DNA from: a virus | Strand: one strand, 5' to 3' | Virus record (IMG/VR): IMGVR_UViG_3300045988_167652 | Length of the DNA: 64,000 nucleotides | Shown: piece by piece, positions 1 through 64,000 of the stretch | Layout: the number at the start of each line of letters is the position of its first letter | Numbering within the stretch: position 1 is the first letter of the stretch | The notes under the pieces: model-generated | Seen by the model: only the letters and a program-made list of their open reading frames with translations | Told to the model about the DNA's origin: nothing | The model's database searches: none | Program-made: the position numbers and the translations under genes

Positions 1-29
1 CTTATTAGACTTGTTAACTTTATTATCCA

Positions 30-55
30 TAGTTTATATAGTTTATATAGTTTAT
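30..55. repeat. Tandem 9-nt repeat TAGTTTATA, about 2.9 copies, abutting a leftward ATG (reverse-complement ATG at 28-30)
   Basis: Units read directly at 30-38, 39-47 and 48-55. Confidence 0.8.
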
Positions 56-144
56 CATAAGGGGATATGTTCCCCTCATTAATTATGGGGGGTGGGGTAG
101 GAGGTTCTTATCTAACACATATATAAATATATATAACATAATAA

Positions 145-182
145 ATATCTTACATACACACAAATATATCTTACATACACAC
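145..182. repeat. Perfect 17-bp direct repeat ATATCTTACATACACAC, two copies with 21-bp periodicity (iteron-like)
   Basis: Copies at 145-161 and 166-182, in an ORF-free region. Confidence 0.8.
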
Positions 183-358
183 CAGAATAACATTTATAAC
201 AATCAAAAAACTAATAAAAAATTTGTGTTAAGAATACATTTTAAAGAATAATCGAACGAATAAACCAACGAAAAGCTGACTAATAATTATATAAAAAATA
301 GCACAATGAAGACATAAAACTAATAGATTAGAACTAATAAAACATATAAATCAATACT

Positions 359-440
359 AATAATAGTAGTTTTATATACTCAAAATTGGCTAATATTATT
401 ATGAAAACTATATAAAATATGAATTAAAACTACTATTATT
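359..440. repeat. Perfect 16-bp inverted repeat with a 50-nt spacer
   Basis: AATAATAGTAGTTTTA at 359-374 is the exact reverse complement of TAAAACTACTATTATT at 425-440. Confidence 0.8.
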
Positions 441-819
441 TATAGATGAAAAATAAGTGTTAGGTTATACAGAGTAAGAAATAATTACTTATCATATTTA
501 CTATAGATAGACTTTATAAAACATATATTTTAATTTAAGAAAAACCATTCCAAATAACAACAAACTCCCTAAATCCCTTAAACCACCTAACTAAAATATC
601 AATTACAAAAGTAGTAGGGATATAATTTATTTTATAGTTTTTATAGTGGAGGATAAGTATTATTACCTTACAGAAGAATACATAAATGAATAACCACAAA
701 AATAATTTTTATATTTTATTTTTATGGTTTATACAGTATAAAATAATAAGTTTTGAAGGGTGGAAGAAGGGGGGTAGGTTGGTAGTATTTTTAATATTTT
801 ACTAAAGGAAAAATGATTT

Positions 820-1053
820 TTATTCAGTAGAACTATTAAAGAATAAACATAATTCATTATAATTTTCAATAGTAGGACTATTAATAAATGTAGGAATAGG
901 ATCATATATTTGAATAGAAGAACCATGATTATTTAATAGTTTTACTAATAAATAATATTGTTTATTAGAATAAATAGTAACTAATTTTTCAGTAGATTTA
1001 TTTCCTAAAAGATATAATTTTAATTGTTTAGGAAACTTATTTATAGTAATCAT
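820..1053 (-). CDS. Hypothetical small protein (77 aa)
   Basis: Intact standard-code ORF with non-repetitive composition. It overlaps the 729-926 ORF, which looks spurious. I recognise no motif. Confidence 0.35.
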   Translation of the reverse strand: MITINKFPKQLKLYLLGNKSTEKLVTIYSNKQYYLLVKLLNNHGSSIQIYDPIPTFINSPTIENYNELCLFFNSSTE

Positions 1054-1978
1054 AAGATATTTATAGAGTAACTTTCATAGTTTATTCTTTAAATAATAGG
1101 ATATAAATATACAATGGATATAGTACTATATAAAAGTAGTCAAAATTTAAAATTAATACTTCTCTTAATTCAATTTTGACTATTCTATCAATCCCAATTT
1201 TTAATACTTTATTTTAATCCTACTTCTTTATCTTTTCTTCTTCCTTAAACTCGACTTTCTTTTTTACTTATCTTTTATATCTATCTTTTAGTAGTAGGTT
1301 ATTAATTATTATGTTTTTTTCTTTTAAATCAGTGTTTGTAGTACTTTTTGTGAAGTTAGATTTTGGATATAGTGTTCCCTCTTTAGCGTCGATTTTTTTA
1401 AAAAAGAAAAAAACAAACAGCTAATCACCCTAATAATAAATTATTTTGGGTTTTTATTTTTTAACTTCATAGGCAGCAGAGAATTTACATCTTGTAAATC
1501 TGCCCGCTTAATATTATTAGTTTTATCAGGCTAATAGTATTAAAGATAGACTTTTGGTCCTTCCACTCCCACTTCTATCAGTTAGTTTTTTATCACTATT
1601 GATAGAACACCTTCAACCTTTATGTGGGGCTATCTTCCTACTTATATAAAAAATATTTTTGATAGTGTCGGGGAAAACCTTTATGCTTATGTATAAAATT
1701 CAATCATATAATGATAATTGAAAGTTGCATAAAGTAACCCGACGTCTGAACCTATTACTTGTTTGCGCTAAAACCATCATAGGCTGATTAACCTCAGGCA
1801 GGTTACTATCGCTGCAAATATACAACATATTTTTAATATACAAACATGTTAATGAAATTTATTTATTAGTAAAGAAATAATTTATTAATAATACAGTCTA
1901 TTTTATACTTATATGTTAAATAACTATAAATAATAATAGTTTTTTATCTTTTATGGTTTCTATATAAAATTAAATTTA

Positions 1979-1986
1979 TATTTTTG
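1979..1986 (+). promoter_or_regulatory. Bacteroidota-type -7 promoter box (TAnnTTTG), candidate promoter for the leader and tRNA transcript
   Basis: TATTTTTG read at 1979-1986. A second match, TAGGTTTG, lies at 2024-2031. There is no well-spaced -33 TTTG. Confidence 0.3.
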
Positions 1987-2229
1987 CATTGGTATCGGAA
2001 GTAACCCAACGTCTATGTCTTTTTAGGTTTGTGAAAATATAGAAAGACTAACTCCTGTGAATGATTTCAATTTAGTATTATATAGCCCGCTTTTAATACT
2101 GAATTTTAGAGTTTGATTCTCTTTACAGGAGCAAAAATATACATATAATTTCAGAGTAAATTAATAGTATAGGCTTTAATTTTTTTTCATTTTGTAGTCC
2201 TAAGTCATGACTTTAAACTGACTTACATA

Positions 2230-2299
2230 GCGGATAGGTGTAATGGTTGCATATTAGCCTCATAAGCTAAAGGTAATAAGTTCGATTCTTATATCCGCA
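2230..2299 (+). tRNA. tRNA with anticodon CAT (Met, or Ile2 if lysidine-modified); no encoded CCA
   Basis: Hand-folded cloverleaf. Acceptor GCGGAT pairs with ATCCGC. Anticodon stem TTAGC/GCTAA, loop CTCATAA. T arm ATAAG-TTCGATT-CTTAT. The acceptor/T-stem junction is one nt short, so the ends are +/-1. Confidence 0.8.
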
Positions 2300-2340
2300 A
2301 CTAAATATTAATACTACTAATACTTATGAATTAATCACAT

Positions 2341-2412
2341 TGAGGTATGGTGTAATGGTTAACACAATTCTCTCTAAAAGAATAGATGAAGGTTCAAATC
2401 CTTCTGCCTTAA
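2341..2412 (+). tRNA. Amber suppressor tRNA, anticodon CTA (reads UAG), probably Gln-type; no encoded CCA
   Basis: Canonical 72-nt cloverleaf. Acceptor TGAGGTA/TGCCTTA (U1:A72). D stem GTGT/ACAC with loop AATGGTTA. Anticodon stem ATTCT/AGAAT, loop CT-CTA-AA (anticodon at 2374-2376). T arm GAAGG-TTCAAAT-CCTTC. Confidence 0.9.
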
Positions 2413-2444
2413 CTAATTAAATTAATTTATTACATATATAATAT

Positions 2445-2798
2445 ATGAATACACCAATTAGCAATTTAACTAAAGAACAAATTGAAAAGCCATCCATTCC
2501 TTTTACAGTAGAAGAATTAAAATCATTAGGATTTGAACAAAACAAAAAGCATATAAATTTCTATTTCAAATAGGTATCTTTAAGATTATATTAGGGAGAT
2601 ATATGTAATTTTATATCTATATCTATAGAAGAAGATAATTATGTTACTATAGCTTTTACTACAGATAGAACACAATATTTAGTAGCATTTCAAGGTAAAT
2701 TATTATATTTTGAAGATTTTGAAAGAATGTTTTTTAATTTTTTCTTTAAAGAAAGGGATTAGAAAATATATAAAGAATTAATTACATATAGAGATTAA
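2445..2798 (+). CDS. Hypothetical protein (117 codons with TAG as sense; 42 codons under the standard code)
   Basis: ATG at 2445. In-frame TAG at 2571, 2592 and 2760. TAA at 2796. I hand-translated it, and coding-like composition continues past each TAG. Confidence 0.45.
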
Positions 2799-2811
2799 AA
2801 ATATATAAACA

Positions 2812-3198
2812 ATGAAGAAAATAAAAGAATTTTTTGTCAGGTGGTATGATTGGTTTTGTAATGAATTTACTACAGAAAATTCATATTTATATCAAGAATG
2901 TTATGAACATCTTGAACCTAAAATTACAGAAGAATCTACTAAAGAAAATAAAGAAATAAATGAAACAGTTACTAAAGAAATTATTGATCCTGTTAGAGAA
3001 AATAGCAGAAAAAAGAGCAATAAAAAAAGGAATACCCCCTCAACAGATAATAGAGAAAAGCAGAAAAAAAGCGAAGAAAATGAGGCAGAAAATATTCTGC
3101 AAAGCGTGGAAAGCAATGAAACAGTCAGAAAGAAGACTGAAAGAAATGGAAGAAAAAAGTTGAAGGAAAAATCCCTAAAGAAGAAGATTATAGAGTAA
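2812..3198 (+). CDS. Hypothetical Lys/Glu-rich protein
   Basis: 128-aa TAG-free ORF. The C-terminal half is low complexity and is overlapped by open alternative frames (see findings). Confidence 0.45.
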   Translation: MKKIKEFFVRWYDWFCNEFTTENSYLYQECYEHLEPKITEESTKENKEINETVTKEIIDPVRENSRKKSNKKRNTPSTDNREKQKKSEENEAENILQSVESNETVRKKTERNGRKKLKEKSLKKKIIE

Positions 3199-3266
3199 AA
3201 GTAGCTGAAAAAAGAAAAAGATTAAAGAATAAAGGTGATACTAAATAAGAATAAAAACTATGTTTT

Positions 3267-3494
3267 ATGTTAGAAAAATTAGATATTCACACTATAAAAC
3301 ATAAACTTTTATCAGAAAGGTTTAATGATGAGCCTGTATATTATTGTACAAGATGTTTATCATTAAAGATAAGAGGAATGAGGGATATAGAATACTGTGA
3401 TTAGTGTGGATCAGTAAATATAGCTATTACTAATATCTTTGATTGGGAAGATAGATATAAAAGAAAGTATAAACATAACTTTATAGAACATTAA
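3267..3494 (+). CDS. Small zinc-ribbon protein (75 codons)
   Basis: Hand translation MLEKLD...YYCTRCLSL...EYCD[TAG]CGS... The two CxxC knuckles are complete only if TAG 3402-3404 is a sense codon. Confidence 0.55.
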
Positions 3495-3511
3495 ATATAT
3501 ATATTTTAAAG

Positions 3512-3802
3512 ATGGAAAATGTAAAAGTAAAAAAGGAAAGTAATGAGGAAGTAAAAGAAAATAAGAAACTTTCTTATGAAGAACTAAGTAAGTATGCTTC
3601 ACAACTCGTTGATGTGAATAATAAGTTGAAAAATGCTTTACAGGAAGCTCTTAATGATAGTTTTATGAAAAGGATTGATATTCTTTTCATGGTTCTTAAG
3701 TATAAAGAACTCTTTGGAAGTGATTTTACTACTATGTGTGTAGAAGAACTGAAAGAGATTATTACTATTAATAGAGAAGAAGAGCCTACAGAAGATAAAT
3801 AA
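3512..3802 (+). CDS. Hypothetical protein (96 aa, helical and acidic)
   Basis: Intact TAG-free ORF in the rightward operon, ending in TAA. Confidence 0.6.
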   Translation: MENVKVKKESNEEVKENKKLSYEELSKYASQLVDVNNKLKNALQEALNDSFMKRIDILFMVLKYKELFGSDFTTMCVEELKEIITINREEEPTEDK

Positions 3803-3809
3803 GAATATA

Positions 3810-4232
3810 ATGAGCCAGAATAATAAAAAAAAGAATATGAATATAGTTTACATGCCAGTAAATTCTGAAGAAGATTTTTATTATTACTGGCTCGTATTCT
3901 TAAAACCTTTTCATCCTCTTGTTAATAAGGAAATGATTATTGCTGCTGAATTTCTTTATCAAAGACAAATACTTAGTGAAGTTATATCAGACCCTGAATT
4001 AGTAGATACAGCATTATTATCGAAAGATATAGCTGAAAAAATTAAAGAAAAACATCAATTATCAGATTCTTATTATAAAGTTATTATATCGAATTTTAGG
4101 AAAAACGGATTTCTTCAAGATGAAAAAGTAAATCCTAAATACATACCTAACAGAGAATTTGGAGAGAAAACTTTTCAACTTACTTTTCACTTTGATTTAA
4201 GAAATGTAGACAAGGATAAAAAGTTACAGTGA
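3810..4232 (+). CDS. Hypothetical protein (140 aa)
   Basis: Intact TAG-free ORF ending in TGA. Confidence 0.6.
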   Translation: MSQNNKKKNMNIVYMPVNSEEDFYYYWLVFLKPFHPLVNKEMIIAAEFLYQRQILSEVISDPELVDTALLSKDIAEKIKEKHQLSDSYYKVIISNFRKNGFLQDEKVNPKYIPNREFGEKTFQLTFHFDLRNVDKDKKLQ

Positions 4233-4551
4233 TGCTGGAGAATGTTTTATAAGGGCAGGTAAAGAATTAAATTTAAATGAGGATAAAGTAAAAGAATATT
4301 CATTACTTATATTTAAATGTATAAGAGAAGTATTTGATGAATTTTACAGTAATCCTGATAATTATGATGAATTTAATAAACACCCTATAGGATTTAGTTT
4401 CATTAAATTTGGAACTTTTTTTATTAGTAAAGATAAGATGTTAAGACTTAATTTCCTACATAAACCTGCTGAAACAGATGTAAAACAAACTCTTAAAGAG
4501 ATAAAAAGGAAGATCAAAAAAGATAAACAATCTAAAGAAGAAAACATTTAA
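4204..4551 (+). CDS. Hypothetical protein (115 codons) beginning ATG-TAG
   Basis: The open frame 4204-4551 has protein-like sequence (...ECFIRAGKELNLNEDKVKEYSLLIFKCIREVFDEF...IKFGTFFISKDK...). Its only upstream ATG (4204) is immediately followed by TAG (4207). It overlaps the preceding gene by 29 nt. Confidence 0.45.
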
Positions 4552-4564
4552 AAATTAAAATATT

Positions 4565-5032
4565 ATGTATAATATAAAGAAAGTAAGACCCATGTCCAAT
4601 ATGCTTATTGCTACTATGAATAAATCTGAAGACCTTGAATATGCTTCTGGTAGTACAAGTATTATTGATCCTACTTCAAATACAAGGGGAGGTATTAAGG
4701 AAATTCAAAAAGTAATAGCTGTAGGACCTATGGTTAGAACCATTAAAGAAGGAGACACTATTCATATTAATTTTTCAAGATATGCCGTAAAGAAATATGC
4801 TCCAGATACTTTAAAAGGTAATATGGATGAACTTACTAATCAAATAACAGGATATAATTTAAATACGATTATACTTGATGGAAAAATGTGTTTAGTATTA
4901 TTCGACAGTGATATTGATTTTATTGTAGATGATTATGAAGAAATACATAATCCTATAATAGATAAACCTGAAAAAACTAAACTTATTACTCATCCTGAAG
5001 ATATTAGGAGAACAAGTAATCTAATAAATTAA
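4565..5032 (+). CDS. Possible GroES/gp31-like co-chaperonin
   Basis: 155-aa TAG-free ORF. The pattern V-R-P-M-x-N-x-L-I ... GGI ... VIAVGP ... EGDTI ... D-x-DI-x-FIV resembles the Cpn10 fold signature. Confidence 0.45.
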   Translation: MYNIKKVRPMSNMLIATMNKSEDLEYASGSTSIIDPTSNTRGGIKEIQKVIAVGPMVRTIKEGDTIHINFSRYAVKKYAPDTLKGNMDELTNQITGYNLNTIILDGKMCLVLFDSDIDFIVDDYEEIHNPIIDKPEKTKLITHPEDIRRTSNLIN

Positions 5033-5076
5033 GGAAGAAAAATATAAAAATATAAAAAGAATAACATAAAGTTATA

Positions 5077-5637
5077 ATGTAGTTATTTAAATATGAGAAC
5101 TATCAAGTATCATTCTCTCCTTATATAATCAGCATTAAAGCCTTTAGAAACATTATAAATAAGGATAAAAGTAAAGATAAGGATAAAGCCATATCTCTTT
5201 TATCCTTTATTTATTTTTATGTTGATCCGAGAAGTGATTATATGTATTTGATAGATAAAGAATCAAGGTAGAAATTAATATGTGAACATTTAGGGTTACC
5301 TGATAACATCTTAAAGGATAAAGATTTGTAGGAAGCTATTAGCGTATATAAAGAATTAGTTCATACTATATCATCAGACTTACTTTATACCACTAAGGAA
5401 TTGATATCAAAACTTTAGCAATAGCTTAAAAGTATAGATATTAATGAAAAGGATGATAAGGGTAAGTTGGTTTATTCTCCTTAGCAGATAGCTAAAACTA
5501 TTAATGAAGTACCTGAATTAATAGAAACTCTTAATAAAGTATAGAAAAAAGTATTCCAAGAAATTCAAGATAATGAAAACATCAGAGGAGACCAAGAACT
5601 TGCAGTCCTTGAAGATGGTGTACGATAGAAAGATTAA
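5077..5637 (+). CDS. Hypothetical protein directly upstream of TerL (small-terminase position), beginning ATG-TAG
   Basis: Hand translation of 186 codons with several in-frame TAGs, including TAG-CAA-TAG at 5416-5424. ATG 5077 is followed by TAG 5080. TAA at 5635. Confidence 0.5.
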
Positions 5638-7915
5638 TGAAGTCAATTCTTAGATAACGGAAGAATTACTAAGTGTTTTATCGGAAGAATATAGAGAAAT
5701 ATTCTTTGATATGATAGAACATGTACCTTTTATAAGAAATTTAATAGCTAAAGATAGAAAGAAAGCAAAAGATTTACCTAAAGATGATAAAGGAAGAATT
5801 ATAGTAGATATATGTAATCCTCATATACTTGAAGATATGGATTACTTTAGACCTGCTGCTATTTTTTTTGAAAAACATGGTTGTTATACTAAGTTAAAAC
5901 CTAATTCAAATCCTAATTCAGATTTTAGAAAATGGTTGGATGAAGAAGTAAGAAGAATACTTGAAGGATATGTTAGACCTGATGGTGAATGGGTTACAGG
6001 ATTAATGTATTTTTATATGAACTATTGTCCTATTATGGTTCATAAGAAAGACAAATCAGGTAAAAAATTAAATCGCATGGAAGGATTTCCTGATTGTTGG
6101 GATAGTGCATATTTAATTACTCATTATCTTGATTAGGCTCTTGAAGGAGGTATTTATAACGATTTTAAAGGAAATGAACATGCAGGATTAATAGCTAAAC
6201 GTGGGTTAGGAAAAAGTTATTTATTATCCGCTATTTTATCAAGATTATTTAAGGTAGGTAAAGATTCTGAAGTTACTAAAGATACATTAGGTACTATAGT
6301 AGCTAACGGTAAAACATATCTTCAAAATGTAAACTCAGGAACACTTCCTAAATACACTAATATTATAGACTTCTTAGATGTACATATGCACTTTCCCAGA
6401 TTAAGAATTAAATCTTCTTTATCAGATATGTAGTGGTAGTTAGGATATAAAAAGTCCGGTTCAGATGTTCTTTATGGTACAAGAAATGCTACTTTAGGAT
6501 TAAGTATTACAGATGATCCTGATAAAGTCAGAGGTAATCGTTCTATGGCTTTATTATATGAAGAATTTGGTACTATAGATAATTTTCTTACAGCACTTAA
6601 CACTTCAAGATATAATGTGGAAGATGGTGATTATTTGTTTGGTCAGATATTCTTTTTAGGTACTGGAGGAACTAAAGGTAATTCATTTATAGGGGCTTAG
6701 GAAGTAATTTATCATCCTAAAGGATATAAAGTTTATTCTTTACCTAATGTATTTGATAAAGAAGGTAAAGGTAAGGGGGAAAGCATCCTTTTTATGGGAG
6801 CTTATATGTCAAGAAAAGGATGTATAGATGAAAATGGTAATAGTGATGTTATTAAAGCATTGGTTTAGGTACTTAAAGACAGACAAACTACTAAACAAAA
6901 TTCATCAGACCCTTCTACTATTGCATAGAAAGTAGCTGAGCTTCCTCTTACTATTCAGGAAGCCATATTAACAGCGGAAAGAAATAAATTCCCTGTTAAA
7001 GATATATCTCAGGCTCTTAGAGATTTATTGGAATCGGATATATTAAATAATACTTACAATGCTGATTTAGTATTTGATAAACAGAAAGTAATATGTGTTC
7101 CTTCTTCAGAATCTCCTATTATTTATTTTCCTCATAAGACTAATAAATTAGTAGGATGTCCTTAGATATTTGAAATGCCTTAGAAAGATTCAAAAGGTAT
7201 TATTCCTTCAGGAAGATATATTATAGGTAATGACCCTGTGGATGATGATGAATCAGAAACACTATCATTAATGAGTTCATTTGTACTTGATTTATGGACT
7301 GATATTATAGTAGCAGAATATACGGGAAGACCTTCAACCACTAATGAATATTATGAGAATTTAAGAAAGTTAGCATTATTTTATAATGCTACTATTATGT
7401 ATGAAAATAATAAGAAAGGATTATATGCTTATATGTCTATGATGAATTGTGTTTATCTTTTAGCTGATACTCCTGACTATTTAAAAGAAAAAGATTATAC
7501 TAAAACAAGTACTAATAACACTACTAAAGGATATTATGCTTCTTAGCCAGTTAAATCTTATGGAATGAGATTAATTAATCAGTGGCTATTAAAACCTTAT
7601 ACTGAAATAATCGAAGGAATAGAAATAACTAAACCACTGCTTTATAAATAGCCTTCAATTCCTTTATTTTAGGAATTATCTTTATGGAATCCTGATGGTA
7701 ACTATGATAGAGTATCTGCTCTTATAGGATTAATGCTTTACAGAGAATAGAAATTAATGATGTTAAGAGGTAAAGACCCAAGTAGTATGTATAATGATGA
7801 CAGTAATTCAATTATGAAAGATGATTTTATTATTAAAACACTAAACAAAATGAATAGAAAACAGTCTTTAGGATATTTGGATGGAATGAATTATTTACAG
7901 TTAATGAATAGATAA
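5615..7915 (+). CDS. terL: Terminase large subunit
   Basis: Track fragments 5711-6136 and 7238-7546 share one frame, and I hand-joined that frame across about a dozen TAGs. Walker A-like AKRGLGKS, acidic nuclease-type segment GNDPVDDDES, TAA at 7913. Start uncertain (ATG at 5573, 5615 or 5711). Confidence 0.85.
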
Positions 7916-7970
7916 TTTAAAGAATATAATAACTTTGTACCTACCTAACTTACCTACTCTTATTTTTATA

Positions 7971-7978
7971 TATCTTTG
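7971..7978 (+). promoter_or_regulatory. Bacteroidota-type -7 box (TATCTTTG) upstream of the portal gene
   Basis: Matches TAnnTTTG 41 nt upstream of ATG 8019. A TTTG at 7934-7937 is too far away for canonical -33 spacing. Confidence 0.3.
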
Positions 7979-8018
7979 CGCTTAATTAGTATTAAATGAA
8001 TTTTAATTATTTTGATAT

Positions 8019-10361
8019 ATGAATTACAAATCCTTTCCAAGATAGAATCTTTCTTATAAGAAAAAAGATAAATAGTGGAGAAAAGATCATTTAGATTGGG
8101 CGGAATCTAATGGTTATTTTTATAATTCTTCTGTAAGAAAATCAAGAAGGAATAAGATTATTAATCGTAATCTTATTGATGGTATCATACACATGGAAGA
8201 TGTAATAAGTATTCTTAATCCTTTAGGAATAACTGATTCTTATAATCCTGAATAGATATAGCATTATCCTGTTATCAATTCAAAACTTAATCTTTTAAAG
8301 GGAGAAGAATCTTCAAGACCTTATGATTTTAGAGTAATTATAACTAATCCCACTTCAATTTCAGAAATTGAAAAAAGTAAGAAAGAAGAATGGAAATAGA
8401 GAATTATTCAGGAAGTACAAGACACATCAATTACTGAAGAATAGTTTAATCAAAATATACAAAGATTAGATCATTATTATAATTATGAGTGGAAAGATTT
8501 AAGAGAAATAAGAGCTAATGCTTTACTTAATCATTATACAAAAGAACTGGATGTTCATGTAAAGTTTAATGATGGTTTTTCAAATGCTCATACTTATGGT
8601 GAAGAAGTATATTTAATAGATATAGTAGGTGGAGATGTTTCTTTGGAAGTACTTGATCCTGTATATATTTCTACTTATGGAAATAGTAGAAGTAGTCATA
8701 TTGAAGATTCGGATATAATTATTATAGAATAGTATTGGTCTAAAGGAAAAATATATGACACTTATTATGATATTCTTTCAAAAGCAGATATAAATAAACT
8801 TGAAAGTAATAAATATGATAGATTATCTAATTATTCGGATCAAGTAGGTATTGATATGCAGGGAGCTATTATAAATAGTCTTGAATTATTTTCAGATAAT
8901 TTCAGCGCTGAATATGAAGATAGTGATGGTAATATTAAGGTACTTAGATTATTTTGGAAATCAAGAAGAAAAATTAAAAGAGTAAAAAGTTATGATTAGT
9001 TTACAGGAGAAGAAATATATGATTTTTATCCTGAAGACTATGTTATTAATGAAGATTTAGGAGAAACTGAAGAAATATATTGGATTAATGAAGCATGGAG
9101 AGGAACTAAAATAGGTAAGGATATTTATGTAGATATGAGACCTTGTCCTGTATAGTTTAATTCCTTAACTAATCCTTCAAGATGTCATTTTGGTATTATA
9201 GGAGAATTGTATAATGTAAATGGAGGAAGACCTTATTCTTTAGTAGATATGATGAAGCCTTTATCCTATTTTTATGATATAGTTCATTATAAATTAAATG
9301 AAGCTATTATTAATAACTGGGGTTCAATTATGACTTTTGATAAGGCTAAAGTTCCTGATAATATGGGATTGGAATAGTGGTTATATATGATTAAAGCGCA
9401 TCATATTAAAATAGAAGATAGTTTTAAAGAAGGTAATATAGGAGCAGCTACAGGTAAATTGGCAGGATATTTAAGTCAAGGAGAAAAATCTTTACTAAAT
9501 GCGGATAATGGATAGTATATAGGTTATCTTTAGAATGTACTTGCTTACATAAAACTTGAACTTCAGGAATTGGTAGGTATTACTAAACAAAGAGAGGGTC
9601 AAATATCTAATAGGGAAACTGTAGGAGGAGTTGAAAGAGCTACTTTACAATCTTCTCATATTACTGAATGGTTATTTATTAAACATAATAACTTAAAGAA
9701 AAGAGTTCTTGAAGCTATTCTTGAAACAGCTAAAATAGCCTTAAGAGGTAGAAAATATAAGTTTTTATATATCCTTCCTAATGGTATTGAAAAATTAATA
9801 GAGATTGATGGGGATCAATTTTCAGAACATGATTATGGATTAGTAGTTGAAGATGATAGATATACATAGGAATTAAAAGGTAAGATAGATACTTTGGCTT
9901 AGGCTGCTTTACAAAATCAAACTTTATCCTTTTCAACTATTTTACAATTATATACTAACAGTTCATTAATGGCTAAACAAAGATATATTGAAAGGGATGA
10001 ACAGGAAAGAAAACAAGAATCTCAGAATATACAATAGCAGCAAAATGAACTTGCATAGCAGGAATTAGCTCAAAGAAAAGAACAGGAAGAATTAAGAATG
10101 CAGTTTGAAGATTAGAAAAACATAAGAGATAATGAAACTAAACTTATGATTGCTAAACTTAATAGAGAATCTATACTACATGATAATGAAGATAATTATA
10201 ACCCTGATAATTTATCTAAAGAAGAATTAATGGAAAAAATAAGACAATTTGACACTAAAATGAAATTTGAAAACAAAAAGCTTGATTAGGAAAAACAATT
10301 AAAATTAAAAGAATTAAGTCTTAGAAACGATAAATCTATTGATAATTTAAAAAGTAAATGA
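8019..10361 (+). CDS. Portal protein
   Basis: 780 codons in a single frame. I hand-translated the N-terminal ~140 codons and 8940-9640. Portal-like core ...GITKQREGQISNRETVGGVERATLQSSHITEWLF... Located immediately after TerL. TGA at 10359. Confidence 0.8.
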
Positions 10362-10458
10362 TTTATTTATTTAAATAATACATATAATAATTTGATTTAA
10401 TAGTTCATTTAGTAGTAATTTAGCAGAAAATTTGAATTAATTTTTAATTATATATGAA

Positions 10459-12327
10459 ATGAATATCTTTTATGGACATAACAAGTGTGAACAAGATAAG
10501 AAAATATCTTGTTTAAAGAGTTATACACAGTGGTTATTATGTATTTCAGAAAGGGTTAAAGATGTACTGATGGAAAGAAATTTAATGACTGAGTAGGAAG
10601 GATATGAAAAAATGCCTTCAATTATCGGTAGAGCATTAAATAATATGAATTAGAATCCAACTCCTAATCCTAATTAGAAAACTGAAAAACCGCTTACTAT
10701 TATTCCTTAGTTTAATTCTTCTTAGAATGAATTAATATATGATGAACCTAATACAGTTTATACTCCTGTAAAAATCATTAAAGATAATAATCTTATTTCA
10801 CAGAATATAATAAAAGGAGTGACTATTTATGGTGTTACAGGTACTAAGGAATGTAATGGAGGGGGTGGAGGAAGTACTTGTCCTGATACAAGTACTTTGA
10901 CTATTCCTTTGAATTTAATGCATTATAAGACATTCAATGCTCCTCCGGGTATAGTATTTAATAAAGTACTTCTTGATGCGAGTTATTATGAAAATACTAC
11001 TGTGCAGGCAGGTTCAAAATTAAATGGTATTTATATGAACTGTACTGTTCCTACAGGTTCTAATCCTCTTAATCTTCAAACATTAGATATATATAATAAT
11101 ACTTTTTAGGATAGTGATATTGTTAATTCTCCTTCAGGAACTGCTTACAATAAAGTAGTAAACCATATTCCCAAATATATTAATCAGCAAGTTACTTCAG
11201 GAAGTACTTTAAATGGTTTATATATTAATTGTACTGTTCCTTCAAACGGTGGTGGAGGTACTCAACCATAGATTAATGTTATTCCATATAATAAAACAGT
11301 AACTTCAAAATCATAGTTACCTAATAATGAATAGGCACCTTCAGGTTCAGCATACAGTCCTATTACTGTAAGTATTCCTGATACTCATGATATTTATAAT
11401 AAATCACAAGTACTTACAATAGGAAGTCTGCAAAATACAAGTGCTGTAGAACCCCATGTTCTTGAAGGATTTACTTTTTATATGAAGAATCATGCTAATC
11501 AATTAAAATTTAAAACAGGTTCTATTCCTAATTGTGGTAATGTAGAACAGCAAGCACCATTTGAAGCCAATAATTGTTATTTTCAACATATAAGAATTAC
11601 TGGTAGTGGTGGTGGAGGTTCTGGAAATGAAAATCCTATAAGTAAGTCAAGATTTAATTTACTTGCTACTGATGGAAGTAATATAGGAAATGAGATTTTA
11701 GTATTAAGTAAAGAATAGTTTATTGCTAATCCTTCTTTTTTATATGCAGGATTTACAATATCGGTTTAGGGTGGAACTTATTTTTTTAGAGTGTAGGGAT
11801 TTAGTATTGGTTTAAATAAAACTATATTTTCATCTTATTCAAATAATATAGTATATCCATCAAATAATGATGCTTTCAAATTGGATAATAATCCTTAGGC
11901 AAGTTTGACTTCTTCAAAAACAGGATTAATACAATCTTTATGGTGGATGTCTAATTTTGGAAGACTTAATCCTCCTGAAGGGGAATATGCAGTATTTAAT
12001 AGTGTTCCATATAAAGCTATTCAAAGTGGATACAATTTATTAAGTGCTTATGAATGGAAAGCATTAAATACTTATTTTATAGAAGGAAATTAGGAAAATA
12101 TATGGGATTATTTAGAAAATATTCAGGATTCAAGAATAGGACTTTCATGGAATAATGGTAGAATATGGACTACTACCCCTGTAATGCATGGAGGATAGTT
12201 AAAGGTATGGTCTGCCAGTATAGCAGGTAAAAATGGAGTAAGTTTACATATTGAAAACATGAATACTTAGCTGTTAGGTGTTGATGCTACTAAATATGTT
12301 TCCATATCTCTTTATGATGGATTATAA
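10459..12327 (+). CDS. Tail-fibre or receptor-binding-type protein with internal repeats and poly-Gly linkers
   Basis: Track fragments 10819, 11482 and 11905 share the frame of ATG 10459. Repeated LNG[IL]Y[MI]NCTVP units, GGGG[ST] linkers, TAA at 12325. Confidence 0.6.
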
Positions 12328-12347
12328 TATATAAATAAAATATTAAT

Positions 12348-12737
12348 ATGAAAAACTTTGAACAATATTTAAAAAATCAGAATATAAACATCTCAGAATG
12401 TGGAGGAAATCTTTATGAAACATAGTTATATTATGGTAATGGAATGATGAATCCGGAGGAATGTTCTATTTATATACCATAGAATCAAGTATAGCAAGTT
12501 CCTTGTGGTTGTGGTAAGACTTCTTACTCTCCCAGAGAATACAGTAAAAGAGGATGGATAGCTAATAATGATTGTATTACTGTAACAAGGCAAAGTGATT
12601 GTAATACTTCAGTTTTTCCTAAAGGTAATTGTGGTAATGTTATGTTACATCTTCATAATGTACATGTTCAAAAGGATATGTTTCATATGATTAAATCATT
12701 AAAAAAAATTACAAAAGAACTTTTAAATGAACTTTGA
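12348..12737 (+). CDS. Cys-rich hypothetical protein (129 codons), possibly a fibre accessory protein
   Basis: Hand translation with 3 in-frame TAGs and TGA at 12735. Embedded between fibre genes. Confidence 0.5.
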
Positions 12738-12738
12738 T

Positions 12739-13866
12739 ATGTTAAACGATAAAGATAATATATATAACCATATAGGCATACCATAGCCTACACAGTTTGA
12801 TTAGGATGATATTTCTTCCGAAGGATTCGATAAATATGATACTATCGTAGAAAGTATCAAATTATCTATTTATCTTAAACAGATAAAAAAACTTCTTATT
12901 AAGAAGAATATTATTTAGGAGAATACTCCACTGTCAGATTGGATAATGTTTTTAGATGCTAATACAGCATAGTAGAATTATCTTATAGTAGACAGTATCG
13001 ATGATAGAAATCTTATTAATAAGCCTGCTTCAGGATTATTAGTTTTTTGTAAGTCTGAATAGGAATTATTTATTAGAGTAGGTTCATAGTGGTTATCATT
13101 ACCTATAAAAATGGGTTCATACCTATCTGTATTTAATGGGACATTATCTATTAATATTCCTAAAATTATTCAAGACTTTAATATTAATACTGGAGGTGGT
13201 GGTTCTATAGTTTAGGTATAGGCTGATTATAATGAAACTAATTCTTCGTCTCCTGCATATATTAAAAATAAGCCTACTATTCCTACTAAAGTATCATAGC
13301 TTTAGAATGATTCTGAATTTATTACTAAAGAAGTAAATAACCTAACCAATTATCATACTAAAGTTGAAATACAAACTCTTATTAATGAGCTTGTAAAAGA
13401 TTCTGAATTACAAAATAAAGTACTTCAGATTATTAATAATAATTTATCCGCTGTAAATAATTATAAAATATATGAGAGATATGATTAGTTTCCTACAAAT
13501 CCTAATAAAGGGACATTAGCTTATGCTTAGGACACTAAAAAAGTTTATATTTATAAAGATAGTTGGGAAGAATGGAAACCTGGTGGAGATTCTGAATACC
13601 ATGTAGTAAATAATATAGCTGAAAGAGATTAGTTAACTGCTACTGAAGGACTTCTTTGTTATGTAAAAGATGGTGGTGGGAATAATCCTAAACTTTTCTT
13701 ATATACTGGAGGAACTTGGATAGAACAACCTATTAAATTCGATGCAAATACATTAGTTATTTCTAATGGAGAATTGAAAGTTATAGGTGGAGGAGGAGGT
13801 GGTGGAGGTACTACTGATACAGTAGTTACTGTAACCACTGATTATATAGATAGTTTATTTAATTAA
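12739..13866 (+). CDS. Tail fibre protein
   Basis: Hand translation of 375 codons. Contains the widespread phage-fibre motif ADYNETNSSSPAYIKNKPTIPTKVS-Q-L-Q-NDSEFIT (both Q are TAG). GGGGS and G8 linkers. TAA at 13864. Confidence 0.65.
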
Positions 13867-13891
13867 TTCATATTAAAATAGAAAAATAATT

Positions 13892-16800
13892 ATGGCAATT
13901 ATAAAAACACTGACCGAAAATGATAATTCGATAAAATATTTTGCAGATAAAATTAAAGCTAATTTTGTAAAGAAAGACGGAAATAAGTAGTTATCAGACG
14001 AAAATTATACTTTACAAGAAAAGCAAAAACTTCAAGGTTTATCCGATTATACTCTTCCTGTAGCTGATGAAAATACGCTTGGAGGAGTTAAGATAGGTGA
14101 AGGTATTAATAAAGCTCCTGATGGTACTATTTCAGTAACTTCAAGTGGTAGTGGAAGTGGTGGTACTATAACTACTGTAGACATATCGAATGATTTTTTT
14201 GAATCAATAAATAATCAAACTGTAGGAGAAATGTCATGTTATCTTACACTATCTGGTAATATTGTAAGTGGTAGAATACTTATTAATGTCAAAGGGTAGC
14301 ATGATTTTAGTATGGGAAATCATTTAACCTTAGGTAAGATTAAAAATAAATATGTTCCTGTTCACGGTATATGGGAACATATAATGTATCGTATTAAACC
14401 TTTTGATTCTTGGACTGAAGGTGTAGATGATGTAGGTTCGTATTCAATTAATGATGAAGGTTATTTTCACATAGATGTAATAAAATAGAATGAATGGGCA
14501 ATAGGAACAGGCCATTTGTTTGTAGTAGATATTGTTTATGCTGTTAAAAATACTTCTTCAGGAGGTGGTGGAGGAGGAGGAACTTCTCTTACTACTGATG
14601 AAGAAGATACTACAAATGTAAATAATAAAATTAAGTTTGCAGATAGAGAATATGATCCTGATGCCTTTTCAGGATTAGGTAGAAAAATACTTAGAAAGAA
14701 TATTCAAGGAGGTAAGAATATCCTTACTTAGGATAAAATAAATAGAGAAAATACAGTATATATTATTAGATATGATTATAATCTTAATAACACTTTGATT
14801 AATATTCCTAATAATGTTACATTAAAATTTGAAGGAGGTAGCTTTAAGAATGGAACTATTAAAGGTTATAATATAACTATTGAAGCTAATTATCCTGTAT
14901 TTGATCATACTATTACTATTATTCCTAATTCTTTAAAGGATAATATTCTTGATTTACAGTGGTTCAAAATGTATAAGTGGACAGTTCCCGAATATATTGC
15001 TAATCATAAAAATGCAAGTGCTGTTATTCCTGATATTAATAATATAATTGTAAATAAACATCTACAATATAATTTATTAGTTCCTATAGGAATTTATCCT
15101 TTCAATGATCATATTAAAATCCTTGAAAAATATAATATTCATGGATAGCAATTTGATTCCGGAGGTACATTAAATATAATAGGTAAAGGAGATAATTCAG
15201 ATGTAGGAGCTTATACAAGAAGTGCATTTGTATTTCCTAAAGGTAAAGGATTTTATTGGTTTAAAGGTTCTATAGATTGTAATTCTTCAAAAATAAAAAA
15301 CATGTATTTTGAAGCTAAAGACAATATATTTCATTTATGGGGCCAATTTATAAATATAGAAAATATAACTGATAGAACTCCAAATGCTTTTCATAATGGA
15401 TTGTTTGAAAATATAGAATTATATTCTTAGGAAGGAAGCGGATTTTATTCTCCGTCAAACTATGCTACTTATATATTTCAAAATACATATAGAAAAATTA
15501 AGTGTAGGGTAACAACTGAAGGCAAAGGATTTTTCTATGGAATGTGTACTTTAGGTAATGAATATATAGATATATCGGACTTGTTTTATGACTTATCAGG
15601 TATAAACTTTACTGAGAAAAACTTCGCTGCTTTTGTTAATATGTCTGCCTATGTTACTAATGCTAATTTGGACGATGATAAATATGTGTTTTATTACAAA
15701 GCTACATAGGAAAGTAATCCATATGAAGATTAGGCATGTAGATTTTTTGCAGATAAATGTAACTTTGAACGTATAGAAAATAATATAGTATATACTGAAG
15801 GAGTATATGTATCTATGGAAATAGATATTAGAAGGTCAGCAATGCAATATCAAAATGTATTTCAAGGAGTGCTATGTGAATGTAGTAGAGTAAGATCATT
15901 TGCTATATATAATAATTATTTTGGTAATGTAGCCAATGATAAAATACTTAAAGTAAATAAAACTCATGACATACCTAACATAGAGACAGATATTGATTTA
16001 TTAGTAACCTATGCTGATGATGCTTCAGGAAATAATAAAGTATTAGTTCCGAGAGGTAATAAAATAGGTAAATGGTCAAGTAATAAAAACTTCGATTATT
16101 CCTATTTAACTACTGTTGGTTGGGTTAATCCGTAGTATTATAAAGTACTTGATGTAGATTATCTTAAAACAGGATTAACACTTAAAGAAGTACAAACAAT
16201 AAAAGATACGGACGACATTAATAATAATGCTACTCTTTTAAAAAGTGATTCTTTAATATTTGAAAAGACTGTTCCTTATACTTTAAATTTATTTTTAGCA
16301 GGAGTCAACCAGTTAACTTGGAAAGCATTTACAGGAAAGATATTCAGAATAATGAATCACGGTGCTCCTTTAACTATTAATACGGATAAAGGAAGTGTAG
16401 TTATTCCTAAAGGTATTTATGTAGATGTAAAATATGTCCTTAATAAATTTGAAATAGTTGAAAGCGGATAGAAAAAATATCCTACCATAGAAAACTTTCC
16501 TGTTGTATATGAAGGAGACTTGATTGTTTAGGATGAAAATAATATCTTTATGGTTAAAAGGGGTAATGGTAGTATTTTTATTCCTTCAACTTATAAAAGA
16601 AACAAATTAGGAAATTATGAATCTCACAGATAGGATCAAGATTTCTTTAATCAAGTAAATAAAGCTTCTAATACTATAATAGAAGATAATAAAGTATATT
16701 GGTGTATATAGTCTGGAACTACCTCAAATCAGGAAACTATTACATTTAATAATGCTACTTTAGGAGCAGAAACTGTAGATGGTTCAGTTAAATGGATGTA

Positions 16801-17098
16801 TATGGGAGAAGCTCCTGAAGTAGTTAAAATTAATACTGGAGGTAGTGGAATTTCAAACATACAAACCAAAGTTATAACTTTAAATCTTCAAAGTCATACA
16901 GGAACTACTATTACTGTTCCTTGTGAAGGAGTGACTAACACTAATACTATTATAGTAGCTCCTGAACCTGCAAGTCAAAAGAATTATATGGATATGGGAT
17001 TATATGCTGCTGCATAGTTATAGGGAAATATAATTTTTAATAAGAAAGCATAGGCTTTTGATACTCCTATTAAAGTTAATGTACTTATATCAAATTGA
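13892..17098 (+). CDS. Large tail fibre or tailspike protein (1068 codons)
   Basis: Track fragments 14516, 14795, 15815 and 16796 share the frame of ATG 13892; I hand-checked the gaps. N-terminal fibre motifs LSDENYTLQEKQKL and TLGGVKIGEGI. Gly-rich linkers. TGA at 17096. Confidence 0.65.
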
Positions 17099-17124
17099 TA
17101 AATATTAATCAATAATTAAAAGTT

Positions 17125-17586
17125 ATGATATTTAATTAGGATACAACAGTAGAGGGTAGCTCCACTAATTTTAGTGGGGCTACTACTACTTAGTCTGGTA
17201 TGAATATTGATTGTATTCTTAGATTTAATAGAGGTACTTATGACATATCCGGATAGAAAAAATATAAGGCCATTACTTTTACTCCTACGGATAGAGAAAT
17301 TATACTTAAATATCGTGCTAATATAAAATATGAGTTTTTAGATGATAATATACAGATTAAAATTACTGATATATCTAATAATGAAACAAGATCGGTATAT
17401 ACTTCCAATGAACCTTAGACAGTTGATATATCAGGATACTTTGGTATAGACATTCCTGTAAAAGTAGAAGTAATTAATAGTGAAAATGTAAAACTGATTC
17501 ATGAAAAAAAGACAATTGATCCTACGGAAGAAATATACCAAAATAAAAGGGTTTATATAATTACAGATTATTATACAGTAAAATAA
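17125..17586 (+). CDS. Hypothetical protein (153 codons) between fibre and spike genes
   Basis: Hand translation with 4 in-frame TAGs. TAA at 17584. Confidence 0.5.
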
Positions 17587-17600
17587 AAATTTAATTTGTC

Positions 17601-19556
17601 ATGATAATAAACACACAAAATCATTGTAATAATATTATCACTTTGGAAGATTTAAAAGCTTCTCAGCCTAATAAACATTGGATTATTAATAATGATATTC
17701 ATATTCCTGATGGAGAACATACGATAGGTAATATATCTATAGAATTTCTTAATGGAAAATTTACAGGTAATGGAACATTAAATTTTAATTATGTTACTTT
17801 AGTAGCTAATGAAAAGAAATGTATTATAGATAATTCTATTACTTGTTTAGGAAAAATAACTAATCATAAGGTATATACAGATTGGTTTGGATTAACTCCT
17901 AATAATAAAAATATAGATTATTCAGTTAAAATTAATTAGATAATTGATCTTTTATCTGTAGGTACTGTATATTTTCCTAAAGGAAGTTTTTATATAGGAA
18001 GCCCTATTTATCAAAAATGTGGAATTGATTTAGAGGGATATAGAGCATCACTTGAAGGAGTTAATCAAGGAACTTGTTTCTTTTTAAAAGAAAATCCTTC
18101 TCAAAGTATGTTATAGAATAAATGTTTTATTCTTATAAATACTATACAATCAAATCCTAATTAGTCTAATGGATGGATAGTAGCTTATCCGGCTAAAGAA
18201 ACCTGTGTAAAAGATATTTATTTTTATAATTCATATCATAAAAAAGAAGAAAAGTATAGAGGATACAAAGCAATTCTTGCAGCAGGAAAATTCTTAGTAG
18301 AAAGATGTCATTTTGATGGTATTGATTAGGCTGTATGTGTAAATCATTCGGTTTATATAGATAATAAAATGGTTCATGATTGTGTGTATTGGACTTATGG
18401 ATTACTGTATGATCATTCAGATTTACCTGCATTTGATTTATCAGGGTTAGGTGATGGTCTTTCTTTTATAAGAAACAGTGCTAATTCAGATACAGTACTT
18501 AAACTTAGTATGTGTATGGGAGGACTTATTTAGAACAATATCTTACATGGAGGAATTGAAATTGACGGATGTAAAAATATTAGAATTGATTCTAATCACA
18601 TGGAAAGATGGAAAAGTAAAACATAGATGAGAATCAATAGTTCTCAAGTAGTTGTTTCTAATAATTTTATGTGGAAAGAATCAATTCCTAATATATCTAT
18701 CGGTAAGAAAGGTGATTTTGATGATAATGTTTCAGAGTGTGTAGTATCTTTAGAAAATAATAATTTTATGTATTATGAGAATGAAGATGCTTCATAGGTA
18801 GATATAGGATGTGAATATGATATTGAACTGAGTAAAAAATCTTCTTTAAGTATTGCTAATTGTTTTAGATATATTACTTTTAGAAATAGAATAAATTCTA
18901 CTTATCCATGCGGTATTAAAATAAAAAGTACTGATGGATTATCTATTAATAGTTTTAATTATAAAAGCCACTTACTTAGTAAAAGATGTATTATATCTAA
19001 GAATAATAAAATAAACGAAATAATACATTATGATGTACCATCATTAGTTATTCCTGTATTTCAAACTAATACAGGTATATTATGGAAAGGAAAACAAGAT
19101 ACTGTAAGATACTTTTATGAGTTTAGTGTTTTATTAGATAAAGACAGATAGTTACGAGGAATAAACACTACATCATAGCAAGCAGATATTGGAAAAAGTT
19201 CTGGTGGAATATTAATAAAAATAGCAGATTTAGAAAATAAACCTAATCAGGGGATGATGTTATGTATTAAAAGAACACATCATGATGGTGGAAATTAGAT
19301 AATTAAATATTGTGTTATCCCCGTATTATCTTAGTATTTATATGATAACGGATTAAATATTAATGGATTTCCTTACACAGATGAAGCCATATAGACAGTA
19401 AATATTGCAAAAGGAATTACTTATAAAGGAGATAATGTGGAAACTATTCAAGATGCAAAATCGAATGGTGGAGTTTGGAAAACTGGGGATAAAGTAATTT
19501 ATACTTCAGGAACTAATACTTTTTCTATATATACAACCACATGGAAACATTTTTAA
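17601..19556 (+). CDS. Tailspike, putative polysaccharide depolymerase (beta-helix or pectate-lyase-like)
   Basis: 651 codons. N-terminal pattern VYTDWFGLTP...IDYSVKIN-Q-IIDLLSVGTVYFPKGSFYIG is typical of pectate-lyase-superfamily tailspikes. The periodic hydrophobic and Asn-rich body suggests beta-helix repeats. Confidence 0.6.
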
Positions 19557-19558
19557 TT

Positions 19559-20215
19559 ATGAAGAATATATTTAAACATATAAAAAGATTAGCTAAATGC
19601 GGTAAGGTAAGAGCATTTTCAGGTATTGTACTTTGTATAGGAATTATACTCTTATTGTTCAAAACAGTTCAAAATAATATTAGAAGTTATCAAACAGAAT
19701 ATGAAAGAGCCATATCTAATGAAAAAGCTCTTATACTTGAATTAAGTTAGACTAAAGAAGATAACAGAGTATTATAGTTAAGGACTGAATAGTTAGCATA
19801 CTTTAAAGATTCTATTACTAAAGAGATGATCAGTATAAAAGAAGATTTAAAAATTAAAGATAAGCGACTAAAAAGTATTTACTATCTTAATTACAAGATA
19901 AACAAAAAAGATACTATAATATTTAAAGATACGGTAATTAATTATAAAATTCTTCAAGTAGATACTTTGATTAAAGAAGCATGGTATTCACTCGATTTAA
20001 AACTTGAATATCCTAATAAGGTAATTGTTAATCCTGAATTTAAAAGTGATTTATTTATATATCAAACAATTCAAAAAGAAACTATAAAACCGCCTAAGAA
20101 ATTCTTTTTATGTAGATTATTTCAAAAAAAGCATAAGGTTATAAGAGTTCATATAGTAGAAAAATCTCCTTATGTAAATATAGAAAAAACAAGATTTATA
20201 GATATTATCCCTTAA
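19559..20215 (+). CDS. N-terminally membrane-anchored protein (lysis-cassette member, spanin- or holin-like)
   Basis: One TM segment (AFSGIVLCIGIILLLF) followed by a coiled coil. Fragments 19541 and 19826 share a frame, joined across 3 TAGs. TAA at 20213. Confidence 0.5.
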
Positions 20216-20229
20216 ACAATATATTCATC

Positions 20230-20589
20230 ATGGCTGTAGAGGTTATTATTGCGCTTATATCTGCTGCTTCAGGTATTATTGGTTCTATTATTACTTGGTT
20301 AGTAAGTAGAAAAAAAGAAAATGCGGAAACCAATAAAGTAAAAATAGAAGCAAACAGAGAAGCATTTAATTTTTATAAAGATGCGTTAGAAAATGCATCT
20401 AAACAATATAATGAATGTATTGAAATAAGTAATATGAATCGAAGAATAGTATAGGAATTACAAAGTCAAGTATTAAAACTAAGTGATTTAGTGTTTGATA
20501 TTCTTAGAGAGGTGGATTTAGATAGTTCTAAAAAAGAAAATTATATACACAGATTAAAAAATATAACCGATTATGAAATTAAAAATTGA
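20230..20589 (+). CDS. Small N-terminal TM protein (holin- or spanin-like)
   Basis: TM segment VEVIIALISAASGIIGSIITWLV followed by a charged coiled coil. One in-frame TAG (20452). TGA at 20587. Overlaps the next gene by 17 nt. Confidence 0.5.
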
Positions 20590-20980
20590 AAGAAAATATT
20601 TAAAAGAAGAGTATACAATAGGTAAATTATCTATTAATAATGTTTACTTTTGTGATACTTTAGAAGATAAAGTGAGAAATCTTCCTAAAGAACCTAAAGT
20701 ATATGGATAGACTGCTATTCCTTATGGTACTTATGAAATTAAAATGATGTATTCTCCAAAGTTTAAAAAGAATATGCCATATTTACTTAATGTACCTTAT
20801 TTTTAGGGAATTATGATACATTCTGGAAATTCAGCATAGGATTCACTCGGCTGTGTACTCGTGGGGAAAAATAAAATAAAAGGTAAAGTAATTGAAAGTA
20901 AAGCTGCCTTTGATAAGCTGTATATAAGAATAAATGAAGCTATACAAAACAATGAAAAAGTAACAATTGAAATTGTATAA
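20573..20980 (+). CDS. Putative endolysin or peptidoglycan hydrolase (DUF5675-like, with a YkuD-like His...SxGC motif)
   Basis: Hand translation MKLKIERKYLKEEYTIGKLSINNVYFCDTLEDKVR...GIMIHSGNSA-Q-DSLGCVLVG. Resembles the DUF5675 family common in Bacteroidota phages. 3 in-frame TAGs. Confidence 0.55.
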
Positions 20981-21157
20981 TCTATAAAAATTAAATGAAA
21001 TAAATTTTTTATTTACCTACATGTAACATAAACACAATTATTTACTTATTAAAAATGATTTATAAACAGATTTTATTAAATCGTAAATTGTGTTTTTCTT
21101 TGCATAAAGTTTTAAAATCAGGAGTAAAATAATAATAATAATTTAAATTAAAAAGCA

Positions 21158-22342
21158 ATGGGAATATTATCAATGGATAACGTCTTAGATGACGAAAAAA
21201 TAGTAGAAAATATATTTAGTGATTCACCCTTTCCAAATGAGGAAAATAAGACTGAAACTTCAGAGGAAGATAAGTCTAAAGAAGAATCAAATAAAGAAAA
21301 AAACAACAATAAACCACTTAGTGAACAGGAAGTAGTAGAATTATTTAATAATAATACTGCAACTGTGGAGAGCGTAGCTAAGGAAGAAAAAGGTAAGGAG
21401 AACACCTCTTCTATTAAAGAAGAAAAAGAAAAAGATGATACTCCTGATAATAACTTTTACTCTTCCATTGCTTCAGCTTTAATGGGGGATGGTGTTCTTA
21501 GCCTTACTCTTTCTGATGAGGAATTAGGTAATATTAAAACACCTGAAGATTTTACAGAACTAATCACTAAGGAAATTAATAACAGGTTTGATGAATCTCA
21601 AAGAAGATTAAAAGAAGCACTTGATTTAGGTATTAATCCTAAAGAAATCAAATCTTATGAAGATACTATTAATAATCTTCAGAATCTTAGAAACCAAGAT
21701 TTTTCAGGTGATGATGAACCATCTATCAATCTTAGAAAACAATTAATCTTTAGAGATTTTATTAATAAAGGATTTTCAGAAGAAAAGGCTATCAGATACA
21801 CCGAAAGAAGTATTTCTACAGGAAATGATATTGAAGATGCTAAAGAAGCTCTTGAAAGTAATATAGAATACTTTGAAGCCCTTAAAAATTCTAAGTATGA
21901 AGAAGCTAAACAAAGTATTGAAAAAGAAAAAGAGAGAAAAGCTAATGAAATTAATATCTTACATAAGAAGTTTAAAGAGAATAAACAATTTGAAGGTATT
22001 GATGTAGATGAAGCCACAAGACTTAAAGCCCTTCAGAATATTACTAAAGTAGTAGGAAAAGATGAATATGGAAACCCTTTAACTGAAATACAAAAATATC
22101 AAAATGAAAATCGTGAGGAGTTTCTATATAAATTAAGTATGTTATACACTCTTACAGATGGATTTAAAAACTTTGATAGATTTGTAGCTCCTAAAGTAAA
22201 TAAAGAATATAAGAAAAATGTAAAAGACTTAGCTAATAAGCTTAACTTAACTAATAGAGATATGTTTGGTAATGTAGAACAAAGAATAGATACTAAAGAC
22301 ACTAATTCTTATTCAGGACTTACAGTTCCAGACTTGTTTTAA
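21158..22342 (+). CDS. Putative scaffolding protein (acidic, coiled coil)
   Basis: 394-aa TAG-free ORF immediately upstream of the MCP gene, highly charged and helical. Function assigned by position only. Confidence 0.55.
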   Translation: MGILSMDNVLDDEKIVENIFSDSPFPNEENKTETSEEDKSKEESNKEKNNNKPLSEQEVVELFNNNTATVESVAKEEKGKENTSSIKEEKEKDDTPDNNFYSSIASALMGDGVLSLTLSDEELGNIKTPEDFTELITKEINNRFDESQRRLKEALDLGINPKEIKSYEDTINNLQNLRNQDFSGDDEPSINLRKQLIFRDFINKGFSEEKAIRYTERSISTGNDIEDAKEALESNIEYFEALKNSKYEEAKQSIEKEKERKANEINILHKKFKENKQFEGIDVDEATRLKALQNITKVVGKDEYGNPLTEIQKYQNENREEFLYKLSMLYTLTDGFKNFDRFVAPKVNKEYKKNVKDLANKLNLTNRDMFGNVEQRIDTKDTNSYSGLTVPDLF

Positions 22343-22406
22343 AATAGTTTCAAATAATATATAGAACGATTTATAACTTTAAAGAAATAACTTAAATTTA
22401 ATAATT

Positions 22407-23909
22407 ATGGCAAAATTGAATCCGTATGAAATGGTATCTTTCTCAAGTTGGAAAGGTATTTCACTTGAAAATCACTTTAATTCTTTGGCTTAGACAAGTC
22501 CACAGCTTGCTACTACTTAGATGATCAGGCTTCTTGAAGCTAAACGAAAAGGAAATTATTTGGAAGGAATTTTGAGTAAATTTCCTACTAAAGTGTTTGA
22601 TAATGATACTTATTATTACTGGCATGTAGTAGGTGCTTAGTATGTTCATGGTATCCTTGTAGAAGCACGTGATAAAGAAGGTCAACCTATTAATGTAAGT
22701 ACTTTTGTAGGAGTTAATGGCGATGAATTTTATCTGGTATTCCGTGAAGATGTATTTGCTAAAGGAGAAATGATTGTAGGAGAACTTAATGAAGAATATC
22801 CTATTCTTATTAAGGAAGCTGCTGTCATGGAAGGGAGTAATGCAGTTTATAAATGTGAACTGTATGGTAATGTTTAGGAATTTGGTATGCCTTATGAGGA
22901 GCTTGTAGAAGGAAAAAGATTTAGTGCTGAATATAATCCTGTACCTTCAGAACTTTCAAGAGAAGCTGGAGATGTAAGATTTACCAGTGCATCAAAGATG
23001 GAAAATGAATGGTCTACTCTTCGTCTTCAACATAAAGTTCCTGGTAGTGCTATGGATAGAAAATTGGCTATCGGCCTTCCTTTTCAAAAAGAAGATGGAA
23101 GTATTGTAGTAAATACTATGTGGATGCAGCATGTTGAATGGACTGTAGAAAAAACTTTCTCAGAACAGAAAAACAGATGTTTGATGTTTGGAGTATCGAA
23201 TAGAAATTCTAATGGTGAGTATGTAAATATTGATAGTCGTACAGGTATGGTTATTAAGACTGGTGATGGTCTTAGAAAACTTCAATCTTATAATGGTACT
23301 ATTTATTATACCGACTTTAGTCTTTCATTGATTGAAAAAGCTCTTTATGATATTACTGATGGCACTGATGAAATCGGAGGTGTTTTTCTTATGAAAACAG
23401 GAAAACGTGGTGCTGCTTTATTTAATCGTGCAGTAATGGATAAAATTTCAGGATGGGAGAGATTTGAACTTTCAGCTTCAGATTTGGGAATAGTAAAACG
23501 TACTAATTCAAATCTTCATGATACTGCTCTTTCTGTAGGTTATCAGTTTACTGAATATCGTGCTCCTATGGGAATTATAGTAAAACTTGAAGTTGATCCT
23601 ATGTATGATGATCCTGAAAGAAATAAACTTCGTCATCCTCTTGGAGGCCTTGCCGAATCTTATAGATTTGATATTTATAAGATGGGAAGCAAAGACAATC
23701 CTAATGTTCAGTTGGCAATAAATAAAATGCACCTTGAACAAAGAGGTTATCAAAGTGGATTCCGTAATCCTTATACAGGAAAGAATAACATTGAATTTAT
23801 GTCTACTGATGAAGATAGTGCAAAAATTCATCGTTATTGGCAAGGTGGAGTAATTTGTTATGACATGGGAATGGTTAAAAGTTTAGTTCCCTGTTGTGCA
23901 GCTGGATAA
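22407..23909 (+). CDS. Major capsid protein (HK97-fold, crAss-like)
   Basis: ATG 22407 is in frame with track ORF 22887-23909. 4 in-frame TAGs at 22491, 22518, 22638 and 22875. About 500 aa, followed by a strong hairpin. Sequence and position are as in crAss-like MCPs. Confidence 0.8.
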
Positions 23910-23923
23910 TAAATAATATAAAA

Positions 23924-23949
23924 GGAGAGGGTATTAAGTTATCCTCTCC
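23924..23949 (+). terminator. Stem-loop after the MCP gene (possible terminator or RNA-stability hairpin)
   Basis: GGAGAGG (23924-23930) pairs with CCTCTCC (23943-23949) and can be extended by GTA/TAT. There is no clear U-tract. Confidence 0.45.
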
Positions 23950-23982
23950 CATATTAATAACTAATTAAAAATTAATGAAGCA

Positions 23983-25017
23983 ATGGGAAGAAAACCTTAT
24001 AAATCAGGAGAAAATAATATGGAAATGGTAAATGAAAATTCAATGGAAGGGATTGTAGGAGTTCCTGAAGCTGAAGAAATAAAAGAAACAGTAAAACCTT
24101 CCTACACTACTAACAACTACACTTACAAAGAAGAAGAAGTAGCAAGTGGAGAAGGACTAATTAATTGTCTACAGAATAGAAAAGTAACTATTCAGTTTAT
24201 AAAAAGACAAAGAGGTAATATAACGAATAAAGACCATTTCTTTTATGGTGGGTTAGCACAAAAAGGAACATTCTTTGTATGTGTGCCTCTACTTAAAACA
24301 GGACAATTAATGAATATTCTTACCGATGATGAAAAAAATTATCTTGAATATGCGTTAGGATTACCTAAAAATTCACTCAGTATTTATGCTAAAAAAGATA
24401 ACTTCTGGCATAATAGAGGATTTACAATTGGTAAGGAAGGAATCACACTTGATTTAAGTTCTCCTATGGATTATATCTATTATAAGATAGCACAAGCAAA
24501 CGGTAATCTTATTTGTAAATCTGTAAAAGAATTACAAGATAAACCTAAAGCTACTTATATGTTTGTTATAGTAGATGATACCAGTAAGAAGGAACTTGAA
24601 ACTGTAGAAACCGATATTAATATTAAAGCATGGATTAATTTTGGTAAGATTCAAACTGATAAATACACAATGGTAACTATTATAGAACTTATGACAGGAA
24701 AACCATTTAATGTATTTCAAGATATTAACATAGTTAAGAATGCTCTTAATAATTTAATTAAGAAAGATGCTAAACTATTCCTTAACTTTGTAGAAGATAA
24801 GATGATTGGTTTTAAAACCCTTATTAAGAAAGGAATTGCACTTAACTTAATTTCAAAAAGAGATAATTATTACTACATTAAAGAAACAAATGAACCTATG
24901 TGTGGCAGTAATGAAACCCCTAATTTAAATATGGCTGCAAAATGGTTAGCTGATCCTACAAATCAAGAGTTTAAATTTAGTATTGAAGCTAAATATGAAG
25001 CTCAAAAGAAAGCATAA
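23983..25017 (+). CDS. Conserved virion-module protein of unknown function (344 aa)
   Basis: Intact TAG-free ORF downstream of the MCP gene. Confidence 0.7.
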   Translation: MGRKPYKSGENNMEMVNENSMEGIVGVPEAEEIKETVKPSYTTNNYTYKEEEVASGEGLINCLQNRKVTIQFIKRQRGNITNKDHFFYGGLAQKGTFFVCVPLLKTGQLMNILTDDEKNYLEYALGLPKNSLSIYAKKDNFWHNRGFTIGKEGITLDLSSPMDYIYYKIAQANGNLICKSVKELQDKPKATYMFVIVDDTSKKELETVETDINIKAWINFGKIQTDKYTMVTIIELMTGKPFNVFQDINIVKNALNNLIKKDAKLFLNFVEDKMIGFKTLIKKGIALNLISKRDNYYYIKETNEPMCGSNETPNLNMAAKWLADPTNQEFKFSIEAKYEAQKKA

Positions 25018-25033
25018 TTAAAACTATAATAAT

Positions 25034-25762
25034 ATGACAAGAACTGAATTTTTATACGAATTTAATCTGGGCTATAATAATATTAATAATAATAGAGTAG
25101 CACCAGGTCTAAATGAATATGAAATTTCTGTATTCTTAACAATGGCTTAGGAACAAATAGTAAAGAATTATTTTAATCCTAAAGGAAATAAATATGGAGA
25201 AGGAGTGGGAGGTTCTATTAAAAGAGATCATGACTTTTCATCACTCATAACTAATATATCTCTTTCTCCTACATATGGTGCAGGGATTGATCCAAGAAGT
25301 ATGTTATTTACTTTACCTGATAATGTTTTATTTCCACTTAATGAATTTGTATTTTTCAATTAGGAAAATGTAAAGGTAAAATCAGTAGTTCCCATATCTC
25401 ATGAAGAATATCAAAGATTAATGACTAAACCTTTCAAAAGTCCTAAAAAGAATTAGGCATGGAAATTAACTTCAGGCGGAACTAATATAGAGATTATATG
25501 TGATTCAAGGGGAATATAGTAGTATTCTTTAAGATATGTAAGAAAACCGTATCCTATAATAGTAGAAAACTTAAATACTCTTTCACCTGAATTAAGTATT
25601 AATGGAGAAACTGTTCCTTATGATTTTTCTCACAAACATAATTCCGAACTTGATGAATCTCTTCATAGAGAAATAGTAAGAAGAGCCATTGAAATTGCTA
25701 AGGCTGATTATAAGCATTCAGATTTACAAAGTACTTTAATTGTTAATCAAAGAACCGAATAA
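25034..25762 (+). CDS. Head-completion or connector-type protein (paralog A)
   Basis: 242 codons hand-translated. N-terminus parallels the next gene (MT..EF..EF ... EYE.SV.LT.A-Q-E-Q-I.K.Y). Several in-frame TAGs. Confidence 0.6.
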
Positions 25763-25764
25763 CT

Positions 25765-26538
25765 ATGACTACAGTAGAATTTAGTAATGAATTTGATATT
25801 TTATTAAATAGTTACAGAGATTTAAAATCTTATGGTAATACGGAAAGTATTACTTCGGTAGAACTTGATGAATATGAAAAATCGGTTTTACTTACTACTG
25901 CTTAGGAATAGATTATTAAAGAATATTATACAGGAAAGAATGTATTTGGAGATAGCTTTGAAGAAAAAGAAGAAGTAAGAAAATATTTAGATACTCTTAT
26001 TAAATTCGGAGTAGCAGCTAAAGAAAATATTCCTACTATAAGAGCATTAGATAATATTAGAAGACAATTTTTTAAAATAAAAGATGATACCTGGTTTATT
26101 ATTTATGAAGAAGCTGAAACGGATATTGATAATTCTATATGTGATTCTGTTATTACTATTCCTGTAACTCCTGTAACTTATGATAGATTTCATAGAACTA
26201 TTAGAAATCCGTTTAAATTTAAAGGAAAAAGAATTGCTTTAAGAATGGATATAGGAAACAATTTAATAGAATTAGTATCGGAAAAAAATATTAATCAATA
26301 TAGATATAAATATATAATTAAACCAAAACCTATTATACTCGTAGATTTAAATAATAGTATTCATCCTTTAAGTATTGATGGAAAAAGTAATATAACTGAA
26401 TGTGAATTAAATCCTGCAATACATAGAGATATTCTTGAAAGAGCCGTACTTTTAGCTTCAAATAAATTTAGTATTAATCAGGCTTTAGTAAGACAAAAAC
26501 AGCAAGAATAGGAAAGAAATTACAGAAATGAAAATTAA
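25765..26538 (+). CDS. Head-completion or connector-type protein (paralog B)
   Basis: 257 codons. In frame with track ORF 26245-26511 and extended past TAG 26509 to TAA 26536. N-terminal similarity to 25034-25762. Confidence 0.6.
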
Positions 26539-26589
26539 TAATTAAAAAGAAATTTAATAACTTATTGTTTAACTAAATACTTAAATAAA

Positions 26590-27516
26590 ATGGTAGTATT
26601 TTCTCAAAATCAAGTAAGACATCTTTATGTAGCTAAAGATTATAAAGCTACTCCTGTAGCATCTACAGATGCTCTTGGCACTATTAGTGTAAGTAAAGAT
26701 AAAGAAGGTGACTTTTATATTAATCATGTAGGACATGATGGAGTTACTCGTAGTGATGTAATTAAAAAGGATAAAGTAAAATGGGTAAGGCTTACTAAAG
26801 CCGCTTCTCTTAATCCTAAGATGGCTAAGTATAAAATTATTCTTGATACTGCTGTTAATGGTGGTAATCCTGTAGTAGGTCAAGAATATATGATTTCTGT
26901 ACTTTTTTCTAATTACAAGAATGCAGGTCCACTTAGTCAGATGTATAAATATGGTGTAGCCAAAGCCTTTGCAGGAATGACTACTGCTAATCTTATTAAA
27001 GCTCTTGCAGAAAGTCTTCAAGGTAACTTTAAACGTGAAAAATATCCTATGGCTAAAATTACGTTTGATGCTACTTCAATTACTGTTGAAGAAACTGAAA
27101 ATTATTGGAAACTGGGTGAATCATGTTATTATCGTAATAATATTATTATAGAAGCATAGCCAATTGAAATTTCAGGGACAGCTATTTAGTGGGCTAAAGT
27201 AACCAAAGAAGCATCCACTACTACTGTTAAAGATGGTAAATTGATAGCTGACATGGAATATTTCTTCTATAATAATCGTACTGGTGGAGCATAGCATCAT
27301 TATCCTAAAATGTTTGAATCAACTTTGATGGTTGATCCTTCTCATGAATTTGATATTCTTGACATTGGTTATTATCAATCTGGTGAAGGTATTAATTCTG
27401 ACAGGTCTGAAGTTGTTCTTACTATAGTAATGGATGAGACAGCTAAACCTAATTTAAGTGATGATGTAAAAACAGGTATTAATACTGTTCTCCCTGCCGA
27501 TAAACAATTACCGTGA
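26590..27516 (+). CDS. Virion protein, possibly the auxiliary capsid protein (by position, fourth gene after MCP)
   Basis: Fragments 26590-27159 and 27310-27516 share a frame, joined across 3 TAGs. TGA at 27514. Followed by a terminator. Confidence 0.6.
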
Positions 27517-27544
27517 TAATTAATTTTAACTAAGTAAAGTATTT

Positions 27545-27580
27545 AAGGATAGTAGATTTAATTCTGCTATCCTTATTTTT
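27545..27580 (+). terminator. Rho-independent terminator
   Basis: AAGGATAG (27545-27552) pairs with CTATCCTT (27567-27574), followed by ATTTTTG. Confidence 0.55.
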
Positions 27581-27622
27581 GTATTTAATAATAAATAAAA
27601 ATAACATATAAATTAATATAGT

Positions 27623-28207
27623 ATGATACACTTTAAATAGTTACAAATAACTCCTGATAATAAGAAAGTTATTATTGAAGCATCCATATCTTAGTCTATG
27701 CCTTTTAAAGGATTTTATATAGATGAAATATTTATAGAACCATATCAAAACTTTACAGACACTCAAACTATGAGTAATAACAAAACTCCTTTTTCTTTAA
27801 AAATACACAAAGAAAAGAAGATAAAACAAGTTAGATTAGAATTGACAAGTATAGATTTTACTAATTACTCCATTAAAAAAGGTGATTTATTATTTGTATA
27901 TGTAAGAGTAAAATTCATTAAAGAAGATGCTGGGAATGTTATTCCTACATGTACTTAGGATAAAGAAGTTACTATAGGAGTAGCTTATAATAAATATGAT
28001 ATATACCATAAGATTATAAGCTATATTAAAGAACTTGATTGTTGTGAAGTGCCTAAACATTTTATTAATTGGTATCTTAGATGGAAAGCCATAGAAATAG
28101 CTGAAAAAACTTGTAATTATTCTTCTTTAGTAGAATTATGGAAGAAGTTTTCAAGAAGTCCTTTAAAAGGAAATAAGTTAAATTCAAATTGTGGATGTAA
28201 TGGATAA
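27623..28207 (+). CDS. Hypothetical structural-module protein (194 codons)
   Basis: ATG 27623 is in frame with track ORF 27698-27958. Joined across TAGs at 27638, 27689 and 27956. TAA at 28205. Confidence 0.5.
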
Positions 28208-28445
28208 TCAAATATTTAACTCTTTAGATTAGTACTTTAAGACCTTATCGAATTATGGTTATATGAGTTATGACCATACTTATGATATGATGCTTATGAT
28301 TATTGTTCAAGATATTATTACTAACTTTGCATGTATAATAACTTAGGAAGACTATCAAATGATGAGTTCTTTACTTGAGTGTAAATATGGAACTTCCTGT
28401 TTAATGCCTTATCCTGAGTTTAGAAAATGTAATAAAACAAAATAA
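28200..28445 (+). CDS. Hypothetical small protein (81 codons)
   Basis: ATG overlaps the upstream stop (ATGGATAA). 2 in-frame TAGs. TAA at 28443. Confidence 0.4.
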
Positions 28446-28452
28446 TAATATC

Positions 28453-29136
28453 ATGACTTACGGAGAAGCTGTTTATATGATTCTTGATCAATTGAAACTA
28501 ACATCCGATGATGCTAATTTTAATGAAAATCATGTTATATTCTTACTTAATAAGTATAGAGCTTTAGCTATTAAAGAAGAATATGAAAGAACTAAAAAGG
28601 AACTTGATGAATCAAATAAACAATTATTATGTTTAGATTTAATTGAAGTTCCGGCTATTTCAGGAGAAGTATGTGAAGAAGGAACTTATCTTAGAAGCGT
28701 AAATAAACTTCCTAAAATTTTAAATCTTCATCATAATGATATTCAAGTTACTATTATGGATTATTTTAATAGTAACATATCATATGTTTCAGTAGATAGA
28801 TTTAGATGGGTAGGACATAATAAATGGCTAAAAAATATTATTTATGCTACTATAGCTCCTGATAATTATGTTTATTTAAAATCTGATAATCCACAGTTTC
28901 TTTATCTTGAAAAAATAAAATTATCAGCCATATTTGAAGACCCTGAAAAAGTACAAGATTTATTATGTGATAAAGAAAATTTTGATACTATATGTGATAT
29001 ACTCGAAAGAGATTTTCCTGTAGAAATGGCATTAGTTCCTTCCATACTTGAAAGAGTAAGAAGAGAACTTTATCAATCTTTATATAATAAAGAAGATGAA
29101 AATAATAATGCAAAAGATGATTTAGCTGAAAGATAA
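28453..29136 (+). CDS. Conserved structural-module protein (227 aa)
   Basis: Intact TAG-free ORF. Confidence 0.7.
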   Translation: MTYGEAVYMILDQLKLTSDDANFNENHVIFLLNKYRALAIKEEYERTKKELDESNKQLLCLDLIEVPAISGEVCEEGTYLRSVNKLPKILNLHHNDIQVTIMDYFNSNISYVSVDRFRWVGHNKWLKNIIYATIAPDNYVYLKSDNPQFLYLEKIKLSAIFEDPEKVQDLLCDKENFDTICDILERDFPVEMALVPSILERVRRELYQSLYNKEDENNNAKDDLAER

Positions 29137-29181
29137 ATTAAAATATAAACTAAAAGACAGTATAGATAATATAGTACAAAT

Positions 29182-29904
29182 ATGGATGGAAATAAGGTAG
29201 GGTTTGGGGGGTATGTGGAAATAAGGCCTAATTGTAATGACATTAAATAGGAAAACAATAGTAATATTATTACAAAAAGAAAAAGAGGAAGACCAAGAAA
29301 AGGTGAAGAAGTTATAAAGAAATCAAAGAGAGGAAGGCATAAAAAAGCAGGTAGAAAAAGAAAGAAAAAACTAAGTAAATATGTAATAGTTAATCATAAA
29401 AGAATACTTAGAACTACTTATAATAAACTCTTTGTAGAACCTGTAAAACAAACTAAACTTGGTAGATATCATAAAGTACTATATGCTTATCATTATTTTA
29501 GATATTGTAGAAAAAACTGTAGAGAAAAATATAACAGAGGAAATTCAATAAGTGAAAAAGAATTTTATAAACTTTTTAGTAGAGCTATTGAATTAATGAC
29601 TGAAAGTTTATGTTAGTATCAATATCTTACCATACCTTATTTAGGAGAAATATCTATAAAACATAATAATAAAATCACTTATAATGGTAAGTATAAAAAA
29701 TGTATCAATTATCCTAAAACAGTGGATAGATTTTAGAAAACAGGAGAGAAGAAAGTAATATATTCCTATATAAAAAGAGATTATAAGATATATTTTAAAT
29801 GTGGTACAAGACTATATGACAAACTAAAATTTAAACCTTCAAGATTATTGAAAGATAAAATCGACGAATATAATGAAACACTAAAAAATGAAATTAATAT
29901 ATAA
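29182..29904 (+). CDS. Putative DNA-binding protein with an AT-hook (RGRPRKG) and a possible HU/IHF-like C-terminal domain
   Basis: Hand translation of 240 codons: ...TKRKRGRPRKGEEVIKKSKRGRHKKAGRKRKKK... then a beta-rich C-terminus. 3 in-frame TAGs. crAss-like structural modules are known to carry IHF-like genes. Confidence 0.5.
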
Positions 29905-29912
29905 TACATACT

Positions 29913-30572
29913 ATGGCTAATATAAGAGTTATTTTAGATAAATTATCCAGACATCCATTACTAAAGAGATTATCTTTAGATGCTGTAATTGATTATACAG
30001 TAGAATTCATGGAAAAAACAAGGGTACTTAAAGATTTACAAGAAAAAGAAACTGATCTTGAAGTAAATAGTTATGTAGCATAGTTACCTTGTGATTTCTT
30101 TAAAATAAAAAGCATACATTATAATAATTATGAAATGCTTCCTTCAACTTCTATAAGAATAAAAGATAAAAATGTTATTCCTACTTATAAAGTAGTAAAC
30201 AGAAAACTATAGACTTCTATAGAAGAAGGAAATGTTACTTTAGAATATTATGCTATAGCAACAGACAAAGATGATTTACCTGTTATTCCTGAAAACTCTT
30301 TTTTTCAAAAGACACTGTATAGTTATATAAAGAAAGAGGAATTTTCAATTCTTTATGATTTAGGTGAAATAAGAAAAGATGTATATGAAGATGCTTGTTA
30401 GAAATATGCTTGGGAAGTTGGTTAGTATCAGAGTTCACAGCATGAATTAAATGATGGAACTATGTAGAATATAGCTAATATTCAAGGAACAGTTATTCCT
30501 GATAAATATAATTTCCATAAGGGTTATGGAAATATAAACAGATCATAGAAATTAGTAATACATAATACATAA
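29913..30572 (+). CDS. Hypothetical structural-module protein (219 codons)
   Basis: Hand translation with 6 in-frame TAGs. TAA at 30570. Confidence 0.55.
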
Positions 30573-30622
30573 GACAACTATGAACCTACCCAACAAACTT
30601 ACACATTTAAATTATTAATACT

Positions 30623-33600
30623 ATGTTAAAACAATAGCAATATATTATAAGAGGAATGCAAAGAGATGCTTCTCCAAGTAAATTTAATAAAGAATTTGCT
30701 TATGAGAATCGTAATATCAGGATTACATGTAATGATGATAATACACTATTTTCATGTACTAATGAAAAAGGGCATTTACCTCTTACTTTACTTAATAAAA
30801 CTCACGGGTGGACTACTTAGCAACATTATCTTCCAGGTAAATGTATAGGACAAAATGTATTGAATAACTATCTTACCTTATTTACAAAAGAATATAATAC
30901 GGATAGAATATACAGATTACACATGGAAAATGATATAATGTATTATTATTTTTTATTTGAAGGTAATTTAGGATTTGATGAAAACTATCCTATTGAAACT
31001 GTAGGAGTATATGAATCTAAAGATATATAGAAAGTATATTTTGTAGATGGTAAAAATCAGGCAAGAATGATTAATATTTCAAATTCTGCTATACAAAAAC
31101 ATAATACAATAAGGGAAAATAATCCTAAAGGAAGTATGCTTAATTTTGTTCCTTTCTTAGAACTTAATGAACAAATTAAAGTTGAAAAAGTATATGGTTC
31201 AGGACATTTTTAGTCAGGAACTATATAGTATGCTTTTTCTTATTATAATCTTTATGGATAGGAAAGTAATATATTTCATGTAACTCCTATATATTATATT
31301 ACTCATCCTGAAAGAGGTGCATCACCAGATGAAATATGTAATTGTGTATTTAAAATAGATATAAAAAATCCTGATAGGAGATTTGATTTTTTAAATATTT
31401 ATTCAATTCATAGGACTGCTTACAATGGTTAGCCAGTAGTTAAAAATGTAGGTCAAATATCTGTAAAGAATGCTGTAAATACTTTTTATGATACGGGTAA
31501 AACAGGTATGTTAGTTGATCCTACTTATTTATTATATGCTGGAGGAGAAGAATTAATTCCCTCAACTTTTGCTTATAAAGATGGTACTTTATTTATGGGG
31601 AATATACATCTTAAAAGAAAGTTTATAGATTCAAATGTTAAGAAACAACTTAAATCATATTTAAATGAAATATCTTACAATACATAGAATGAATTACATT
31701 ATGTATATAATAAATATGAAGTATTGAAGTAGAGCAACACAAATAGTTCTTTATTTTCACTTAACCTTAATTCAAGATAGATTAAACATTTTAAATATCA
31801 AGAAGCAGTAAGATTAGGATTATAGTTTTAGCATAAATCAGGTAAATGGAGTGATGTAGTACATATAGGAGATTATATTATTAAAGCACCTATAAAAACT
31901 AATTATGAAAAGATAGACATACAAATACCAGAAATAAAATATAATAAATATACAAATACGTAGTGGTTAAAAGATAATGATTATGTTAAAGTAAGAGCTG
32001 TAGTATCTTTTCCTGAAGAATAGTCAAGATTAGTATTTACTCAAGGAGTACTTAATCCTACTATTTTTAATGCTTAGGACAGATATTTAAATACTTGTTT
32101 TTCATAGTCAAGTCCTTTCTTTAGACCTTTTCCCTCATTTAAAGAGTTTGACTTTAAAAAAATAAAAAGATTTAATTTAGACTTAACTAATTTAGATAGT
32201 ATAGAAGGATATATAGGAAAAATTGATGGGTCAGCTAAAAACAGAAAAAGTGTTCATGGATTTTATTCGGAGAGTGACGATGATTTTAGAAATACTTTAA
32301 TAGAATTAAATTCATTTGGAAATTATCATATAGAAAATAATGAAATAAGTTCACTTAATTTTGAGACTAATGTATCTGAAGGATGTAATTATAATAATTA
32401 TACTTAGGATTTAGCTACTTATGGAAGTCATATTCAGTTTAGACATAATGGAGAATTATATCCTAATTATAAAAGAGGATGTGAAATTCAAAATATGTAC
32501 AACAAACATATCTATGAACATCATGTATTTGATATAAAGAATACTAATTTTGATAATGATTATTTTGAAGATGCTGGAAGAAGATTTATTGTACAAACAT
32601 CAGAAAACTGTTATCTGTATGATGTAAAGAATAAAAAAAAAGAATTAATAGATGAGTTTATACAAAAAAGATCACATAATTATTATGTAGATTCATCTAT
32701 TATTACTATGAACTCTCCTGAAATTGATTTTAATAATAACTATAAATCAGGAACTTTTGAAGATTTAAATCTTAGAATAGTGGGTTATGTACCTTTAACA
32801 AGTAATAATTCCGATAGTTATATTGATTTAAAAGGCACTCCCATGAATGTATAGAACACGGGATTACTTCCCTTTAATGTTAATTCTGAAAATATTAATA
32901 TGATGGGATGGAAAATGAAGGCCACTTCATTAGAATATCACGATAGATTATTTAATATAGGAACTAATTATGTAAGTAAGAATAGAAGAAGATTTGTAGA
33001 AATATATCATTGGAATAATAAATTAACTAAAAGATGGATCAATGATAATGGTACAGCCAAACCATTCAAACGTAGGAATATAAGATTTGCAAGTGGTGAT
33101 GATTATTTAAAAAGAGAGGCAGTACCTATACCTAAACAAGCTTTTGATTTTAATCCTATATTCTTTACTTATAATTCAAACAGTCCTTATTATGGTAATG
33201 CTATTTATAGATAGAGATCACCTCTTACAGGAAGTAAGATTATTTTGTTTAATAGAGAAAATGGGGTATATACATTAACCGATGTATTATTTCCTTCAGA
33301 TGACTTTGGAACAGTAGTAAATTATATTAATTCACAAGCATTCAGTAATGCTATCAGTGTTCCTAATAGTAATTGGATAGAATATGATCCTAATCCATAG
33401 GAAGGAGGAGGTGATGGTAATCTTGCTGCATTTCAAGCTCAAGTAGAAACTACTGTAGGAGTAATACTTCTTCCTGATGATGATTCCGGATGGAACAGTA
33501 AAAAAGAAAATGATACTAATAAAGAAGAAATCGATTTAAGATTTATGTTTCCTGTGTATCCTTTTCATTCAAATTCTTCCCTACTAAATGATATGAGAAA

Positions 33601-36271
33601 TAAGGGAGAAGCACACTCTTTTCTTAATAGTAAAATATTAGCTAATGCAAGAAGATCATCAAATACAGCATATTTTAACTATGAATATATTAATAATAAA
33701 GGAAAACATTTATGTGATTTACCTGTAATAGATAATCAGTTATGGAATGATGAAGGACAAGTTTTACTTAAACTAAAAAGTCCTAATGATATAAAAAACA
33801 AATATAATTGGTTAATCTATAAAGGTAATGTAGATACAGTCAGTGTAATAGGCTCTGATAATTCAGCAGATTATGTGGGATATGGAACAAGTGATATTAT
33901 TTAGTAGATAGATGATTATGTGGAAGGAAGTACAGATAAAGGAGATTTATCTCATGTACTTTATAGACCATTAAACGATGTAGCTATACAGGATAGCAGA
34001 TGGAATTTAAGAGATGGTTATCATTTTAAAGCTATTGAAGGTAGATTATTCCCTATAAAAGGTAGGTATCCTTTATGTATATCAAAGAGATATTTAGAAT
34101 TTTCTACTAATATATTGAGATCAGAAGACCCATAGATTAATGATTCTTATTCAGATAATTCATTTCAAAACAGTATTATTAAAAGTCAGTCATCTATTCT
34201 TGAAACATTGGCTTCAGTAAGGGTTAATAAAAGATGGGGTAATAATGGTAGGAATGGTGGTGATATATATGCTAAAAGAAGTGCTCAGTATTGTTATACA
34301 GATGGTGTAGGAAGAACACCACATTTAAATTTAGGAGACGGTTTAATATCAAATATTTTATATAGTAATAAACCCGTACAGATTAAATATAAATCAAATT
34401 CTCATATGGTATCCGTATTAGATACTAAAGAACATAAACAATTTACTCTTCCTTCAATTATAAATAATACAAATGAGGTATCCGTATGGTCTGATGAAAG
34501 TATAAAATTCGGTACTCATTTAGTTGCTAATTATCCTGAAGACATTGAAAACAGTATAACTAATTTCTTTACTTTTTGGGATGATAAATATAAAGGAATA
34601 GATAAAAAATATATTAATGTTTCTTAGGCTATTAATGGAACTTCAGAATTAGCCGATCCTTCTTTAGGTTATTCAATTACTGATGTAAAAAATAATTTTA
34701 ATGGAGAAGAATGGGAATTTGATCATATAAGAACTATTGGTTATGGTTATTTATGGATGGGTGAATATTATAGACACCCTCCACATAAACTATCAAATTT
34801 ATTTGGTGGAGATAGTGAAGAAGCATTAGCCAATAATAAATGGTATGTTGCAGGAGACAGTGAAAATATTAAAGACGGATTAATAGAATGTACTTTTAAA
34901 GAGGGAGATACTTATTATCAAAGATATGATTGTTTAAAGACTGTTCCACAAAGTGAAGATGATCAGAATAAGATAGTGGAAATATTATCTTTTATGGTAG
35001 AAACAAGAGTTAATATTGATGGTAGATATGATAAAAACAAACATACAACAAAGAATACAATAGTTAGAAACACTAACTTTAACTTAATGAATTCTGCATA
35101 TAATCAGCAAGATAATTTCTTTCCTGTATTTTATCATAATAGTAATTTATATGATACTTCATATTTTCCTTCTTAGCTTATAATTTCAAAAACTAAAAAT
35201 CCAAGTGAACTTGTAGACACATGGTGTAATATAACCTCAGCTAATACTTTAGATTTACTGGGAGATAAAGGAAATATTAAAGCTATTAGAAAGTTTGGTA
35301 ATTCAATACTTGCTTTTCAAGATAGAGCTATAGCTCATATATTATTTAATGAAAGAGTTCAAATACCTGTTAGTGATGGTGTACCTGTAGAAATAAGTAA
35401 TGGTGGAAAGTTACAGGGATATAGATATATTAGTGATAAAGTAGGTACATCTAATAAATGGTCTATTAAAGATACTTCTAAAGGTATTTATTTTATGGAT
35501 AATATGAACAAATCTTTATGTAGATATACTAACACCATAGAAAATTTATCGGAAATAAAAGGATTTGAAAGTTATATGAACTCTTTATATAAAGGTAATC
35601 ATAGACATAATAAATCATGGATACCTTTTAATGGATAGCCTAATACTTTTATCACTTTTTATGACAGTATATTAGGAGATATATACTTTCAAAAAGAAGA
35701 TGAATCATTATGTTTTAGTGAATAGATGGATAGTTTTATGACTTTCTTTGATTATAAAGAAGTGGCTTGGATGGGTAATATATCGGATAATTTAATAGCT
35801 ATAAAAAATTTTGAAGACAGAGTATAGTTATATAATTGTCATAAGGATAACTATTGTAGTTTCTTCAAAGAATGGAATTATGATACTAATACTTATATAG
35901 AAGATAATCATGATTTTTCAGTTTGTATATTAGCTAATCCTGATATGCCTTATGATAAAGTATTCGATACTTTAGAGTGGAGAGCAGACAGTTTTAATGA
36001 GTAGAATGAACTAATAAATAATGAAACATTTAATACTATTATAATAGAAAATGAATATCAAAAAGCCGAATCTATATTATAGTATAAACCTTATGGTAAA
36101 TCAAATCTTTAGAAGAAATTCAGAGTGTGGGGAGCTACTATACCAAGAAAAAACTATATGGAAAGAATAAGAAATACTTGGGCATATATTACTTTAAAAC
36201 ATAAGTATACTTTAGGCTACCCTAATAAGAAAATAGAATTACATGATATTGTTTTATCATATACTGTATAA
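30623..36271 (+). CDS. Very large tail protein (~1882 codons), tail-stabilisation, hub or muzzle type
   Basis: Six track fragments (32495, 32900, 33545, 33920, 34208, 34757) share the frame of ATG 30623. I hand-translated the first ~1.9 kb. N-terminus IRGMQRDASPSKFNKEFAYENRNIRIT ... KVYFVDGKNQARMINI resembles phage stabilisation or tail-hub proteins. Confidence 0.7.
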
Positions 36272-36293
36272 TAACTTATAATAGATTACCACT

Positions 36294-38342
36294 ATGAAAA
36301 AACTAAATAAAGGTAAGAACATAAAAAACATAAAAGATAATTTTCATAATAACCAAAACAGTTTTAAGTTTGGTGGAATAGCTAATGTGGGAGTACAAGC
36401 TACTGGAGATATTATGACTGGAACTAATGGTAGTTTTGCTGAAACAAAAGGATATGAAGATTAGTTTAATCAAGAATTAAATAATATAAGAAGTCAATCA
36501 TTAAATAACCTTGAATTTAATAGTACTTCAGATATTATGAATTATAATTTATCTCCCGTAAGTTATAATGAACTTGATTCTATTAGTAACAATAAATTCT
36601 TTAAAGATTATATAGCTAATGGTATTAAAGGGGCTTAGGTAGGCTCAGCAGCTGGTCCTTGGGGAGCATTAATAGGAGCTGGAGTAGCATAGATTAAAGG
36701 AGGATTATTTAATTGGTATAATAGAAACAGAAATAGAAGATTCAATGATAAATTAGCAAGTGAAGCTAATTATATTAATCAGTTAAATCGTAAAGTATAT
36801 GATAGAGAAATACAAGATTTTAAAATAAATCAAAGTATGAAAGAATTACTTAATATAGCAGCTATGGGAGGAAAATTAGATATAAAAGATAAAGATATGA
36901 ATAAAGAAAATAAGTTACCTGATGATTTTAGTAATGGTGTAACTGTTATTAAAAATGGTGGAACACATGAAAATAATCCTTTAGGAGGAGTACCTTAGGG
37001 AATAGGTGAAAATGGCAAGTAGAATGTAGTAGAAGAAGGAGAAGTAAAGTATAATGATTATATATTCAGTAATAGAATAGTTGCTGATAAACTCCTTCTT
37101 AAATAGTTAGGACTAACTGATAAATATGAAGATTCTACCTATGCTTACATAGCTGATAAACTATCAAAAGAAAGTAATGAAAGACCTAATGATCCTATTA
37201 GTATAAGAGGACTTGAAAATACTTTAGGTAAATTAAGGGTAGCTTAGGAAATGTAGAAATTAAAAATTGAAGCTAAAGAAAAAGGTATTACTGTACAACA
37301 ATTAATACAGGAAAAAGTTAATCAAGCAATGGAATAGAGTAATACCGATCAAAACAATGTTAATCAAACTAATGAAGATAATACTGAAAATCAAAACACA
37401 TTTGCTACTGGTGGAGATACTACTAAAGGATTAAAATATGATCCTAATTTAGGATTTATGATTCCCGAAATTACTAAAGAAGCTCCTTATATTAATAGAA
37501 AACCTTATTATCTTCCTGTAAATTATAGTAACATAAATTCATTAGTACCGAACCAACTTACAACAAATCTCCCAACCTCCCAACCTTCAAAATTATCAGA
37601 TTTAAATAGTGCTTTACAAACTTATGTAAATAAGAATAGTAGTAATAAATTAAATACTGTGACAAATAATAATAAAGTTAATGTAGGAGATTTAACTTCA
37701 TTACTTAGGTATGCTCCTGTATTAGCAAGTATGAATGCTTTAGTTTCTTAGTAGAAACCTAATTATAAATATGCTAAAATGGCAGGAGAAGCAGGTACTA
37801 CCATATCTCCTAAAATTAATAGTACTTATAGTCCTTTCAAAGCATTAAGTACTTATGAACCTATGAATAAAATATTAGCTAATAGTTAGGCAACTGATAG
37901 AAATATTATAAATACAAGTGGAGGAAATAGATATGCAGCTACAGCAGGATTACTTTCAAATGCTTATAATACTAATAGAGCTATAGGAGATGTATATAAT
38001 AAAGCTGAGGAATATAATTATAATAGATTATTAGATGTTATACAAAGAAATAATACTTTGAAACAACACGAGTCAAATCTTAATTTTTATGCAGATTAGT
38101 ATAATTCAAAATTATAGCAGAGTAGAGATATGGCTAAATTAGGTATTATGCAGTAGATTGATGATGCTTATAATTAGGCAAAAACAGCTAATCTAAATAA
38201 CTTAACTCAGAATCTGTATAATATAGGAGAAGAAGCATATACTGCTAATCAAATAAAAAGTAATCCTGCTTTTTATTATGATTTGAATCCTTTTACAGGA
38301 ACATAGAAATATAAGAAAAATAGAATTAAAGCAAGTAAATAA
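36294..38342 (+). CDS. Internal virion or tail protein (682 codons)
   Basis: In frame with track ORF 37458-37751; hand-checked 36294-37460. Gly/Ala-rich hydrophobic patch (VGSAAGPWGALIGAGVA). Many in-frame TAGs. Confidence 0.65.
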
Positions 38343-38368
38343 TAATAATAGTATAATTATTGATTGAT

Positions 38369-40423
38369 ATGATAAATTATAATCCTATAAATACAGTAGT
38401 ATTTAAGCCAAGAACTTATTAGGAGATGGCAACTCCTATTATGCAGGCTACATAGGCACATCAAGATATAGAAAATCAGTTGGCTGATTTAGCAATGAAA
38501 TCAGGTTAGTGGAAACATGTTTTATCAAAAGAAGATGATCCTGAAACTTATTTAAAGTATAATAACTATATAAAAAGATTGAATGAATCTATAGATTAGT
38601 TATAGTAGAACGGATTAAATTAGGCTTCAAGAAGAAGTTTATTAGATTCCAGACAAGGGTATTCTACAGATATTCTTCCTATAGAAACTTCATTTAAAAG
38701 AAGAAAAGAATACTATGATGAGCTTAGAAAAATGAAAGCTCAAGACCCTACTGTAATGACTAATTATAATAAGTTAAGTATAGATAATCTTATTAATAAT
38801 CCTGATTTTAATCCTTAGTATATTAGTGGAGCTAAAGTAACTGCTTTAGTAGAAAATCAAGCTAAGAAATTAGCTAATGAATTAAAAAGTAAACCTGGAT
38901 AGTTACTTCCTACAGATAATAAATATTTCTTGATGGAATATATTAAAAGAGGATATAGTGCAAATGAGATTGCTAAAGTTATTATGAATGATGAAAAAGC
39001 AAGTCCTATACTTAAAGGAATAAGAGACAATGTATTAAATAGTTTAGGTATAAATGAATGGTCAAGTATAGATAATACTTGGGATAAAGATACCTTTACT
39101 AAAAGTATAGGAAGTTATGCTGACAGTGGTTTATATGCTGCTATAGGCAATGAAGATTATAAATTACATCAAGACCCTTATCAAATGGCTTTATTAAGTG
39201 ATTGGTTAGATTCAAGAAAATAGGCAAGACAATTAGCAAGACAATCAAACAATAGAGGTAGAGGAAATAATAATAATAACAATAATACTGAACCAAAAAC
39301 ATTTGAATTTATATCCAAATTTCCCACTCCTAAATCAGCTAATGCTAAAGATATTTATGATAAATGGGAAAAACTGACTAAGTATGAAAAATATCTTGAA
39401 AATATAGATGATAATACTTTTAATAGAGAAGTGGGTGGAAAAGGTAAAGCAGATGCTTATAAAAAAAGTCTAACCGAAATATTAAAAGAAAAACATCCAT
39501 AGACTTTAGGTAAAACAGCTTTTGGATTAATTCCTGTAATAGGTGGAATAGGATCAGCTATCAATTAGGGATTACCTATATTAGGCACTTCTATAGATTA
39601 TGCGTTGAATAGTGGTAATACTACATCACTTAATGCCAAAAGAGAATTTGGACAGGCTACTAATGAACAAATGGGTGGAGGATTACATTCAGAAAGATAG
39701 AAAGTATTATATAATATCAAACAAAAAAAGAAAGAACTTCAACTTCCTTTCGGTAAAGATTTTGATATGAATAATTTAAAAGACATGAAAGAATTGGCTG
39801 TTTATGATGATTATTATAAACTAAATGCCGAAACATGGAATGAAGATTTTGGTAAGTCTATAGCTTCAAATTTATTGGTACATAATCAAAAAGACAGAGA
39901 TAATAAAACTTCTTCAGGAGTATACTTAGTAGAAAAAGGTAAAAAGAAATCTCCTGTATCTACTAATAATATTGTAAAAGAATTACATAATGGTAAGATT
40001 ATGGGAGTAACTATCAAAGATCAAAATAATATATTTGTATCAATAGCTGATAAAGATGGAACAGTAAAAGATTATAGTTTACCTGTTGAAGGAGTATCAT
40101 CAGCTCCTATAGAATTAATGAGATTAATGAATAAAGGATTTGATCCTAATTTAACTCCTGATGATAGAAATATTAATATAAATCAGGCTGCTAAATTAAT
40201 TGTAGGAAATACTGTTCAGAATTATAATTTTACTGAAGCTAATAACAAACAGTTTGATGCTATGAATACTTCATTAACTACAAATGAAAAAATAAATATT
40301 ATTTATAATTATTTGTCCTCAACAGGATAGTCGGATGAAGATATTAATTATGTAATAAATAATCTTACAAATGATTAGATTGATTAGATTATAGAACAAA
40401 TAATAAGCAGTTCAAATAATTAA
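38369..40423 (+). CDS. Internal virion protein (684 codons)
   Basis: Fragments 38930 and 39767 share the frame of ATG 38369. TAA at 40421. Confidence 0.65.
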
Positions 40424-40434
40424 AATAAGAAGCA

Positions 40435-43400
40435 ATGGATAGAAGAACAATGAATCTTACGGATCATATCAATAAAATAACAGGTCTTGAAGGAAGAGAA
40501 GAATTAGATATAGATAAATTAATTGACAGTCAAGATAAACAATATAAAAATAACAGTTATCTTGAAAGTCTTAAACTAACCAAAAGACCTTATCAAAATG
40601 TCCTTAATGAAAATAATTTAAGGGAAAGTACTCCTATAGAAATTGAAGGTTATGGTAATTCAGTTTATGATGAAAATATTACTTTACCTTCACAACTTAG
40701 CAATATTAATCAAGTAAGATATGATTCTTAGAATGGATTATTATAGTTAGGAGCAGGTATAACTAAAGCAGGAATAATAGGAGTAACCACATGGCTTGAT
40801 GGAATGGTTGGTACTGCTGTAGGAGCTATTTAGGCTATAGGAGATGAAGTATATTCAGATGAAGAACTTGAAAGATTAAATAAACAAGGTGAAGAATAGG
40901 GAGTTCCCGAACATTTAAGAAGAAGAAGAGCTGAAGGAATAGGTGATTTCTTTGGTAAAATATTTAATGGAAATAATCTTGTATCTTATAAACTGAATGA
41001 ACTTAATAAGTGGTCTGAAGAAGCTCTTCCTGTATATAAAAGTGAAGAATATCTAAAGAATGAAGCTGAAGGAAGATGGGATAAAAATGTATTCAGTACA
41101 TCTTTTATAGGAGATAATCTTATAAAAAATATGGGATTTATGGTAGGTGCAGGATTATCTGCTAAAGGAGTTTCTTCAGTAGCTTCAAAAACACTTGGAC
41201 TTAATAGAGCAAGGAATGCTTTTAAAGGTGCTGTAGCTTTATTAGATAAAGGATTAGATGCTGAACAAACTTATAAAGCATTATTAAATGGTAAAGGAGT
41301 AATAAATGGTGTAAAACTTACTGATGAATTGGCTAAACAAGCTAAAATAATTCATACAAAAGGATTACTTACAAGTACTGTTGGAAGTATAGCTGGAGCT
41401 ATAGGAGAATCAAGAATTGAAGCAATAGATGGTTCAGAAGAATGGGCTAATAATGCTATACAGGAACTTGAAAACTCTAAACAAGATATGATATTTAAAG
41501 AACTTCGTAATATGCAGTAGAATAGTCCTGAATACTTTGATGAATATGGTAATATAACTGATGAAGGTAGAGAAGCTATTAATAATAGAGTATAGGAGCA
41601 GTATGATTCAGCACTTGAAAAAATACAAAAAACAAGGGCTTAGGTAGCTAATTAGATATTTATAGGTAATGCAGCATTATTATCTGTAGGAGATTTTTTA
41701 CAGTGGGGTAAATTTCTTAGAGGTGGATTTAATGTCCCTAAACAAACAAATCATATAGTAAAAAAATTAGCTAACGGTAATTACCAAATATAGAAAACAG
41801 GATTACTAAAAGGAGCTGGTAGAGTATTGGGAAATTCTTTAGTTGAAGGTCATGAAGAAATGGCTTAGGAAGTTATTAAAAACAGCTCACAGTATTTTAA
41901 TAATGGAGTACTAAAAGATTTTACTGGACTTGATTTATCTCCAGAAGGATAGGATTCTGCCGATAATATACTTAGTGCTTATATAAAAGGAATGAATAAT
42001 GTCTGGGGAAGTAAAAATAATTATCAGAATTTCTTTATAGGAGCTATCAGTTCTATGATAGGTATGCCATCAATAAGACTATCTAAAAACAAAAATATTC
42101 CTTTACCTATATTTGAAGGTAATATATATAATAATATTAAAGAGATAGTTTAGGAAAATAAGGATAAAAAAGAAATAGAAACATAGCTTAATAATTGGGT
42201 TAATAACTCAAAAACTAAAGAATATCGTGATGGAATGATTCGTCATATTTCGTTAGCATAGAGAATGGAAGAAGCTGCTATTCAAGATGATAAAATGGGA
42301 TATGAAACTCTTAAACATGCACAAAATGTAAGTGATGCTATTATGTTTGATAATGTAGATAGACTTGATGATTATAAAAGTAATATTCAAGCTATGTAGA
42401 ATCTTACTGATGAAGATATTGAATATATCAGACAGATTAAAACAGATAATGGAACATTATTATATGACAGTAAAACATCTGATGAATAGATAAGAGAAGG
42501 ATTTAAAAGTAAATCGGAAGGTATTTTATAGGATATAGACAGTTATGTAAAAGCTAATCAAGCATTAGAAACTTTAGCTTCTTAGTTATCAAAAAAAGAA
42601 AGAGAATTATTAGTTTATAAATAGAGTTTAATAGATAATCTTGAAAGAAGAAGAAACGAATTAATTGGCAAAGTAAATATATAGTTAGATAATATTACTA
42701 ATAAAGATACAGAAGAAGCAATAGCTATAAAGGAAAGTAATATTTATAAAAATAGAGATGTTAGTATTCCTAAAATCTTTCTATTAGGTAAATTAATAGA
42801 AAATGAAAAAACTAAACAGGCTATAGCAAAATCTTTAAATCCTTTTGAAGTATAGGATTTAATGAGAGATTATTCAGATTTTATAAAGATAGAAAATAAT
42901 AGAAGAAAACTAATAGATGATCTTTTTAAATCGATTAATAATATTGATTTGGTTAAAAAAGAGGTACAAAAGGTAATAGAGAATAAAGAAGAAGAATAGG
43001 ATAAAGTAGCAGCTAAAAAAGTAACTGAACAAATAAATCAAACTAATGATAAAGAAGAAAAGAAAAAAGTAATAGATGATGCTCCTATAGATATAATAGA
43101 ACAGATCGATGAAGAAGATTTTGGTCCAGCTGAACAATTAGCATTAAGAAGACGAAAAAGAATAGATGAAGAAAAGAGTTTTATACCTAAAGTAAATGAA
43201 AAATTAGGTATTGAAGGATACTCTAATGAACATTTAGTATCAGATTTTCATGTTAAAGCCATTGAAAAATTAATAGATTCTGGAGATGCTAATATAATAG
43301 CTAATAATAAAGAAGAAATAAGAGATTTTCTGTATAAAGCAGGTTACAATCCTGATCTTATTGAATAGAATTTAGATATAATATAGAAACTATTAAAGAA

Positions 43401-45870
43401 AATAGTAGATAAATCAGCTCTTTCTTTATAGGCTAATGATATGCTTAAATAGCAGGATATAGAAAATGAAGCTAATAGACAGAAATAGGAAGAAAAAGAA
43501 TTAAAATCAGAAATTGAAAAAACTGCTGAAACACTTGAAAAAGTTGAAAAACAAGAAAGAGAAAGACTACAAAAAGAAATCGATGATACAGTAAGAAGTA
43601 ATCCTACTTTAGGAGAAAAAATAGATAGGGAAAATATAACTTTTGAAGAAGTGGAAGAGTTTGATTAGGTTGGTAATATTCCTAATCAAGTAGAAGAATA
43701 GAAATCACTTAATCTAAGAATAGGATTATCAAGAAATAGTTTAGATAGAGAAGGGTATGAATCACTTAGTGAAGCATATAAAACAAGATAGATTTATGAA
43801 AACTTGGATAACTTAGATTTAAATGATTAGGAAATATTTATTTTTACTGATGGATTTACATTAGCTAAAAATGAAGAAGGTAAATATGTTCCTGTGGAAA
43901 CTCCTAATAAGATTGAAGGAGATTATTTCAGTAAAGAAACTATTAAACCTACTATATGGATAGCTACAGAAATTAATGGTAAGATATATTATTTAGGAAG
44001 TATAAATGTAAGTAGTCTTGAAAAAGTTGATCCTTATTTTAAAGGTAAAGTAAAAGAGTTATTTGATAGCTTTAATGAGGATAAAAAATATCATAGAGTT
44101 ACATTTAAAAAAGATGAAGTATAGATTACTCCTATAGTAAGATATCAAAATAATAATAAAGAAAAAGCAATTACTAAAGAAGAAATATCATCCTTAACCA
44201 AAGATAATCATCCTCCTATACTTACAGTAGTTAAAGGAGCTAAATTTGTAGGATTAAAGAAAGAACATAAAAGAACTCCTATTAAATTCAGTGATAAAAC
44301 AGGTAGGGAAGGAGCAGTGTATTTATGGTTATATGATAAACATTCGGATAAATATGTTCCCATGTTAATGAGAAGAAGAAGTGTCAATGAAATACTTTCA
44401 AACAGTAAAACAGCTTTGGAAGATTTAAAAAACAGTACTTTATTTAAATCATTTAGGAATGCTTTTGACACTTCATTTAAGAAATTCTTAACTGATTCAG
44501 CTACTAAAAGAGATAATAAATTATATATAGATAACTTTAAAGCATTGATGGATAAATTAAATCAAATCTTTGTTTTAAAAAGTGATGATCCATCAAGAAG
44601 AATTAGAATTTCTTATTCTAATGAGCCTAATGTTCCTAATACAGGATATTTAGTTATTACTAATGATACTAAAGGACAAGATAAATTCTTAGTTCCTACT
44701 ATGTCTTTTACAGTAGATAAAGATGGTAATATAGCTAATTATGAAGAATTAGTAGATAATATATTAAAAGCTATACTTACTATTAATCCTTTAATACAGG
44801 TATCTAATAATGAAGTACTACTTAATAATAACAATGAATCTTATTTAAATAGGTTAGTAGAAACAAACGTATTGACTACTAATCTTGAAAATGGGTTACA
44901 GGTAGAAGAAATTTATTTATCTTTGCAAGACAAACAAAAAAAAGAAAAAAGGAAAGAACAAATTAAAAAAGAGAATGAAAAGATAGATAACCTTTATGGT
45001 AAAACAAATACCGAATCTACTATTAATGAATCTCAAGAATCATAGAAAATCAAAGACTTTTTAAATAGTGATAAATATGAAGGAGATTATGATATATTTC
45101 ATGAAACATCCTTTTTAATATCTATGATGAAGCCTGTAATGTTAGAATTAGGTAAACCGTTTACAGTTGAAAATATAGAATTACAGGATAAAGGTAAATG
45201 GGGAGTATATAATTTAACCTTAGATACTAAAGGATAGTTAAACATAGAATATATAAAACCTTTAGATGAATCTATAAGTGGAACATTAACTACCGAAACA
45301 ACTTAGAACTTATCCCCCCAACCCCAACAACAAACAAATACATCTATCAAAGAAAGTAAAGAAAGTACTGTAGAAAATAAATCGAATAATAAACTTATAG
45401 AAAAAACAGATGAAGAATTATCTTAGGAGTTTGAAGATTTATTTGGTGAAGAATCATTAATACCTATAGTTTCAACTGCTTTAGTAGAATAGAAAACCAA
45501 AGAAAAAAGTGGTAATAATGAAGATAAGAAAGGTGGGAATTAGGGGGTAGGTTCTTAGCATAAAGAAAACCACATAACTAATGTATCAGAAAAGATGAGT
45601 GAAATTAAATTCAATTCTATAAATAAAAATAAAGTTGTTATATCTACTAAATATTTTGATATTGAAAATAATAATGGAAATACAAGTATTACATTAAAAG
45701 AAGATATTAATCCTACAGATAAAACTAAAGATATAATAGGTTCAATATTAAAAGAAATATCTTAGACAGATATGTAGAAATTATCAAGTAATAGTATAAA
45801 TAAAGAAAAAATAAATATAGAATAGAAATTAAATGCACTTATTCAAGATATTGAAAATTATAAATGTTAA
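40435..45870 (+). CDS. Large internal, ejection or cargo-type protein (1811 codons)
   Basis: Fragments 40435, 41131, 43894 and 44317 share a frame. I hand-translated from 41520 to the end and found only TAG interruptions. Gly-zipper hydrophobic segments and long coiled coils. Confidence 0.7.
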
Positions 45871-45891
45871 TTATAAATTAAATATTATATT

Positions 45892-48800
45892 ATGGCACAA
45901 TGTATAACCATAACTGATGAAGATTATAATAAAATAGCTTCAATCTTTAGTAAATACAATTTGAACATATCTAAACTTACTGCTTAGAAGTTAGTAAGTA
46001 TGATTATGACAGAAAAGAAAGAACTTTTTAATGGTAGTAATTTACCTTCAGAAAGAGAGTTACTTAACTTCTATTATAATCATAATGCTTTTCAAAAAGA
46101 AGTAATCCCTATTAAAGGCTACATAAAACTAAATGAGCAGAAAGAAATAATGTAGCTGAGAGATACTAATACTTATGAAGCTATCAAGTATTTAGCTACT
46201 AAAGATTCTATGTATAAACCTTTATTTGAATTACTTTCAAAAGAATCTTTTAAAGATTATTTTTCAGCTATTGATTTTAATATTATATCTCCTGAAAGAT
46301 ATTCGGGATTTTATAATAATCCAAGACATAGAGGATTTGGATATGGTAGATATGAAGCAGTTTCATCTTATTCAAAAGGAGGTAACGGAATAATTACTAT
46401 TAATGGTAATTATAGTTATTCATCTATGGAAGGAATATATCATACTTTAGCTGAAGAAATTATACATGCAGCTACTGTAAATGCCCTTAATTGGGAAGAA
46501 AACGGTGAGATTAAAAAGGGATTTGAATAGATTATTAAAGTATATAACAATTATTCAAAAGATAAATTCTTTAAGAGATTTGAAGGGGATAATTATGTAG
46601 AAGAATTTATAGCAGCCGTATTTCATCATCCTGAAATTGCACAAAGATTAAATGAAATAAGAGATGAAAAGAGTAAAACATTTTGGGAAAAAATTAAAGA
46701 TTATTTTAATAGAATCTTTAATAGTATCTTTAAAAGAATGTCTGGAGAAAAAGTAAAAGATGATTCTTTACTTGCAAGATTTGGTTCAGGATTATAGTTT
46801 TTATTTGATAATATAGAAAATAAAGGTATAGTAAAATTAACAGGTAAAACATATAATAAAAAGAAAGATGCTGCTGAAAATGCTATCGAAAGAATTAAAG
46901 AAGTTCTTTTGGAATATGGTATTAAGAATAATCAAAATCAAAATAAAGCTATTATAAAAGAAGGGGATACTTATACTGCTAATGCTCATATTATATATGA
47001 AGAATTTATTAACAGTACATTCAATAAAACTGAAAAAGGTATTTATCCTTTATCATTCTTCTTAGGTAATCTGTCAAGAAAACAAATATTTAAAAATGTA
47101 TTTGACTATGTGAATTTCCTTATAGGTAAAGAAGATGCTCTTTAGGATATATCCGAAGAACTTTCTTATGAAGAAAGATAGAATATGGCTACTGTATAGT
47201 CATTAATTTCTTCAGGAAGACTTTAGGGAGATACTCAAGATTTACTTTAGGCTTACAAATTTATTAATAGTATAAATAATTTAGATAGTATTTATACTCC
47301 TAAACAACAAAGACAAATCAGTAAGTCTATCTTTAGTATGTTTGAAAAGAAAGTTCAAGCTATTTTAGAAAGTGAGTTGGAAGAATATCAAAATAAAATA
47401 GATAATGCTGAAAAAGAAAAAGATAAAAAAAGATTTCAAAGAATCTATAATAAGTTATCTCCTGCAAATATAATTTAGTATAGAGGAGTAGACCCAATTC
47501 TTCAAAGTATTAAGAATGATTTAATATCTGCATACAGTAAGAAAATGTATCTTATTGATTCTATAGGATCATATACTACAGATAAACAAGAAAGAGTAAG
47601 ATTATACAAAGAAGCTATTTCCAAAGAAAATATTCAAGATACAGATATACCTGAATTTCTTAAAAGAATTATTCTTTACAACAAAGAAAACTATGAAAAT
47701 ATTATTAATAGCTTTGAAACATTAAAGTTATATACTTATCAAAATATTAAATACATCTATGGTGGAAATCTTAGAATAACTAATAATCCTATTAATGAAT
47801 TGGATGAACAGGGTAAAGAAGATATTGATAAAGAAACACAGACTAATGAATCTTTTAGAGTAAATTTTTTAACTGTTTCAGCTTATGATAATCTTACGGA
47901 AAAAGTAAGAAAACTATTATTTACTATTCCTGAATATCGTTTTAATGGTATTACTTATGAACCTATGATTGATATGTTAGGTTATCCTTCACATATTAAT
48001 TCAAGTATGGCTTATAAAGTAATTATTGATACAGTATATGATTCATATGATATGAATGATATGATGTTTAAACTTGAACAGTTATCAAATAGAAAAGACG
48101 GTAATTATTATTGGGTAAAATATATCATTGATAAGTTAAATAATGATTAGGATTCATAGAAACAGTTCTATAAAAACTTTAGAAAAACATTATAGAATTA
48201 TGTAGTTCAGACAGTAAAGAATGGAGTATTAATAAGTCAATCTGCTAATAAATCTATCGGTGGTAAATTCAAGGCTTTAGATATACAAAATAATATAGTT
48301 ACAGGATAGCAATTTGCTGGTGAAGATACTGTATATAATAGTGAAGGTATTATAGAAGTAGAAAAACTTGATAATATTTACTTAAAAGTAAATGAATTAT
48401 TAAGTGATTACATACAATAGGGAGAATCTGTAGAAGCATTATGGGAATTTTTAAATAATGAAGAGAATAGAAACAAACTTGAATTATGTTTTAAAGCTGT
48501 AGGAGTTTTAATAGATGTAGATCAGTTAACTTATAATCTACAACAACAATCTGATCCTTCAAAAGTATTTAGTGAAATACTTGAAAGACTTAGTCATATT
48601 ACTAATAGTTCTTCCTATTATAATAAGAATAAAGATACTTTTGAACTAAATAAATTATGGGAAAATAATGTTGGGGCTTATACAAGAATAGCTCATTTAG
48701 TTATTGATTAGGAAGCTACATCATTTGATCCTTCAGTAAGACAACAAAATAAAACTTACTATGGATATACTGAATCTTCTTATTTTGATTCAGTAATAAG

Positions 48801-51800
48801 AAATTTGAAGAATCTCTATAGAAACACTGTTGAAAATAATAAAGGTATAAACTATCATCAAAGAGCGTTAGATTATATAAGTAAACATTTCCTGAATGTT
48901 CCTTTCTTTAGTATATAGAAAAATAAAAAACAATTCATTTTATCAAGATGGATTAGAGAACTAACTGAAAACAATGAAGAAGGCCAAGATTTAAGAGATA
49001 ATTTAAAAATCAATACCATTATTTCACATAATAGGAAAGATTTTAGTGATCTGGATGATGTGGAAAGAGTATTATTATAGCTTGCTGAATATTTTAATAG
49101 TGGAAATAAAGATGAAGCTAAATATGCTAATTTTGTATTACCTGCATTAGGTGATGCCTCATAGCCAAGAAGTATTACATTTAAAAGAATAAATGATATT
49201 TAGCAGGGAGATAGATTAGTAACTACTAAAGAACAAGTAATTCAAGAATTAATTAATACGGTAATACAAGAAATTAATCGTATTAATCAGACTAATCAAA
49301 TTGAAGGATTGGATATAGCATACTATAAAAATAATGCCGCTAAATTTGTATTTTTCCCACAGCTTAATAAAACCATAAAAGAAATATTATCAAAAGAAGA
49401 AATTGAATCTTTAGGACTTACTAAACATCAAGATAAAACTGTACTTGAATTAAAAACTAAAGAGAAATCAACATTCTTAATTCAATTCTTTGATAATTAC
49501 TTAACCAAAGGATATGAAAAATGGGATAATACATAGAAAGAAAGAGGATTATATGATAGTCCTAAATTTCAAGCTATCAAACCTACTTTAGGAAACCTTG
49601 AAAATTTCTATTATAATTATGTATTTGCTTAGACATAGTTACCATAGTTACTGATAACTGATTTAGCATTTGTAAAAGACCCTATTGATTATCAAAAGAG
49701 ATTAAAAGCTACTATTAATGGTACAAGTAGTTCAAATACTTCTCCTTATTTTTCCGATGAAGTAAACGAAGTAAAGAAAGATAATGAAATGGCTGTAATT
49801 ACTCTTAGTGATGTTAAAGTAGATACTAATACTTTTCTTAATTCTACAGGAGTAATTAAAGCATTAAAGAGAAATCCTAAACTATCGGACATAGATATTA
49901 GAAATATATTAAGTAAATTTAAGGGTATTACAGCTACTGATGGACAGTCTTTTGTTACTCTTGATTTTATTAAAAAGATAATGCAGTCTGATGGTGAATG
50001 GACTGATATGATGTAGCAAAGTTATGATAATCTTGTATCAGGAAACTGGGATATGAATGACTTTGATTAGTTCTATCAGGCAAGAAAAGCTATGTATAAT
50101 GGAACTAATGTTCATGAGTTTACTTTAAAAGATGGAACTAAAACTACTATTAGAGTTCCTTCTTATCATAAATATTCGGAATATGTTTTACTTGCAATGT
50201 ATGGAGCATTTTCATAGACAGTACTTGGTGAAAACAGTTCTATGGCTGCTATTAATAAATTTATGGTTAAGAATAACATAGACTTGTGTATGTTTGAAAG
50301 TGCCGGTAAAACAGGTAATCAAAAAGTAGTGGATATTAGTGGGTTTGAAGAATTGTCAGAAGATGAAAAAGAAACATTCCTTAATGATAAAATCCTTAAA
50401 ACTAATAAAATTAAATTAGTTAGTATGGATAATTATGGTATGTAGTAGTCAAATCCTGAACATTTATATGATAACCATAGAGAACTTAGTACATAGTTAA
50501 AAAGAGCTATTATAAGCAATATTCCTGAAGATGCGGAATTTACTTTACAGAATGGTCAAAAACTAAATAAACAACAGTTTGTAGAATTATATTATGCTAC
50601 TTTATTATCGGAAAAAATAGATAATTACACAGCTAATTATGATAAACTGACTGATATGAATGCTATGTCTAAAGAATTAATATCTTAGGCACTTAGTGAT
50701 AAAGAATCTTCTATTGACGATATTAAAAAACTGACTTATAATCCTTCTACAGGAAATTTTGCTATTCCTGTAGGTGAACCTCTAAGTGGTTCAAAGTTTA
50801 TGTCTAAGTATTGTTCGTTAGTAAGAAATAAAGTTATTCCTAACAGTACTGAAGGAGGTTCAATTGTTTAGGTAAGTAATTTTGGATTTATAAAAGATAA
50901 AAACTTACAGGTAAAATATAAAGAAGGACAAGACAAATCCATTGAAAATATAGAATATATAGGATGTTATATGCCTATGTATACTAAGAAATTATTTGAA
51001 AAATATATGGATGATGAAGGTAATGTAGATATAAATAAAATGCCTGATAATGTAAAAAAATTAGTAGGTTATCGTTTACCTTTTGAAGATTTTTATTCCT
51101 TACTTCCCCTTAAAATAATTGAATTTTTACCTGAATCTTCAGGTTCTTCAATTATAATGCCTGCCGAATTACTTGCATTAACAGGTTCTGACTTTGATAT
51201 TGATAAATTATATTTAGTAGTACCTTAGTTAAATAATGAAGGAGATAGAGAAGAATATGAGATAAATATGAATGATTTACAAGGTAGTATTCTTACTATG
51301 ACTAAAGGATAGAGAAATAACCTTTTACTTGATTTAATCTATTCAAGAGCCACTCATCCTACTTCATTAGAAAGAATGCTTAATGGAGGTGAATTTGAAG
51401 ATTTAAAAACTGCTTCATTACTTACTTAGATTCGTAAAATTCCTAATATAGATAATATATTAATGAAAAAATGGAATATAAGTAAGATATCTCATTTATA
51501 TAGAAAATTATATTCTTTAGAACAGGACGAATTAAAAAGTATATTAAATGAATATAAAGAACCTGTTGATTGGTTTGATCCTGAAACATTCATTTATTTT
51601 AATAACTTAAATCATGCAGCTGCTGTGGCTATTGCTACTTTTGCTAATGCTAAAAGTAATGCTCACTTGCTTCCTGAATTTATTCCTCATGAACCTTTAA
51701 GCATTAATATGGGTAAAGAAAAGATAGATAAAGTACTATCAGAATCAAAAAACCCAAAAATGATTATTAAAACTAATGATGGAGAAGTACCTTATTGGTT

Positions 51801-54800
51801 TACTATTACTGAAACAGTGGATAAAAACGGTAAAGTAGATTCAAAAACTCATATATTCAATGAGATTAATGTACCAGAATCTTTAGACATATCCAAATAT
51901 AAAAATACAGTTCATGCACTTGCAGAATTAATTTCAGCTGCTGTAGATGCTGTAAAAGACCCTGTATTGTCATTCTTAAATCTTACTAAAGAACTAAATA
52001 TAATAGCTCCCATGCTTATTAGATTAGGTATGTCTGATAAAATGATGGGATTATTTATGACTTAGCCTGTTATTGAATATATCATTAAAAAAGCGTCCTC
52101 GAATAATAGATTAAGTATGAATCAAATCATATAGAATGTATTATATGATTTAGATTCAAAGATAGCTCAAATTGAAAGTTAGAATCCATAGAATGATAAT
52201 AGAAATGTATTTATGGATACTGAAAGTATGATTGGACATACAGGTAAAACTAAAGAATTAGAATAGTTATTAGAGAATAATAATGAATAGGAAAATAATA
52301 TATACCAAGAAGATAATTTAATAAATTCTTCGGATAATTTGTTCTTCTTAAAGAAATAGTTGAATGTATTATATGTATTTAAAAATATATATGCTAAAGC
52401 CAAAACATTAAATGAATATGCTGTAACACATAAACCCGATTCAAAAAGCTCTATGGCTAGAGGTTCTTTATTTGATAATATAGCTAAAAAAGTAAGAAAA
52501 GAAAACTTAGTAAAAGAGTTAGGTAAACACTTTGCTAATATACCTATATTACAAGATACATTTAATAAAGATATAATTACACCACCCTCAAAAATTGCAG
52601 GTGATAATTATGGTAAATAGATGAAAAAGTATAAAGAATAGATGCTTAAATACTTTATGAATCAAGATTTACCACTTGTACAAATGGATTATACTTTAGG
52701 TATTCTTGCGCCTATTTACTTTAATATAAATAGATTTCCACAGCTTAGAAAGCAATTTTCTTATATAGTAGATGAAATTAGTAAACAATCTAAAAATAAT
52801 CTTCTTTCAAGACAGTATGCTGAACAGGTTTATAAAATGTATTATACATATTTACTTAGTGAACCTACTAATGGATTACTTGGAGGAAAAGAAATTAAAC
52901 CTGCATTCTTAGATAAAACTTTAAATACTTATGAAGATAAAAGACAGTATTATTTAAATGGATTTGTAAAGAATCTACAAGAATATAAAAGAGCTAAAAT
53001 AAATAAACTTCCAGCTGATAGAAGAAATGCAAGAAATTCATCTTTTATTAAATTATTAGCTCCTTATAATAAAGGTATAATATTAAAAGGATAGGGTACT
53101 GCAAGAGTAGATAAAAGAGATATGCTTAATGCTGATTGGGCAAATCTTATGAAAAGTGATGTTGAATTTGAAAGAAATTTAGCAAGGGATATATTTATCT
53201 ATGAATTATTTAAGAATGGAGCTGGTTATACTCCTAATGGTATATTACAATATGCTCCTATGGAAGTTATCAGTAGTATAGAAGGATATACTGATATAGC
53301 TTTAGATAATTCCATACTCGATAACATAGAAAATGATGATACTTACGAAGAGTTCTTAAATATATATGTAAGAAATAATTTAAGGACATTTGCTTAGGTT
53401 ATTCCTGAACATGAAAATCATTATTTTAAAGATGCAAACGGATATAAACCTACCTTAAACACTGAAAATTTATCCACTACTTTTTATAATAGTGAATATA
53501 AAACCAAATATATTTAGATAGGTTAGGGAAATAATGCCGTATTCTATAAACTAAATTATGATATTGATCCTTTTACAGTAGATATTATAGATAGAGGGTA
53601 TGAAAAGATCACTCCTTTAAATATGTAGTATCAATATGGTAATCCTAATGCAGTAGCTATTGATAATACATTAAAACAAGCTGGATAGAGTTCTTTAAGT
53701 ACTATGAATGAAGAAGAATTATCTATGCTTGCAGGTATGAATGATCCTTTTGAAGATGCTGATATGATGGAATAGATGGCTGCTATGCAGGCTATGGAAG
53801 ATAAATTATTTAGAGAATAGAATAATAAACAGTAGGAAAATACAGAAGATACTAATATTAAAGAAGTAGAAGAAGTATCTAAATAGATAGATAATATCTT
53901 AGGTAATACTACTAAAGTAGTATCTACATTAGAAGAAATTGAAAAATTAAAAGAAATAAAAACAAAGAAAGTAACTTTAGAGATACAACCATTTATACAG
54001 GATGGTAAGGTATTCTTTAAAATTATTCCTGTACAAAGAGGTATATAGAACTCTGTATATTTTAATGTAAGATTAGGAGAACTTCAAAATGGTATTAGAG
54101 CAGCTGATAAATTAATGGAATTTGCTTCTCAGAATGATATTTCTGTAGAACAACAATTACAAAAGGATTTAAATGCTAATGGTACTGTTACCTTTATTAA
54201 TGATACTTCAAGTAAGATAAAAGCTATTGTTTAGATAGCTAAAGAAAGTAATCTCGAACAGTTTATTAATAGGTTAAGCGAAGAATTATCTCATGCTGCT
54301 ATAGCCTTTTCAAGTAATGAAGCCTATATTAATGAAATTATTTCACCTCTTCAAAATGATATTGAAATGGTTAAAGAAATATTAGGAGATGAATATGATA
54401 ATTATTATTAGATTTATAATGGTAATGAAAGATATTTAGCTCTTGAAGCATTAGGAAAAATAGTGGGTGAAGCTACAGGAGGATTAATATCTCAAGGAAC
54501 AAATATCAAAGGAAGTGTAATAGGTAGAATAATGTCTATTATAAAAGATAAATTCAGAGGATTAAATGAAGAACAATTAGTTATTATTTCTTAGATATTT
54601 AAGGATGATTCTCCTATTGTAAGAGATATGATTAATAATTTATTAGGAGAAATTAATGGTACACTTGCTTCAGAAGTTATGAAAGATATTCCTATGTAGA
54701 TGTATTAGCTTAATTAGAAAATAAGTCTACAAGAATAGAAACATAATATAGCTTTAAAAGCTATTAATGATTTAATTGATGCCGAAATAAAACGAATTAA

Positions 54801-57603
54801 TATTATTAAAGTTACAAAATCAAGTGATATTTAGGATACTTAGGAATTAAACAGGCTTATTAAAGCAAGAAACTCTTAGGAAACTGTTAAAGGTATTCAT
54901 ACAAGAATAAAAGAACTTAATAATGTTCTTAGAGGGCATTTATACAGATTAAAAGAGTTAATATAGAATCAGGATGAAAGGGATGAAATAAGTGCTAAAT
55001 CTTTAAGAAATATGAGAGATACTTTAATAGCCTATCAAAAACAAGTAGATATTATAAGAGAATTTGATATAGAACTTGAAGGATTAAGTGATGAAGAACA
55101 AATAGAAATAAATAATGAATTAAAAGAAATTATAGCTGATTGTGAAGAAGTTTTGAAACGTTCTTTTAATTACTGGAAAAAGATATCCAAAGCTAAATTT
55201 ATGTCTTTTGTAGGTAAAATAGTTCCTGAAGGAGTAGTAAGAATGATGAATAAAATAGATGGTTCTACTAATACTTTAGAAGATTATGTATTTACAGCTA
55301 ATAGGGATATTTCTTTTTATGATAGATGGTTAAGAGCAGCTGGTGATAGTAGAGATTTTGTAATTAGATTATATGATGATATATTAAAAAGAGCTTAGAT
55401 TAACAGAGTTCATAAATCTTAGGAATATAAAAGAAAGATAACAGCTTTACAAATAGAACTTGAACAATCTACAGGTAGTTCAGATACTTCATGGATGTAT
55501 GAAAAGAATGCTAAAGGAGAAATAATAGGATTTATTAGAGAACTTGATTATACTAAATATGAAAAAGAAAGAAAACAGGCTATATTAGATATTTATAGTA
55601 ATACAGATGATCCTAAAACAGCATCGGATTTAATTAATAAATGGGTAGTAGAACATACTGAATTGGATGAAAATAATATACAAAAACCTAAAAGATCGCT
55701 TTATGGTAATCCTATATTCGATAATTTATCCGAAGGATAGAAAAAGTATTATAAATCCATTATAACCCTTAAAAAATTAATGGATGCAACTATGAAACTT
55801 GAACCTATTTAGTATTATAAACCTATTTACATTTCAAACACTATGACATAGAGATTAAAGAATACTAAGAGTGTTTAGGATGTAAAAGATATAATGAAGA
55901 GCTGGTATGATACTAATATAGGAATAAGAAAAGATGACACTGATTATAATAAAACAGTTGCCGTAATAAAAGATTTTGAAGGAAATGTGGTACAAACATT
56001 ACCTAAATTCTTTACTTCTCCTTTAGAAAATCTTAAAGATGTTTCTACCGATGTTACTTCAGCTATGATAGCCTATGCTGATACAGCAGTTAATTTTGAA
56101 GTAATGGAAGAAGCTGTGGGATAGATGGAACTTGGTAGAATTGTTCTTAGAGACAGAAAGATTTCAGAAACAAAAGATGATAAAGAATTAGTAAATAAGA
56201 TTAAACTTTCAGGTTATAATATCATTCAAAAAGTATTTAAGAAAACATCCAAATCTAATTTTGAAGCAAGATTAGATGACTTTATGGAAATGAATGTTTA
56301 TAATCATTATTATAAGGATGAAGGTAAGGTAGGTTAGTTATTAAATACTTTAGGTACAGTTACAGCTATTAATGGTTTAGGAATTAATGCTATTGCAGGT
56401 ATATCTAACTTATTTACTGGTGGAGCAATGTTTAATATTGAAGCTCTTAGTAATAATCATTTTAAACCTAAACATGGTATAAAAGCAGATAATATTTTCT
56501 TTAAAAATTCATTTGCTTTAATAGGAGATGCCGGCAAAAGAGTAAAAACATCAAAAATAGCTTTATTCCTTGAACATTTTGATGTTTATCAGGATTATAC
56601 CGAAAACATAAAAAATAGTAATGTAGGAACTAAGAATTGGTTACTTAGAAATATTGGATTAGATTCTATGTTTATCTATAATAAATTAGGTGAAACTTGG
56701 TTATAGGCAAGAGTACCTTTAGCTTTAGCAGTAGCTACTGAATTAATAGATAAAAATGGAAATAAAATAAGTCTTTGGGATGCTTTAGAAGTAGTAGAAA
56801 CTAAGAATGATGAAGGTAAAGTTATTTCTTCAAAACTTCAATTTAAAGATGAATATGAAGGATTAGATGGAAAAAAGCCTGATGAAATTATAGCTGAAGT
56901 TATGAGAAAAAGTAATAAAATCAATAATAATTTGAATGGTATTTATCATAAACAAGATATATATGCAGCTTAGAAATATTCAGTTGTAAGAATGGGATTT
57001 ATGTTTAGAAAATTCATATTACCCGCTCTTGAATATAGATATAAAGGACAGACTTATAACTTTGACTTAAATAAAACTACTGAAGGATTTTATCATACTA
57101 TATGGAGACTTAGAAAAGACATTCTAAAGAATAGAACAAATTTACTTGTATTTTATAATAGTCTTGAAGATTATGAAAAGGCTAATATAAATAAAGCATC
57201 TATAGAAGTATTACAAGTATTTATGATATGGTTAGCTATAGGACTTATAGGTAAAATTGATGGTGATGATGATGATGATAAAGCTTATTTAGCAAGAATA
57301 ACCGAATTACAATTAAGAAGACTTTATACTGAAACTTCAGTGTTTACTCCTTCTACAGGAATGATTAATGAAGGTCAAAGAATACTTAAATCACCCGCTG
57401 CTTCAGTTAATACATTAGATAATATGTTAGGATTACTTGAGCTTCTTGATCCAAGAAGTTATACTACTGAACTTAAATCAGGGAGGTATAAAAGACATTC
57501 AAGAGCTTATAGAGCTATTGACAGAAATTTACCTTTTAAACGTCATATATATAACATAGTAAATCCTGAATTATTATTACCATTCTATAAACAAGAATAT
57601 TAA
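45892..57603 (+). CDS. Giant 3903-codon ORF containing the crAss-type virion RNA polymerase domain
   Basis: 17 track fragments (46210 ... 56992) all share the frame of ATG 45892. I hand-checked gaps 46530-46909, 48150-49309 and 53397-55012 and found only TAG. Catalytic-type motif GSDFDIDKLY (DFDID at 51190-51204). TAA at 57601. Confidence 0.8.
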
Positions 57604-57634
57604 TCAAAGCAGACACAAACGATCAAATTTTTTA

Positions 57635-57672
57635 GGGAAGATAGTTTTATATTCTATCTTCCCTTTTATTTT
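57635..57672 (+). terminator. Rho-independent terminator between the convergent blocks
   Basis: GGGAAGATAG (57635-57644) pairs with CTATCTTCCC (57654-57663), followed by TTTTATTTT. The site is 31 nt after the giant ORF stop and 10 nt from the end of the leftward gene. Confidence 0.7.
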
Positions 57673-57673
57673 A

Positions 57674-58312
57674 TTATTTTGTGGTTTTAATAGGATACAC
57701 ATATAAACTAACAATTCTTCCATCAATAATATTTTTTGTATATTCAAAGAATGGAAAATCTTTAATAATAGTGTCTACTACTTCAATAATATAATTATTA
57801 TTTAGTGATATTTCAATACAATCATCCCCATCAACTATGAAGTTATTATATATTCTTTTTACAATATCTTCATACATTTCTTGTTTTACTTTCTTTTCAT
57901 TATCTATTAGAGATAATTTTATATCACTATAGTTTTCCCAGAAATTTGTAAGTTTTTCCTTACACTTATCAAAATCACTTTCTTCTTCTTCATTTTCTTC
58001 ACCTTCATTTTTAAATACTGAATTTTGAGCATATTCAGCAGCTCTAACCATAGCTTCAATATCTATGAAAGCTTTATTAAGAGAGTCTTCTACCTCTTCT
58101 TTTCTACTTTTTCCTATAGTAGAAACATAAGTTTCTGCTAAGTATATTTTTGTTTTAACTTCAGCTATTAAGGAATCTATATTATTTAATAAATCAGTTT
58201 TATTTTTATCGTTTCTATTACAATTTTTTATATCTTCCGACATTTTTTCAAGTTTACTGATTATGTTATTAAATTTAGTGTAAATTCTTTCTGATAATAT
58301 TTTCTTGTCCAT
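57674..58312 (-). CDS. Hypothetical protein (212 aa)
   Basis: Intact standard-code ORF with a helical, acidic N-terminal half and a beta-rich C-terminus. Ends in TAA. Confidence 0.65.
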   Translation of the reverse strand: MDKKILSERIYTKFNNIISKLEKMSEDIKNCNRNDKNKTDLLNNIDSLIAEVKTKIYLAETYVSTIGKSRKEEVEDSLNKAFIDIEAMVRAAEYAQNSVFKNEGEENEEEESDFDKCKEKLTNFWENYSDIKLSLIDNEKKVKQEMYEDIVKRIYNNFIVDGDDCIEISLNNNYIIEVVDTIIKDFPFFEYTKNIIDGRIVSLYVYPIKTTK

Positions 58313-58319
58313 AAAATTT

Positions 58320-59150
58320 TTAATTTAATTCTTGTATTATATTATGAAACACTGATTTAAAAAATAATATTACGTTAGAAGGCATTAATATGTTGCTTTT
58401 ATATTTAATATTGTTGTTTATTATTTTAATATAGTCATTTAAAACTTCTTTTATTCCTATTAAATTAAATTCTTCATAATTCAAACTGATAAAATTATTA
58501 TGATATGTGTTTGTAATATAACCAAGAAATCTTACATTCTTTTTTATAATGTTATATTCTTCTAAAGGTAAATTTATATTATTACTATTCCAAACTAATT
58601 TAGGGTGATAGTTATAATGTTCAAGTTCTTTATATAATTCATATATTTCAAATGCTCTATTTTCAAATGTAGTATCAAGTCCGTTTTTAATTACCCATTT
58701 ATATAAATAGTTTACTATTATTTTTAAATCTGCAATATGTTTACTTGAATTTGATTTTGTGTTTATACAATCTTCTTTAGCTATAATAATATCAAGTGGA
58801 TCGGCTATTTTGTATGTATTTCTCAGATATTTTATATTTTTTATTTTGACATTATCAGTATTAAAAATATCTATTAAAAATCCTGTTTCTTTATGTTTTA
58901 GTTTATATAGTTTAAATTTATAATCATATTCTTTTTCATCAGATTCATCAGATTCATCAGGATTTAATAATTCAAATATTTCATTATCATACCCAAATTC
59001 TCCACTACGTACAAAATCCAAATCATGTATAGGTCTTTTTAAATCTATTCCCAACATATTAAAGACAGTACTACCAGTTAATACAGTTCCAGGAATGTTA
59101 TTAAATACATCATTTATTACCTTTAATTTTATATCATCTATCTTAATCAT
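58320..59150 (-). CDS. Nucleotidyltransferase-fold (Pol-beta superfamily) protein
   Basis: N-terminal pattern LTGSTVFNMLGIDLKRPIHDLDF (G-S-x15-D-x-D, coordinates 59016-59075), with a later acidic strand FLIDIF. Confidence 0.55.
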   Translation of the reverse strand: MIKIDDIKLKVINDVFNNIPGTVLTGSTVFNMLGIDLKRPIHDLDFVRSGEFGYDNEIFELLNPDESDESDEKEYDYKFKLYKLKHKETGFLIDIFNTDNVKIKNIKYLRNTYKIADPLDIIIAKEDCINTKSNSSKHIADLKIIVNYLYKWVIKNGLDTTFENRAFEIYELYKELEHYNYHPKLVWNSNNINLPLEEYNIIKKNVRFLGYITNTYHNNFISLNYEEFNLIGIKEVLNDYIKIINNNIKYKSNILMPSNVILFFKSVFHNIIQELN

Positions 59151-59649
59151 TTATATATAAGATTAAAGAAGTAAATAAACTCATAAATGCCCACATTTCT
59201 AAATAAAACATCCAACTCTTCCTATTTAATAAATATAATATAAGAAACATTAAAGCAATATTAAGGGGAACATACCAATATTTTATAGCTACTAAATAAA
59301 TCCAAAGAATAGCAAATATCATACATATAATAGCCGAAATAAAATGTATTTTCTTATTTATAGTTTTAAAATAAGGCGCTGTACCTACAAAAGCTAATGC
59401 ACTTGCAGCTATAAAAGGTATAAATTGTAATATTTTAGGAGTATGTTCTAACCATACAGGCATTATACTAAAACATATAACATAACAAAATATAGTAAAG
59501 GCATAAGACATATTCCATTTAATATCTTTATATCCTTTTTCAAGTAGATAAAAAGAATCTGAAATACTTTTAGGTATTCCATATATAATACATATTGAAG
59601 AGATATAGAGAACAAAAAAACTAATACCAAAATAATATAATAACTCCAT
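59143..59649 (-). CDS. Polytopic membrane protein (168 aa, about 5 TM segments)
   Basis: Successive hydrophobic segments in the translation. Its stop overlaps the start of the downstream NTase gene (58320-59150) by 8 nt. Confidence 0.65.
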   Translation of the reverse strand: MELLYYFGISFFVLYISSICIIYGIPKSISDSFYLLEKGYKDIKWNMSYAFTIFCYVICFSIMPVWLEHTPKILQFIPFIAASALAFVGTAPYFKTINKKIHFISAIICMIFAILWIYLVAIKYWYVPLNIALMFLILYLLNRKSWMFYLEMWAFMSLFTSLILYIND

Positions 59650-59675
59650 AATTTTAAATTTTTCTTTTTAATATT

Positions 59676-60272
59676 TTATTTAATCTTTCTTTTATATACT
59701 TTTATGAGTTTATCAAAAGCTTTTAACCTTGATTCTTCATCATTATTATCCCACCAACAACCTCCTTCTTTATATTTAGCATTAAGAAAATCTTTATTAA
59801 ATTCGGGAATAATAAAAGGTATAGTCAAAAAACTATGTATAGTATAAGGAAAAGATTTTGTAATACATATACACATATATGAGGCTATTCCATCTTCACA
59901 TATCTTCTTAGCTTTTATAAGAGTATTAAGTATTAATTCATTTGTTATTTTATAATTCTTTTTATATATCTTACATTCATAAATACTAATAAGCTGATCT
60001 AATGCTTCTTTTCTACTTTGTATATCTTTCCTATCCCACCAAATACTATTTGCATTTCTTTTTACTCCTGTAAGAAATTCTGACGTAAATTCAGGAATAA
60101 TTTCAGGAATATTACTACATAATATAGGTGTAGACCTTATAGATAAATAATTAACAATAGCAGTACCAATAGCATCACATAGATAAATTTTACTACCTGA
60201 ATATATGCTATCATAAGCATTTAATAATATATTTAATATATCCTTATTAGTTAAATTATATTCTGTTTTCAT
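59676..60272 (-). CDS. Hypothetical protein with an internally duplicated domain (paralog 1)
   Basis: Two repeats of ...C....IPEF..[ED]FL......WWD....SR..A.D.LI..Y. Confidence 0.65.
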   Translation of the reverse strand: MKTEYNLTNKDILNILLNAYDSIYSGSKIYLCDAIGTAIVNYLSIRSTPILCSNIPEIIPEFTSEFLTGVKRNANSIWWDRKDIQSRKEALDQLISIYECKIYKKNYKITNELILNTLIKAKKICEDGIASYMCICITKSFPYTIHSFLTIPFIIPEFNKDFLNAKYKEGGCWWDNNDEESRLKAFDKLIKVYKRKIK

Positions 60273-60293
60273 ATTAATTTAAATATAGACTTA

Positions 60294-60977
60294 TTAAACA
60301 ACACAGTAAAAATAAAATACTTTTCTGTGAATTATTTTATTCAATATTCTCTTAACGAATAATCTTATTTTATTCAATATTCTATAATTATAAACTTTTT
60401 CTTCATATATTTCTATTAGCTTATCAAAAACTATTATTCCTTCTTCCTTATTTTTTAATTTTGACAGGTGTATTTTATTATTGTACTTTGAATTAAAAAT
60501 TTCTTCACTACATTCTGGAATAAGTTTATATAATAAACTATCAGACATATAAATACAAGATAAAGCATGTTTAAGATTTAAATGAACATTTTGATAATAA
60601 TTCCTTATATATAATTCTTTTGCTCTTTTAATGAGTTCAAGGGTTTTTTTATTCTTTGGTTTTTTATCTCTTTTAAAAATTTTAAGTGTATATATGTCTA
60701 TAAGTTTAGTTAATACTTCTAATCTACTTGTTTTATCATTTATATCCCACCGTTCTTTATTGGTACTTATTTTACGTCCTACAAGAAATTTAGAGTTAAA
60801 TTCTGGTATATAATTTCTTATACCTAAATAAGTAACAAAATTAGAAGTACATATATACAAAGAATAACTAAGAGCCTCGCATAATAATATACTTCTATCA
60901 TAATAAACTTTTTTATAAGCTATATATAGAACTTCAATAATATCTTTATCAGATAATTTTATATTTTCATGATTCAT
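60294..60977 (-). CDS. Hypothetical protein with an internally duplicated domain (paralog 2)
   Basis: Same IPEF...WD...SR...L..LI.IY architecture as 59676-60272. The second repeat is degenerate. Confidence 0.65.
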   Translation of the reverse strand: MNHENIKLSDKDIIEVLYIAYKKVYYDRSILLCEALSYSLYICTSNFVTYLGIRNYIPEFNSKFLVGRKISTNKERWDINDKTSRLEVLTKLIDIYTLKIFKRDKKPKNKKTLELIKRAKELYIRNYYQNVHLNLKHALSCIYMSDSLLYKLIPECSEEIFNSKYNNKIHLSKLKNKEEGIIVFDKLIEIYEEKVYNYRILNKIRLFVKRILNKIIHRKVFYFYCVV

Positions 60978-61173
60978 AGTTAGGTATTAAATATAATTCT
61001 TTATTTATTTTAAAAGGACTTTCATCACTTATTTTTACTAATATAGAATTAATAATATTGTGATATTCTGATGGAATAACGAGAGGAAAATATTTATTAT
61101 TATATTTAACAGTAATAATATAATCTCCCTCTTCTATTTTATCAAGTTCATTTTGATTTTTATTTTTGTCCAT
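60967..61173 (-). CDS. Hypothetical small protein (68 aa)
   Basis: Intact ORF whose end overlaps the start of the next gene by 11 nt. Confidence 0.5.
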   Translation of the reverse strand: MDKNKNQNELDKIEEGDYIITVKYNNKYFPLVIPSEYHNIINSILVKISDESPFKINKELYLIPNYES

Positions 61174-61195
61174 AATTTATTGTTATAAATAAAAT

Positions 61196-61220
61196 AGGGA
61201 AGATTTATATTATCTTCCCT
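61196..61220 (-). terminator. Rho-independent terminator after the MazG-ending operon
   Basis: AGGGAAGAT (61196-61204) pairs with ATCTTCCCT (61212-61220). On the minus strand a T-rich run follows the hairpin. Confidence 0.6.
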
Positions 61221-61236
61221 AAATTAATATATTATT

Positions 61237-61803
61237 TCAACATGTTTTACCATGTTTATATCCTCTATGTGTATTATATTCCATCTTTTGATAAACATGC
61301 CAATCAATTGGAATGTTCCAATGTTTTACTAATAAATCAAGATAATCTAATGCCACACAAATTGAATGTGTATTATCATTTCCCCTTGAAATAATTCTTG
61401 TTACTTCAAAACATTCTTCTAAAAATGATTTAAAGTTTGTTTTTACAATGTTAGTTTTATTTGATGGATCATCAAAATCAAGATTTATAGCTCCTGCATA
61501 ATCATATAATCTGATATATACATCAGCTATTTCATCTTCAACAGTGTTTTTAATATTCTTTTTAAAAGATTCTTGTAGCCCTAAAAGTTTATTATCTCTT
61601 TGAAAGGCATCATAATCAGATTTATGATTATTTCTATATGCTTCTACAGCTTCACAAATCTCACTAATAACAAGCATCATACTATGTTCATAAGGATGTT
61701 GTACTTCCCAAAATCCTTTTTTTACAGCATTACTGTGAGCAAGTTTTTTATATTGATTTCTTGTTAATTTACCTGTTTTAAATACTGCTTCTTTAATATC
61801 CAT
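61237..61803 (-). CDS. mazG: MazG-like all-alpha nucleoside triphosphate pyrophosphohydrolase
   Basis: Pattern GFWE...MLVISEICEAVEAYR...EDEIADVYIRLYD...KMEYNTHRGYKHGK is typical of the MazG/NTP-PPase family. Confidence 0.7.
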   Translation of the reverse strand: MDIKEAVFKTGKLTRNQYKKLAHSNAVKKGFWEVQHPYEHSMMLVISEICEAVEAYRNNHKSDYDAFQRDNKLLGLQESFKKNIKNTVEDEIADVYIRLYDYAGAINLDFDDPSNKTNIVKTNFKSFLEECFEVTRIISRGNDNTHSICVALDYLDLLVKHWNIPIDWHVYQKMEYNTHRGYKHGKTC

Positions 61804-61806
61804 ATT

Positions 61807-62247
61807 TTATTCACAATTCATTAATGCGTTATACATTCTATCTATTGCTTCTTTAGGGACTTTCCTATCTCTTCCTTCTATATTTTTCATAGCTTTTTCA
61901 GGTGTACACATAAGAAAACAGTACTCAATTCTATAACCATTATCTAACGCTAACTTTTCAAGTTTCCTTCTTGTTTTTATATAACAATTAGTGTCATCAA
62001 TGATTATAGTATTATCTCTTAATATAGCTTCTTGAATGGCTCTTAATTCAAGTTGTTTTACTAAAAATTCTTCTTCTTTAGTATATCTGTAATTAGGTTT
62101 GGTTTCCCTTATTTTATCTCTTGAAATATATTCATACTGTGGATTATTTTCAAGGATTTTATTAGCTGTAGTAGTCTTACCGCTACCTGGAATACCTACC
62201 ATAACAATAAAGGTTCTTTCAAGATTATTATATTTACTTATATCCAT
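61807..62247 (-). CDS. P-loop kinase (AAA_33 or polynucleotide/nucleotide-kinase-like)
   Basis: Walker A GIPGSGKTT near the N-terminus. I trimmed the start to the Met at 62247, one nt after the upstream stop. The track ORF extends to 62328. Confidence 0.65.
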   Translation of the reverse strand: MDISKYNNLERTFIVMVGIPGSGKTTTANKILENNPQYEYISRDKIRETKPNYRYTKEEEFLVKQLELRAIQEAILRDNTIIIDDTNCYIKTRRKLEKLALDNGYRIEYCFLMCTPEKAMKNIEGRDRKVPKEAIDRMYNALMNCE

Positions 62248-62248
62248 A

Positions 62249-63163
62249 TCATAAATCTTTAAACATATCAATAATATTATTTTTAATATCTTTTCTTTCG
62301 TATTTTCTTGTAGTAGAATTTTTAGCATACTTACCTTCTACTAAATCAATATACATAGTAAATTCCCCTTCATCTCCCATGTAGTAAGAATTAAATGTAT
62401 ATTCATCCAATCTTTTTCTTAATTCAAGAGTTTCAATAGCTAAATTATCTGTTGCTACTACTTTGAAAGTTCTAAAGATTTGATCAATATTATTAACCAA
62501 CATCTTTCTTTTTTCATTTAACCATAATCCATTTTTATGGTTATATTCAATTCCTCTACCAAATAATTTATTACCTAATATAAGTAATTTATCTGGTAGA
62601 ATATCTTTAAACTCAATTAAGTCTTTATAATTTACTATTCCTTCAATAACATGTAAAACAATATTATCTGTAGATATTCCATTCTTTATAAGTATATTTA
62701 GAATGTTTTCTACATTTCTAAATTCTTTAGGATTATTAGCTGATATTCCCAAACCATGAATTAATTTTTTATATAGGAGAGAAATAAGCAAGTCAAATTC
62801 TTTTATAGAATTATGAATAGTCATATTGCATATAATATTTTTACTATTTAACTTTCCAAGAATTTTTTTTAAATTAGGATGACTAAGAGCATTTCCCCCG
62901 CCTAAGGCAATTTCTGTACCTTCTTTTAAAGTATCTAAAAACTCATAATTAAAGTTTGCATGTTTACCTTTTATAGATGAGTTTTCATGACACATAGGAC
63001 ATCCTACTTCACAATAATCAGTTATCTTCATATCTATACTTTCAGGAAATTCAGGAATAAATTTATCTTCTTTAGTCATTCTGATTTTAGTTCCGTCAGA
63101 ATATATTTTTACAATGTAATTTCCATTAGTATATGATTGTAATAATTTTATATTATTATTCAT
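62249..63163 (-). CDS. Radical SAM enzyme (activase-like CxxxCxxCH motif)
   Basis: C-E-V-G-C-P-M-C-H-E at 62984-63013 (CxxxCxxC core at 62990-63013), verified on the DNA. Downstream GGGNALSHP resembles the SAM-binding GGE motif. Confidence 0.7.
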   Translation of the reverse strand: MNNNIKLLQSYTNGNYIVKIYSDGTKIRMTKEDKFIPEFPESIDMKITDYCEVGCPMCHENSSIKGKHANFNYEFLDTLKEGTEIALGGGNALSHPNLKKILGKLNSKNIICNMTIHNSIKEFDLLISLLYKKLIHGLGISANNPKEFRNVENILNILIKNGISTDNIVLHVIEGIVNYKDLIEFKDILPDKLLILGNKLFGRGIEYNHKNGLWLNEKRKMLVNNIDQIFRTFKVVATDNLAIETLELRKRLDEYTFNSYYMGDEGEFTMYIDLVEGKYAKNSTTRKYERKDIKNNIIDMFKDL

Positions 63164-63404
63164 TACTTTCTAATCTTTTTCTTGTAGCTATTTCTTTATT
63201 TAAATACCAAACAGCCTTTTCTAAATCTTCAATCACCTTATCTTTATCTTTTTTATCTGCTCTTAATATATATTTAATAGCATTTCCTCTACAGAATCCT
63301 AAAAGTGATATAACTCCTGTATAATCTTCTATCACATCAATTACTTCAGTTCTTCCTGAAGTATAATGTTTAGGATGATTTACATTGTCTTTAATTTCCT
63401 CCAT
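63156..63404 (-). CDS. DUF3310/SaV-like phage protein
   Basis: Pattern HPKHY...E.IDVIE......F..GNAIKYILR...K.....DLEKA.WYL matches my recollection of the DUF3310 family. Confidence 0.6.
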   Translation of the reverse strand: MEEIKDNVNHPKHYTSGRTEVIDVIEDYTGVISLLGFCRGNAIKYILRADKKDKDKVIEDLEKAVWYLNKEIATRKRLESNE

Positions 63405-63861
63405 AATAAATAATATGCTTAGCTTTTCCTACCCTTTCTTTAGCTACTTCTTCTACATCATACTCATCATTATCATTTCCAGTAATAATAAAACTATCAT
63501 TTAGTAGAAACTTTTTAAAATCTTTTCTACTATCCATTATTTCTAATAGTTTACTTTTATCATTACTATGATCCATTCCAAAATTATCATATGATTTTCC
63601 ATAAAATATCTTTGTTTCAGGAAGAACCTCTTTTATTGCTTCTTTAAATTCTTCTTCTAAATCTAAAGACACACATAAAGAATATAAATAATTAGCTTTA
63701 GCTTCAATACCTGTTATTATTTCATATTCCCAACCATAATCTATATAAGTTAGATACAGTTTTTTGGGAGATTTCTTAGTAGAAGAACCACTAATATAGC
63801 AAAGACAATGTGTACTTGAACTATTGGTTTCAAATATACTTCTTCTTACAGAAATTTTCAT
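63391..63861 (-). CDS. Hypothetical protein with N-terminal FETNSSSTH motif
   Basis: Intact 156-aa ORF. Its stop overlaps the downstream DUF3310 gene by 14 nt, and its start overlaps the upstream stop (ATGA). Confidence 0.6.
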   Translation of the reverse strand: MKISVRRSIFETNSSSTHCLCYISGSSTKKSPKKLYLTYIDYGWEYEIITGIEAKANYLYSLCVSLDLEEEFKEAIKEVLPETKIFYGKSYDNFGMDHSNDKSKLLEIMDSRKDFKKFLLNDSFIITGNDNDEYDVEEVAKERVGKAKHIIYYGGN

Positions 63862-64000
63862 TTTCTATCATTTTTAGGTGTTCCTTTAGTCTTATCAATT
63901 AAATAATCATGGTTTTTATTTAATTTTTCATTGATAAGATTTATAGAATTATTAATAGCTTCAAGTCTTGATTTAGTAGCTTTTTCTTCTTCTTTAAGAA
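63858..64000 (-). CDS. Partial CDS (3' end only), coiled-coil protein
   Basis: The minus-strand frame is open from the window edge (...LKEEEKATKSRLEAINNSINLINEKLNKNHDYLIDKTKGTPKNDRK) and ends at a TGA overlapping the next ATG. Confidence 0.45.
   Translation of the reverse strand, partial: LKEEEKATKSRLEAINNSINLINEKLNKNHDYLIDKTKGTPKNDRK

Follow-up and report, generated by a model that had tools for sequence, protein, structure and literature searches.

A probable glutamine-type amber suppressor tRNA at the head of the TAG-recoded block of a divergent crAss-like phage

The suppressor tRNA gene and its neighborhood

The window analyzed here is a stretch of 64,000 nucleotides of viral DNA, and the features that bear on this report are listed in Table 1. 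The gene of main interest is 72 nt long and folds into a canonical cloverleaf. ARAGORN reports it at 2341-2413 on the plus strand, with the anticodon cta at gene position 34 (window 2374-2376). The Rfam tRNA model (RF00005) matches 2341-2412 over its full length with 68 bits (E=1e-12), the gathering score of the model being 29. The anticodon loop CU-CUA-AA has 7 nt (2372-2378) with CUA at positions 34-36, and all of the stem pairs in the Rfam alignment are standard if G-U is counted as standard. Both programs therefore agree with a preliminary description of this DNA, made from the letters alone, which had proposed this cloverleaf and this loop. The gene does not encode a CCA end. The isotype label that ARAGORN gives to the suppressor, 'Pyl', reflects the anticodon alone.

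The suppressor sequence is identical in phage L001, and the exact allele of the window is found in one IMG/VR contig only. The orthologous gene in L002, a sister genome that is 93% identical, shows, relative to it, three double-compensatory pairs in the anticodon stem; these changes count as support for the view that the fold would be under purifying selection.

A second tRNA gene on this strand, which the preliminary description did not mention, ends 40 nt before the suppressor. It is a tRNA-Met(CAU) whose first acceptor pair is flagged as non-standard in the Rfam alignment. Downstream of the suppressor, the next ORF starts at 2445. Thus, the suppressor does lie just upstream of the first TAG-containing ORF, as previously described, but the gap is 32 nt rather than 33 nt. 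This ORF has no PHROG match.

The ORF-free region of about 1.2 kb that had been noted upstream is also present (1054-2228), and it separates small, TAG-free ORFs on the minus strand from the recoded block on the plus strand. The GC skew turns positive at about position 2000. From 1800 to 2340, identity to L001 and L002 is 94-100% per 50-nt window, except for 2000-2049 (86% to L002), whereas from 1050 to 1800 it is only 50-90%. The best sigma-70-like site in positions 1-3300 precedes the two tRNA genes by about 80 nt. All three phages have the same two hexamers, and L002 differs at two spacer bases. Shuffled sequence would be expected to contain at least as many sigma-70-like sites as this region does, and the candidate might function as a promoter. 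A complete copy of the Bacteroidota-type promoter motif (consensus TTTG...TAnnTTTG) does not occur anywhere in the window, and the motif shows no enrichment ahead of genes. The region also has a 16-nt GC-rich repeat in two copies only, at 1732 and 1999, one of which is exactly conserved in L001.

Table 1. Features of the window
Feature	Position	Strand	Basis
77-aa ORF bounding the ORF-free region	820-1053	-	ORF map
ORF-free divergent intergenic region	1054-2228	.	No ORF ≥50 aa; none ≥80 aa under the TAG-sense code
Conserved non-coding block, including tRNA-Met	1800-2340	+	Identity to L001 and L002
Sigma-70-like promoter candidate, TTTACA-16-TATAAT	2122-2149	+	11/12 consensus
tRNA-Met(CAU), A1/A72 mismatch	2229-2300	+	ARAGORN; Rfam, 54 bits; conserved in L002
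tRNA(CUA), predicted amber suppressor with glutamine-type identity	2341-2412	+	ARAGORN; Rfam tRNA; identity positions
TAG-recoded block, 34 ORFs, 326 in-frame TAGs	2445-57603	+	ORF map; PHROG; Steigviridae synteny
First TAG-containing ORF, 117 codons, 3 TAGs	2445-2798	+	TAG-sense ORF map; ortholog in L002
TerL, 13 TAGs	5573-7915	+	PHROG
Portal, 18 TAGs	8019-10361	+	PHROG
Major capsid protein, 4 TAGs	22407-23909	+	PHROG
Giant ORF, 42 TAGs	40435-45870	+	ORF map
Giant ORF, 76 TAGs, 3,903 codons	45892-57603	+	ORF map
Standard-code-compatible block, TAG neither sense nor stop	57674-63861	-	ORF map

Phage lineage and TAG recoding

The window encodes a crAss-type TerL, portal and major capsid protein, as identified by PHROG matches, and has a syntenic virion block with giant RNAP-like proteins. 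In tblastn searches, the major capsid protein is 47-50% identical to those of cr111_1, cr85_1, IAS virus, DAC15 and the crAss001-like PhiCrAssBcn phages of Bacteroides, and it is at most 50% identical to that of any deposited phage. crAss001 itself is among the TerL DNA matches, and the gene order agrees with Steigviridae annotations. From these similarities, we assign the phage, with a GC content of 26.6% in the window, to a divergent crAss-like (Steigviridae-like) lineage of the Crassvirales.

Long ORFs cover 51% of the window under the standard code, 54% if TGA is read as sense and 94% if TAG is read as sense, so the recoded block of the preliminary description is clearly present. It extends over about 55 kb with the suppressor gene at its head. 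All of the in-frame TAGs are on the plus strand; the minus-strand ORFs have none, and TAA and TGA are the only stops in use in the window. The sole apparent TAGs in the minus-strand block, in an ORF call at 61807-62406, precede the point at which a P-loop kinase gene probably begins. The recoding is confined to the late, structural module, and the early module fits the standard code.

Two comparisons address the meaning of TAG. In the distant one, 139 TAG positions were aligned to homologs in distant crAss phages that use the standard code. Glutamine is the top residue in these columns (21% of the cells, 5.6-fold enriched), glutamate is second (15%, 2.1-fold) and tryptophan is depleted (0.18-fold). 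The log-likelihood of the column profile is also by far the best for glutamine (-3165), lysine being next (-3481); the value for glutamate is -3488. In the close comparison, orthologs were taken from relatives whose plus-strand block is 93-96% identical. Among 47 orthologous changes to or from TAG, 41 involve a glutamine codon (26 CAG and 15 CAA) and six involve other codons. These results show that TAG stands for glutamine in the plus-strand block, and the share of TAG among the putative glutamine codons there, 42%, adds to this support. The bases at +4 and -1 of TAG show no bias relative to CAA, CAG or all codons.

A Pfam search that covered the minus-strand ORFs and, on the plus strand, two small ORFs returned the P-loop kinase only, and no release factor, aminoacyl-tRNA synthetase or tRNA-modification gene. 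No release factor was found within the window, which covers 64 kb of a genome of about 92 kb; an RF2 or a synthetase gene could sit outside it.

Proposed function and position of the suppressor

The fold, the anticodon, the glutamine-type nucleotides described below, the reading of TAG as glutamine in the plus-strand block and the TAG-free opposite block are direct observations. Taken as a whole, they are best explained by a functional, phage-encoded amber suppressor that would be charged with glutamine and decode the virion and packaging block, and we consider this explanation highly probable. Indirect support comes from the 326 conserved in-frame TAGs in essential genes, which would require such a decoder. 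The earlier suggestion that the phage carries its own decoder for the alternative code is likewise supported by the glutamine comparisons and by the identity nucleotides.

We infer the expression of tRNA(CUA), as well as any role of it in timing. The suppressor and tRNA-Met are probably transcribed together from the conserved region just upstream, and host enzymes probably process tRNA(CUA) and add its CCA end. The enzyme that charges it with glutamine would most likely be the host glutaminyl-tRNA synthetase (GlnRS), which presumably recognizes U35, the weak 1:72 pair and the Bacteroidota-type A73. The charged tRNA would then read UAG as glutamine across the block of about 55 kb. The genes on the opposite strand avoid TAG and, therefore, could be translated before any suppressor is present. 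The 76 TAGs in one gene of 3,903 codons would call for a per-codon read-through of at least about 99% to reach a yield of 50%. Read-through this high would imply that the host RF1 is outcompeted or neutralized.

The preliminary description also proposed that the position of the tRNA could set the timing of late-gene translation, an idea already put forward in the literature as a hypothesis (Borges et al. 2021, 10.1101/2021.08.26.457843). There is about an even chance, in our judgment, that the position is instead simply an ancestral site for tRNA arrays, that the tRNAs are co-transcribed with the block and that the timing follows from when the block as a whole is transcribed, not from the tRNA. 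IAS virus, which belongs to the same family and uses the standard code, has an array of 18 tRNAs at the same site, the last one being a tRNA-Met. ARAGORN places this array in the orientation of the block and 16 nt before the first gene of the block, which suggests that the suppressor has inherited its position within the lineage and did not acquire it for the sake of timing. The plus strand has no terminator-like site from the tRNAs to the first ORFs, which argues for co-transcription and against a separate timer, and the first six ORFs past the suppressor have four TAGs in total. Nothing speaks directly against the ancestral site, but a tRNA at the 5' end would still accumulate before the distal, TAG-rich genes are reached. 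Such soft timing would be compatible with the model of Borges et al. and with a concentration model (PMC10879173).

It is unlikely that the main role of the suppressor is to harm the host as an anti-defence weapon by reading through host TAG stops, with decoding of the phage genes being secondary. This role has been proposed in the literature (PMC7886860, discussion; PMC12386605), and some crAss-like phages have CUA suppressors but no recoding (PMC12386605). However, the in-frame TAGs of this phage are present in TerL, the portal, the major capsid protein and the giant virion proteins, which would make decoding indispensable; the two roles are not mutually exclusive.

Which amino acid is attached to the suppressor

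The suppressor has U1:A72, A73, G10, U35 and a 4-nt variable loop; the remaining acceptor pairs considered are G2:U71 and A3:U70, and position 36 is A36. As a stand-in for isotype-specific covariance scoring, tRNAs with the same D-arm, T-loop and 4-nt variable loop were sorted by class. Among the glutamine tRNAs of this scaffold, U1:A72 occurs in 19 of 23 cellular and 44 of 56 viral sequences, and A73 in 20 of 23 and 46 of 56, respectively. All 11 of the tryptophan tRNAs of the same scaffold have G73 together with A1 or G1. Viral CUA tRNAs (n=30) have U1 in 29 cases and A73 in 29, the single outlier having A1 and G73. The suppressor departs from the usual glutamine tRNA at 2:71, which is G:C in 20 of the 23 cellular and 53 of the 56 viral sequences, and 3:70 is variable among natural glutamine tRNAs of this scaffold. 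The cellular glutamine matches are mainly from Bacteroidales, Prevotella and Porphyromonas, and one Bacteroidales MAG has an identical copy of the acceptor 5' strand. The scaffold of D-arm and T-loop was rejected as a guide to the isotype when taken alone; its cellular carriers are mostly tRNA-His (74 of 119), with Gln, Gly, Asp, Pro and Trp also represented.

Judged by these positions, the suppressor bears the glutamine signature of Bacteroidota and phage tRNAs and not the tryptophan signature. The comparison with tRNA-Gln genes that the preliminary description proposed thus favors its glutamine assignment; the glutamine-type positions are common to Bacteroidota and phage tRNA-Gln and absent from the tryptophan tRNAs of the same scaffold. 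Its argument from E. coli GlnRS fares less well. The weak first pair U1:A72 and U35, both features of GlnRS substrates, are present, but the E. coli identity set G2:C71, G3:C70 and G36 is not (the suppressor has G2:U71, A3:U70 and A36), and the discriminator A73 agrees with Bacteroidota and phage tRNA-Gln and differs from the G73 of E. coli. These departures would lower confidence in the transfer of E. coli rules, not in the insertion of glutamine. Bacteroidales tRNA-Gln, in which A73 is the rule, is the better yardstick.

Many bacteria do not have a GlnRS, and one might suppose that a non-discriminating GluRS, rather than GlnRS, charges the suppressor with glutamate, which is then kept or is amidated by GatCAB. 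The rank of glutamate as the second commonest residue at the TAG columns agrees with this, but the substitution profile fits glutamine much better than glutamate, none of the 47 orthologous changes is an exchange of TAG with GAA or GAG, and the final residue after amidation would still be glutamine. Moreover, the hosts of Crassvirales are Bacteroidota, which are expected to encode GlnRS, and the nearest cellular tRNAs of the suppressor's type are Bacteroidales tRNA-Gln. We therefore consider charging by GluRS very unlikely.

Measured over its whole length, the suppressor is most similar to one annotated phage tRNA-Trp (78%), and so ancestry is ambiguous if judged from similarity of the tRNA body alone. 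Tryptophan was rejected as the functional assignment, and a tRNA-Trp derivative (CCA to CUA) that places tryptophan at UAG is extremely unlikely: the body does best match the tRNA-Trp of Clostridium phage D-1873 (78-81% identity) and the loop CUCUAAA is one base from the tryptophan loop CUCCAAA, but tryptophan is strongly depleted at the TAG columns, TAG and TGG are exchanged once compared to 41 times for CAG/CAA, the 11 same-scaffold tryptophan tRNAs lack the A73 and U1:A72 of the suppressor, and even Su7, a CUA suppressor derived from E. coli tRNA-Trp, is charged largely with glutamine.

Comparison with known systems

Suppressor tRNAs and reassignment of TAG to glutamine are known from the late genes of crAss-like phages (Yutin et al. 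2021, PMC7886860; Borges et al. 2021, 10.1101/2021.08.26.457843), and code 15 has been proven in such phages by proteomics (Peters et al. 2022, PMC9523058). The window phage resembles them in being a member of the Crassvirales with low GC, in using TAG as sense only in the virion/late block with a standard-compatible replication-side block, and in having a phage-encoded CUA tRNA with glutamine inferred at TAG. It differs in its divergent lineage, as measured by the major capsid protein, and in a tRNA allele restricted to one IMG/VR contig.

The classical amber suppressor supE44 (glnV44) of E. coli is a tRNA-Gln in which CUG has changed to CUA, and it inserts glutamine at UAG. The window tRNA shares with it a CUA anticodon on a glutamine-type body with U1:A72, U35 and G10. 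It differs in having A73 instead of G73 and G2:U71 and A3:U70 instead of G:C pairs, and its loop has A36-A37-A38, the context that is typical when a tRNA reads codons starting with U. In addition, supE suppresses weakly, and its cell still uses TAG as a stop, whereas the share of TAG among the putative glutamine codons of the window phage would require nearly complete read-through.

Theta ribozymes, which are minimal HDV-like ribozymes, flank phage tRNA-Sup, tRNA-Met and tRNA-Leu genes (Kienbeck et al. [quoted passage not shown] Those systems and ours have in common gut Bacteroidota phages, code 15, Met and Sup tRNAs and the lack of an encoded CCA. However, the two window tRNAs have no theta ribozyme next to them: the 3' flanks of these tRNAs (40 and 32 nt) are AT-rich and their first base is C rather than G1, and no HDV-like Rfam match at E≤1 was found beside them.

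Lak megaphages combine a tRNA(CUA) with RF2, and they also have tRNAs that contain short 'enigmatic' introns (Devoto et al. 2019, PMC6784885). They resemble the window phage in that TAG recoding is concentrated in structural genes, in the phage CUA tRNA and in a GC content of about 26%. The differences are that no release factor was found in the 64-kb window and that relatives of the window phage have group-I-like introns at U35|A36 of the suppressor, which the main text of PMC6784885 does not describe.

Intron-split suppressor genes in relatives

In L002, the orthologous suppressor (5778-6893 of that genome) is split at U35|A36 by a 1,044-nt, group-I-like intron that encodes an HNH protein; the predicted spliced exon junction is GGCTGTCTCTAAAACAGC. 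At least 14 IMG/VR viral contigs, most of them demonstrably TAG-recoded, have CUA tRNAs split at the same site, with at least seven exon/intron combinations and two unrelated intron families. Intron length is about 220 nt, or about 1 kb in those that contain an HNH gene. ARAGORN misses these split genes or mislabels them as tRNA-Lys(CUU), His or Ser.

In all 11 of the split loci whose 3' exon is in the examined sequence (seven exon/intron combinations), the U|...G| rule holds and removal of the intron restores CUA. P7 is invariant, and P8 has compensatory changes at four of six pairs. In the compact intron of L273 (split gene at 665-960), the last exon U pairs in P1 with the G of GGAG, and a narrow scan with the Rfam group I model (RF00028) aligned it over its full length, including R and S elements, with 16.8 bits (threshold 50; E=0.049). 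The model had no match on the L002 insert or in a 50-kb multi-locus scan, P1 and an internal guide sequence of the ORF-bearing family were not found by eye, and when viral contigs were searched with the L002 HNH protein, it matched only itself.

Group I introns are known from the anticodon loops of bacterial tRNAs, for example cyanobacterial tRNA-Leu(UAA) and Azoarcus tRNA-Ile (PMC3984707; PMC13168695). The introns of the relatives resemble them in lying within the anticodon loop, in a 5' exon that ends in U and an intron that ends in G, and in R/S-like core elements with P7-P8-P7'. They differ in that they interrupt the gene of a phage suppressor tRNA, in that most copies have an HNH endonuclease ORF, and in their Rfam scores, which are below threshold for the compact form and nil for the ORF-bearing form.

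With the intron taken out, L280 and L286 have the same sequence as intact genes of other phages, and so intron-minus alleles exist. The intron-free allele of the window differs from the L002 allele at 10 positions, all within tRNA positions 22-47 around the insertion site; the window allele could either predate invasion or be resistant to homing. From these patterns, there is a fair chance, roughly one way as much as the other, that the suppressor-tRNA gene of recoded phages serves as a homing site for self-splicing introns.

Significance

The strategy described here is real but has already been well described, and it leaves existing knowledge unchanged; the window adds a clean, well-supported example of code 15 in a divergent crAss-like lineage. 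Gene calling on the contig needs to be done with TAG as glutamine. Given a per-codon read-through of about 99% or better, a full mechanism would have to account for the competition with the host RF1.

The side finding of introns in the relatives outweighs the main one. Only about 40% of TAG-recoded phages have a suppressor tRNA that surveys pick up, and the survey authors blame 'divergent' tRNAs for the rest. Intron-split suppressors offer a concrete, checkable cause for part of this gap, as well as for mis-annotation as tRNA-Lys(CUU). If this is true, then split genes that are invisible to default tRNA finders would explain some of the recoded phages without a detectable suppressor. If the introns do splice, then the switch to code 15 in these phages would depend on a ribozyme step, which would make a ribozyme and a homing endonuclease central to the code switch.

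The suppressor tRNA gene and its surroundings

The tRNA(CUA) gene at 2341-2412 (+), the suppressor, carries the anticodon cta at gene position 34 according to ARAGORN, and it matches the Rfam tRNA model over its full length with 68 bits (E=1e-12; model threshold 29 bits). All of its stem pairs are standard, G-U counted, and CCA is not encoded. The canonical tRNA with the loop CU-CUA-AA claimed in a preliminary description is therefore borne out, as is the anticodon for which an ARAGORN run had been proposed; the program's 'Pyl' label reflects the anticodon only. The A36-A37-A38 of the loop is typical of tRNAs for codons that start with U, and is the motif for A37 isopentenylation.

The same description placed the tRNA 33 nt before the first TAG-containing gene and after an ORF-free stretch. 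The adjoining ORF does have three in-frame TAGs, but it starts at 2445, so that the gap is 32 nt; upstream, 1054-2228 has no ORF of at least 50 aa. Both ARAGORN and Rfam also find a tRNA-Met(CAU) at 2229-2300 (+), 40 nt 5' of the suppressor, which that description lacked. It is a candidate initiator, elongator or tRNA-Ile2 type, with an A1/A72 mismatch but without the three G:C anticodon-stem pairs of a canonical initiator. In L001, a closely related IMG/VR contig, a G-to-A change in the anticodon stem causes ARAGORN to miss it.

Features of the suppressor, of the window and of the split gene in the sister genome L002
Feature	Position	Strand	Details	Source
Suppressor acceptor stem			UGAGGUA/UGCCUUA; U1:A72, G2:U71, A3:U70	Read from sequence
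Suppressor position 10			G10	Read from sequence
Suppressor D-arm			GUGU-AAUGGUUA-ACAC	Read from sequence
Suppressor anticodon stem			AUUCU/AGAAU	Read from sequence
Suppressor anticodon loop	2374-2376 (anticodon)	+	CU-CUA-AA	Read from sequence
Suppressor variable loop			4 nt, AGAU	Read from sequence
Suppressor T-arm			GAAGG-UUCAAAU-CCUUC	Read from sequence
Suppressor discriminator			A73	Read from sequence
TerL	5573-7915			PHROGs
Portal	8019-10361			PHROGs
Major head protein	22407-23909			PHROGs
L002 exon 1	5778-5812		Ends ...CUCU	Alignment to window suppressor
L002 insert	5813-6856		1,044 nt; 267-aa ORF above Pfam HNH threshold	
L002 exon 2	6857-6893		Begins AAA-ACAGC	Alignment to window suppressor

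The suppressor is identical in L001 (95.7% identity to the window over the 16 kb compared). The exons of L002 (93% identity over 13.6 kb aligned in the plus-strand block) differ from it at 10 places, all within positions 22-47, and three anticodon-stem pairs have changed in a doubly compensatory way (A27:U43 to G:C, U28:A42 to C:G and C30:G40 to G:C). These comparisons speak for selection on the gene. Between 1800 and the tRNA, identity among the three phages is 94-100%, except for one 50-nt window with 86% versus L002. The region 1050-1800 is hypervariable: even L001, at 96% identity overall, matches it to only 50-90%.

Hairpin-prone, GC-richer stretches lie in the variable part at about 1460-1830 and have no Rfam match. 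A GC-rich 16-nt direct repeat, AAGTAACCC(G/A)ACGTCT, occurs at 1732-1747 and 1999-2014 (+), 267 nt apart (chance expectation, 0.02). The second copy alone is kept exactly in L001, and neither is in L002.

The recoded genome and the amino acid at TAG

The window has a GC content of 26.6%, and its coverage by stop-to-stop ORFs of at least 100 aa rises from 51% with the standard code to 94% with TAG as sense (54% with TGA as sense). Read in this manner, 34 co-oriented ORFs with 326 in-frame TAGs fill 2445-57603, while the minus-strand ORFs at 57674-63861 contain TAG neither in frame nor as a stop codon. The nearest deposited genomes belong to the family Steigviridae of the Crassvirales (cr111_1, cr85_1, IAS virus and DAC15), and crAss001 is among the TerL DNA matches. 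Gene order is kept, although the major capsid proteins of the nearest deposited Steigviridae are only 47-50% identical to that of the window.

Three independent lines agree that TAG encodes glutamine in this phage. First, when 139 window TAG positions were aligned by tblastn to distant crAss homologs that use the standard code (1,218 cells), Gln was the top residue (21% of cells, 5.6-fold over background), followed by Glu (2.1-fold) and Lys (1.6-fold), with Trp at 0.18-fold. The residues in these columns follow the pattern of substitution at the window's Gln codons far better than that at the codons of any other amino acid (log-likelihood -3165; the runner-up scores -3481). Second, TAG is kept 124 times at orthologous codons in L001 and L002, and where it differs it stands opposite CAG (26), CAA (15) or anything else (6). 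Third, with 326 TAG, 332 CAA and 119 CAG codons in the plus-strand block, TAG makes up 42% of the putative Gln codons.

The distribution of TAG is very uneven, from 8 per 1,000 codons in the major capsid protein gene to 17-23 in the giant ORFs and 43 in the ORF at 5077-5637; three ORFs of 227-394 codons within the block (21158-22342, 23983-25017 and 28453-29136) have none. The most abundant proteins may avoid TAG. Gln codons are also scarce in the TAG-free block at 57674-63861 (-), where CAA and CAG make up 0.8% of codons versus 4.3% in the plus-strand block with TAG included. The former block has a P-loop kinase at about 61807-62247 (-) with Pfam matches to AAA_33, Zeta_toxin and KTI12-like, and this kinase is possibly an RNA or nucleotide enzyme of the polynucleotide-kinase type. 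Its ORF call runs upstream across two out-of-gene TAGs, and MDISKYNN is probably the true start.

Glutamine or tryptophan type

When deposited phages were searched with the tRNA region by BLAST, the sole match for the CUA tRNA was an annotated tRNA-Trp of Clostridium phage D-1873, 78% identical overall, and so the ancestry and identity of the suppressor were tested explicitly. One genome per prokaryotic species, as well as IMG/VR, was scanned for the D-arm and T-loop of the suppressor at the same spacing, with the anticodon free. Each scan gave at least 120 matches, so that the isotype counts are samples. Among the matches listed, cellular tRNAs with this scaffold were His (74), Gln (25), Gly (7) and others, and hence the scaffold is not isotype-specific in cells; those on viral contigs were mostly Gln (59), CUA (30) and Trp (11).

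The identity positions do set the classes apart among the matches listed. Gln tRNAs have U1:A72 (19/23 cellular, 44/56 viral), A73 (20/23 and 46/56) and a 4-nt variable loop, Trp tRNAs have A1 or G1 and always G73, and His tRNAs have G1 with C73 or A73. Among the viral CUA tRNAs listed, 29 of 30 have U1 and 29 of 30 have A73, the outlier (L169) having A1 and G73; the suppressor itself, with U1:A72 and A73, agrees with the majority. Most cellular Gln matches listed come from Bacteroidales, Prevotella and Porphyromonas, and one from a Bacteroidales MAG has the suppressor's own acceptor 5' strand, UGAGGUA. From these tallies and the Bacteroidales-dominated matches, we judge the identity nucleotides to be of the Gln type and the Bacteroidota type, in agreement with the hosts that Crassvirales usually infect. 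Of the E. coli rules to which the preliminary description appealed, the suppressor follows only some: it has U1:A72, U35 and G10 but lacks G73, G2:C71 and G3:C70. Its core reading, a phage-encoded amber suppressor that decodes an alternative code, holds, given the Gln-type nucleotides and the Gln at TAG columns and orthologous codons.

The tRNA-Trp(CCA) genes of D-1873 (L026/L231) and of three other phage contigs (L168, L221 and L241) share the unusual 72-nt scaffold of the Gln and CUA tRNAs (D-arm and 4-nt variable loop); they are up to 78% identical to the suppressor and are told apart mainly by G73 and position 1.

Position, transcription and read-through

Suppressor tRNAs and late-gene TAG/TGA reassignment have already been described in crAss-like phages (PMC7886860), TAG as Gln has been proven there by proteomics (PMC9523058), and in a published model a suppressor tRNA, together with early genes in the standard code, controls when structural and lysis genes can be translated (10.1101/2021.08.26.457843). 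The window phage fits this description. The suggestion that the position of the tRNA sets the timing of translation is a conjecture that gained no computed support. The best promoter-like site (2122-2149, TTTACA-16-TATAAT) is conserved, but such sites are not commoner around the tRNAs than in shuffled sequence; no Bacteroidota-type promoter motif is present, nor a terminator-like site between the tRNAs and the downstream ORFs. The standard-code IAS virus, which belongs to the same family, has 18 tRNAs in an array at the same site, including tRNA-Gln(UUG) and with tRNA-Met last, 16 nt before the first gene of the structural block and co-oriented with it (ARAGORN). The suppressor's position therefore looks inherited, and the evidence points to co-transcription with the downstream block. 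The RefSeq table for IAS virus (NC_049978.1, 2463-4861) puts all 18 tRNAs on the minus strand and ARAGORN puts all on the plus strand; the former may be an annotation error.

In phages, many Met and Sup tRNAs have their 3' ends processed by theta ribozymes (PMC10879173); none lies beside the two window tRNAs. With 76 TAGs in an ORF of 3,903 codons, a 50% yield needs about 99.1% read-through per codon, so that host RF1 would have to be outcompeted or disabled. The window ORFs tested include no release factor or synthetase, but some 28 kb of the genome is not part of the window.

Split suppressor genes in other phages

L002 is as TAG-recoded as the window, yet ARAGORN finds no CUA tRNA in it because the orthologous gene (5778-6893) is interrupted between U35 and A36. 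Only one splice choice gives a 5' exon ending in U and an insert ending in G, and it restores the CUCUAAA loop. A scan of IMG/VR for suppressor scaffolds in which a base other than A follows 'CUCU' yielded 17 loci. Of these, 13 are split, and a further split gene (L356, with an insert starting with A) was found later. The 14 contigs (L002, L273, L283, L280, L281, L284, L274, L276, L278, L286, L356, L271, L272 and L279) represent at least seven exon/intron combinations. The U35|...G|A36 rule is obeyed and CUA is restored in all 11 loci whose 3' exon is in the available sequence, and we infer that these genes are spliced. With their inserts removed, L280 and L286 match intact tRNA(CUA) genes of other phages at every base, and on sequence grounds are intron-plus alleles of these intron-minus genes. 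Nine of the ten loci tested are TAG-recoded, ORF coverage rising from 0.10-0.70 to 0.63-0.90 with TAG as sense; the test is uninformative for the tenth, the 3.7-kb L272. Intact CUA tRNAs with this scaffold number at least 120 in IMG/VR, so that the split copies are in the minority, at roughly 10% or less among genes with the scaffold.

The inserts form two families. Those of about 1 kb bear an HNH ORF and share the core CAGCGUGA-(A/C)(C/A)GACU(A/U)AA ... P8 ... GAUG(C/U)(G/A)A(A/U)AGUC ... G, in which P7 is invariant and P8 has compensatory changes at four of its six pairs with all cells pairing, a covariation score reached by 0 of 500 shuffles. A covariance model built from this core, searched against the window plus 257 loci of viruses and phages (2.5 Mb), matches split tRNA(CUA) genes only (65-99 bits). 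It does not match the compact, ORF-less family of about 220 nt (219-223 nt in L273 and L283). The latter aligns at full length to the Rfam group I model, sub-threshold (16.8 bits, E=0.049), with the R and S elements at high posterior probability and a P1 that pairs the final U of the exon with the G of GGAG.

In cr111_1, the nearest deposited relative, the major head protein gene (10981-13396) is annotated in two pieces that flank a homing endonuclease gene, another intron- or intein-type interruption in this phage group.

By default, ARAGORN misses all split genes tested. With introns allowed (-i), it forces an intron of the position 37/38 type, placed at position 34-39, and mislabels 8 of 10 loci as Lys(CUU), His(AUG) or Ser(CGA) (L002, L273, L274, L278, L281, L283, L284 and L286); L272 and L280 go undetected even so. 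Such failures are a likely source of missing or wrong tRNA annotations in recoded phages. Several papers remark that in many recoded phages no suppressor can be detected (10.1101/2021.08.26.457843; PMC7886860; PMC12386605). Short 'enigmatic' tRNA introns are known from Lak phages (PMC6784885); no description of intron-split suppressor tRNAs was found in the searchable literature.

In conclusion, the window suppressor extends a known system to a new, divergent lineage, and its interest is therefore modest. Of greatest interest is a lead next to the original finding, in the split genes of its relatives: the suppressor gene as a recurrent target of group-I-like introns in both related and unrelated recoded phages.

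What the first reader, a model, noticed from the sequence alone, without database searches (positions are those of the whole stretch)
2445..57603. TAG is a sense codon throughout the 55-kb rightward (virion/late) block
Under the standard code this block is shattered into short ORFs. The fragments are collinear and in the same frame: 17 fragments for 45892-57603, 6 for 30623-36271, and 4 each for 13892-17098 and 40435-45870. In every gap I hand-translated, the only interrupting triplet is TAG. Reading through TAG gives full-length TerL, portal, MCP (TAG at 22491, 22518, 22638, 22875), fibres, a tail hub and a giant polymerase. Every one of the ~36 rightward genes I call ends in TAA or TGA, never TAG. 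This matches amber-to-Gln recoding reported for some crAss-like and other gut phages. It changes every annotation in the window.
Basis: partly seen in the sequence, partly recalled or inferred. Interest (0 to 1): 0.85.

Follow-up and report, generated by a model that had tools for sequence, protein, structure and literature searches.

The report
CrAss-like phage reading TAG as glutamine

Summary
On the + strand from 2445 to 57603, 34 tiled genes hold 326 in-frame TAG codons and no in-frame TAA or TGA. All 34 end in TAA (28) or TGA (6). ORF coverage of the block rises from 39% under code 11 to 98% with TAG as sense.

Against seven standard-code Steigviridae genomes, the residues opposite TAG have the same profile as those opposite CAA/CAG. 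Gln is 25% versus 29%, and Gln is the best-fitting amino acid by a wide margin. Twelve TAG positions are invariant Gln. In two relatives 94-96% identical in DNA, 41 of 55 differences at TAG codons are TAG<->CAG/CAA.

A tRNA with anticodon CUA lies at 2341-2413, 32 bases upstream of the first late gene. The ten minus-strand nucleotide-metabolism genes (57674-63864) have no TAG.

This matches the late-gene TAG-to-Gln recoding already published for crAss-like phages, so it is a new member of a known kind.

Refinements:
- Seven of the 34 genes are TAG-free, and the capsid gene trio is TAG-poor.

In passing: a close relative, and three other phages, carry the tRNA(CUA) gene split by a group-I-like intron with an HNH endonuclease gene. 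Standard tRNA finders miss these genes.

The parts
2229..2301 (+). tRNA with anticodon CAU (Met-type), next to the suppressor tRNA
   Evidence: ARAGORN; Rfam tRNA 54 bits; also present in relative L090
2341..2413 (+). Suppressor tRNA with anticodon CUA and loop CUCUAAA. Intron-less allele, 32 bases upstream of the first late gene.
   Evidence: ARAGORN, where 'Pyl' is only its label for cta. Rfam tRNA 68 bits. Cloverleaf fold. Identical copy in relative L089; intron-split copy in L090.
2445..57603 (+). Recoded late block of 34 genes with 326 in-frame TAG. All stops are TAA or TGA.
2812..5032 (+). Run of small genes with essentially no TAG: 2812-3198, 3512-3802, 3810-4232 and 4565-5032. The only TAG is codon 2 of 4204-4551.
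   Evidence: homologues upstream of TerL in cr108_1
5573..7915 (+). Large terminase, 13 TAG
   Evidence: tblastn 43-47% identity over 91-95% of the protein to annotated Steigviridae TerL
8019..10361 (+). Portal protein, 18 TAG, 7 of them at positions where all six aligned relatives have Gln
10459..19556 (+). Tail fibre or appendage genes (10459-12327, 12348-12737, 12727-13866, 13892-17098, 17125-17586, 17601-19556), 65 TAG in all
   Evidence: Position between portal and lysis genes as in relatives. Only 13892-17098 has a partial hit, to a Kolpuevirus hypothetical protein in the fibre region. Function inferred.
19541..20980 (+). Lysis cassette (19541-20215, 20230-20589, 20573-20980). TAG is 7 of 17 Gln-type codons, the block average.
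   Evidence: Homologues annotated as lysis regulator, holin and L,D-carboxypeptidase. Pfam DUF6549 and DUF5675. Codon counts.
21158..22342 (+). Acidic 394-aa protein upstream of MCP (scaffold-like, inferred). TAG-free: 0 of 11 Gln codons.
   Evidence: also TAG-free in both close relatives despite 30-43 synonymous changes
22407..23909 (+). Major capsid protein with 4 TAG, all in the first 157 codons
   Evidence: tblastn over residues 2-500 to crAss-like MCPs at 46-50% identity; Pfam Crass_capsid on the public gene call
23983..25017 (+). 344-aa protein downstream of MCP (homologues annotated 'dsDNA-binding domain protein'). TAG-free: 0 of 11.
25034..30572 (+). Tail barrel and hub genes: ring 3/4 (25034-25762, 25765-26538), auxiliary capsid protein (26590-27516), tail hub A (27623-28207), tail hub B (28200-28445), ring 2 (28453-29136, TAG-free), basic protein (29182-29904), ring 1 (29913-30572)
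   Evidence: Pfam CrAss_Ring_3_4, crAss_AuxCP and crAss_THA on public gene calls. CrAss_Ring_2 and CrAss_Ring_1. Naming follows PMC10172136.
30623..36271 (+). Muzzle protein, 1882 aa, 31 TAG
   Evidence: Pfam crAss_MUZ 782 bits and crAss_MUZ_C
36294..40423 (+). Cargo proteins 1 (36294-38342, 17 TAG) and 2 (38369-40423, 16 TAG)
   Evidence: Pfam crAss_CARG1 and crAss_CARGO2
40435..45870 (+). 1811-aa protein homologous to 'putative RNA-polymerase subunit' genes of relatives, 42 TAG
   Evidence: tblastn to cr85_1, cr111_1 and others
45892..57603 (+). 3903-aa giant RNA polymerase ORF with 76 TAG. Collinear with two adjacent genes of cr111_1 (gp033 RNA polymerase and gp034 subunit). Contains SDFDIDK, a DxDxD-type motif.
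57674..63864 (-). Standard-code-compatible block of ten convergent genes (pyrophosphatase, polynucleotide kinase/ATPase, Fe-S oxidoreductase, nucleotide kinase and unknowns). 0 TAG; stops are TAA or TGA.
   Evidence: Fisher test 0/18 against 326/777, P = 1e-4. About 25 further early genes in relatives are also TAG-free.
1..2228 (.). AT-rich stretch with no convincing ORF upstream of the tRNAs. Holds two copies of AAGTAACCCRACGTCT at 1732 and 1999.

Best explanation
The window is about two thirds of a roughly 92-kb crAss-like phage genome related to Steigviridae. The genome is written in two dialects.

The convergent minus-strand block of nucleotide-metabolism and replication genes contains no TAG. 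An unmodified host translation system can therefore read it.

The 55-kb plus-strand block holds packaging, virion, lysis, cargo and virion RNA polymerase genes. There, 42% of glutamine positions are written as TAG and termination uses only TAA and TGA.

Decoding is done by the phage's own tRNA(CUA) at the head of the block (2341-2413). I infer that the host glutaminyl-tRNA synthetase charges it with glutamine.

Late proteins therefore cannot be completed until enough suppressor tRNA is present, which ties their translation to the infection programme. This is the published 'code switch' model.

One ORF carries 76 TAG codons, so read-through per codon must be close to complete. The host factor that terminates at TAG (RF1) must therefore be outcompeted or disabled. 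How this happens is not visible in the sequence.

Shown here: TAG is sense; TAG corresponds to Gln; the tRNA(CUA) gene exists; the two blocks differ in TAG use. Inferred: which enzyme charges the tRNA, the timing, and the fate of RF1.
For: 1. TAG is sense. There are 326 in-frame TAG against 0 TAA or TGA in 17,945 codons. Coverage is 39% under code 11 and 98% with TAG as sense.

2. Proteins are full length. They are collinear and syntenic with seven standard-code Steigviridae genomes, and alignments cross the TAG positions. Pfam crassvirus families match along the whole length.

3. The amino acid is Gln.
- 803 cells opposite TAG are 25.3% Gln. Cells opposite CAA/CAG are 28.7% Gln.
- The log-likelihood for Gln exceeds the next model (Lys) by 232 units, or by 35 with one cell per position over 175 positions.
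- Among positions with a clear majority residue, 24 of 51 TAG positions and 37 of 67 CAA/CAG positions have Gln.
- Twelve TAG positions are invariant Gln in all aligned relatives.

4. Microevolution. Against L008 (96.4% nucleotide identity) and L009 (94.1%), 17 of 23 and 24 of 32 differences at TAG codons are TAG<->CAG/CAA. These include 16 two-base TAG<->CAA exchanges. The single apparent TAG/TAA case was an alignment artefact.

5. The decoder. tRNA(CUA) scores 68 bits against Rfam tRNA. It is conserved at the same place in both relatives. It has U1:A72 and the D-arm GGUGUAAUGGUUARCAC. In the 346 tRNAs gathered here, those two features occur together only in tRNA-Gln and in phage tRNA(CUA).

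6. Block structure. Gln-type codons that are TAG: 0 of 18 in the minus block against 326 of 777 in the plus block, P = 1e-4. About 25 tiled early genes in the relatives are also TAG-free.

7. Precedent. 243 crAss-like phages, mostly Beta, Delta and Zeta groups, reassign TAG to Gln or TGA to Trp, mostly in late genes (PMC7886860). The code-switch model is in 10.1101/2021.08.26.457843. [quoted passage not shown]
Against: - There are no peptide data for this phage.
- The tRNA's isotype is not settled by sequence. Its best overall match is a tRNA-Trp(CCA) of Clostridium phage D-1873 (75-81% identity), and mean identity does not separate Trp, Gln and His.
- The discriminator is A73 and pairs 2:71 and 3:70 are not G:C. 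The tRNA therefore lacks several elements that E. coli GlnRS uses (my own knowledge of E. coli, which may not apply to the unknown host).
- No release factor, aminoacyl-tRNA synthetase or RF1 inhibitor was found in the window or in about 21 kb of early genes of relatives. About 14 kb of the relatives' genomes was not examined.
- The host, and hence the host's own genetic code, is unknown.
- Seven late-block genes do not use TAG at all. The 'switch' cannot gate those.
Confidence: 0.93

Rival explanations
1. TAG is a sense codon but stands for another amino acid. Trp is one candidate, because the tRNA body resembles tRNA-Trp and its anticodon loop is one base away from CUCCAAA. Lys and Glu are others.
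For: The best BLAST hit of the tRNA is a tRNA-Trp(CCA), and a crAss phage tRNA-Trp is also among the top hits. Glu and Lys are the next most frequent residues opposite TAG.
Against: - Trp is opposite TAG in 2 of 832 cells, 0.22 times background.
- The Lys and Glu models are worse than Gln by 232 and 305 log units. Their slight excess is the usual substitution pattern of Gln, and CAA/CAG positions show it too.
- In close relatives TAG exchanges with CAG/CAA and almost never with TGG, AAA or GAA.
- From my own knowledge: an E. coli tRNA-Trp with anticodon CUA (su7) is itself charged largely with Gln, so a Trp-like body does not argue for Trp.
Confidence: 0.02
2. TAG is read through by the host (a host-encoded suppressor, or a host lineage that lacks RF1 or uses TAG as sense). 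The phage tRNA(CUA) would then be dispensable and there would be no temporal switch.
For: The host is unknown. Many recoded phages have no detectable suppressor tRNA. No RF1 countermeasure was found.
Against: - The early block avoids TAG completely: 0 of 18 in the window, P = 1e-4, and about 25 genes in relatives. That is pointless if the host already reads TAG.
- The tRNA(CUA) gene is kept at the same place in all three genomes. One of them keeps it even though an intron must be removed first.
- Published hosts of TAG-recoded phages use the standard code.
Confidence: 0.04
3. The TAGs are artefacts or mark decay: sequencing or assembly errors, or a defective phage full of nonsense mutations.
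For: None beyond the fragmented look under code 11. Public records in NCBI nr, IMG and MGnify do list truncated MCPs of 323-400 aa.
Against: - Only one of the three stop triplets occurs in frame: 326 against 0 and 0.
- The positions are shared by independent assemblies.
- Synonymous changes outnumber non-synonymous ones in most genes when TAG is counted as Gln.
- TAG positions coincide with conserved Gln.
Confidence: 0.005

Closest known systems
TAG-to-Gln (genetic code 15) recoded crAss-like phages of the Beta (Steigviridae), Delta and Zeta groups (Yutin et al. 2021, PMC7886860; Borges et al. 2021, 10.1101/2021.08.26.457843; Peters et al. 2022, PMC9523058)
   Same: In-frame TAG confined to the late structural, lysis and RNA polymerase block. 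Early block compatible with the standard code. Phage-encoded tRNA(CUA). Low G+C content. TAG not used as a stop. The code differs between near relatives: here L010 uses TAG, L013 uses TGA, and the others use the standard code.
   Different: - This lineage is at most 50% identical in MCP to any GenBank phage genome searched and has 26.6% G+C.
- TAG makes up 42% of Gln-type codons in the block.
- Lysis genes are not TAG-enriched here (7 of 17, the block average), unlike the bias Borges reported.
- The capsid trio 21158-25017 is TAG-poor (4 of 38).
Standard-code Steigviridae/Asinivirinae: crAss001-like Kehishuvirus, DAC15, IAS virus, cr85_1, cr108_1, cr111_1, Kolpuevirus
   Same: Gene order and content: TerL, portal, fibres, lysis, MCP, rings, hubs, muzzle, cargo, RNA polymerase. 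Identities are 27-51%.
   Different: They have no in-frame TAG. Their RNA polymerase is split into two genes where this phage has one 3903-aa ORF.
[quoted passage not shown]
   Same: A stop codon reassigned in late genes, with suppressor tRNAs.
   Different: They are unrelated lineages. Some also carry RF2 or RF1 and tRNA synthetases. None was found here.
Classical E. coli amber suppressors that insert Gln: supE (tRNA-Gln CUG to CUA) and su7 (tRNA-Trp CCA to CUA, charged with Gln). From my own knowledge; Borges et al. also note that TAG suppressors are glutaminylated.
   Same: A CUA anticodon with U35 directs glutaminylation. The tRNA here has U1:A72 like tRNA-Gln and an anticodon loop one base away from tRNA-Trp loops.
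   Different: Those suppress at modest efficiency alongside RF1. Here 76 TAGs in one ORF demand nearly complete read-through.
Group I introns in bacterial tRNA anticodon loops, such as cyanobacterial tRNA-Leu(UAA). From my own knowledge; relevant to the side observation only.
   Same: Insertion in the anticodon loop after a U and before AA. The core has the P3-[P4-P6]-P7-P3'-P8-P7' order.
   Different: These sit in phage suppressor tRNA(CUA) genes and carry an HNH endonuclease ORF. Rfam's group I model scores only 11.5 bits.

Membership tests
Phage with TAG-to-Gln reassignment (genetic code 15) in late genes | Conserved genes interrupted only by in-frame TAG, never TAA or TGA, and restored to full length when TAG is read as sense | tested here: met
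   326 TAG, 0 TAA, 0 TGA in 17,945 codons. Coverage 39% rising to 98%. Full-length alignments.
Phage with TAG-to-Gln reassignment (genetic code 15) in late genes | TAG positions correspond to glutamine in standard-code homologues | tested here: met
   25% Gln, 6.8-fold enriched, the same profile as CAA/CAG. Best model by 232 log units, or 35 with one cell per position. Twelve invariant-Gln positions. TAG<->CAR exchanges in close relatives.
Phage with TAG-to-Gln reassignment (genetic code 15) in late genes | TAG not used as a terminator | tested here: met
   0 of 34 plus-strand and 0 of 10 minus-strand genes end in TAG. Caveat: in four genes the last TAG lies 3-12 codons before the TAA/TGA, so termination at that TAG cannot be excluded from sequence alone.
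Phage with TAG-to-Gln reassignment (genetic code 15) in late genes | Phage-encoded suppressor tRNA with anticodon CUA (common but not universal in the family) | tested here: met
   2341-2413; ARAGORN and Rfam 68 bits; conserved in relatives
Phage with TAG-to-Gln reassignment (genetic code 15) in late genes | The suppressor tRNA is a glutamine acceptor | tested here: inconclusive
   U1:A72 and the D-arm match tRNA-Gln. Overall similarity is highest to a tRNA-Trp. Charging cannot be tested with these tools.
Phage with TAG-to-Gln reassignment (genetic code 15) in late genes | Two-block genome: early genes compatible with the standard code | tested here: met
   0 TAG in ten minus-strand genes, Fisher P = 1e-4. 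About 25 early genes in L142 and L140 are also TAG-free.
Phage with TAG-to-Gln reassignment (genetic code 15) in late genes | Peptides with Gln at TAG positions | not testable with these tools
   Needs proteomics. Done for two other crAss-like phages (PMC9523058).
Phage with TAG-to-Gln reassignment (genetic code 15) in late genes | The host uses the standard code | not tested
   The host is unknown and no CRISPR-spacer or host search was possible.
Crassvirales (closest to Steigviridae) | Crassvirus signature proteins: MCP, portal, TerL, paralogous ring proteins, tail hub A/B, muzzle, cargo proteins, giant virion RNA polymerase | tested here: met
   Pfam Crass_capsid, CrAss_Ring_1/2/3_4, crAss_AuxCP, crAss_THA, crAss_MUZ, crAss_CARG1, crAss_CARGO2. 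TerL, portal and RNA polymerase by tblastn.
Crassvirales (closest to Steigviridae) | Placement inside the family Steigviridae by phylogeny or shared gene content | not tested
   All the best GenBank hits fetched are Steigviridae/Asinivirinae at 46-50% MCP identity, with conserved synteny. No tree was built, so family membership is likely but not shown.
Group I intron (side observation in relatives, not in the window) | 5' exon ends in U, intron ends in G, and the core has the P3-[P4-P6]-P7-P3'-P8-P7' topology with covariation | tested here: inconclusive
   The boundary rule is met in four cases. The P3-like and P8 helices each have four covarying pairs among four sequences. However, Rfam Intron_gpI scores only 11.5 bits, E = 1.6, and P1 with its guide sequence was not identified.

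The most novel reading that the evidence does not exclude
In this phage lineage the whole code switch hangs on one tRNA(CUA) gene, and that gene is the preferred landing site of a dedicated homing intron.

The window carries the intron-less allele, with all five anticodon-stem pairs rewritten relative to its 94%-identical relative. That relative has the same gene split after U35 by a 1044-nt group-I-like intron encoding an HNH endonuclease. The same intron family occupies the same site in at least three unrelated phage tRNA(CUA) genes.

If these introns self-splice, two things follow:
- Suppressor supply, and so late-gene translation, would depend on RNA splicing in those phages.
- Intron-split genes are invisible to default tRNA finders. 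They could account for part of the long-standing puzzle of recoded phages 'without' a suppressor tRNA.
Probability: 0.5. Interest if true: 0.6.

Novelty: new member of a known kind. Interest (0 to 1): 0.3.

Why it matters
Practical value. Under the standard code 60% of the late block looks non-coding, and every large virion protein is shredded. Public records of this same lineage in NCBI nr, IMG and MGnify list MCP fragments of 323-400 aa instead of 500 aa. Annotating it with TAG = Gln is therefore necessary.

Scientific value. It adds a low-G+C, heavily recoded lineage to the known set of TAG-to-Gln crAss-like phages. 42% of Gln codons in the block are TAG, and one ORF holds 76 of them. This sharpens an open question: such density requires near-complete suppression, yet no RF1 countermeasure is encoded in what was examined.

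The phenomenon itself would not surprise a specialist.

Tried and rejected
- DNA-level search of GenBank phages found only a 276-bp match to IAS virus. There is no close deposited genome, so I used protein-level comparison.
- Naming the tRNA by similarity failed.
  - A pattern search of 185,579 prokaryotic genomes for its D-arm and T-loop returned mostly tRNA-His of CPR bacteria, plus 3 tRNA-Gln.
  - BLAST against phages put a tRNA-Trp on top.
  - Masked-anticodon identity does not separate isotypes.
  - Only the discrete features U1:A72 plus the D-arm point to Gln.
- The apparent 'window TAG = relative TAA' site at 19392, and a TAA at 25472 in L009, were checked. The first is a local misalignment, because the relatives' ORF runs to the same C-terminus. 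The second lies in a highly divergent stretch and is probably the same kind of artefact.
- I asked whether the TAG-free state of 21158-22342, 23983-25017 and 28453-29136 is general among recoded crAss phages. The only other TAG-recoded locus at hand (L010) has 3/18, 0/10 and 1/10, so there is no support beyond this lineage.
- I looked for lysis-gene enrichment of TAG, as Borges reported. It is absent here (7 of 17 against 42% overall).
- I searched for release factors and tRNA synthetases in the window's early genes and in 20 early proteins of relatives. None was found.
- Pfam gave nothing for TerL, portal, the 1811-aa protein or the 3903-aa protein. Their identity rests on tblastn to annotated relatives.
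- Rfam did not recognise the intervening sequence in L090 as a group I intron at useful significance.
- A single-protein search for the HNH ORF found only itself.
- The sigma-70 promoter scan upstream of the tRNAs found no more sites than shuffles. One 11/12 match lies at 2122-2149.

Full report
**1. The observation**

The window has 26.6% G+C. Treating TAG as sense raises the summed length of + strand ORFs of at least 100 aa from 8,299 to 18,515 aa. The longest ORF goes from 396 to 3,908 aa. Making TGA or TAA sense instead has no comparable effect on that strand.

With TAG as sense, the + strand from 2445 to 57603 becomes 34 tiled genes that cover 97.5% of the block. In their 17,945 codons there are 326 in-frame TAG and not one in-frame TAA or TGA. 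Off-frame, the three triplets occur at 27.5, 69 and 34 per 1000.

All 34 genes end in TAA (28) or TGA (6). Same-strand ORFs of at least 60 aa cover 39% of the block under code 11 and 98% with TAG as sense.

The genes contain 76, 31, 16 and 42 TAGs.

**2. What the genes are**

The MCP aligns over residues 2-500 with crAss-like MCPs at 46-50% identity. The best GenBank hits are Steigviridae/Asinivirinae. No deposited phage is close at the DNA level.

I fetched the late regions of seven standard-code relatives: cr111_1, cr85_1, IAS virus, DAC15, a Kolpuevirus, cr108_1 and cr112_1. I then ran tblastn locally with every window protein, writing TAG as X.

- TerL, portal, the lysis genes, MCP, the ring, hub and auxiliary proteins, muzzle, cargo proteins and RNA polymerase subunits all align in the same order as in the relatives.
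- Pfam's crassvirus families confirm MCP, rings 1-4, auxiliary capsid protein, tail hub A, muzzle and cargo 1 and 2. Names follow the crAss001 structural atlas (PMC10172136).
- The 3903-aa ORF is collinear with two adjacent genes of cr111_1, the RNA polymerase gp033 and the subunit gp034. It contains a DFDID motif.

The minus-strand genes at 57674-63864 encode a pyrophosphatase, a polynucleotide kinase/ATPase, an Fe-S oxidoreductase, a nucleotide kinase and proteins of unknown function.

**3. Which amino acid**

Opposite the TAG positions the relatives have Gln in 203 of 832 cells. That is 24%, a 6.8-fold enrichment. The next residues, Glu and Lys, are enriched only 1.3-1.4-fold. Trp is at 0.22-fold.

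As a calibration, positions the window writes as CAA or CAG are matched by Gln in 28.7% of cells, against 25.3% for TAG.

- Scoring the residues opposite TAG under the empirical substitution profile of each of the 20 amino acids puts Gln first by 232 log units over Lys.
- With a single cell per position (175 positions) the margin is still 35.
- Where relatives have a clear majority residue, it is Gln at 24 of 51 TAG positions and at 37 of 67 CAA/CAG positions.
- Twelve TAG positions are Gln in every aligned relative, seven of them in the portal.

**4. Microevolution**

Two IMG/VR contigs of about 92 kb are 96.4% and 94.1% identical to the window over 21.5 kb. They share 91 and 81 of the in-frame TAGs. 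Of the codons where one genome has TAG and the other does not, 17 of 23 and 24 of 32 are TAG<->CAG or TAG<->CAA. Sixteen of these are two-base TAG<->CAA exchanges. The one apparent TAG/TAA pair was a misalignment.

The exact MCP, with Gln at the TAG positions, is on at least 8 contigs, and its 90% cluster has 41 members. Sequencing error is therefore excluded.

**5. The decoder**

ARAGORN and Rfam find two tRNAs just upstream of the first late gene. They are tRNA(CAU) at 2229-2301 and tRNA(CUA) at 2341-2413 (68 bits). The tRNA(CUA) is identical in relative L089.

Its isotype could not be settled by similarity.

- BLAST puts a clostridial-phage tRNA-Trp(CCA) first.
- A D-arm and T-loop pattern search of prokaryotic genomes returns mainly CPR tRNA-His, plus three tRNA-Gln.
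- Masked-anticodon identity does not separate Trp, Gln and His.
- The discrete features point to Gln. U1:A72 occurs in 11 of 19 tRNA-Gln, 0 of 11 tRNA-Trp and 0 of 25 tRNA-His collected here.
- The D-arm is that of the tRNA-Gln(UUG) of the related phage cr116_1.
- 73 other phage tRNA(CUA) genes in IMG/VR share these features.

From my own knowledge, even a tRNA-Trp carrying CUA (E. coli su7) is charged mostly with Gln. Either ancestry therefore fits the Gln signal. Charging by host GlnRS is an inference.

**6. Two dialects**

The ten minus-strand genes contain 18 CAA/CAG and no TAG, against 326 TAG among 777 Gln-type codons in the late block (Fisher P = 1e-4). In the relatives, about 25 further tiled early genes are also TAG-free, including DNA polymerase A and ThyX.

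This is the arrangement described for crAss-like and other alternatively coded phages. The literature interprets it as a translational gate on late genes.

No release factor or tRNA synthetase was found in the window or in those early genes.

The TAG counts constrain read-through. With 76 TAGs in one ORF, 99% read-through per codon would give only 47% full-length product, and 90% would give 0.03%. Competition from RF1 must therefore be almost abolished. How this happens is not visible in the sequence.

**7. Refinements**

TAG use is uneven. Seven genes holding 42 CAA/CAG codons have no TAG at all. The permutation mean is 1.6 such genes, P about 1e-4.

The three adjacent head genes are the acidic scaffold-like protein (21158-22342), the MCP and the 344-aa protein (23983-25017). 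Together they use TAG for 4 of 38 Gln codons against 42% overall (P = 2.5e-5). The two flanking genes are TAG-free in both relatives too, despite 23-43 synonymous changes.

One reading is selection against the recoded codon in the most heavily translated genes. This is a hypothesis. The one other TAG-recoded locus at hand does not show the pattern.

Lysis genes are not TAG-enriched here.

**8. Comparison and novelty**

Yutin et al. reported 243 crAss-like phages, mostly Beta (now Steigviridae), Delta and Zeta, that reassign TAG to Gln or TGA to Trp. The reassignment is mostly in late genes, and suppressor tRNAs are often present. Borges et al. formulated the code-switch model. Peters et al. 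gave proteomic proof for two crAss-like phages.

The present phage meets every sequence-level criterion of that class. It is a new, heavily recoded, low-G+C member, not a new kind of system.

One public gene-calling pipeline (Logan/ENA) already translates it in full. NCBI nr, IMG and MGnify hold truncated proteins for the same lineage.

**9. Side finding**

In the 94%-identical relative L090, default ARAGORN and Rfam find no tRNA(CUA). The gene is there but split. The 5' part ends ...CUCU at 5812 and the 3' part starts AAAACAGC at 6857.

- Joined, the two halves give a 73-nt cloverleaf tRNA(CUA).
- The 1044-nt insert carries a TAG-free 267-aa HNH endonuclease ORF.
- Its conserved core, CAGCGTGAACGACTWAACG - hairpin - GATGCGAWAGTCT, occurs in 11 IMG/VR contigs.
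- In four of them (L090, L220, L244, L247) it sits at the same point of otherwise dissimilar tRNA(CUA) genes.
- In these four, the 5' exon ends in U and the intron ends in G.
- A four-sequence consensus fold gives the group I order of helices, with covariation in the P3-like and P8 helices.
- Rfam's group I model scores only 11.5 bits.

The window's intron-less allele differs from L090's in all five anticodon-stem pairs and is otherwise identical.

Papers up to 2026 still list 'no detectable suppressor tRNA' as unexplained. None of those I read mentions intron-split suppressors.

Noticed in passing
L090:5778-6894 (relative IMGVR_UViG_3300006333_000007); also L220:2810-3870, L244 and L247: The suppressor tRNA(CUA) gene is split after U35 by an intervening sequence of about 1 kb. 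The insert carries an HNH endonuclease ORF and a conserved group-I-like core. The same element sits at the same site in four different phage tRNA(CUA) genes. Default tRNA finders miss these genes, which could explain some 'missing' suppressor tRNAs in recoded phages.
   Followed up: partly
window 2367-2371 / 2379-2383 compared with L090:5804-5808 / 6860-6864: The window's intron-less tRNA(CUA) has anticodon stem ATTCT/AGAAT. The intron-bearing allele of the 94%-identical relative has GCTGT/ACAGC. All five pairs differ while the rest of the tRNA is identical. Possible causes are co-conversion with the intron or escape from the homing endonuclease.
   Followed up: no
window 21158-25017, 28453-29136 and 2812-5032: Seven genes of the recoded block use no TAG at all. 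The three adjacent head genes (scaffold-like, MCP, 344-aa protein) use TAG for only 4 of 38 Gln codons against 42% overall. This is conserved in two close relatives but not seen in the one other TAG-recoded lineage at hand (L010).
   Followed up: partly
window 57674-63864 (- strand); L142 and L140: Early genes are poor in glutamine altogether. There are 18 Gln in about 2,014 residues (0.9%) in the window, and by my rough tally about 1.7% over 15 kb of early genes in a relative. The late block has 4.3% counting TAG, or 2.5% from CAA/CAG alone.
   Followed up: no
window 45892-57603: A single 3903-aa ORF corresponds to two adjacent genes of the relative cr111_1 (the RNA polymerase gp033 and the subunit gp034). 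It is a gene fusion here, or a split there.
   Followed up: partly
window 1-2228: A 2.2-kb AT-rich stretch with no convincing ORF lies upstream of the tRNAs and is conserved in both relatives. It holds two copies of AAGTAACCCRACGTCT (1732 and 1999; 0.02 expected by chance), each preceded by TATAAAATT. A sigma-70-like TTTACA-16-TATAAT lies at 2122-2149.
   Followed up: partly
window 4204-4209 and 5077-5082: Two genes appear to start ATG-TAG, so a recoded codon is codon 2. No alternative in-frame start is nearby.
   Followed up: no
L142:3272-5576 compared with L140:4273-6300: DNA polymerase A is split into two ORFs by an insert of about 480 nt in one close relative. It is intact (675 aa) in the other. 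This looks like another mobile insertion in this lineage.
   Followed up: no
public protein clusters of the MCP (P0001-P0015): The same MCP is stored as a full 500-aa protein in Logan/ENA gene calls. In NCBI nr (DAG97181.1, DAI34821.1), IMG and MGnify it is stored as 323-400-aa fragments. Those records were annotated with the standard code.
   Followed up: partly
L010, L013 (IMG/VR loci with 47-51% MCP identity): Among the nearest other lineages, one is TAG-recoded at low density (17 TAG against 118 CAA/CAG). One shows in-frame TGA instead. The rest use the standard code. The code therefore switches over short distances, as the literature reports.
   Followed up: partly
window 63156-63864 (- strand): A 90-aa ORF matches only the C-terminal part of nucleotide kinase profiles. 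It overlaps the end of the preceding 157-aa ORF in another frame. This may be a frameshift, or two separate genes.
   Followed up: no
L089 (relative IMGVR_UViG_3300011990_000001): ARAGORN calls the tRNA(CUA) but not the neighbouring tRNA(CAU) at the homologous place, although the region is 95.7% identical to the window.
   Followed up: no

Follow-up and report, generated by a model that had tools for sequence, protein, structure and literature searches.

A 3,903-codon frame rich in TAG codons in a crAss-like phage probably encodes a virion RNA polymerase fused to a second cargo protein

One long reading frame in the window, a 64,000-nucleotide stretch of DNA from the IMG/VR virus record IMGVR_UViG_3300045988_167652, very probably encodes a 451-kDa late virion cargo protein. 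It would fuse an N-terminal zincin-like domain, a two-barrel RNA polymerase (RNAP), a variable acidic linker and a cargo protein of the gp65/gp49 type, with TAG read as glutamine.

45892–57603, + strand: giant ORF of 3,903 codons, with 76 TAG read as Gln, a terminal TAA and a predicted product of 451 kDa.

The frame starts at ATG 45892, with the closest in-frame TAA upstream ending at 45876, and its 11,712 nt comprise 3,903 sense codons followed by TAA. A preliminary description of this DNA had proposed a single ORF of this length from the same ATG. A computational count agrees: all 76 in-frame stops before the terminal TAA are TAG, and none is TAA or TGA. The other two frames of the same interval hold 225 and 614 TAA and TGA codons, so the open frame is far from what chance would give. 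Read with the standard code, the interval yields exactly 17 fragments of at least 60 aa on the + strand (46210–57603), all of them in the frame of 45892, as had been noted. The stretch 53397–55012, a gap separating two of these fragments, holds 20 TAG codons rather than the roughly 25 first reported.

The falling apart of the region into 17 short pieces under the standard code might suggest that the long frame is spurious and stems from a chimeric assembly, a lost stop or a decaying pseudogene full of nonsense mutations. That reading is refuted. Two related IMG/VR contigs (L002 and L003, ~96% aa identity) have a frame of the same 3,903 codons, with 71 and 79 TAG and no TAA or TGA; because the frame is identical in these independent assemblies, it is not a product of assembly. 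The dN/dS ratio is ~0.10 over the giant ORF, 0.07–0.13 in all modules and 0.16–0.27 in the linker, and all modules are under purifying selection. TAG is the sole stop type in the frame, whereas TAA and TGA occur by the hundred in the other frames; it interchanges with CAG and CAA and occupies conserved Gln positions. TerL, portal, MCP and other long + strand ORFs use it in the same way.

We then asked what TAG encodes. In each of the two relatives, 29 of the 31 codon changes involving TAG lead to CAG or CAA. At 15 TAG columns of the core, homologs that use the standard code carry Gln at 43%, against a background of 4.7%, and at position 1535 all 12 of 12 such homologs have Gln. TAG makes up 41% of the Gln codons in the giant ORF (76/185) and 42% in the rest of the late + strand block. 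It occurs in frame 13 times in TerL, 18 in the portal and 4 in the MCP; TAA and TGA never do. The window also contains a tRNA that likely decodes these codons:

2341–2413, + strand: suppressor tRNA with anticodon CUA, found by ARAGORN and scoring 68 bits against the Rfam tRNA model.

The tRNA forms a standard cloverleaf with U1-A72 as its first pair. The label 'Pyl' that ARAGORN gives it reflects the anticodon only. On the − strand, ORFs read with the standard code tile the interval 57674–63861, and TAG occurs in them neither in frame nor as a stop. These codon patterns indicate that TAG is read as Gln in the + strand (late) gene block and that recoding is confined to that block. [quoted passage not shown] The phages described there likewise have in-frame TAG in TerL, portal, MCP and RNAP, a suppressor tRNA of their own and recoding limited to the late block, and we see no qualitative difference between them and the present phage.

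Three proteins of the phage (TerL, portal and MCP) have matches among Crassvirales PHROGs, and its TerL shares 43–47% identity with those of IAS virus, the cr85/cr111 MAGs and crAss001-type phages. The window therefore belongs to a crAss-like (Crassvirales) podophage whose nearest relatives lie in the beta/Steigviridae group. Among GenBank phages we found no representative of this lineage at the nucleotide level. Two features flank the giant ORF:

40435–45870, + strand: homolog of crAss001 gp47, 1,811 aa with 42 TAG (BLASTP 6e-97 to gp47).
57634–57664, no strand assigned: hairpin, likely a bidirectional terminator, with a perfect 11-bp stem (AGGGAAGATAG / CTATCTTCCCT) and a 9-nt loop.

The gp47 homolog shares its frame with the giant ORF, two TAA codons (45868–45870 and 45874–45876) standing between them, and by gene order its position matches phi14:2 g067. 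With the gp49/gp65 homolog fused downstream, the window thus follows the phi14:2 order g067-g066-g065. The hairpin begins 31 nt past the TAA of the giant ORF, between converging + and − strand gene blocks, and has T-runs on both sides; judged from these sequence features, it likely acts as a terminator in both directions. It was read from the sequence, the pattern scan having missed it with a loop longer than 8 nt.

The central part of the giant ORF is homologous to known crAss-type polymerases:

47653–53559, + strand: virion RNA polymerase module (aa 588–2556), collinear with crAss001 gp50 209–2265.
50872–51225, + strand: catalytic double-psi beta-barrel segment (aa 1661–1778), free of TAG; AF2 model with pLDDT 68 and pTM 0.62.
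51190–51204, + strand: DFDID catalytic metal-binding motif (aa 1767–1771), within ...LALTGSDFDIDKLYLVVP...
51895–52074, + strand: segment covering the gp66 trigger-loop region (aa 2002–2061 against gp66 1598–1654; BLASTP E 0.002).

BLASTP of this module against gp50 gave HSPs of 1e-28, 1e-85 and 1e-32. By tblastn, 118 phage records match, with 9e-78 to a 'putative RNA polymerase'. Residues 1236–1791 align to phi14:2 gp66 860–1385 (BLASTP, E 8e-24), a virion-delivered RNAP in which the DFDID aspartates are essential. The preliminary description had placed DFDID at 51190–51204 with GYRLPFEDF upstream, which is correct, and had read it as the catalytic loop of a double-psi beta-barrel RNAP. The alignments support this reading and identify the catalytic loop as that of a two-barrel virion RNAP of the crAss type: the motif aligns exactly with gp66 1361-DFDID-1365 and also with gp50 DFDVD 1483, and across 13 sequences D537, F538 and D539 hardly vary (at least 90%).

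Structure prediction points the same way. Foldseek with the model of aa 1661–1778 returned gp66 (6vr4_A) as its top match (E 9e-4, probability 1.0, TMq 0.57), followed by RNAP beta-prime subunits (AR9, PhiKZ, Pol II, ASFV and plastid) and other double-psi beta-barrel folds. We therefore predict, with moderate confidence in the model, that the domain bearing the motif folds as a double-psi beta-barrel. As to a second (beta-like) barrel, a bridge helix and a trigger loop, the alignment of aa 2002–2061 takes in the gp66 trigger loop (gp66 1598–1636) and the homology upstream covers gp66 860–1360, but a model of the bridge-helix/trigger-loop region (aa 1847–2057) was poor (pLDDT 55). Searches of Pfam (E up to 1), PHROG and PDB sequences with the giant protein gave no match, nor did a PDB sequence search with its middle third (aa 1301–2600) at E up to 10. 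The identification therefore rests on pairwise and profile homology at 23–33% identity. A polymerase of the N4 type (T7-type single-subunit) was also considered and rejected, having no match in the same Pfam (E up to 1) and PDB (aa 1301–2600, E up to 10) searches.

The preliminary description attributed the unusual length of the product to added N- and C-terminal modules, and we found additions at both ends. At the N-terminus, the first ~590 aa lie beyond the region aligned with gp50 and probably include a zincin-like domain:

46309–46791, + strand: N-terminal zincin-like domain (~aa 140–300), matched weakly by BLASTP and also by tblastn and hhalign.

Here EEIIH (aa 188–192, nt 46453–46467) occupies the position of HE[IV][IL]H in relatives, and YVEEF downstream corresponds to their VFEF. 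The domain matches the zincin region of phi14:2 gp65 weakly (BLASTP E 0.23, small database). It also matches the HExxH domain at the N-terminus of L061-type RNAP ORFs (tblastn E 0.002), which itself matches the gp65 zincin at 8e-6. By hhalign the E-value was 2e-4, with a probability of only 21%. As to a third metal ligand downstream, a conserved xEF motif ~45 aa away can be aligned between the N-terminus of the giant protein, the L061 group and gp65. A TAG codon at aa 213 falls within the domain. Neither the HMM of the gp49-N zincin region nor that of gp47-C matched the domain, and we found no database relatives of it. Of all the parts of the protein, this sequence-based assignment, in which we have moderate confidence, is the least certain.

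The C-terminal addition is much clearer:

53560–54105, + strand: linker between modules (aa 2557–2738, ~180 aa), delimited by composition, identity profile, indels and dN/dS.
54106–57600, + strand: RNAP-associated cargo module (aa 2739–3903, 1,165 aa), ortholog of crAss001 gp49 and phi14:2 gp65.
57193–57264, + strand: the only strongly hydrophobic segment in a Kyte-Doolittle scan (aa 3768–3791, ...VLQVFMIWLAIGLIGKI..., then DGDDDDD).

The cargo module aligns with gp49 175–1349 at 8e-161 (2e-160 in a second search) and with gp65 942–1399 at 5e-21 (both BLASTP), and a gp49-N HMM hits the giant ORF at aa 2740–3023 (7e-27). Its hydrophobic segment is a candidate membrane-inserting helix. The linker has an acidic, Met- and Gln-rich core (aa 2600–2670). 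Of all 100-aa blocks of the ORF the least conserved lies in the linker, as do one of the two indel sites and the most relaxed selection. Within the cargo module, a second zincin-like motif, EELSH (aa 2797–2801, nt 54280–54294), lies at a conserved (P/S)EExxH position. Both motifs are EExxH rather than HExxH, in L002 and L003 as well, the first zinc-binding His being replaced by Glu. A survey found EExxH in 49/49 gp49-like modules, HEIMH in gp65 and HE[IV][IL]H in the L061 group. We therefore do not class either copy (EEIIH 188, EELSH 2797) as an active zincin (HExxH) metalloprotease, and protease activity is doubtful because both lack the first His.

Does the frame produce one chain? The two modules are separate genes in most relatives, and in L065, L069 and L072 both genes lie in one frame and would be joined if TAG were sense. 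The TAG codons of the Gln-rich junction might act as leaky stops, yielding mostly a ~290-kDa product with RNAP only and a minority of full-length fusion, or the gp49-like part might be made by internal initiation. Residues 2401–3000 do contain 21 TAG, compared with ~5–7 per 300 aa elsewhere. However, this excess mostly reflects richness in Gln (TAG is 21 of 39 Gln codons there and 76 of 185 overall) and is not significant even before correcting for the choice of region (z ~1.6). In the catalytic core, which lies upstream of the junction, TAG also falls at positions where Gln is invariant, so that efficient read-through would be needed even for the RNAP part, and the 3,903 codons contain no TAA or TGA in any of three genomes. 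We consider products limited in this way very unlikely.

Cleavage is a more serious possibility, to which we give somewhat less than an even chance. The fusion would then be a polyprotein precursor that is always cut, by its own zincin-like domain or another phage protease, leaving mature RNAP and gp49-like proteins separate as in crAss001 and the fusion itself without functional consequence. This has been hypothesised in print for fused forms, a proposal that the preliminary description repeated in suggesting possible processing, and it suits an acidic, low-complexity linker that is poorly conserved, tolerates indels and is flanked on both sides by zincin-like domains. On the other hand, both of these domains have Glu for the first zinc-binding His, and we identified no cleavage-site motif. 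The (P/S)EExxH form is present in 49/49 gp49-like modules from phages whose genes are already separate, so the motif is not tied to the cutting of a fusion.

Conversely, the fusion could be functional by design, not a neutral variant of gene boundaries. The uncleaved 451-kDa chain might tether each ejected polymerase to a gp49-type ejection/membrane module, held by the C-terminal hydrophobic helix at the site of DNA entry. Alternatively, incomplete amber suppression at the TAG-dense, Gln-rich junction might control how much RNAP-only product is made relative to the full-length chain. In either case both EExxH domains would be non-proteolytic modules binding metal or a partner. We regard such a design as unlikely.

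The fused cargo protein that we favour leaves room for cleavage. By analogy with relatives, it would be translated only once the phage tRNA(CUA) is available, packed into the capsid and then ejected with the DNA through partial unfolding. After ejection, the polymerase part would transcribe early genes, among them probably those of the TAG-free − strand block, and the chain may or may not be cut at the linker. In crAss001, gp47, gp49 and gp50 have been detected in virions as cargo that is partially unfolded for ejection. Packaging in the virion together with Mg-dependent RNA synthesis from DNA is known for phi14:2 gp66 and crAss001 gp50 only.

The best-scoring characterised homologs, collinear and 23–33% identical, are crAss001 gp50 ('putative RNA polymerase', 2,412 aa) and gp49 ('RNAP subunit', 1,349 aa). 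Both are virion-detected cargo, and gp49 also has an EExxH variant (EEFAH). Unlike here, they are encoded by separate adjacent genes in the standard code, and gp47 lies on the opposite strand, whereas our gp47 homolog is directly upstream in the same frame. The phi14:2 proteins gp66 (6VR4) and gp65 share with the giant ORF their gene order (g067, g066, g065), homology to both modules and the best structural match to the barrel model; gp66 has TGSDFDIDKMY where the present protein has TGSDFDIDKLY, with an identical DFDID and near-identical flanks. In contrast, gp66 and gp65 are separate, without the ~180-aa linker of the single ORF, identity to them is only 23–25%, and gp65 has HEIMH rather than EELSH. 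The RNAP part described here has ~380–590 extra N-terminal residues with a zincin-like motif, and phi14:2 does not recode TAG.

Other fused forms are known. Four IMG/VR loci (L080, L082, L073 and L076) likewise have RNAP and a gp49/gp65-like module in a single ORF. In L080 and L082, which use the standard code (5,544 and 5,638 aa), a gp47-C-like part is also fused upstream, while here gp47 is separate and the ORF carries 76 TAG. The N-terminal domain of the giant ORF is probably a zincin-like one of the type seen in gp65, a feature that it shares with L061 and L066. A fusion of three virion proteins has been noted in crAss-like phages (Yutin 2018, as cited in a later paper), and Crassvirales RNAP genes of up to ~6000 aa are documented. 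In function, the protein would resemble the virion RNAP of coliphage N4 and other Schitoviridae (~3,500 aa), a giant polymerase packaged in the capsid, ejected with the DNA and transcribing early genes, a functional analogy already made in the literature. The N4 enzyme is a T7-like single-subunit polymerase, however, and is not homologous to the two-barrel enzyme.

Both giant fused polymerases and late genes with TAG recoded to Gln have been described for Crassvirales, and the present case opens no new biological question. It offers a fully checked example of the reading that a recoded crAss-like genome requires: what a standard annotation splits into 17 fragments is the largest protein of the phage and the one most characteristic of it. 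The shuffled transcription and cargo modules of Crassvirales (gp47-like, zincin-like, RNAP and gp49-like), which are joined or split through simple gain and loss of stop codons, also gain one more arrangement here. Knowing it helps in annotating such genomes and in selecting constructs or targets with which to address the question of polyprotein cleavage.

The giant open reading frame on the plus strand (45892-57603, 11,712 nt) consists of an ATG, 3,902 further sense codons and a terminal TAA, and was confirmed as the single TAG-interrupted ORF of the preliminary description. Its in-frame stops comprise 76 TAG codons and no TAA or TGA in 3,903 codons, and the closest in-frame TAA on the 5' side ends at 45876. 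In the two remaining frames of this interval there are 225 and 614 TAA and TGA codons, so the open frame does not reflect chance. Under the standard code, the plus strand between 46210 and 57603 breaks into exactly 17 fragments of at least 60 residues, all in the frame of ATG 45892 as had been reported; the figure of about 25 TAGs given for 53397-55012 was too high, and we counted 20.

The same 3,903-codon frame is present in two related IMG/VR contigs of ~92 kb, L002 and L003, with 71 and 79 TAGs and no other stops. An assembly artefact is thereby ruled out. In codon alignments with each relative, 29 of 31 TAG-involving differences paired TAG with CAG or CAA. dN/dS was 0.10 overall, 0.07 in the RNA polymerase (RNAP) part, 0.09-0.10 in the first 587 residues, 0.13 in the C-terminal module and 0.16-0.27 in the linker between the RNAP part and the C-terminal module. 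These values, the exchange of TAG with glutamine codons and the retention of the frame in relatives rule out a pseudogene. More distant sequences also point to glutamine: at the 15 TAG positions of the catalytic core, 12 distant standard-code homologs carry glutamine at a frequency of 43%, against a background of 4.7%, and at position 1535 all 12 do. Protein searches of the ORF used TAG-to-Q translations. Megablast of the giant ORF against GenBank phages returned no near-identical relative.

The giant ORF is not special in its use of TAG, because TAG supplies 41% of its glutamine codons and 42% of those in the remainder of the plus-strand block. With only TAA and TGA taken as stops, the plus strand from 2.4 to 57.6 kb is a near-gapless run of long ORFs containing 324 in-frame TAGs. 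The window encodes a tRNA(CUA) at 2341-2413 that folds into a normal cloverleaf, and three ORFs of the block matched Crassvirales PHROGs:

5573-7915, plus strand, large terminase subunit (TerL)
8019-10361, plus strand, portal
22407-23909, plus strand, major capsid protein (MCP)

TerL is 43-47% identical to those of IAS virus, the cr85, cr111 and cr126 MAGs and crAss001-type phages; crAss001 and phi14:2 are themselves classified in Crassvirales, family Steigviridae. The minus-strand ORFs at 57674-63861 tile under the standard code, contain no in-frame TAG and never end on one, and GC skew reverses where the two blocks meet. This combination of TAG usage, tRNA(CUA) and a TAG-free minus block matches what has been published on the crAss-like beta, delta and zeta groups, in which TAG is reassigned to glutamine mostly in late genes and phages encode suppressor tRNAs. 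Pfam searches with the eight minus-strand ORFs (156-304 aa; E up to 1e-3) gave no match, and their early-gene role is presumed from position, strand and TAG absence. Between the converging blocks, at 57634-57664, lies an inverted repeat with perfect 11-bp arms (AGGGAAGATAG / CTATCTTCCCT), a 9-nt loop and T-rich runs on either side. It was spotted by eye and resembles an intrinsic terminator acting in both directions; a pattern scan 3' of the giant ORF found none, as the loop exceeds the scan's 8-nt limit.

Several other features of the window were noted in passing. Six ORFs within the TAG-rich block are free of TAG (2812-3198, 3810-4232, 4565-5032, 21158-22342, 23983-25017 and 28453-29136), and TAG makes up only 4 of the 16 glutamine codons of MCP. 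The 394-aa ORF at 21158 is very acidic, Lys- and Glu-rich and scaffold-like. TAG may be avoided in those structural genes that are expressed most highly, or earlier. Two plus-strand ORFs (10459-12327, 622 aa; 13892-17098, 1,068 aa) carry poly-Gly or Gly-Ser runs (GGGGGS, GGGGGGG) that separate repeated segments, as modular tail-fibre or tail-spike proteins typically do. The first ~2.2 kb (1-2228), just 5' of a tRNA-Met (2229-2301) and the suppressor tRNA, has 23% GC, near-zero GC skew and, on both strands, only ORFs of 77 aa or shorter; perhaps this is regulatory DNA, an origin or a terminal region.

We then asked what the giant ORF encodes. Pfam (full protein, E up to 1), PHROGs (three thirds of the protein) and a PDB sequence search (middle third, E up to 10) all returned no matches; the protein's family has diverged too far to be recognised by these libraries. 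By tblastn, residues 1301-2100 matched the "putative RNA polymerase" of crAss001 and its relatives (~1e-78), and by BLASTP residues 588-2556 are collinear with residues 209-2265 of crAss001 gp50. Residues 1236-1791 align to 860-1385 of phi14:2 gp66 (8e-24), a polymerase shown experimentally to be delivered by the virion and to depend on three essential aspartates. The DFDID motif, located where the preliminary description had placed it (residues 1767-1771, nt 51190-51204), falls on 1361-DFDID-1365 of gp66, bearing out its proposed assignment to the virion RNAP catalytic loop. A weaker alignment (E 0.002) joins residues 2002-2061 to the trigger-loop region of gp66 (1598-1654). Structure modelling covered two TAG-free pieces. 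In Foldseek, the AF2 model of residues 1661-1778 (pLDDT 68) matched the gp66 structure 6VR4 best (E 9e-4, probability 1.0, TMq 0.57), ahead of beta-prime subunits of RNAPs and further double-psi barrels; the model of residues 1847-2057 (pLDDT 55) was too poor to use. An insertion of ~60-90 residues found in gp50 and gp66 right after DFDID is absent from the giant protein (residues 1772-1805, window 51205-51300; columns ~200-290 of alignment A1).

Downstream of the polymerase, residues 2739-3901 are collinear with residues 175-1349 of crAss001 gp49 (BLASTP, 8e-161), and residues 3455-3881 align to 942-1399 of phi14:2 gp65 (5e-21). The only strongly hydrophobic helix is close to the C-terminus (residues 3768-3791). 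In crAss001, gp50 and gp49 are adjacent genes, and the giant ORF is collinear with both; together with gp47 they form virion cargo. These alignments support its identity as a crAss-type virion RNAP fused to a gp49/gp65-type protein. A gp47-like ORF (40435-45870, 6e-97 to gp47) lies directly 5', giving the same gene order as g067, g066 and g065 of phi14:2. The two ORFs share a frame, and only two TAA codons (45868-45870 and 45874-45876) plus five sense codons stand between them.

The first ~590 residues extend beyond the gp50-aligned part. Residues 176-276 (…LAEEIIHAATVNALN…YVEEFIAAV…) align weakly to the gp65 zincin region (…ILHEIMHDFTV…VHEFISEV…; E 0.23, small database). A better alignment was obtained with the N-terminal HE[IV][IL]H domain of L058-L065, standard-code RNAP ORFs of 3,640-3,974 aa from another Crassvirales group, which itself matches the gp65 zincin at 8e-6; in a profile-profile comparison the motifs were in register (E 2e-4, probability 21%). 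HMMs of the gp49-N and gp47-C zincin regions did not match the giant N-terminal region, which speaks against its being closely paralogous to gp49-N or a displaced C-terminal zincin domain of gp47. A word-indexed search of the N-terminal 600 residues against 5.8 billion proteins found nothing, an exhaustive phmmer search of 1.84 billion representatives with residues 89-212 yielded no more than two weak multi-stretch matches that look compositional, and megablast of the L061-type group against GenBank phages gave no match. Because the HMMs miss the region and database relatives are lacking, we regard it with moderate confidence as a probable zincin-like domain, the weak to moderate evidence coming from the L061-type domain and the gp65 zincin.

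Both zincin-like motif copies in the giant ORF read EExxH, departing from the canonical HExxH. All 49 of the 49 gp49-like modules surveyed (L005-L084) carry (P/S)EExxH, mostly LPEEFAHFA (window copy at 54280-54294), so EExxH is a conserved variant and not decay; unlike them, phi14:2 gp65 and two fused ORFs, L073 and L076, have HExxH. Where the first metal ligand would be, the gp49-type motif consistently has Glu in place of His. The EExxH and HExxH positions were equated by pairwise and profile alignments; MAFFT put the gp65 HEIMH ~8 residues off the EExxH column.

Between the polymerase and the gp49-like module, a linker (residues 2557-2738) has an acidic, Met- and Gln-rich core. Both the 100-residue stretch with the lowest conservation in the ORF and one of the two places where the three genomes differ by indels lie within it. 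Cleavage here is plausible; the EExxH motifs argue against a simple self-cleaving zincin. TAG accounts for 21 of 39 glutamine codons at the junction versus 76 of 185 overall (z ~1.6). We rejected this enrichment as a significant signal, and the idea that TAGs tune product ratios at the junction is thus statistically unsupported.

To place this arrangement, we surveyed 80 diverse IMG/VR loci. In most crAss001-like phages the RNAP (~2,250-2,750 aa) and gp49-like genes are separate and adjacent. Fused forms were:

L080 (5,544 aa) and L082 (5,638 aa), gp47-C-like, RNAP and gp49-like in a single standard-code ORF
L073 and L076, RNAP and gp49-like, canonical HExxH
L054 and L015, gp47-like and RNAP
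L061 and L066, gp65-type zincin and RNAP

The giant ORF differs in joining zincin-like, RNAP and gp49-like modules while the gp47-like protein is kept apart behind its two TAA codons; loss of both would yield a ~5,700-aa three-module polyprotein like L080 and L082. In the otherwise standard-code loci L065 (~13093), L069 (~13147) and L072 (~13495), RNAP and downstream gp49-like ORFs share one frame, and TAG as sense would join them (3,876 to 5,173, 4,381 to 5,678 and 3,096 to 4,625 aa, respectively). These junctions could be ordinary TAG termination, or sites of read-through or incipient recoding.

With its frame, decoding, module identity and order, catalytic motif and barrel fold, and purifying selection established, the giant ORF would, by analogy with phi14:2 and crAss001, be a late gene whose expression awaits tRNA(CUA). 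The 451-kDa protein would be packaged in the capsid and would unfold in part to be ejected, either before the DNA or together with it, and its RNAP part would transcribe early genes. Fusion of the three virion proteins is already noted in the literature, crAss-like RNAP genes are reported to reach ~6,000 aa, with protein boundaries that vary within the transcription block, and specialists will find the ORF unsurprising. It is one more module permutation, in a recoded lineage without a near GenBank relative. It is instructive for annotation and usefully adds to the record of how modules are shuffled among Crassvirales cargo proteins.

Follow-up and report, generated by a model that had tools for sequence, protein, structure and literature searches.

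The leftward genes of this crAss-like phage were found to carry no in-frame TAG, whereas the rightward genes that converge on them use TAG heavily, and it is quite likely that the whole pattern is explained by early translation of a TAG-free leftward block in the host code, followed by later suppression in a virion block written in genetic code 15. The window (the whole stretch of DNA analysed, 64 kb) is identified from its sequence as part of a circular Crassvirales (crAss-like) gut phage genome of ~91.6 kb. The split-code architecture itself is already known, as published in Yutin 2021 (PMC7886860) and Borges 2021 (10.1101/2021.08.26.457843).

Genome layout and the meaning of TAG

The phage was placed by PHROG matches of its major capsid protein (MCP; phrog_11589, 1.9e-72), portal (phrog_6547, 3.4e-120) and TerL (phrog_6681, 2.3e-90), and the Crassvirales homologues of its portal number in the thousands. 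The closest named phages by MCP are PhiCrAss001 and other Steigviridae (DAC15, IAS virus, cr111_1) at 47–50% identity, which have the same module order and the same giant virion RNA polymerase genes; to the well-sampled crAss-like groups the lineage is only ~50% identical in portal and MCP. The features of the two blocks are as follows.

820..1053, minus strand: first small ORF of the leftward block, 77 aa
2229..2301, plus strand: tRNA-Met (CAT), adjoining the suppressor tRNA
2341..2413, plus strand: suppressor tRNA, anticodon CTA (ARAGORN; Rfam tRNA, 68 bits), heading the rightward block
2445..57603, plus strand: rightward TAG-recoded block (packaging, capsid, tail, lysis-like and giant virion proteins)
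5573..7915, plus strand: terminase, inside the rightward block
8019..10361, plus strand: portal, inside the rightward block
19541..20980, plus strand: lysis-like cassette, inside the rightward block
22407..23909, plus strand: capsid (MCP), inside the rightward block
45892..57603, plus strand: putative virion RNA polymerase gene, 3,903 aa, with 76 in-frame TAGs, converging on the leftward block
57634..57664, no strand assigned: hairpin (10-bp stem flanked by T-runs) within the 70 nt that separate the convergent blocks

The rightward block opens with tRNA-Met and tRNA(CUA), continues with the virion genes and totals ~55 kb. Its last ORF (45892–57603) was classed as a giant virion RNA polymerase protein from the DFDxD catalytic motif alone, present as DFDID at residue 1767. 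The leftward block runs from 820..1053 across the origin of the record and round the circle to 57674 (~35 kb); it starts with small early-type ORFs, followed by replication and nucleotide-metabolism genes, and includes genes for an SF2 helicase, a primase-like protein, ThiF, a PD-(D/E)XK nuclease, DNA polymerase A and ThyX. The 11 accessory genes at 57674–63861 are the 3′-distal 6.2 kb of this block, and the hairpin at 57634–57664 is probably a bidirectional terminator.

Reading TAG as sense raises the plus-strand ORF coverage from 25.1 kb in the standard code to 55.7 kb, and makes whole the conserved late genes that in-frame TAGs would otherwise break up. In the portal, 9–10 of the 18 TAG sites are aligned with Gln (24 homologues, ~52% identity), seven of them with an invariant Gln, against a Gln background of 5.5%. 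Among the changes between close relatives that involve TAG, most are swaps with CAG or CAA (25/39 in one direction, 13/14 in the reverse). By these alignments TAG is glutamine (genetic code 15) in the plus-block virion genes, and the abstract of Peters et al. 2022 (PMC9523058) reports metaproteomic evidence for the same code, with glutamine at TAG positions, in two other crAss-like phages. The tRNA(CUA) is 100% identical in a relative. A U1–A72 pair was also seen by eye in this tRNA, and may be taken as a lead only in respect of Gln charging.

The eleven leftward genes at 57674–63861

Eleven minus-strand ORFs abut or overlap each other in this part of the window, with a coding density of 98% in the standard code. 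The sequence-only reading had described them as intact in that code, and their coordinates, their stops (eight TAA; three TGA, at 60967, 61237 and 62249) and the absence of in-frame TAG (0 in 2,052 codons) were all reproduced.

57674..58312, minus strand: ORF 1, 212 aa, TAA stop; the leftward block ends with this gene
58320..59150, minus strand: ORF 2, 276 aa, TAA stop, lineage-restricted and fast-evolving
59143..59649, minus strand: ORF 3, 168 aa, TAA stop, hydrophobic
59676..60272, minus strand: ORF 4, 198 aa, TAA stop, paralogue of ORF 5
60294..60977, minus strand: ORF 5, 227 aa, TAA stop, paralogue of ORF 4
60967..61173, minus strand: ORF 6, 68 aa, TGA stop
61195..61221, minus strand: hairpin resembling a terminator, with a T-run after it, lying in the one sizeable intergenic gap among the 11 genes
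61237..61803, minus strand: ORF 7, 188 aa, TGA stop, predicted nucleotide pyrophosphatase (phrog_9236, E = 1.5e-38)
61807..62328, minus strand: ORF 8, TAA stop, predicted P-loop kinase of the polynucleotide-kinase / AAA_33 / KTI12-PSTK type
62249..63163, minus strand: ORF 9, 304 aa, TGA stop, predicted radical-SAM-type Fe-S enzyme (phrog_16999, E = 2e-43)
63156..63404, minus strand: ORF 10, 82 aa, TAA stop, DUF3310 (PF11753 on the public gene call)
63391..63861, minus strand: ORF 11, 156 aa, TAA stop, phrog_28997

The order of all 11 is kept in two independent related genomes at 78–98% amino-acid identity and dN/dS is mostly 0.1–0.7; by synteny, identity and dN/dS the ORFs are taken to be real genes. 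The sole long overlap among them, 80 nt at 62249–62328, disappears if ORF 8 begins at the internal start 62247, as in the public gene call (146 aa), which is the probable true start. ORF 8 matches PF13671 (E = 7e-20) and phrog_505, with TIGR03574 below cutoff. The label of ORF 7 comes from a PHROG family annotated as pyrophosphatase, and ORF 9 shows the CxxxCxxC motif as DYCEVGCPMC in translation, with a weak match to PF04055. ORF 3 is probably a multi-pass membrane protein. The paralogues ORF 4 and ORF 5 share 31% identity, and the AF2 model of ORF 4 has a pLDDT of 60. The 9-nt stem AGGGAAGAT is common to the hairpins at 61195–61221 and 57634–57664.

Conservation differs from gene to gene. 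ORF 1 is 97–98% identical in amino acids to its relatives, and its ortholog in the relative relB has GAA-to-TAA at codon 26; the match to the ORF 5 ortholog of the relative relA is divided between two frames, apparently by a frameshift. ORF 2, with dN/dS of ~0.7, has homologues in only 12 clusters (76–100% identity), every one on contigs of this lineage; no match to it was found in Pfam, PHROG, NCBIfam or PDB, one public record labels a homologue aminoglycoside-2''-adenylyltransferase-like, and its AF2 model (pLDDT 40) is unusable.

TAG counts in the two blocks

The claim that the convergent rightward block is TAG-heavy was borne out: its 17,945 codons include 326 in-frame TAGs, spread over 27 of 34 ORFs (13 in TerL, 18 in the portal, 4 in MCP). 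TAG makes up 42% of the Gln-type codons of this block on average, with a fairly uniform share of 40–50% in most genes. At this density ~37 TAGs would be expected in the 2,052 codons of the 11 leftward ORFs, hence P(0) = 5e-17; by Gln-type codons, 0 of 19 vs 42% gives P = 3e-5. Off-frame TAG is found at 3.5% (frame 2) and 2.2% (frame 3) of codon positions in the 11 ORFs; the corresponding plus-block values are 3.7% and 1.8%. The absence of in-frame TAG from the 11 ORFs is thus beyond chance. Complete avoidance of TAG had been claimed, and this stands for TAG as a sense codon but not for TAG as a stop, since 4–11% of leftward genes in relatives stop at TAG and its absence from 11 stops is therefore not beyond chance (P(0/11) = 0.27–0.64).

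The sequence-only reading named in-frame TAGs at similar density elsewhere in the leftward block as a finding that would refute it. None was found in another 12 genes of this genome (0 in 5,259 codons for all 23 genes) or in 18 genes of a near-identical strain (0 in 3,860 codons), and the reading is not refuted on this point; the 41 leftward genes examined inside and outside 57674–63861 are all without in-frame TAG, and for ~1 kb of the block, comprising the greater part of a 386-aa gene, the coverage comes from relatives only. In two relatives the leftward block is almost entirely TAG-free; there are two exceptions in all, one small ORF with a TAG 4 codons before its end and one CAG-to-TAG change in relB. 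The 11 genes, having no in-frame TAG, need no suppressor, as had been proposed, and their TAA and TGA stops also leave them unaffected by one. The leftward block thus reads identically with or without an active suppressor.

The composition of the blocks was also compared. RSCU correlates at r = 0.99, coding-strand GC skew is 0.22 vs 0.23, GC content is 0.24 in the leftward and 0.27 in the rightward block, and GC skew flips sign exactly at the convergence point. With this agreement in codon usage and skew and with equal off-frame TAG density, composition cannot explain the split.

Proposed explanations: timing, drift and dosage

In the preferred explanation the host would be a standard-code Bacteroidota, judging by the hosts of the nearest isolates, and the leftward block would be translated after infection by unmodified host machinery. 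Accumulation of the phage tRNA(CUA) would then make the TAG-containing virion and lysis genes translatable. Purifying selection would strip TAG from the genes required before that accumulation, CAG or CAA would exchange freely with TAG in those translated after it, and TAA or TGA stops throughout would keep termination independent of RF1.

The assignment of early genes to the host code and late genes to the recoded one, which had been put forward from the letters of the DNA, matches the published model and is partly supported here, the gating indirectly, through the homologous modules of crAss001 and phi14:2. RNA-seq of crAss001 places the replication and nucleotide-metabolism genes before the structural genes, the replication genes being classed as 'middle' rather than 'early' together with the virion RNA polymerase genes gp49 and gp50. 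In-frame TAG is not known to be recoded in crAss001. In the present phage the virion RNA polymerase region has large genes, including the one with the DFDxD motif, that are heavily recoded and among the most TAG-rich; set beside the 'middle' class of gp49 and gp50, this means that TAG-rich cannot simply be equated with late. Also counting against the preferred explanation are three conserved TAG-free genes of the virion block, a CAG-to-TAG change within one of the 11 genes in a relative, a glucosaminidase-domain hydrolase gene in the TAG-free block, and the non-significant absence of TAG stops. Cellulophaga phage phi14:2 also has a virion-packaged RNA polymerase with the DFDxD motif, though it is a distant relative with a marine host. 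Its whole replication module is early, is transcribed by the injected polymerase and precedes the capsid module, with the middle and late genes on the opposite strand. To our knowledge no recoding has been reported for phi14:2.

It is possible, though we think it rather unlikely, that the split is a passive by-product which only records expression order, with transcription doing the gating and TAG drifting in from CAG and CAA wherever suppressor is present at translation and being purged elsewhere. TAG indeed exchanges freely with CAG and CAA between ~95% identical strains, its share is fairly uniform across most plus-block genes, and promoters and polymerases set the temporal classes in crAss001 and phi14:2. 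The tRNA(CUA) moreover heads the recoded block itself and would add little independent timing; being co-oriented with that block, it may arise with the late transcripts and not before them, a point against the preferred explanation. Pure drift is at odds with three virion-block genes beside MCP which are TAG-free, and conserved so in two relatives, and this argues for gene-specific selection. It also sits poorly with the report by Borges et al. that crAss-like phages recode their lysis genes preferentially. In the lysis-like cassette here (3 TAGs in DUF6549, 1 in a gene with a weak spanin-like PHROG match, 3 in DUF5675) the DUF5675 gene has the top TAG fraction, 3/4; on the other side, a gene with a glucosaminidase domain lies in the TAG-free block.

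The same neighbours of MCP bear on a less probable alternative, namely that TAG throttles translation efficiency and so controls dosage rather than timing. It would then be avoided wherever output has to be maximal or reliable, and the leftward block would lack it for that reason and not for being early. MCP is itself TAG-poor, and together with its three TAG-free neighbours it has 4 TAGs in 44 Gln-type codons vs the 42% average (P = 1.7e-6), a shortage kept in two relatives; TAG is scarce at the head of the plus block as well (P = 1e-3). The dosage argument does not predict, however, that ~44 leftward genes of probably very varied abundance, tiny ORFs and dispensable accessory genes included, should all be TAG-free.

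That the leftward block, or its distal accessory part, was recently acquired from a standard-code phage and has yet to accumulate TAG is very improbable. crAss-like phages do exchange replication modules, with switches between DNA polymerases A and B, according to Yutin 2021 (PMC7886860), leftward GC is slightly lower and ORF 2 is lineage-restricted; but codon usage is near identical and coding-strand skew equal between the blocks, and the 35-kb block has stayed collinear and TAG-free across strains 5–20% diverged in protein, while in the plus block, at equal divergence, dozens of codons have switched between TAG and CAG/CAA. Strand-specific mutation bias, to which the GC skew change at the convergence point might point, is refuted by the equal coding-strand skew and by the equal out-of-frame TAG density, frame-1 TAG alone differing.

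Relatives, exceptions and a possible graded use of TAG

According to the available parts of Yutin 2021, Borges 2021 and Peters 2022, other code-15 crAss-like phages share with this one a ~92-kb genome of two opposed blocks, in-frame TAG in the TerL, portal, MCP and RNA polymerase genes, TAG/Gln alignment, a phage tRNA(CUA), standard-code replication machinery and, within the recoded block, a lysis-like cassette. In the same parts of these accounts there was no mention of TAG-free late genes beside MCP, of a glucosaminidase gene among those written in the standard code or of occasional TAG stops in relatives' early genes. The second is represented here by a peptidoglycan hydrolase gene with a glucosaminidase domain inside the TAG-free block (L001, 8097–8981). 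Lak megaphages, Agate, Garnet and others, according to Borges et al., likewise have recoded structural and lysis genes and suppressor tRNAs, and apply the alternative code incompletely. These lineages are unrelated to the present one; in several of them TGA is recoded to Trp, and modules may lie scattered, in contrast to the two clean blocks here.

Beside the preferred timing explanation, we would give only a modest chance to TAG use in this lineage being graded gene by gene rather than set by a clean early/late switch. The relB ortholog of ORF 4 has CAG-to-TAG at codon 93, and the TAG-stopped early genes of relatives mostly have a TAA within 0–5 codons; taken together with the TAG-poor capsid gene and its three TAG-free neighbours, which look like genes for abundant virion proteins, these would suggest partial suppression. 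If suppression is partial, TAG may tune the dosage or efficiency of each gene separately, and the leftward block may still be under translation at its far end while the suppressor is active.

Genome layout and the coding role of TAG

The window corresponds to 1312-65311 of a 91,598-bp ENA contig; contigs of this phage derive from human-gut metagenomes. The genome is circular and built of two blocks, since small minus-strand ORFs near 820-1053 correspond to the opening of the leftward block in relatives. The boundary between the two codes is sharp (57603/57674). The nearest named phages are the Steigviridae (cr111_1, DAC15 and IAS virus), which have 47-50% capsid identity to this phage; portal homologues beyond its own species cluster show about 52% identity, and proteins of this lineage are present in public databases under the Crassvirales label. 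The main features are as follows.

2229-57603, plus strand: rightward block, with crAss-type large terminase, portal and major capsid protein, tail-fibre-like proteins and five very large proteins
From near 1053, over the record origin, to 57674, minus strand: leftward block
2341-2413: tRNA with CTA anticodon, opening the rightward block together with the tRNA-Met beside it
19541-20980, plus strand: lysis-like cassette (DUF6549 membrane protein, weak spanin-like match, DUF5675)
45892-57603, plus strand: last of the five very large proteins, 3,903 aa, with the DFDID motif of crAss virion RNA polymerases

The coverage of plus-strand long ORFs rose from 25.1 kb in the standard code to 55.7 kb with TAG read as sense, a gain of 30 kb, and reassigning any other stop codon gave no comparably clean gain in plus-strand ORFs. 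The sequence-only reading had described heavy TAG use in the rightward block, and the count bears this out, with 326 in-frame TAGs among 17,945 codons (1.8%) of 34 plus-strand ORFs. The amino acid was assigned by alignment: 9-10 of the 18 portal TAG sites align with Gln in 24 homologues (about 52% identity), and seven of these fall on invariant Gln, against a Gln background of 5.5%. Two related genomes were also compared, relA (IMG/VR 3300006333_000007) and relB (IMG/VR 3300011990_000001). Among the changed TAG sites, CAG or CAA was found in 25 of 39, and TAGs of the relatives are CAA or CAG in this genome at 13 of 14. A related contig carries the tRNA with the CTA anticodon unchanged (100% identity). 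From sequence comparison, the code is genetic code 15 and the tRNA a phage-encoded amber suppressor. Rfam reported two tRNAs only, in the whole window (gathering threshold) as well as in 1-2700 (E-value threshold), and thus no HDV-like or theta ribozyme beside the suppressor tRNA.

The leftward genes and the absence of TAG

Eleven minus-strand ORFs occupy 57674-63861, and re-reading of each confirmed its position and an ATG start in all 11. They are intact in the standard code and abut or overlap each other, as had been described, with a coding share of 98% of the region; the stop codons are TAA in eight and TGA in three, the same as counted earlier, and neither TAG nor TGA occurs in frame. 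The sole long overlap (62249-62328) disappears if the internal start at 62247 of the public gene call is used. Gene order is kept in relA and relB, two independent related genomes, with amino acid identity of 78-98% and dN/dS mostly well below 1, and judged on such sequence evidence all 11 are real genes. The recognisable ORFs 7-11 form the upstream part; a terminator-like hairpin (61195-61221) follows, and six ORFs without a family lie downstream of it.

63391-63861, minus strand: ORF 11, phrog_28997, function unknown
ORF 10, minus strand: DUF3310
ORF 9, minus strand: radical-SAM-type enzyme with CxxxCxxC motif
ORF 8, minus strand: P-loop kinase of polynucleotide-kinase / AAA_33 type
ORF 7, minus strand: nucleotide pyrophosphatase
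60294-60977 and 59676-60272, minus strand: paralogue pair of 227 and 198 aa, about 31% identity, no family
ORF 2, minus strand: 276 aa, restricted to this lineage, adenylyltransferase-like according to one public record, no family
Three further downstream ORFs, minus strand: 68 aa; 168 aa, hydrophobic; 212 aa; no family

Searches of the six downstream ORFs against Pfam, PHROGs and NCBIfam gave no usable match, PDB sequences gave none to ORF 7, ORF 9 or the ORF 2 profile, and blastn of the region against INPHARED phages gave none. The AF2 models were poor (pLDDT 40 for ORF 2 and 60 for ORF 4). By eye, both paralogues carry two copies each of the motif IPEF...WWD...R...LI..Y, which is also present in an early-region gene of a relative (L008 5962-6339); a family search for the motif found none.

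Accessory is a fair name for the six downstream ORFs because dN/dS reaches about 0.7 in the 276-aa gene, one downstream gene of relA has an apparent frameshift, and two genes of relB contain TAG or TAA. Within the relB sequence L013, the ortholog of 59676-60272 (8855-9451) has codon 93 changed from CAG to TAG and the ortholog of 57674-58312 (10806-11444) has codon 26 changed from GAA to TAA. The TAG at codon 93 may have newly inactivated a dispensable gene; alternatively, it indicates that translation of the distal block continues while the suppressor is active.

TAG-free coding extends through the rest of the leftward block. The 10 kb of the same contig past the window (L001) hold 12 further genes, including DNA polymerase A, ThyX, ThiF, a PD-(D/E)XK protein and a glucosaminidase-domain protein, with no in-frame TAG and with TAA or TGA stops only. 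For the upstream remainder a near-identical strain (L014) served as proxy. It is 99.9% identical in the overlap, with an identical helicase, and all 18 of its called genes are TAG-free with TAA or TGA stops; about 1 kb is covered by relatives only. Altogether about 9,100 leftward codons contain no in-frame TAG, so that the in-frame TAGs which would have spoken against the sequence-only reading do not occur elsewhere in the block, and relA and relB present the same TAG-free picture across the full 35 kb. Large stretches without called genes lie among small early-type ORFs of L014 (329-1562, 3501-4306 and 6372-7341); they are reminiscent of the early non-coding transcripts reported to be abundant in phi14:2.

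The complete avoidance of TAG is beyond chance for the sense codon and within chance for the stop codon. At the density of the plus block about 37 TAGs would be expected in the 11 ORFs and none is observed (P ~5e-17); of the Gln-type codons, 42% are TAG in the plus block but none of the 19 in the 11 ORFs (P = 3e-5). As for stops, those of both blocks are all TAA or TGA, and the importance attached to missing TAG stops was rejected: two relatives stop at TAG in 2 of 50 and 5-6 of 45 leftward ORFs, so 0 of 11 would be expected 27-64% of the time. Save for the weight given to those stops, the observation is correct. The relatives' TAG-stopped early-region genes mostly have a TAA 0-5 codons downstream, a closeness that an AT-rich background might by itself produce; one is an immediate TAG-TAA tandem.

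L007 (sequence from a relative): 5639-5959, 6464-6652, 6875-8131 and 9697-9861
L008 (sequence from a relative): 5962-6336
L014 (near-identical strain): 7992-8168

Composition does not explain the code split. Strand mutation bias was rejected, and so was a recent gain of the leftward block, because the blocks agree in synonymous codon usage (r = 0.99) and in coding-strand GC skew (0.22 vs 0.23). A general depletion of TAG from leftward DNA is ruled out by out-of-frame TAG, which is equally frequent in leftward and rightward genes. Gln codons are scarcer on the leftward side (1.8% across its genes, 0.9% for the 11 ORFs, with Gln plus TAG at 4.3% in the plus block), and the CAG fraction of CAA+CAG is lower (15% vs 26%). 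Selection may disfavour codons that a single mutation would turn into TAG, or the proteins may simply differ in composition.

Proposed order of expression and exceptions to a clean split

The leftward genes can indeed be translated without the suppressor, as the sequence-only reading had held, since a block with no in-frame TAG reads identically with or without suppression. The standard-code machinery of the host would express this block ahead of the virion module, and translation of the virion, lysis and RNAP genes, which contain TAG, would depend on the phage tRNA(CUA). Analogous modules of other phages lend indirect support to such an order: the entire replication module of phi14:2 is early and transcribed by the injected RNAP, and the replication and nucleotide-metabolism genes of crAss001 are 'middle', switched on before the structural genes. 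This interpretation is the standard published one, compatible with all tests run and unproven for timing. Borges et al. 2021 (bioRxiv 10.1101/2021.08.26.457843) describe crAss-like replication machinery in standard code with structural and lysis genes in an alternative code, and propose the same gating model; Mgcod is described as a dedicated gene finder for block-wise dual coding. The finding cleanly illustrates a phenomenon that is already known: the pattern, the assignment of TAG to Gln and the gating model have all been published, so no new principle is added.

Split coding in gut phages defeats standard gene calling and may set the timing of lysis and of virion production. The window is a clean textbook example, its 64 kb taking in both blocks as well as the suppressor tRNA and the point of convergence. 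Its practical value is that of a well-delimited test case: the boundary is sharp, some late genes are conserved as TAG-free, and relatives have natural variants; these variants (CAG to TAG, TAG stops) are possible probes of the completeness of suppression.

Several genes depart from a simple early/late division. Three virion-block genes (21158-22342, 23983-25017 and 28453-29136) are TAG-free in this genome, relA and relB alike, and the capsid gene between TAG-free genes (22407-23909) is TAG-poor; of the 44 Gln-type codons in these four genes, 4 are TAG, where the block average is 42% (P = 1.7e-6). This pattern suggests that selection acts gene by gene to keep TAG out of some late genes. Recoding is heavy here in the large genes of the virion-RNAP region, the DFDxD gene alone having 76 TAGs, yet two virion-RNAP genes of crAss001 (gp49 and gp50) are middle-class; by this analogy a simple early/late reading would not fit. 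A 294-aa glucosaminidase-domain protein (L001 8097-8981, minus strand, about 0.9 kb past the window end; PF01832, E = 1.4e-27) lies in the TAG-free block; the endolysin may be either this protein or part of the lysis-like cassette, which is in the recoded block. The suppressor tRNA may not precede the transcripts of the recoded block, as its gene stands at the head of that block. The first genes past it (2812-5032) are TAG-poor, with 1 TAG among 17 Gln-type codons (P = 1e-3); two of them have single TAGs in a relative, and the very first plus-block gene (2445-2798) has three.

Hairpins and non-coding regions

A hairpin with T-runs on either side (57634-57664) lies between the convergent stop codons. 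It has a 9-nt stem, AGGGAAGAT, in common with the terminator-like hairpin at 61195-61221, and within the window this stem forms these two hairpins only (4 matches vs 0.9 expected). A sigma-70 promoter scan was uninformative (53 sites vs 60 expected), Bacteroidota-type promoters being outside its models.

A 1.2-kb ORF-less divergent region (1054-2228) separates the first leftward ORF from the tRNA pair. It has no match in Rfam; candidate roles are those of an origin, a promoter region or a non-coding RNA. Its part 1440-1850 folds better than shuffled sequence on both strands (z = -3.6 and -4.3), and a hairpin at about 1471-1506 retains its pairing in a relative despite changes on both sides. 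The 370 nt directly upstream of the tRNAs (1860-2228) are almost 100% conserved; divergence is visibly greater over 1054-1850, where there are several indels.
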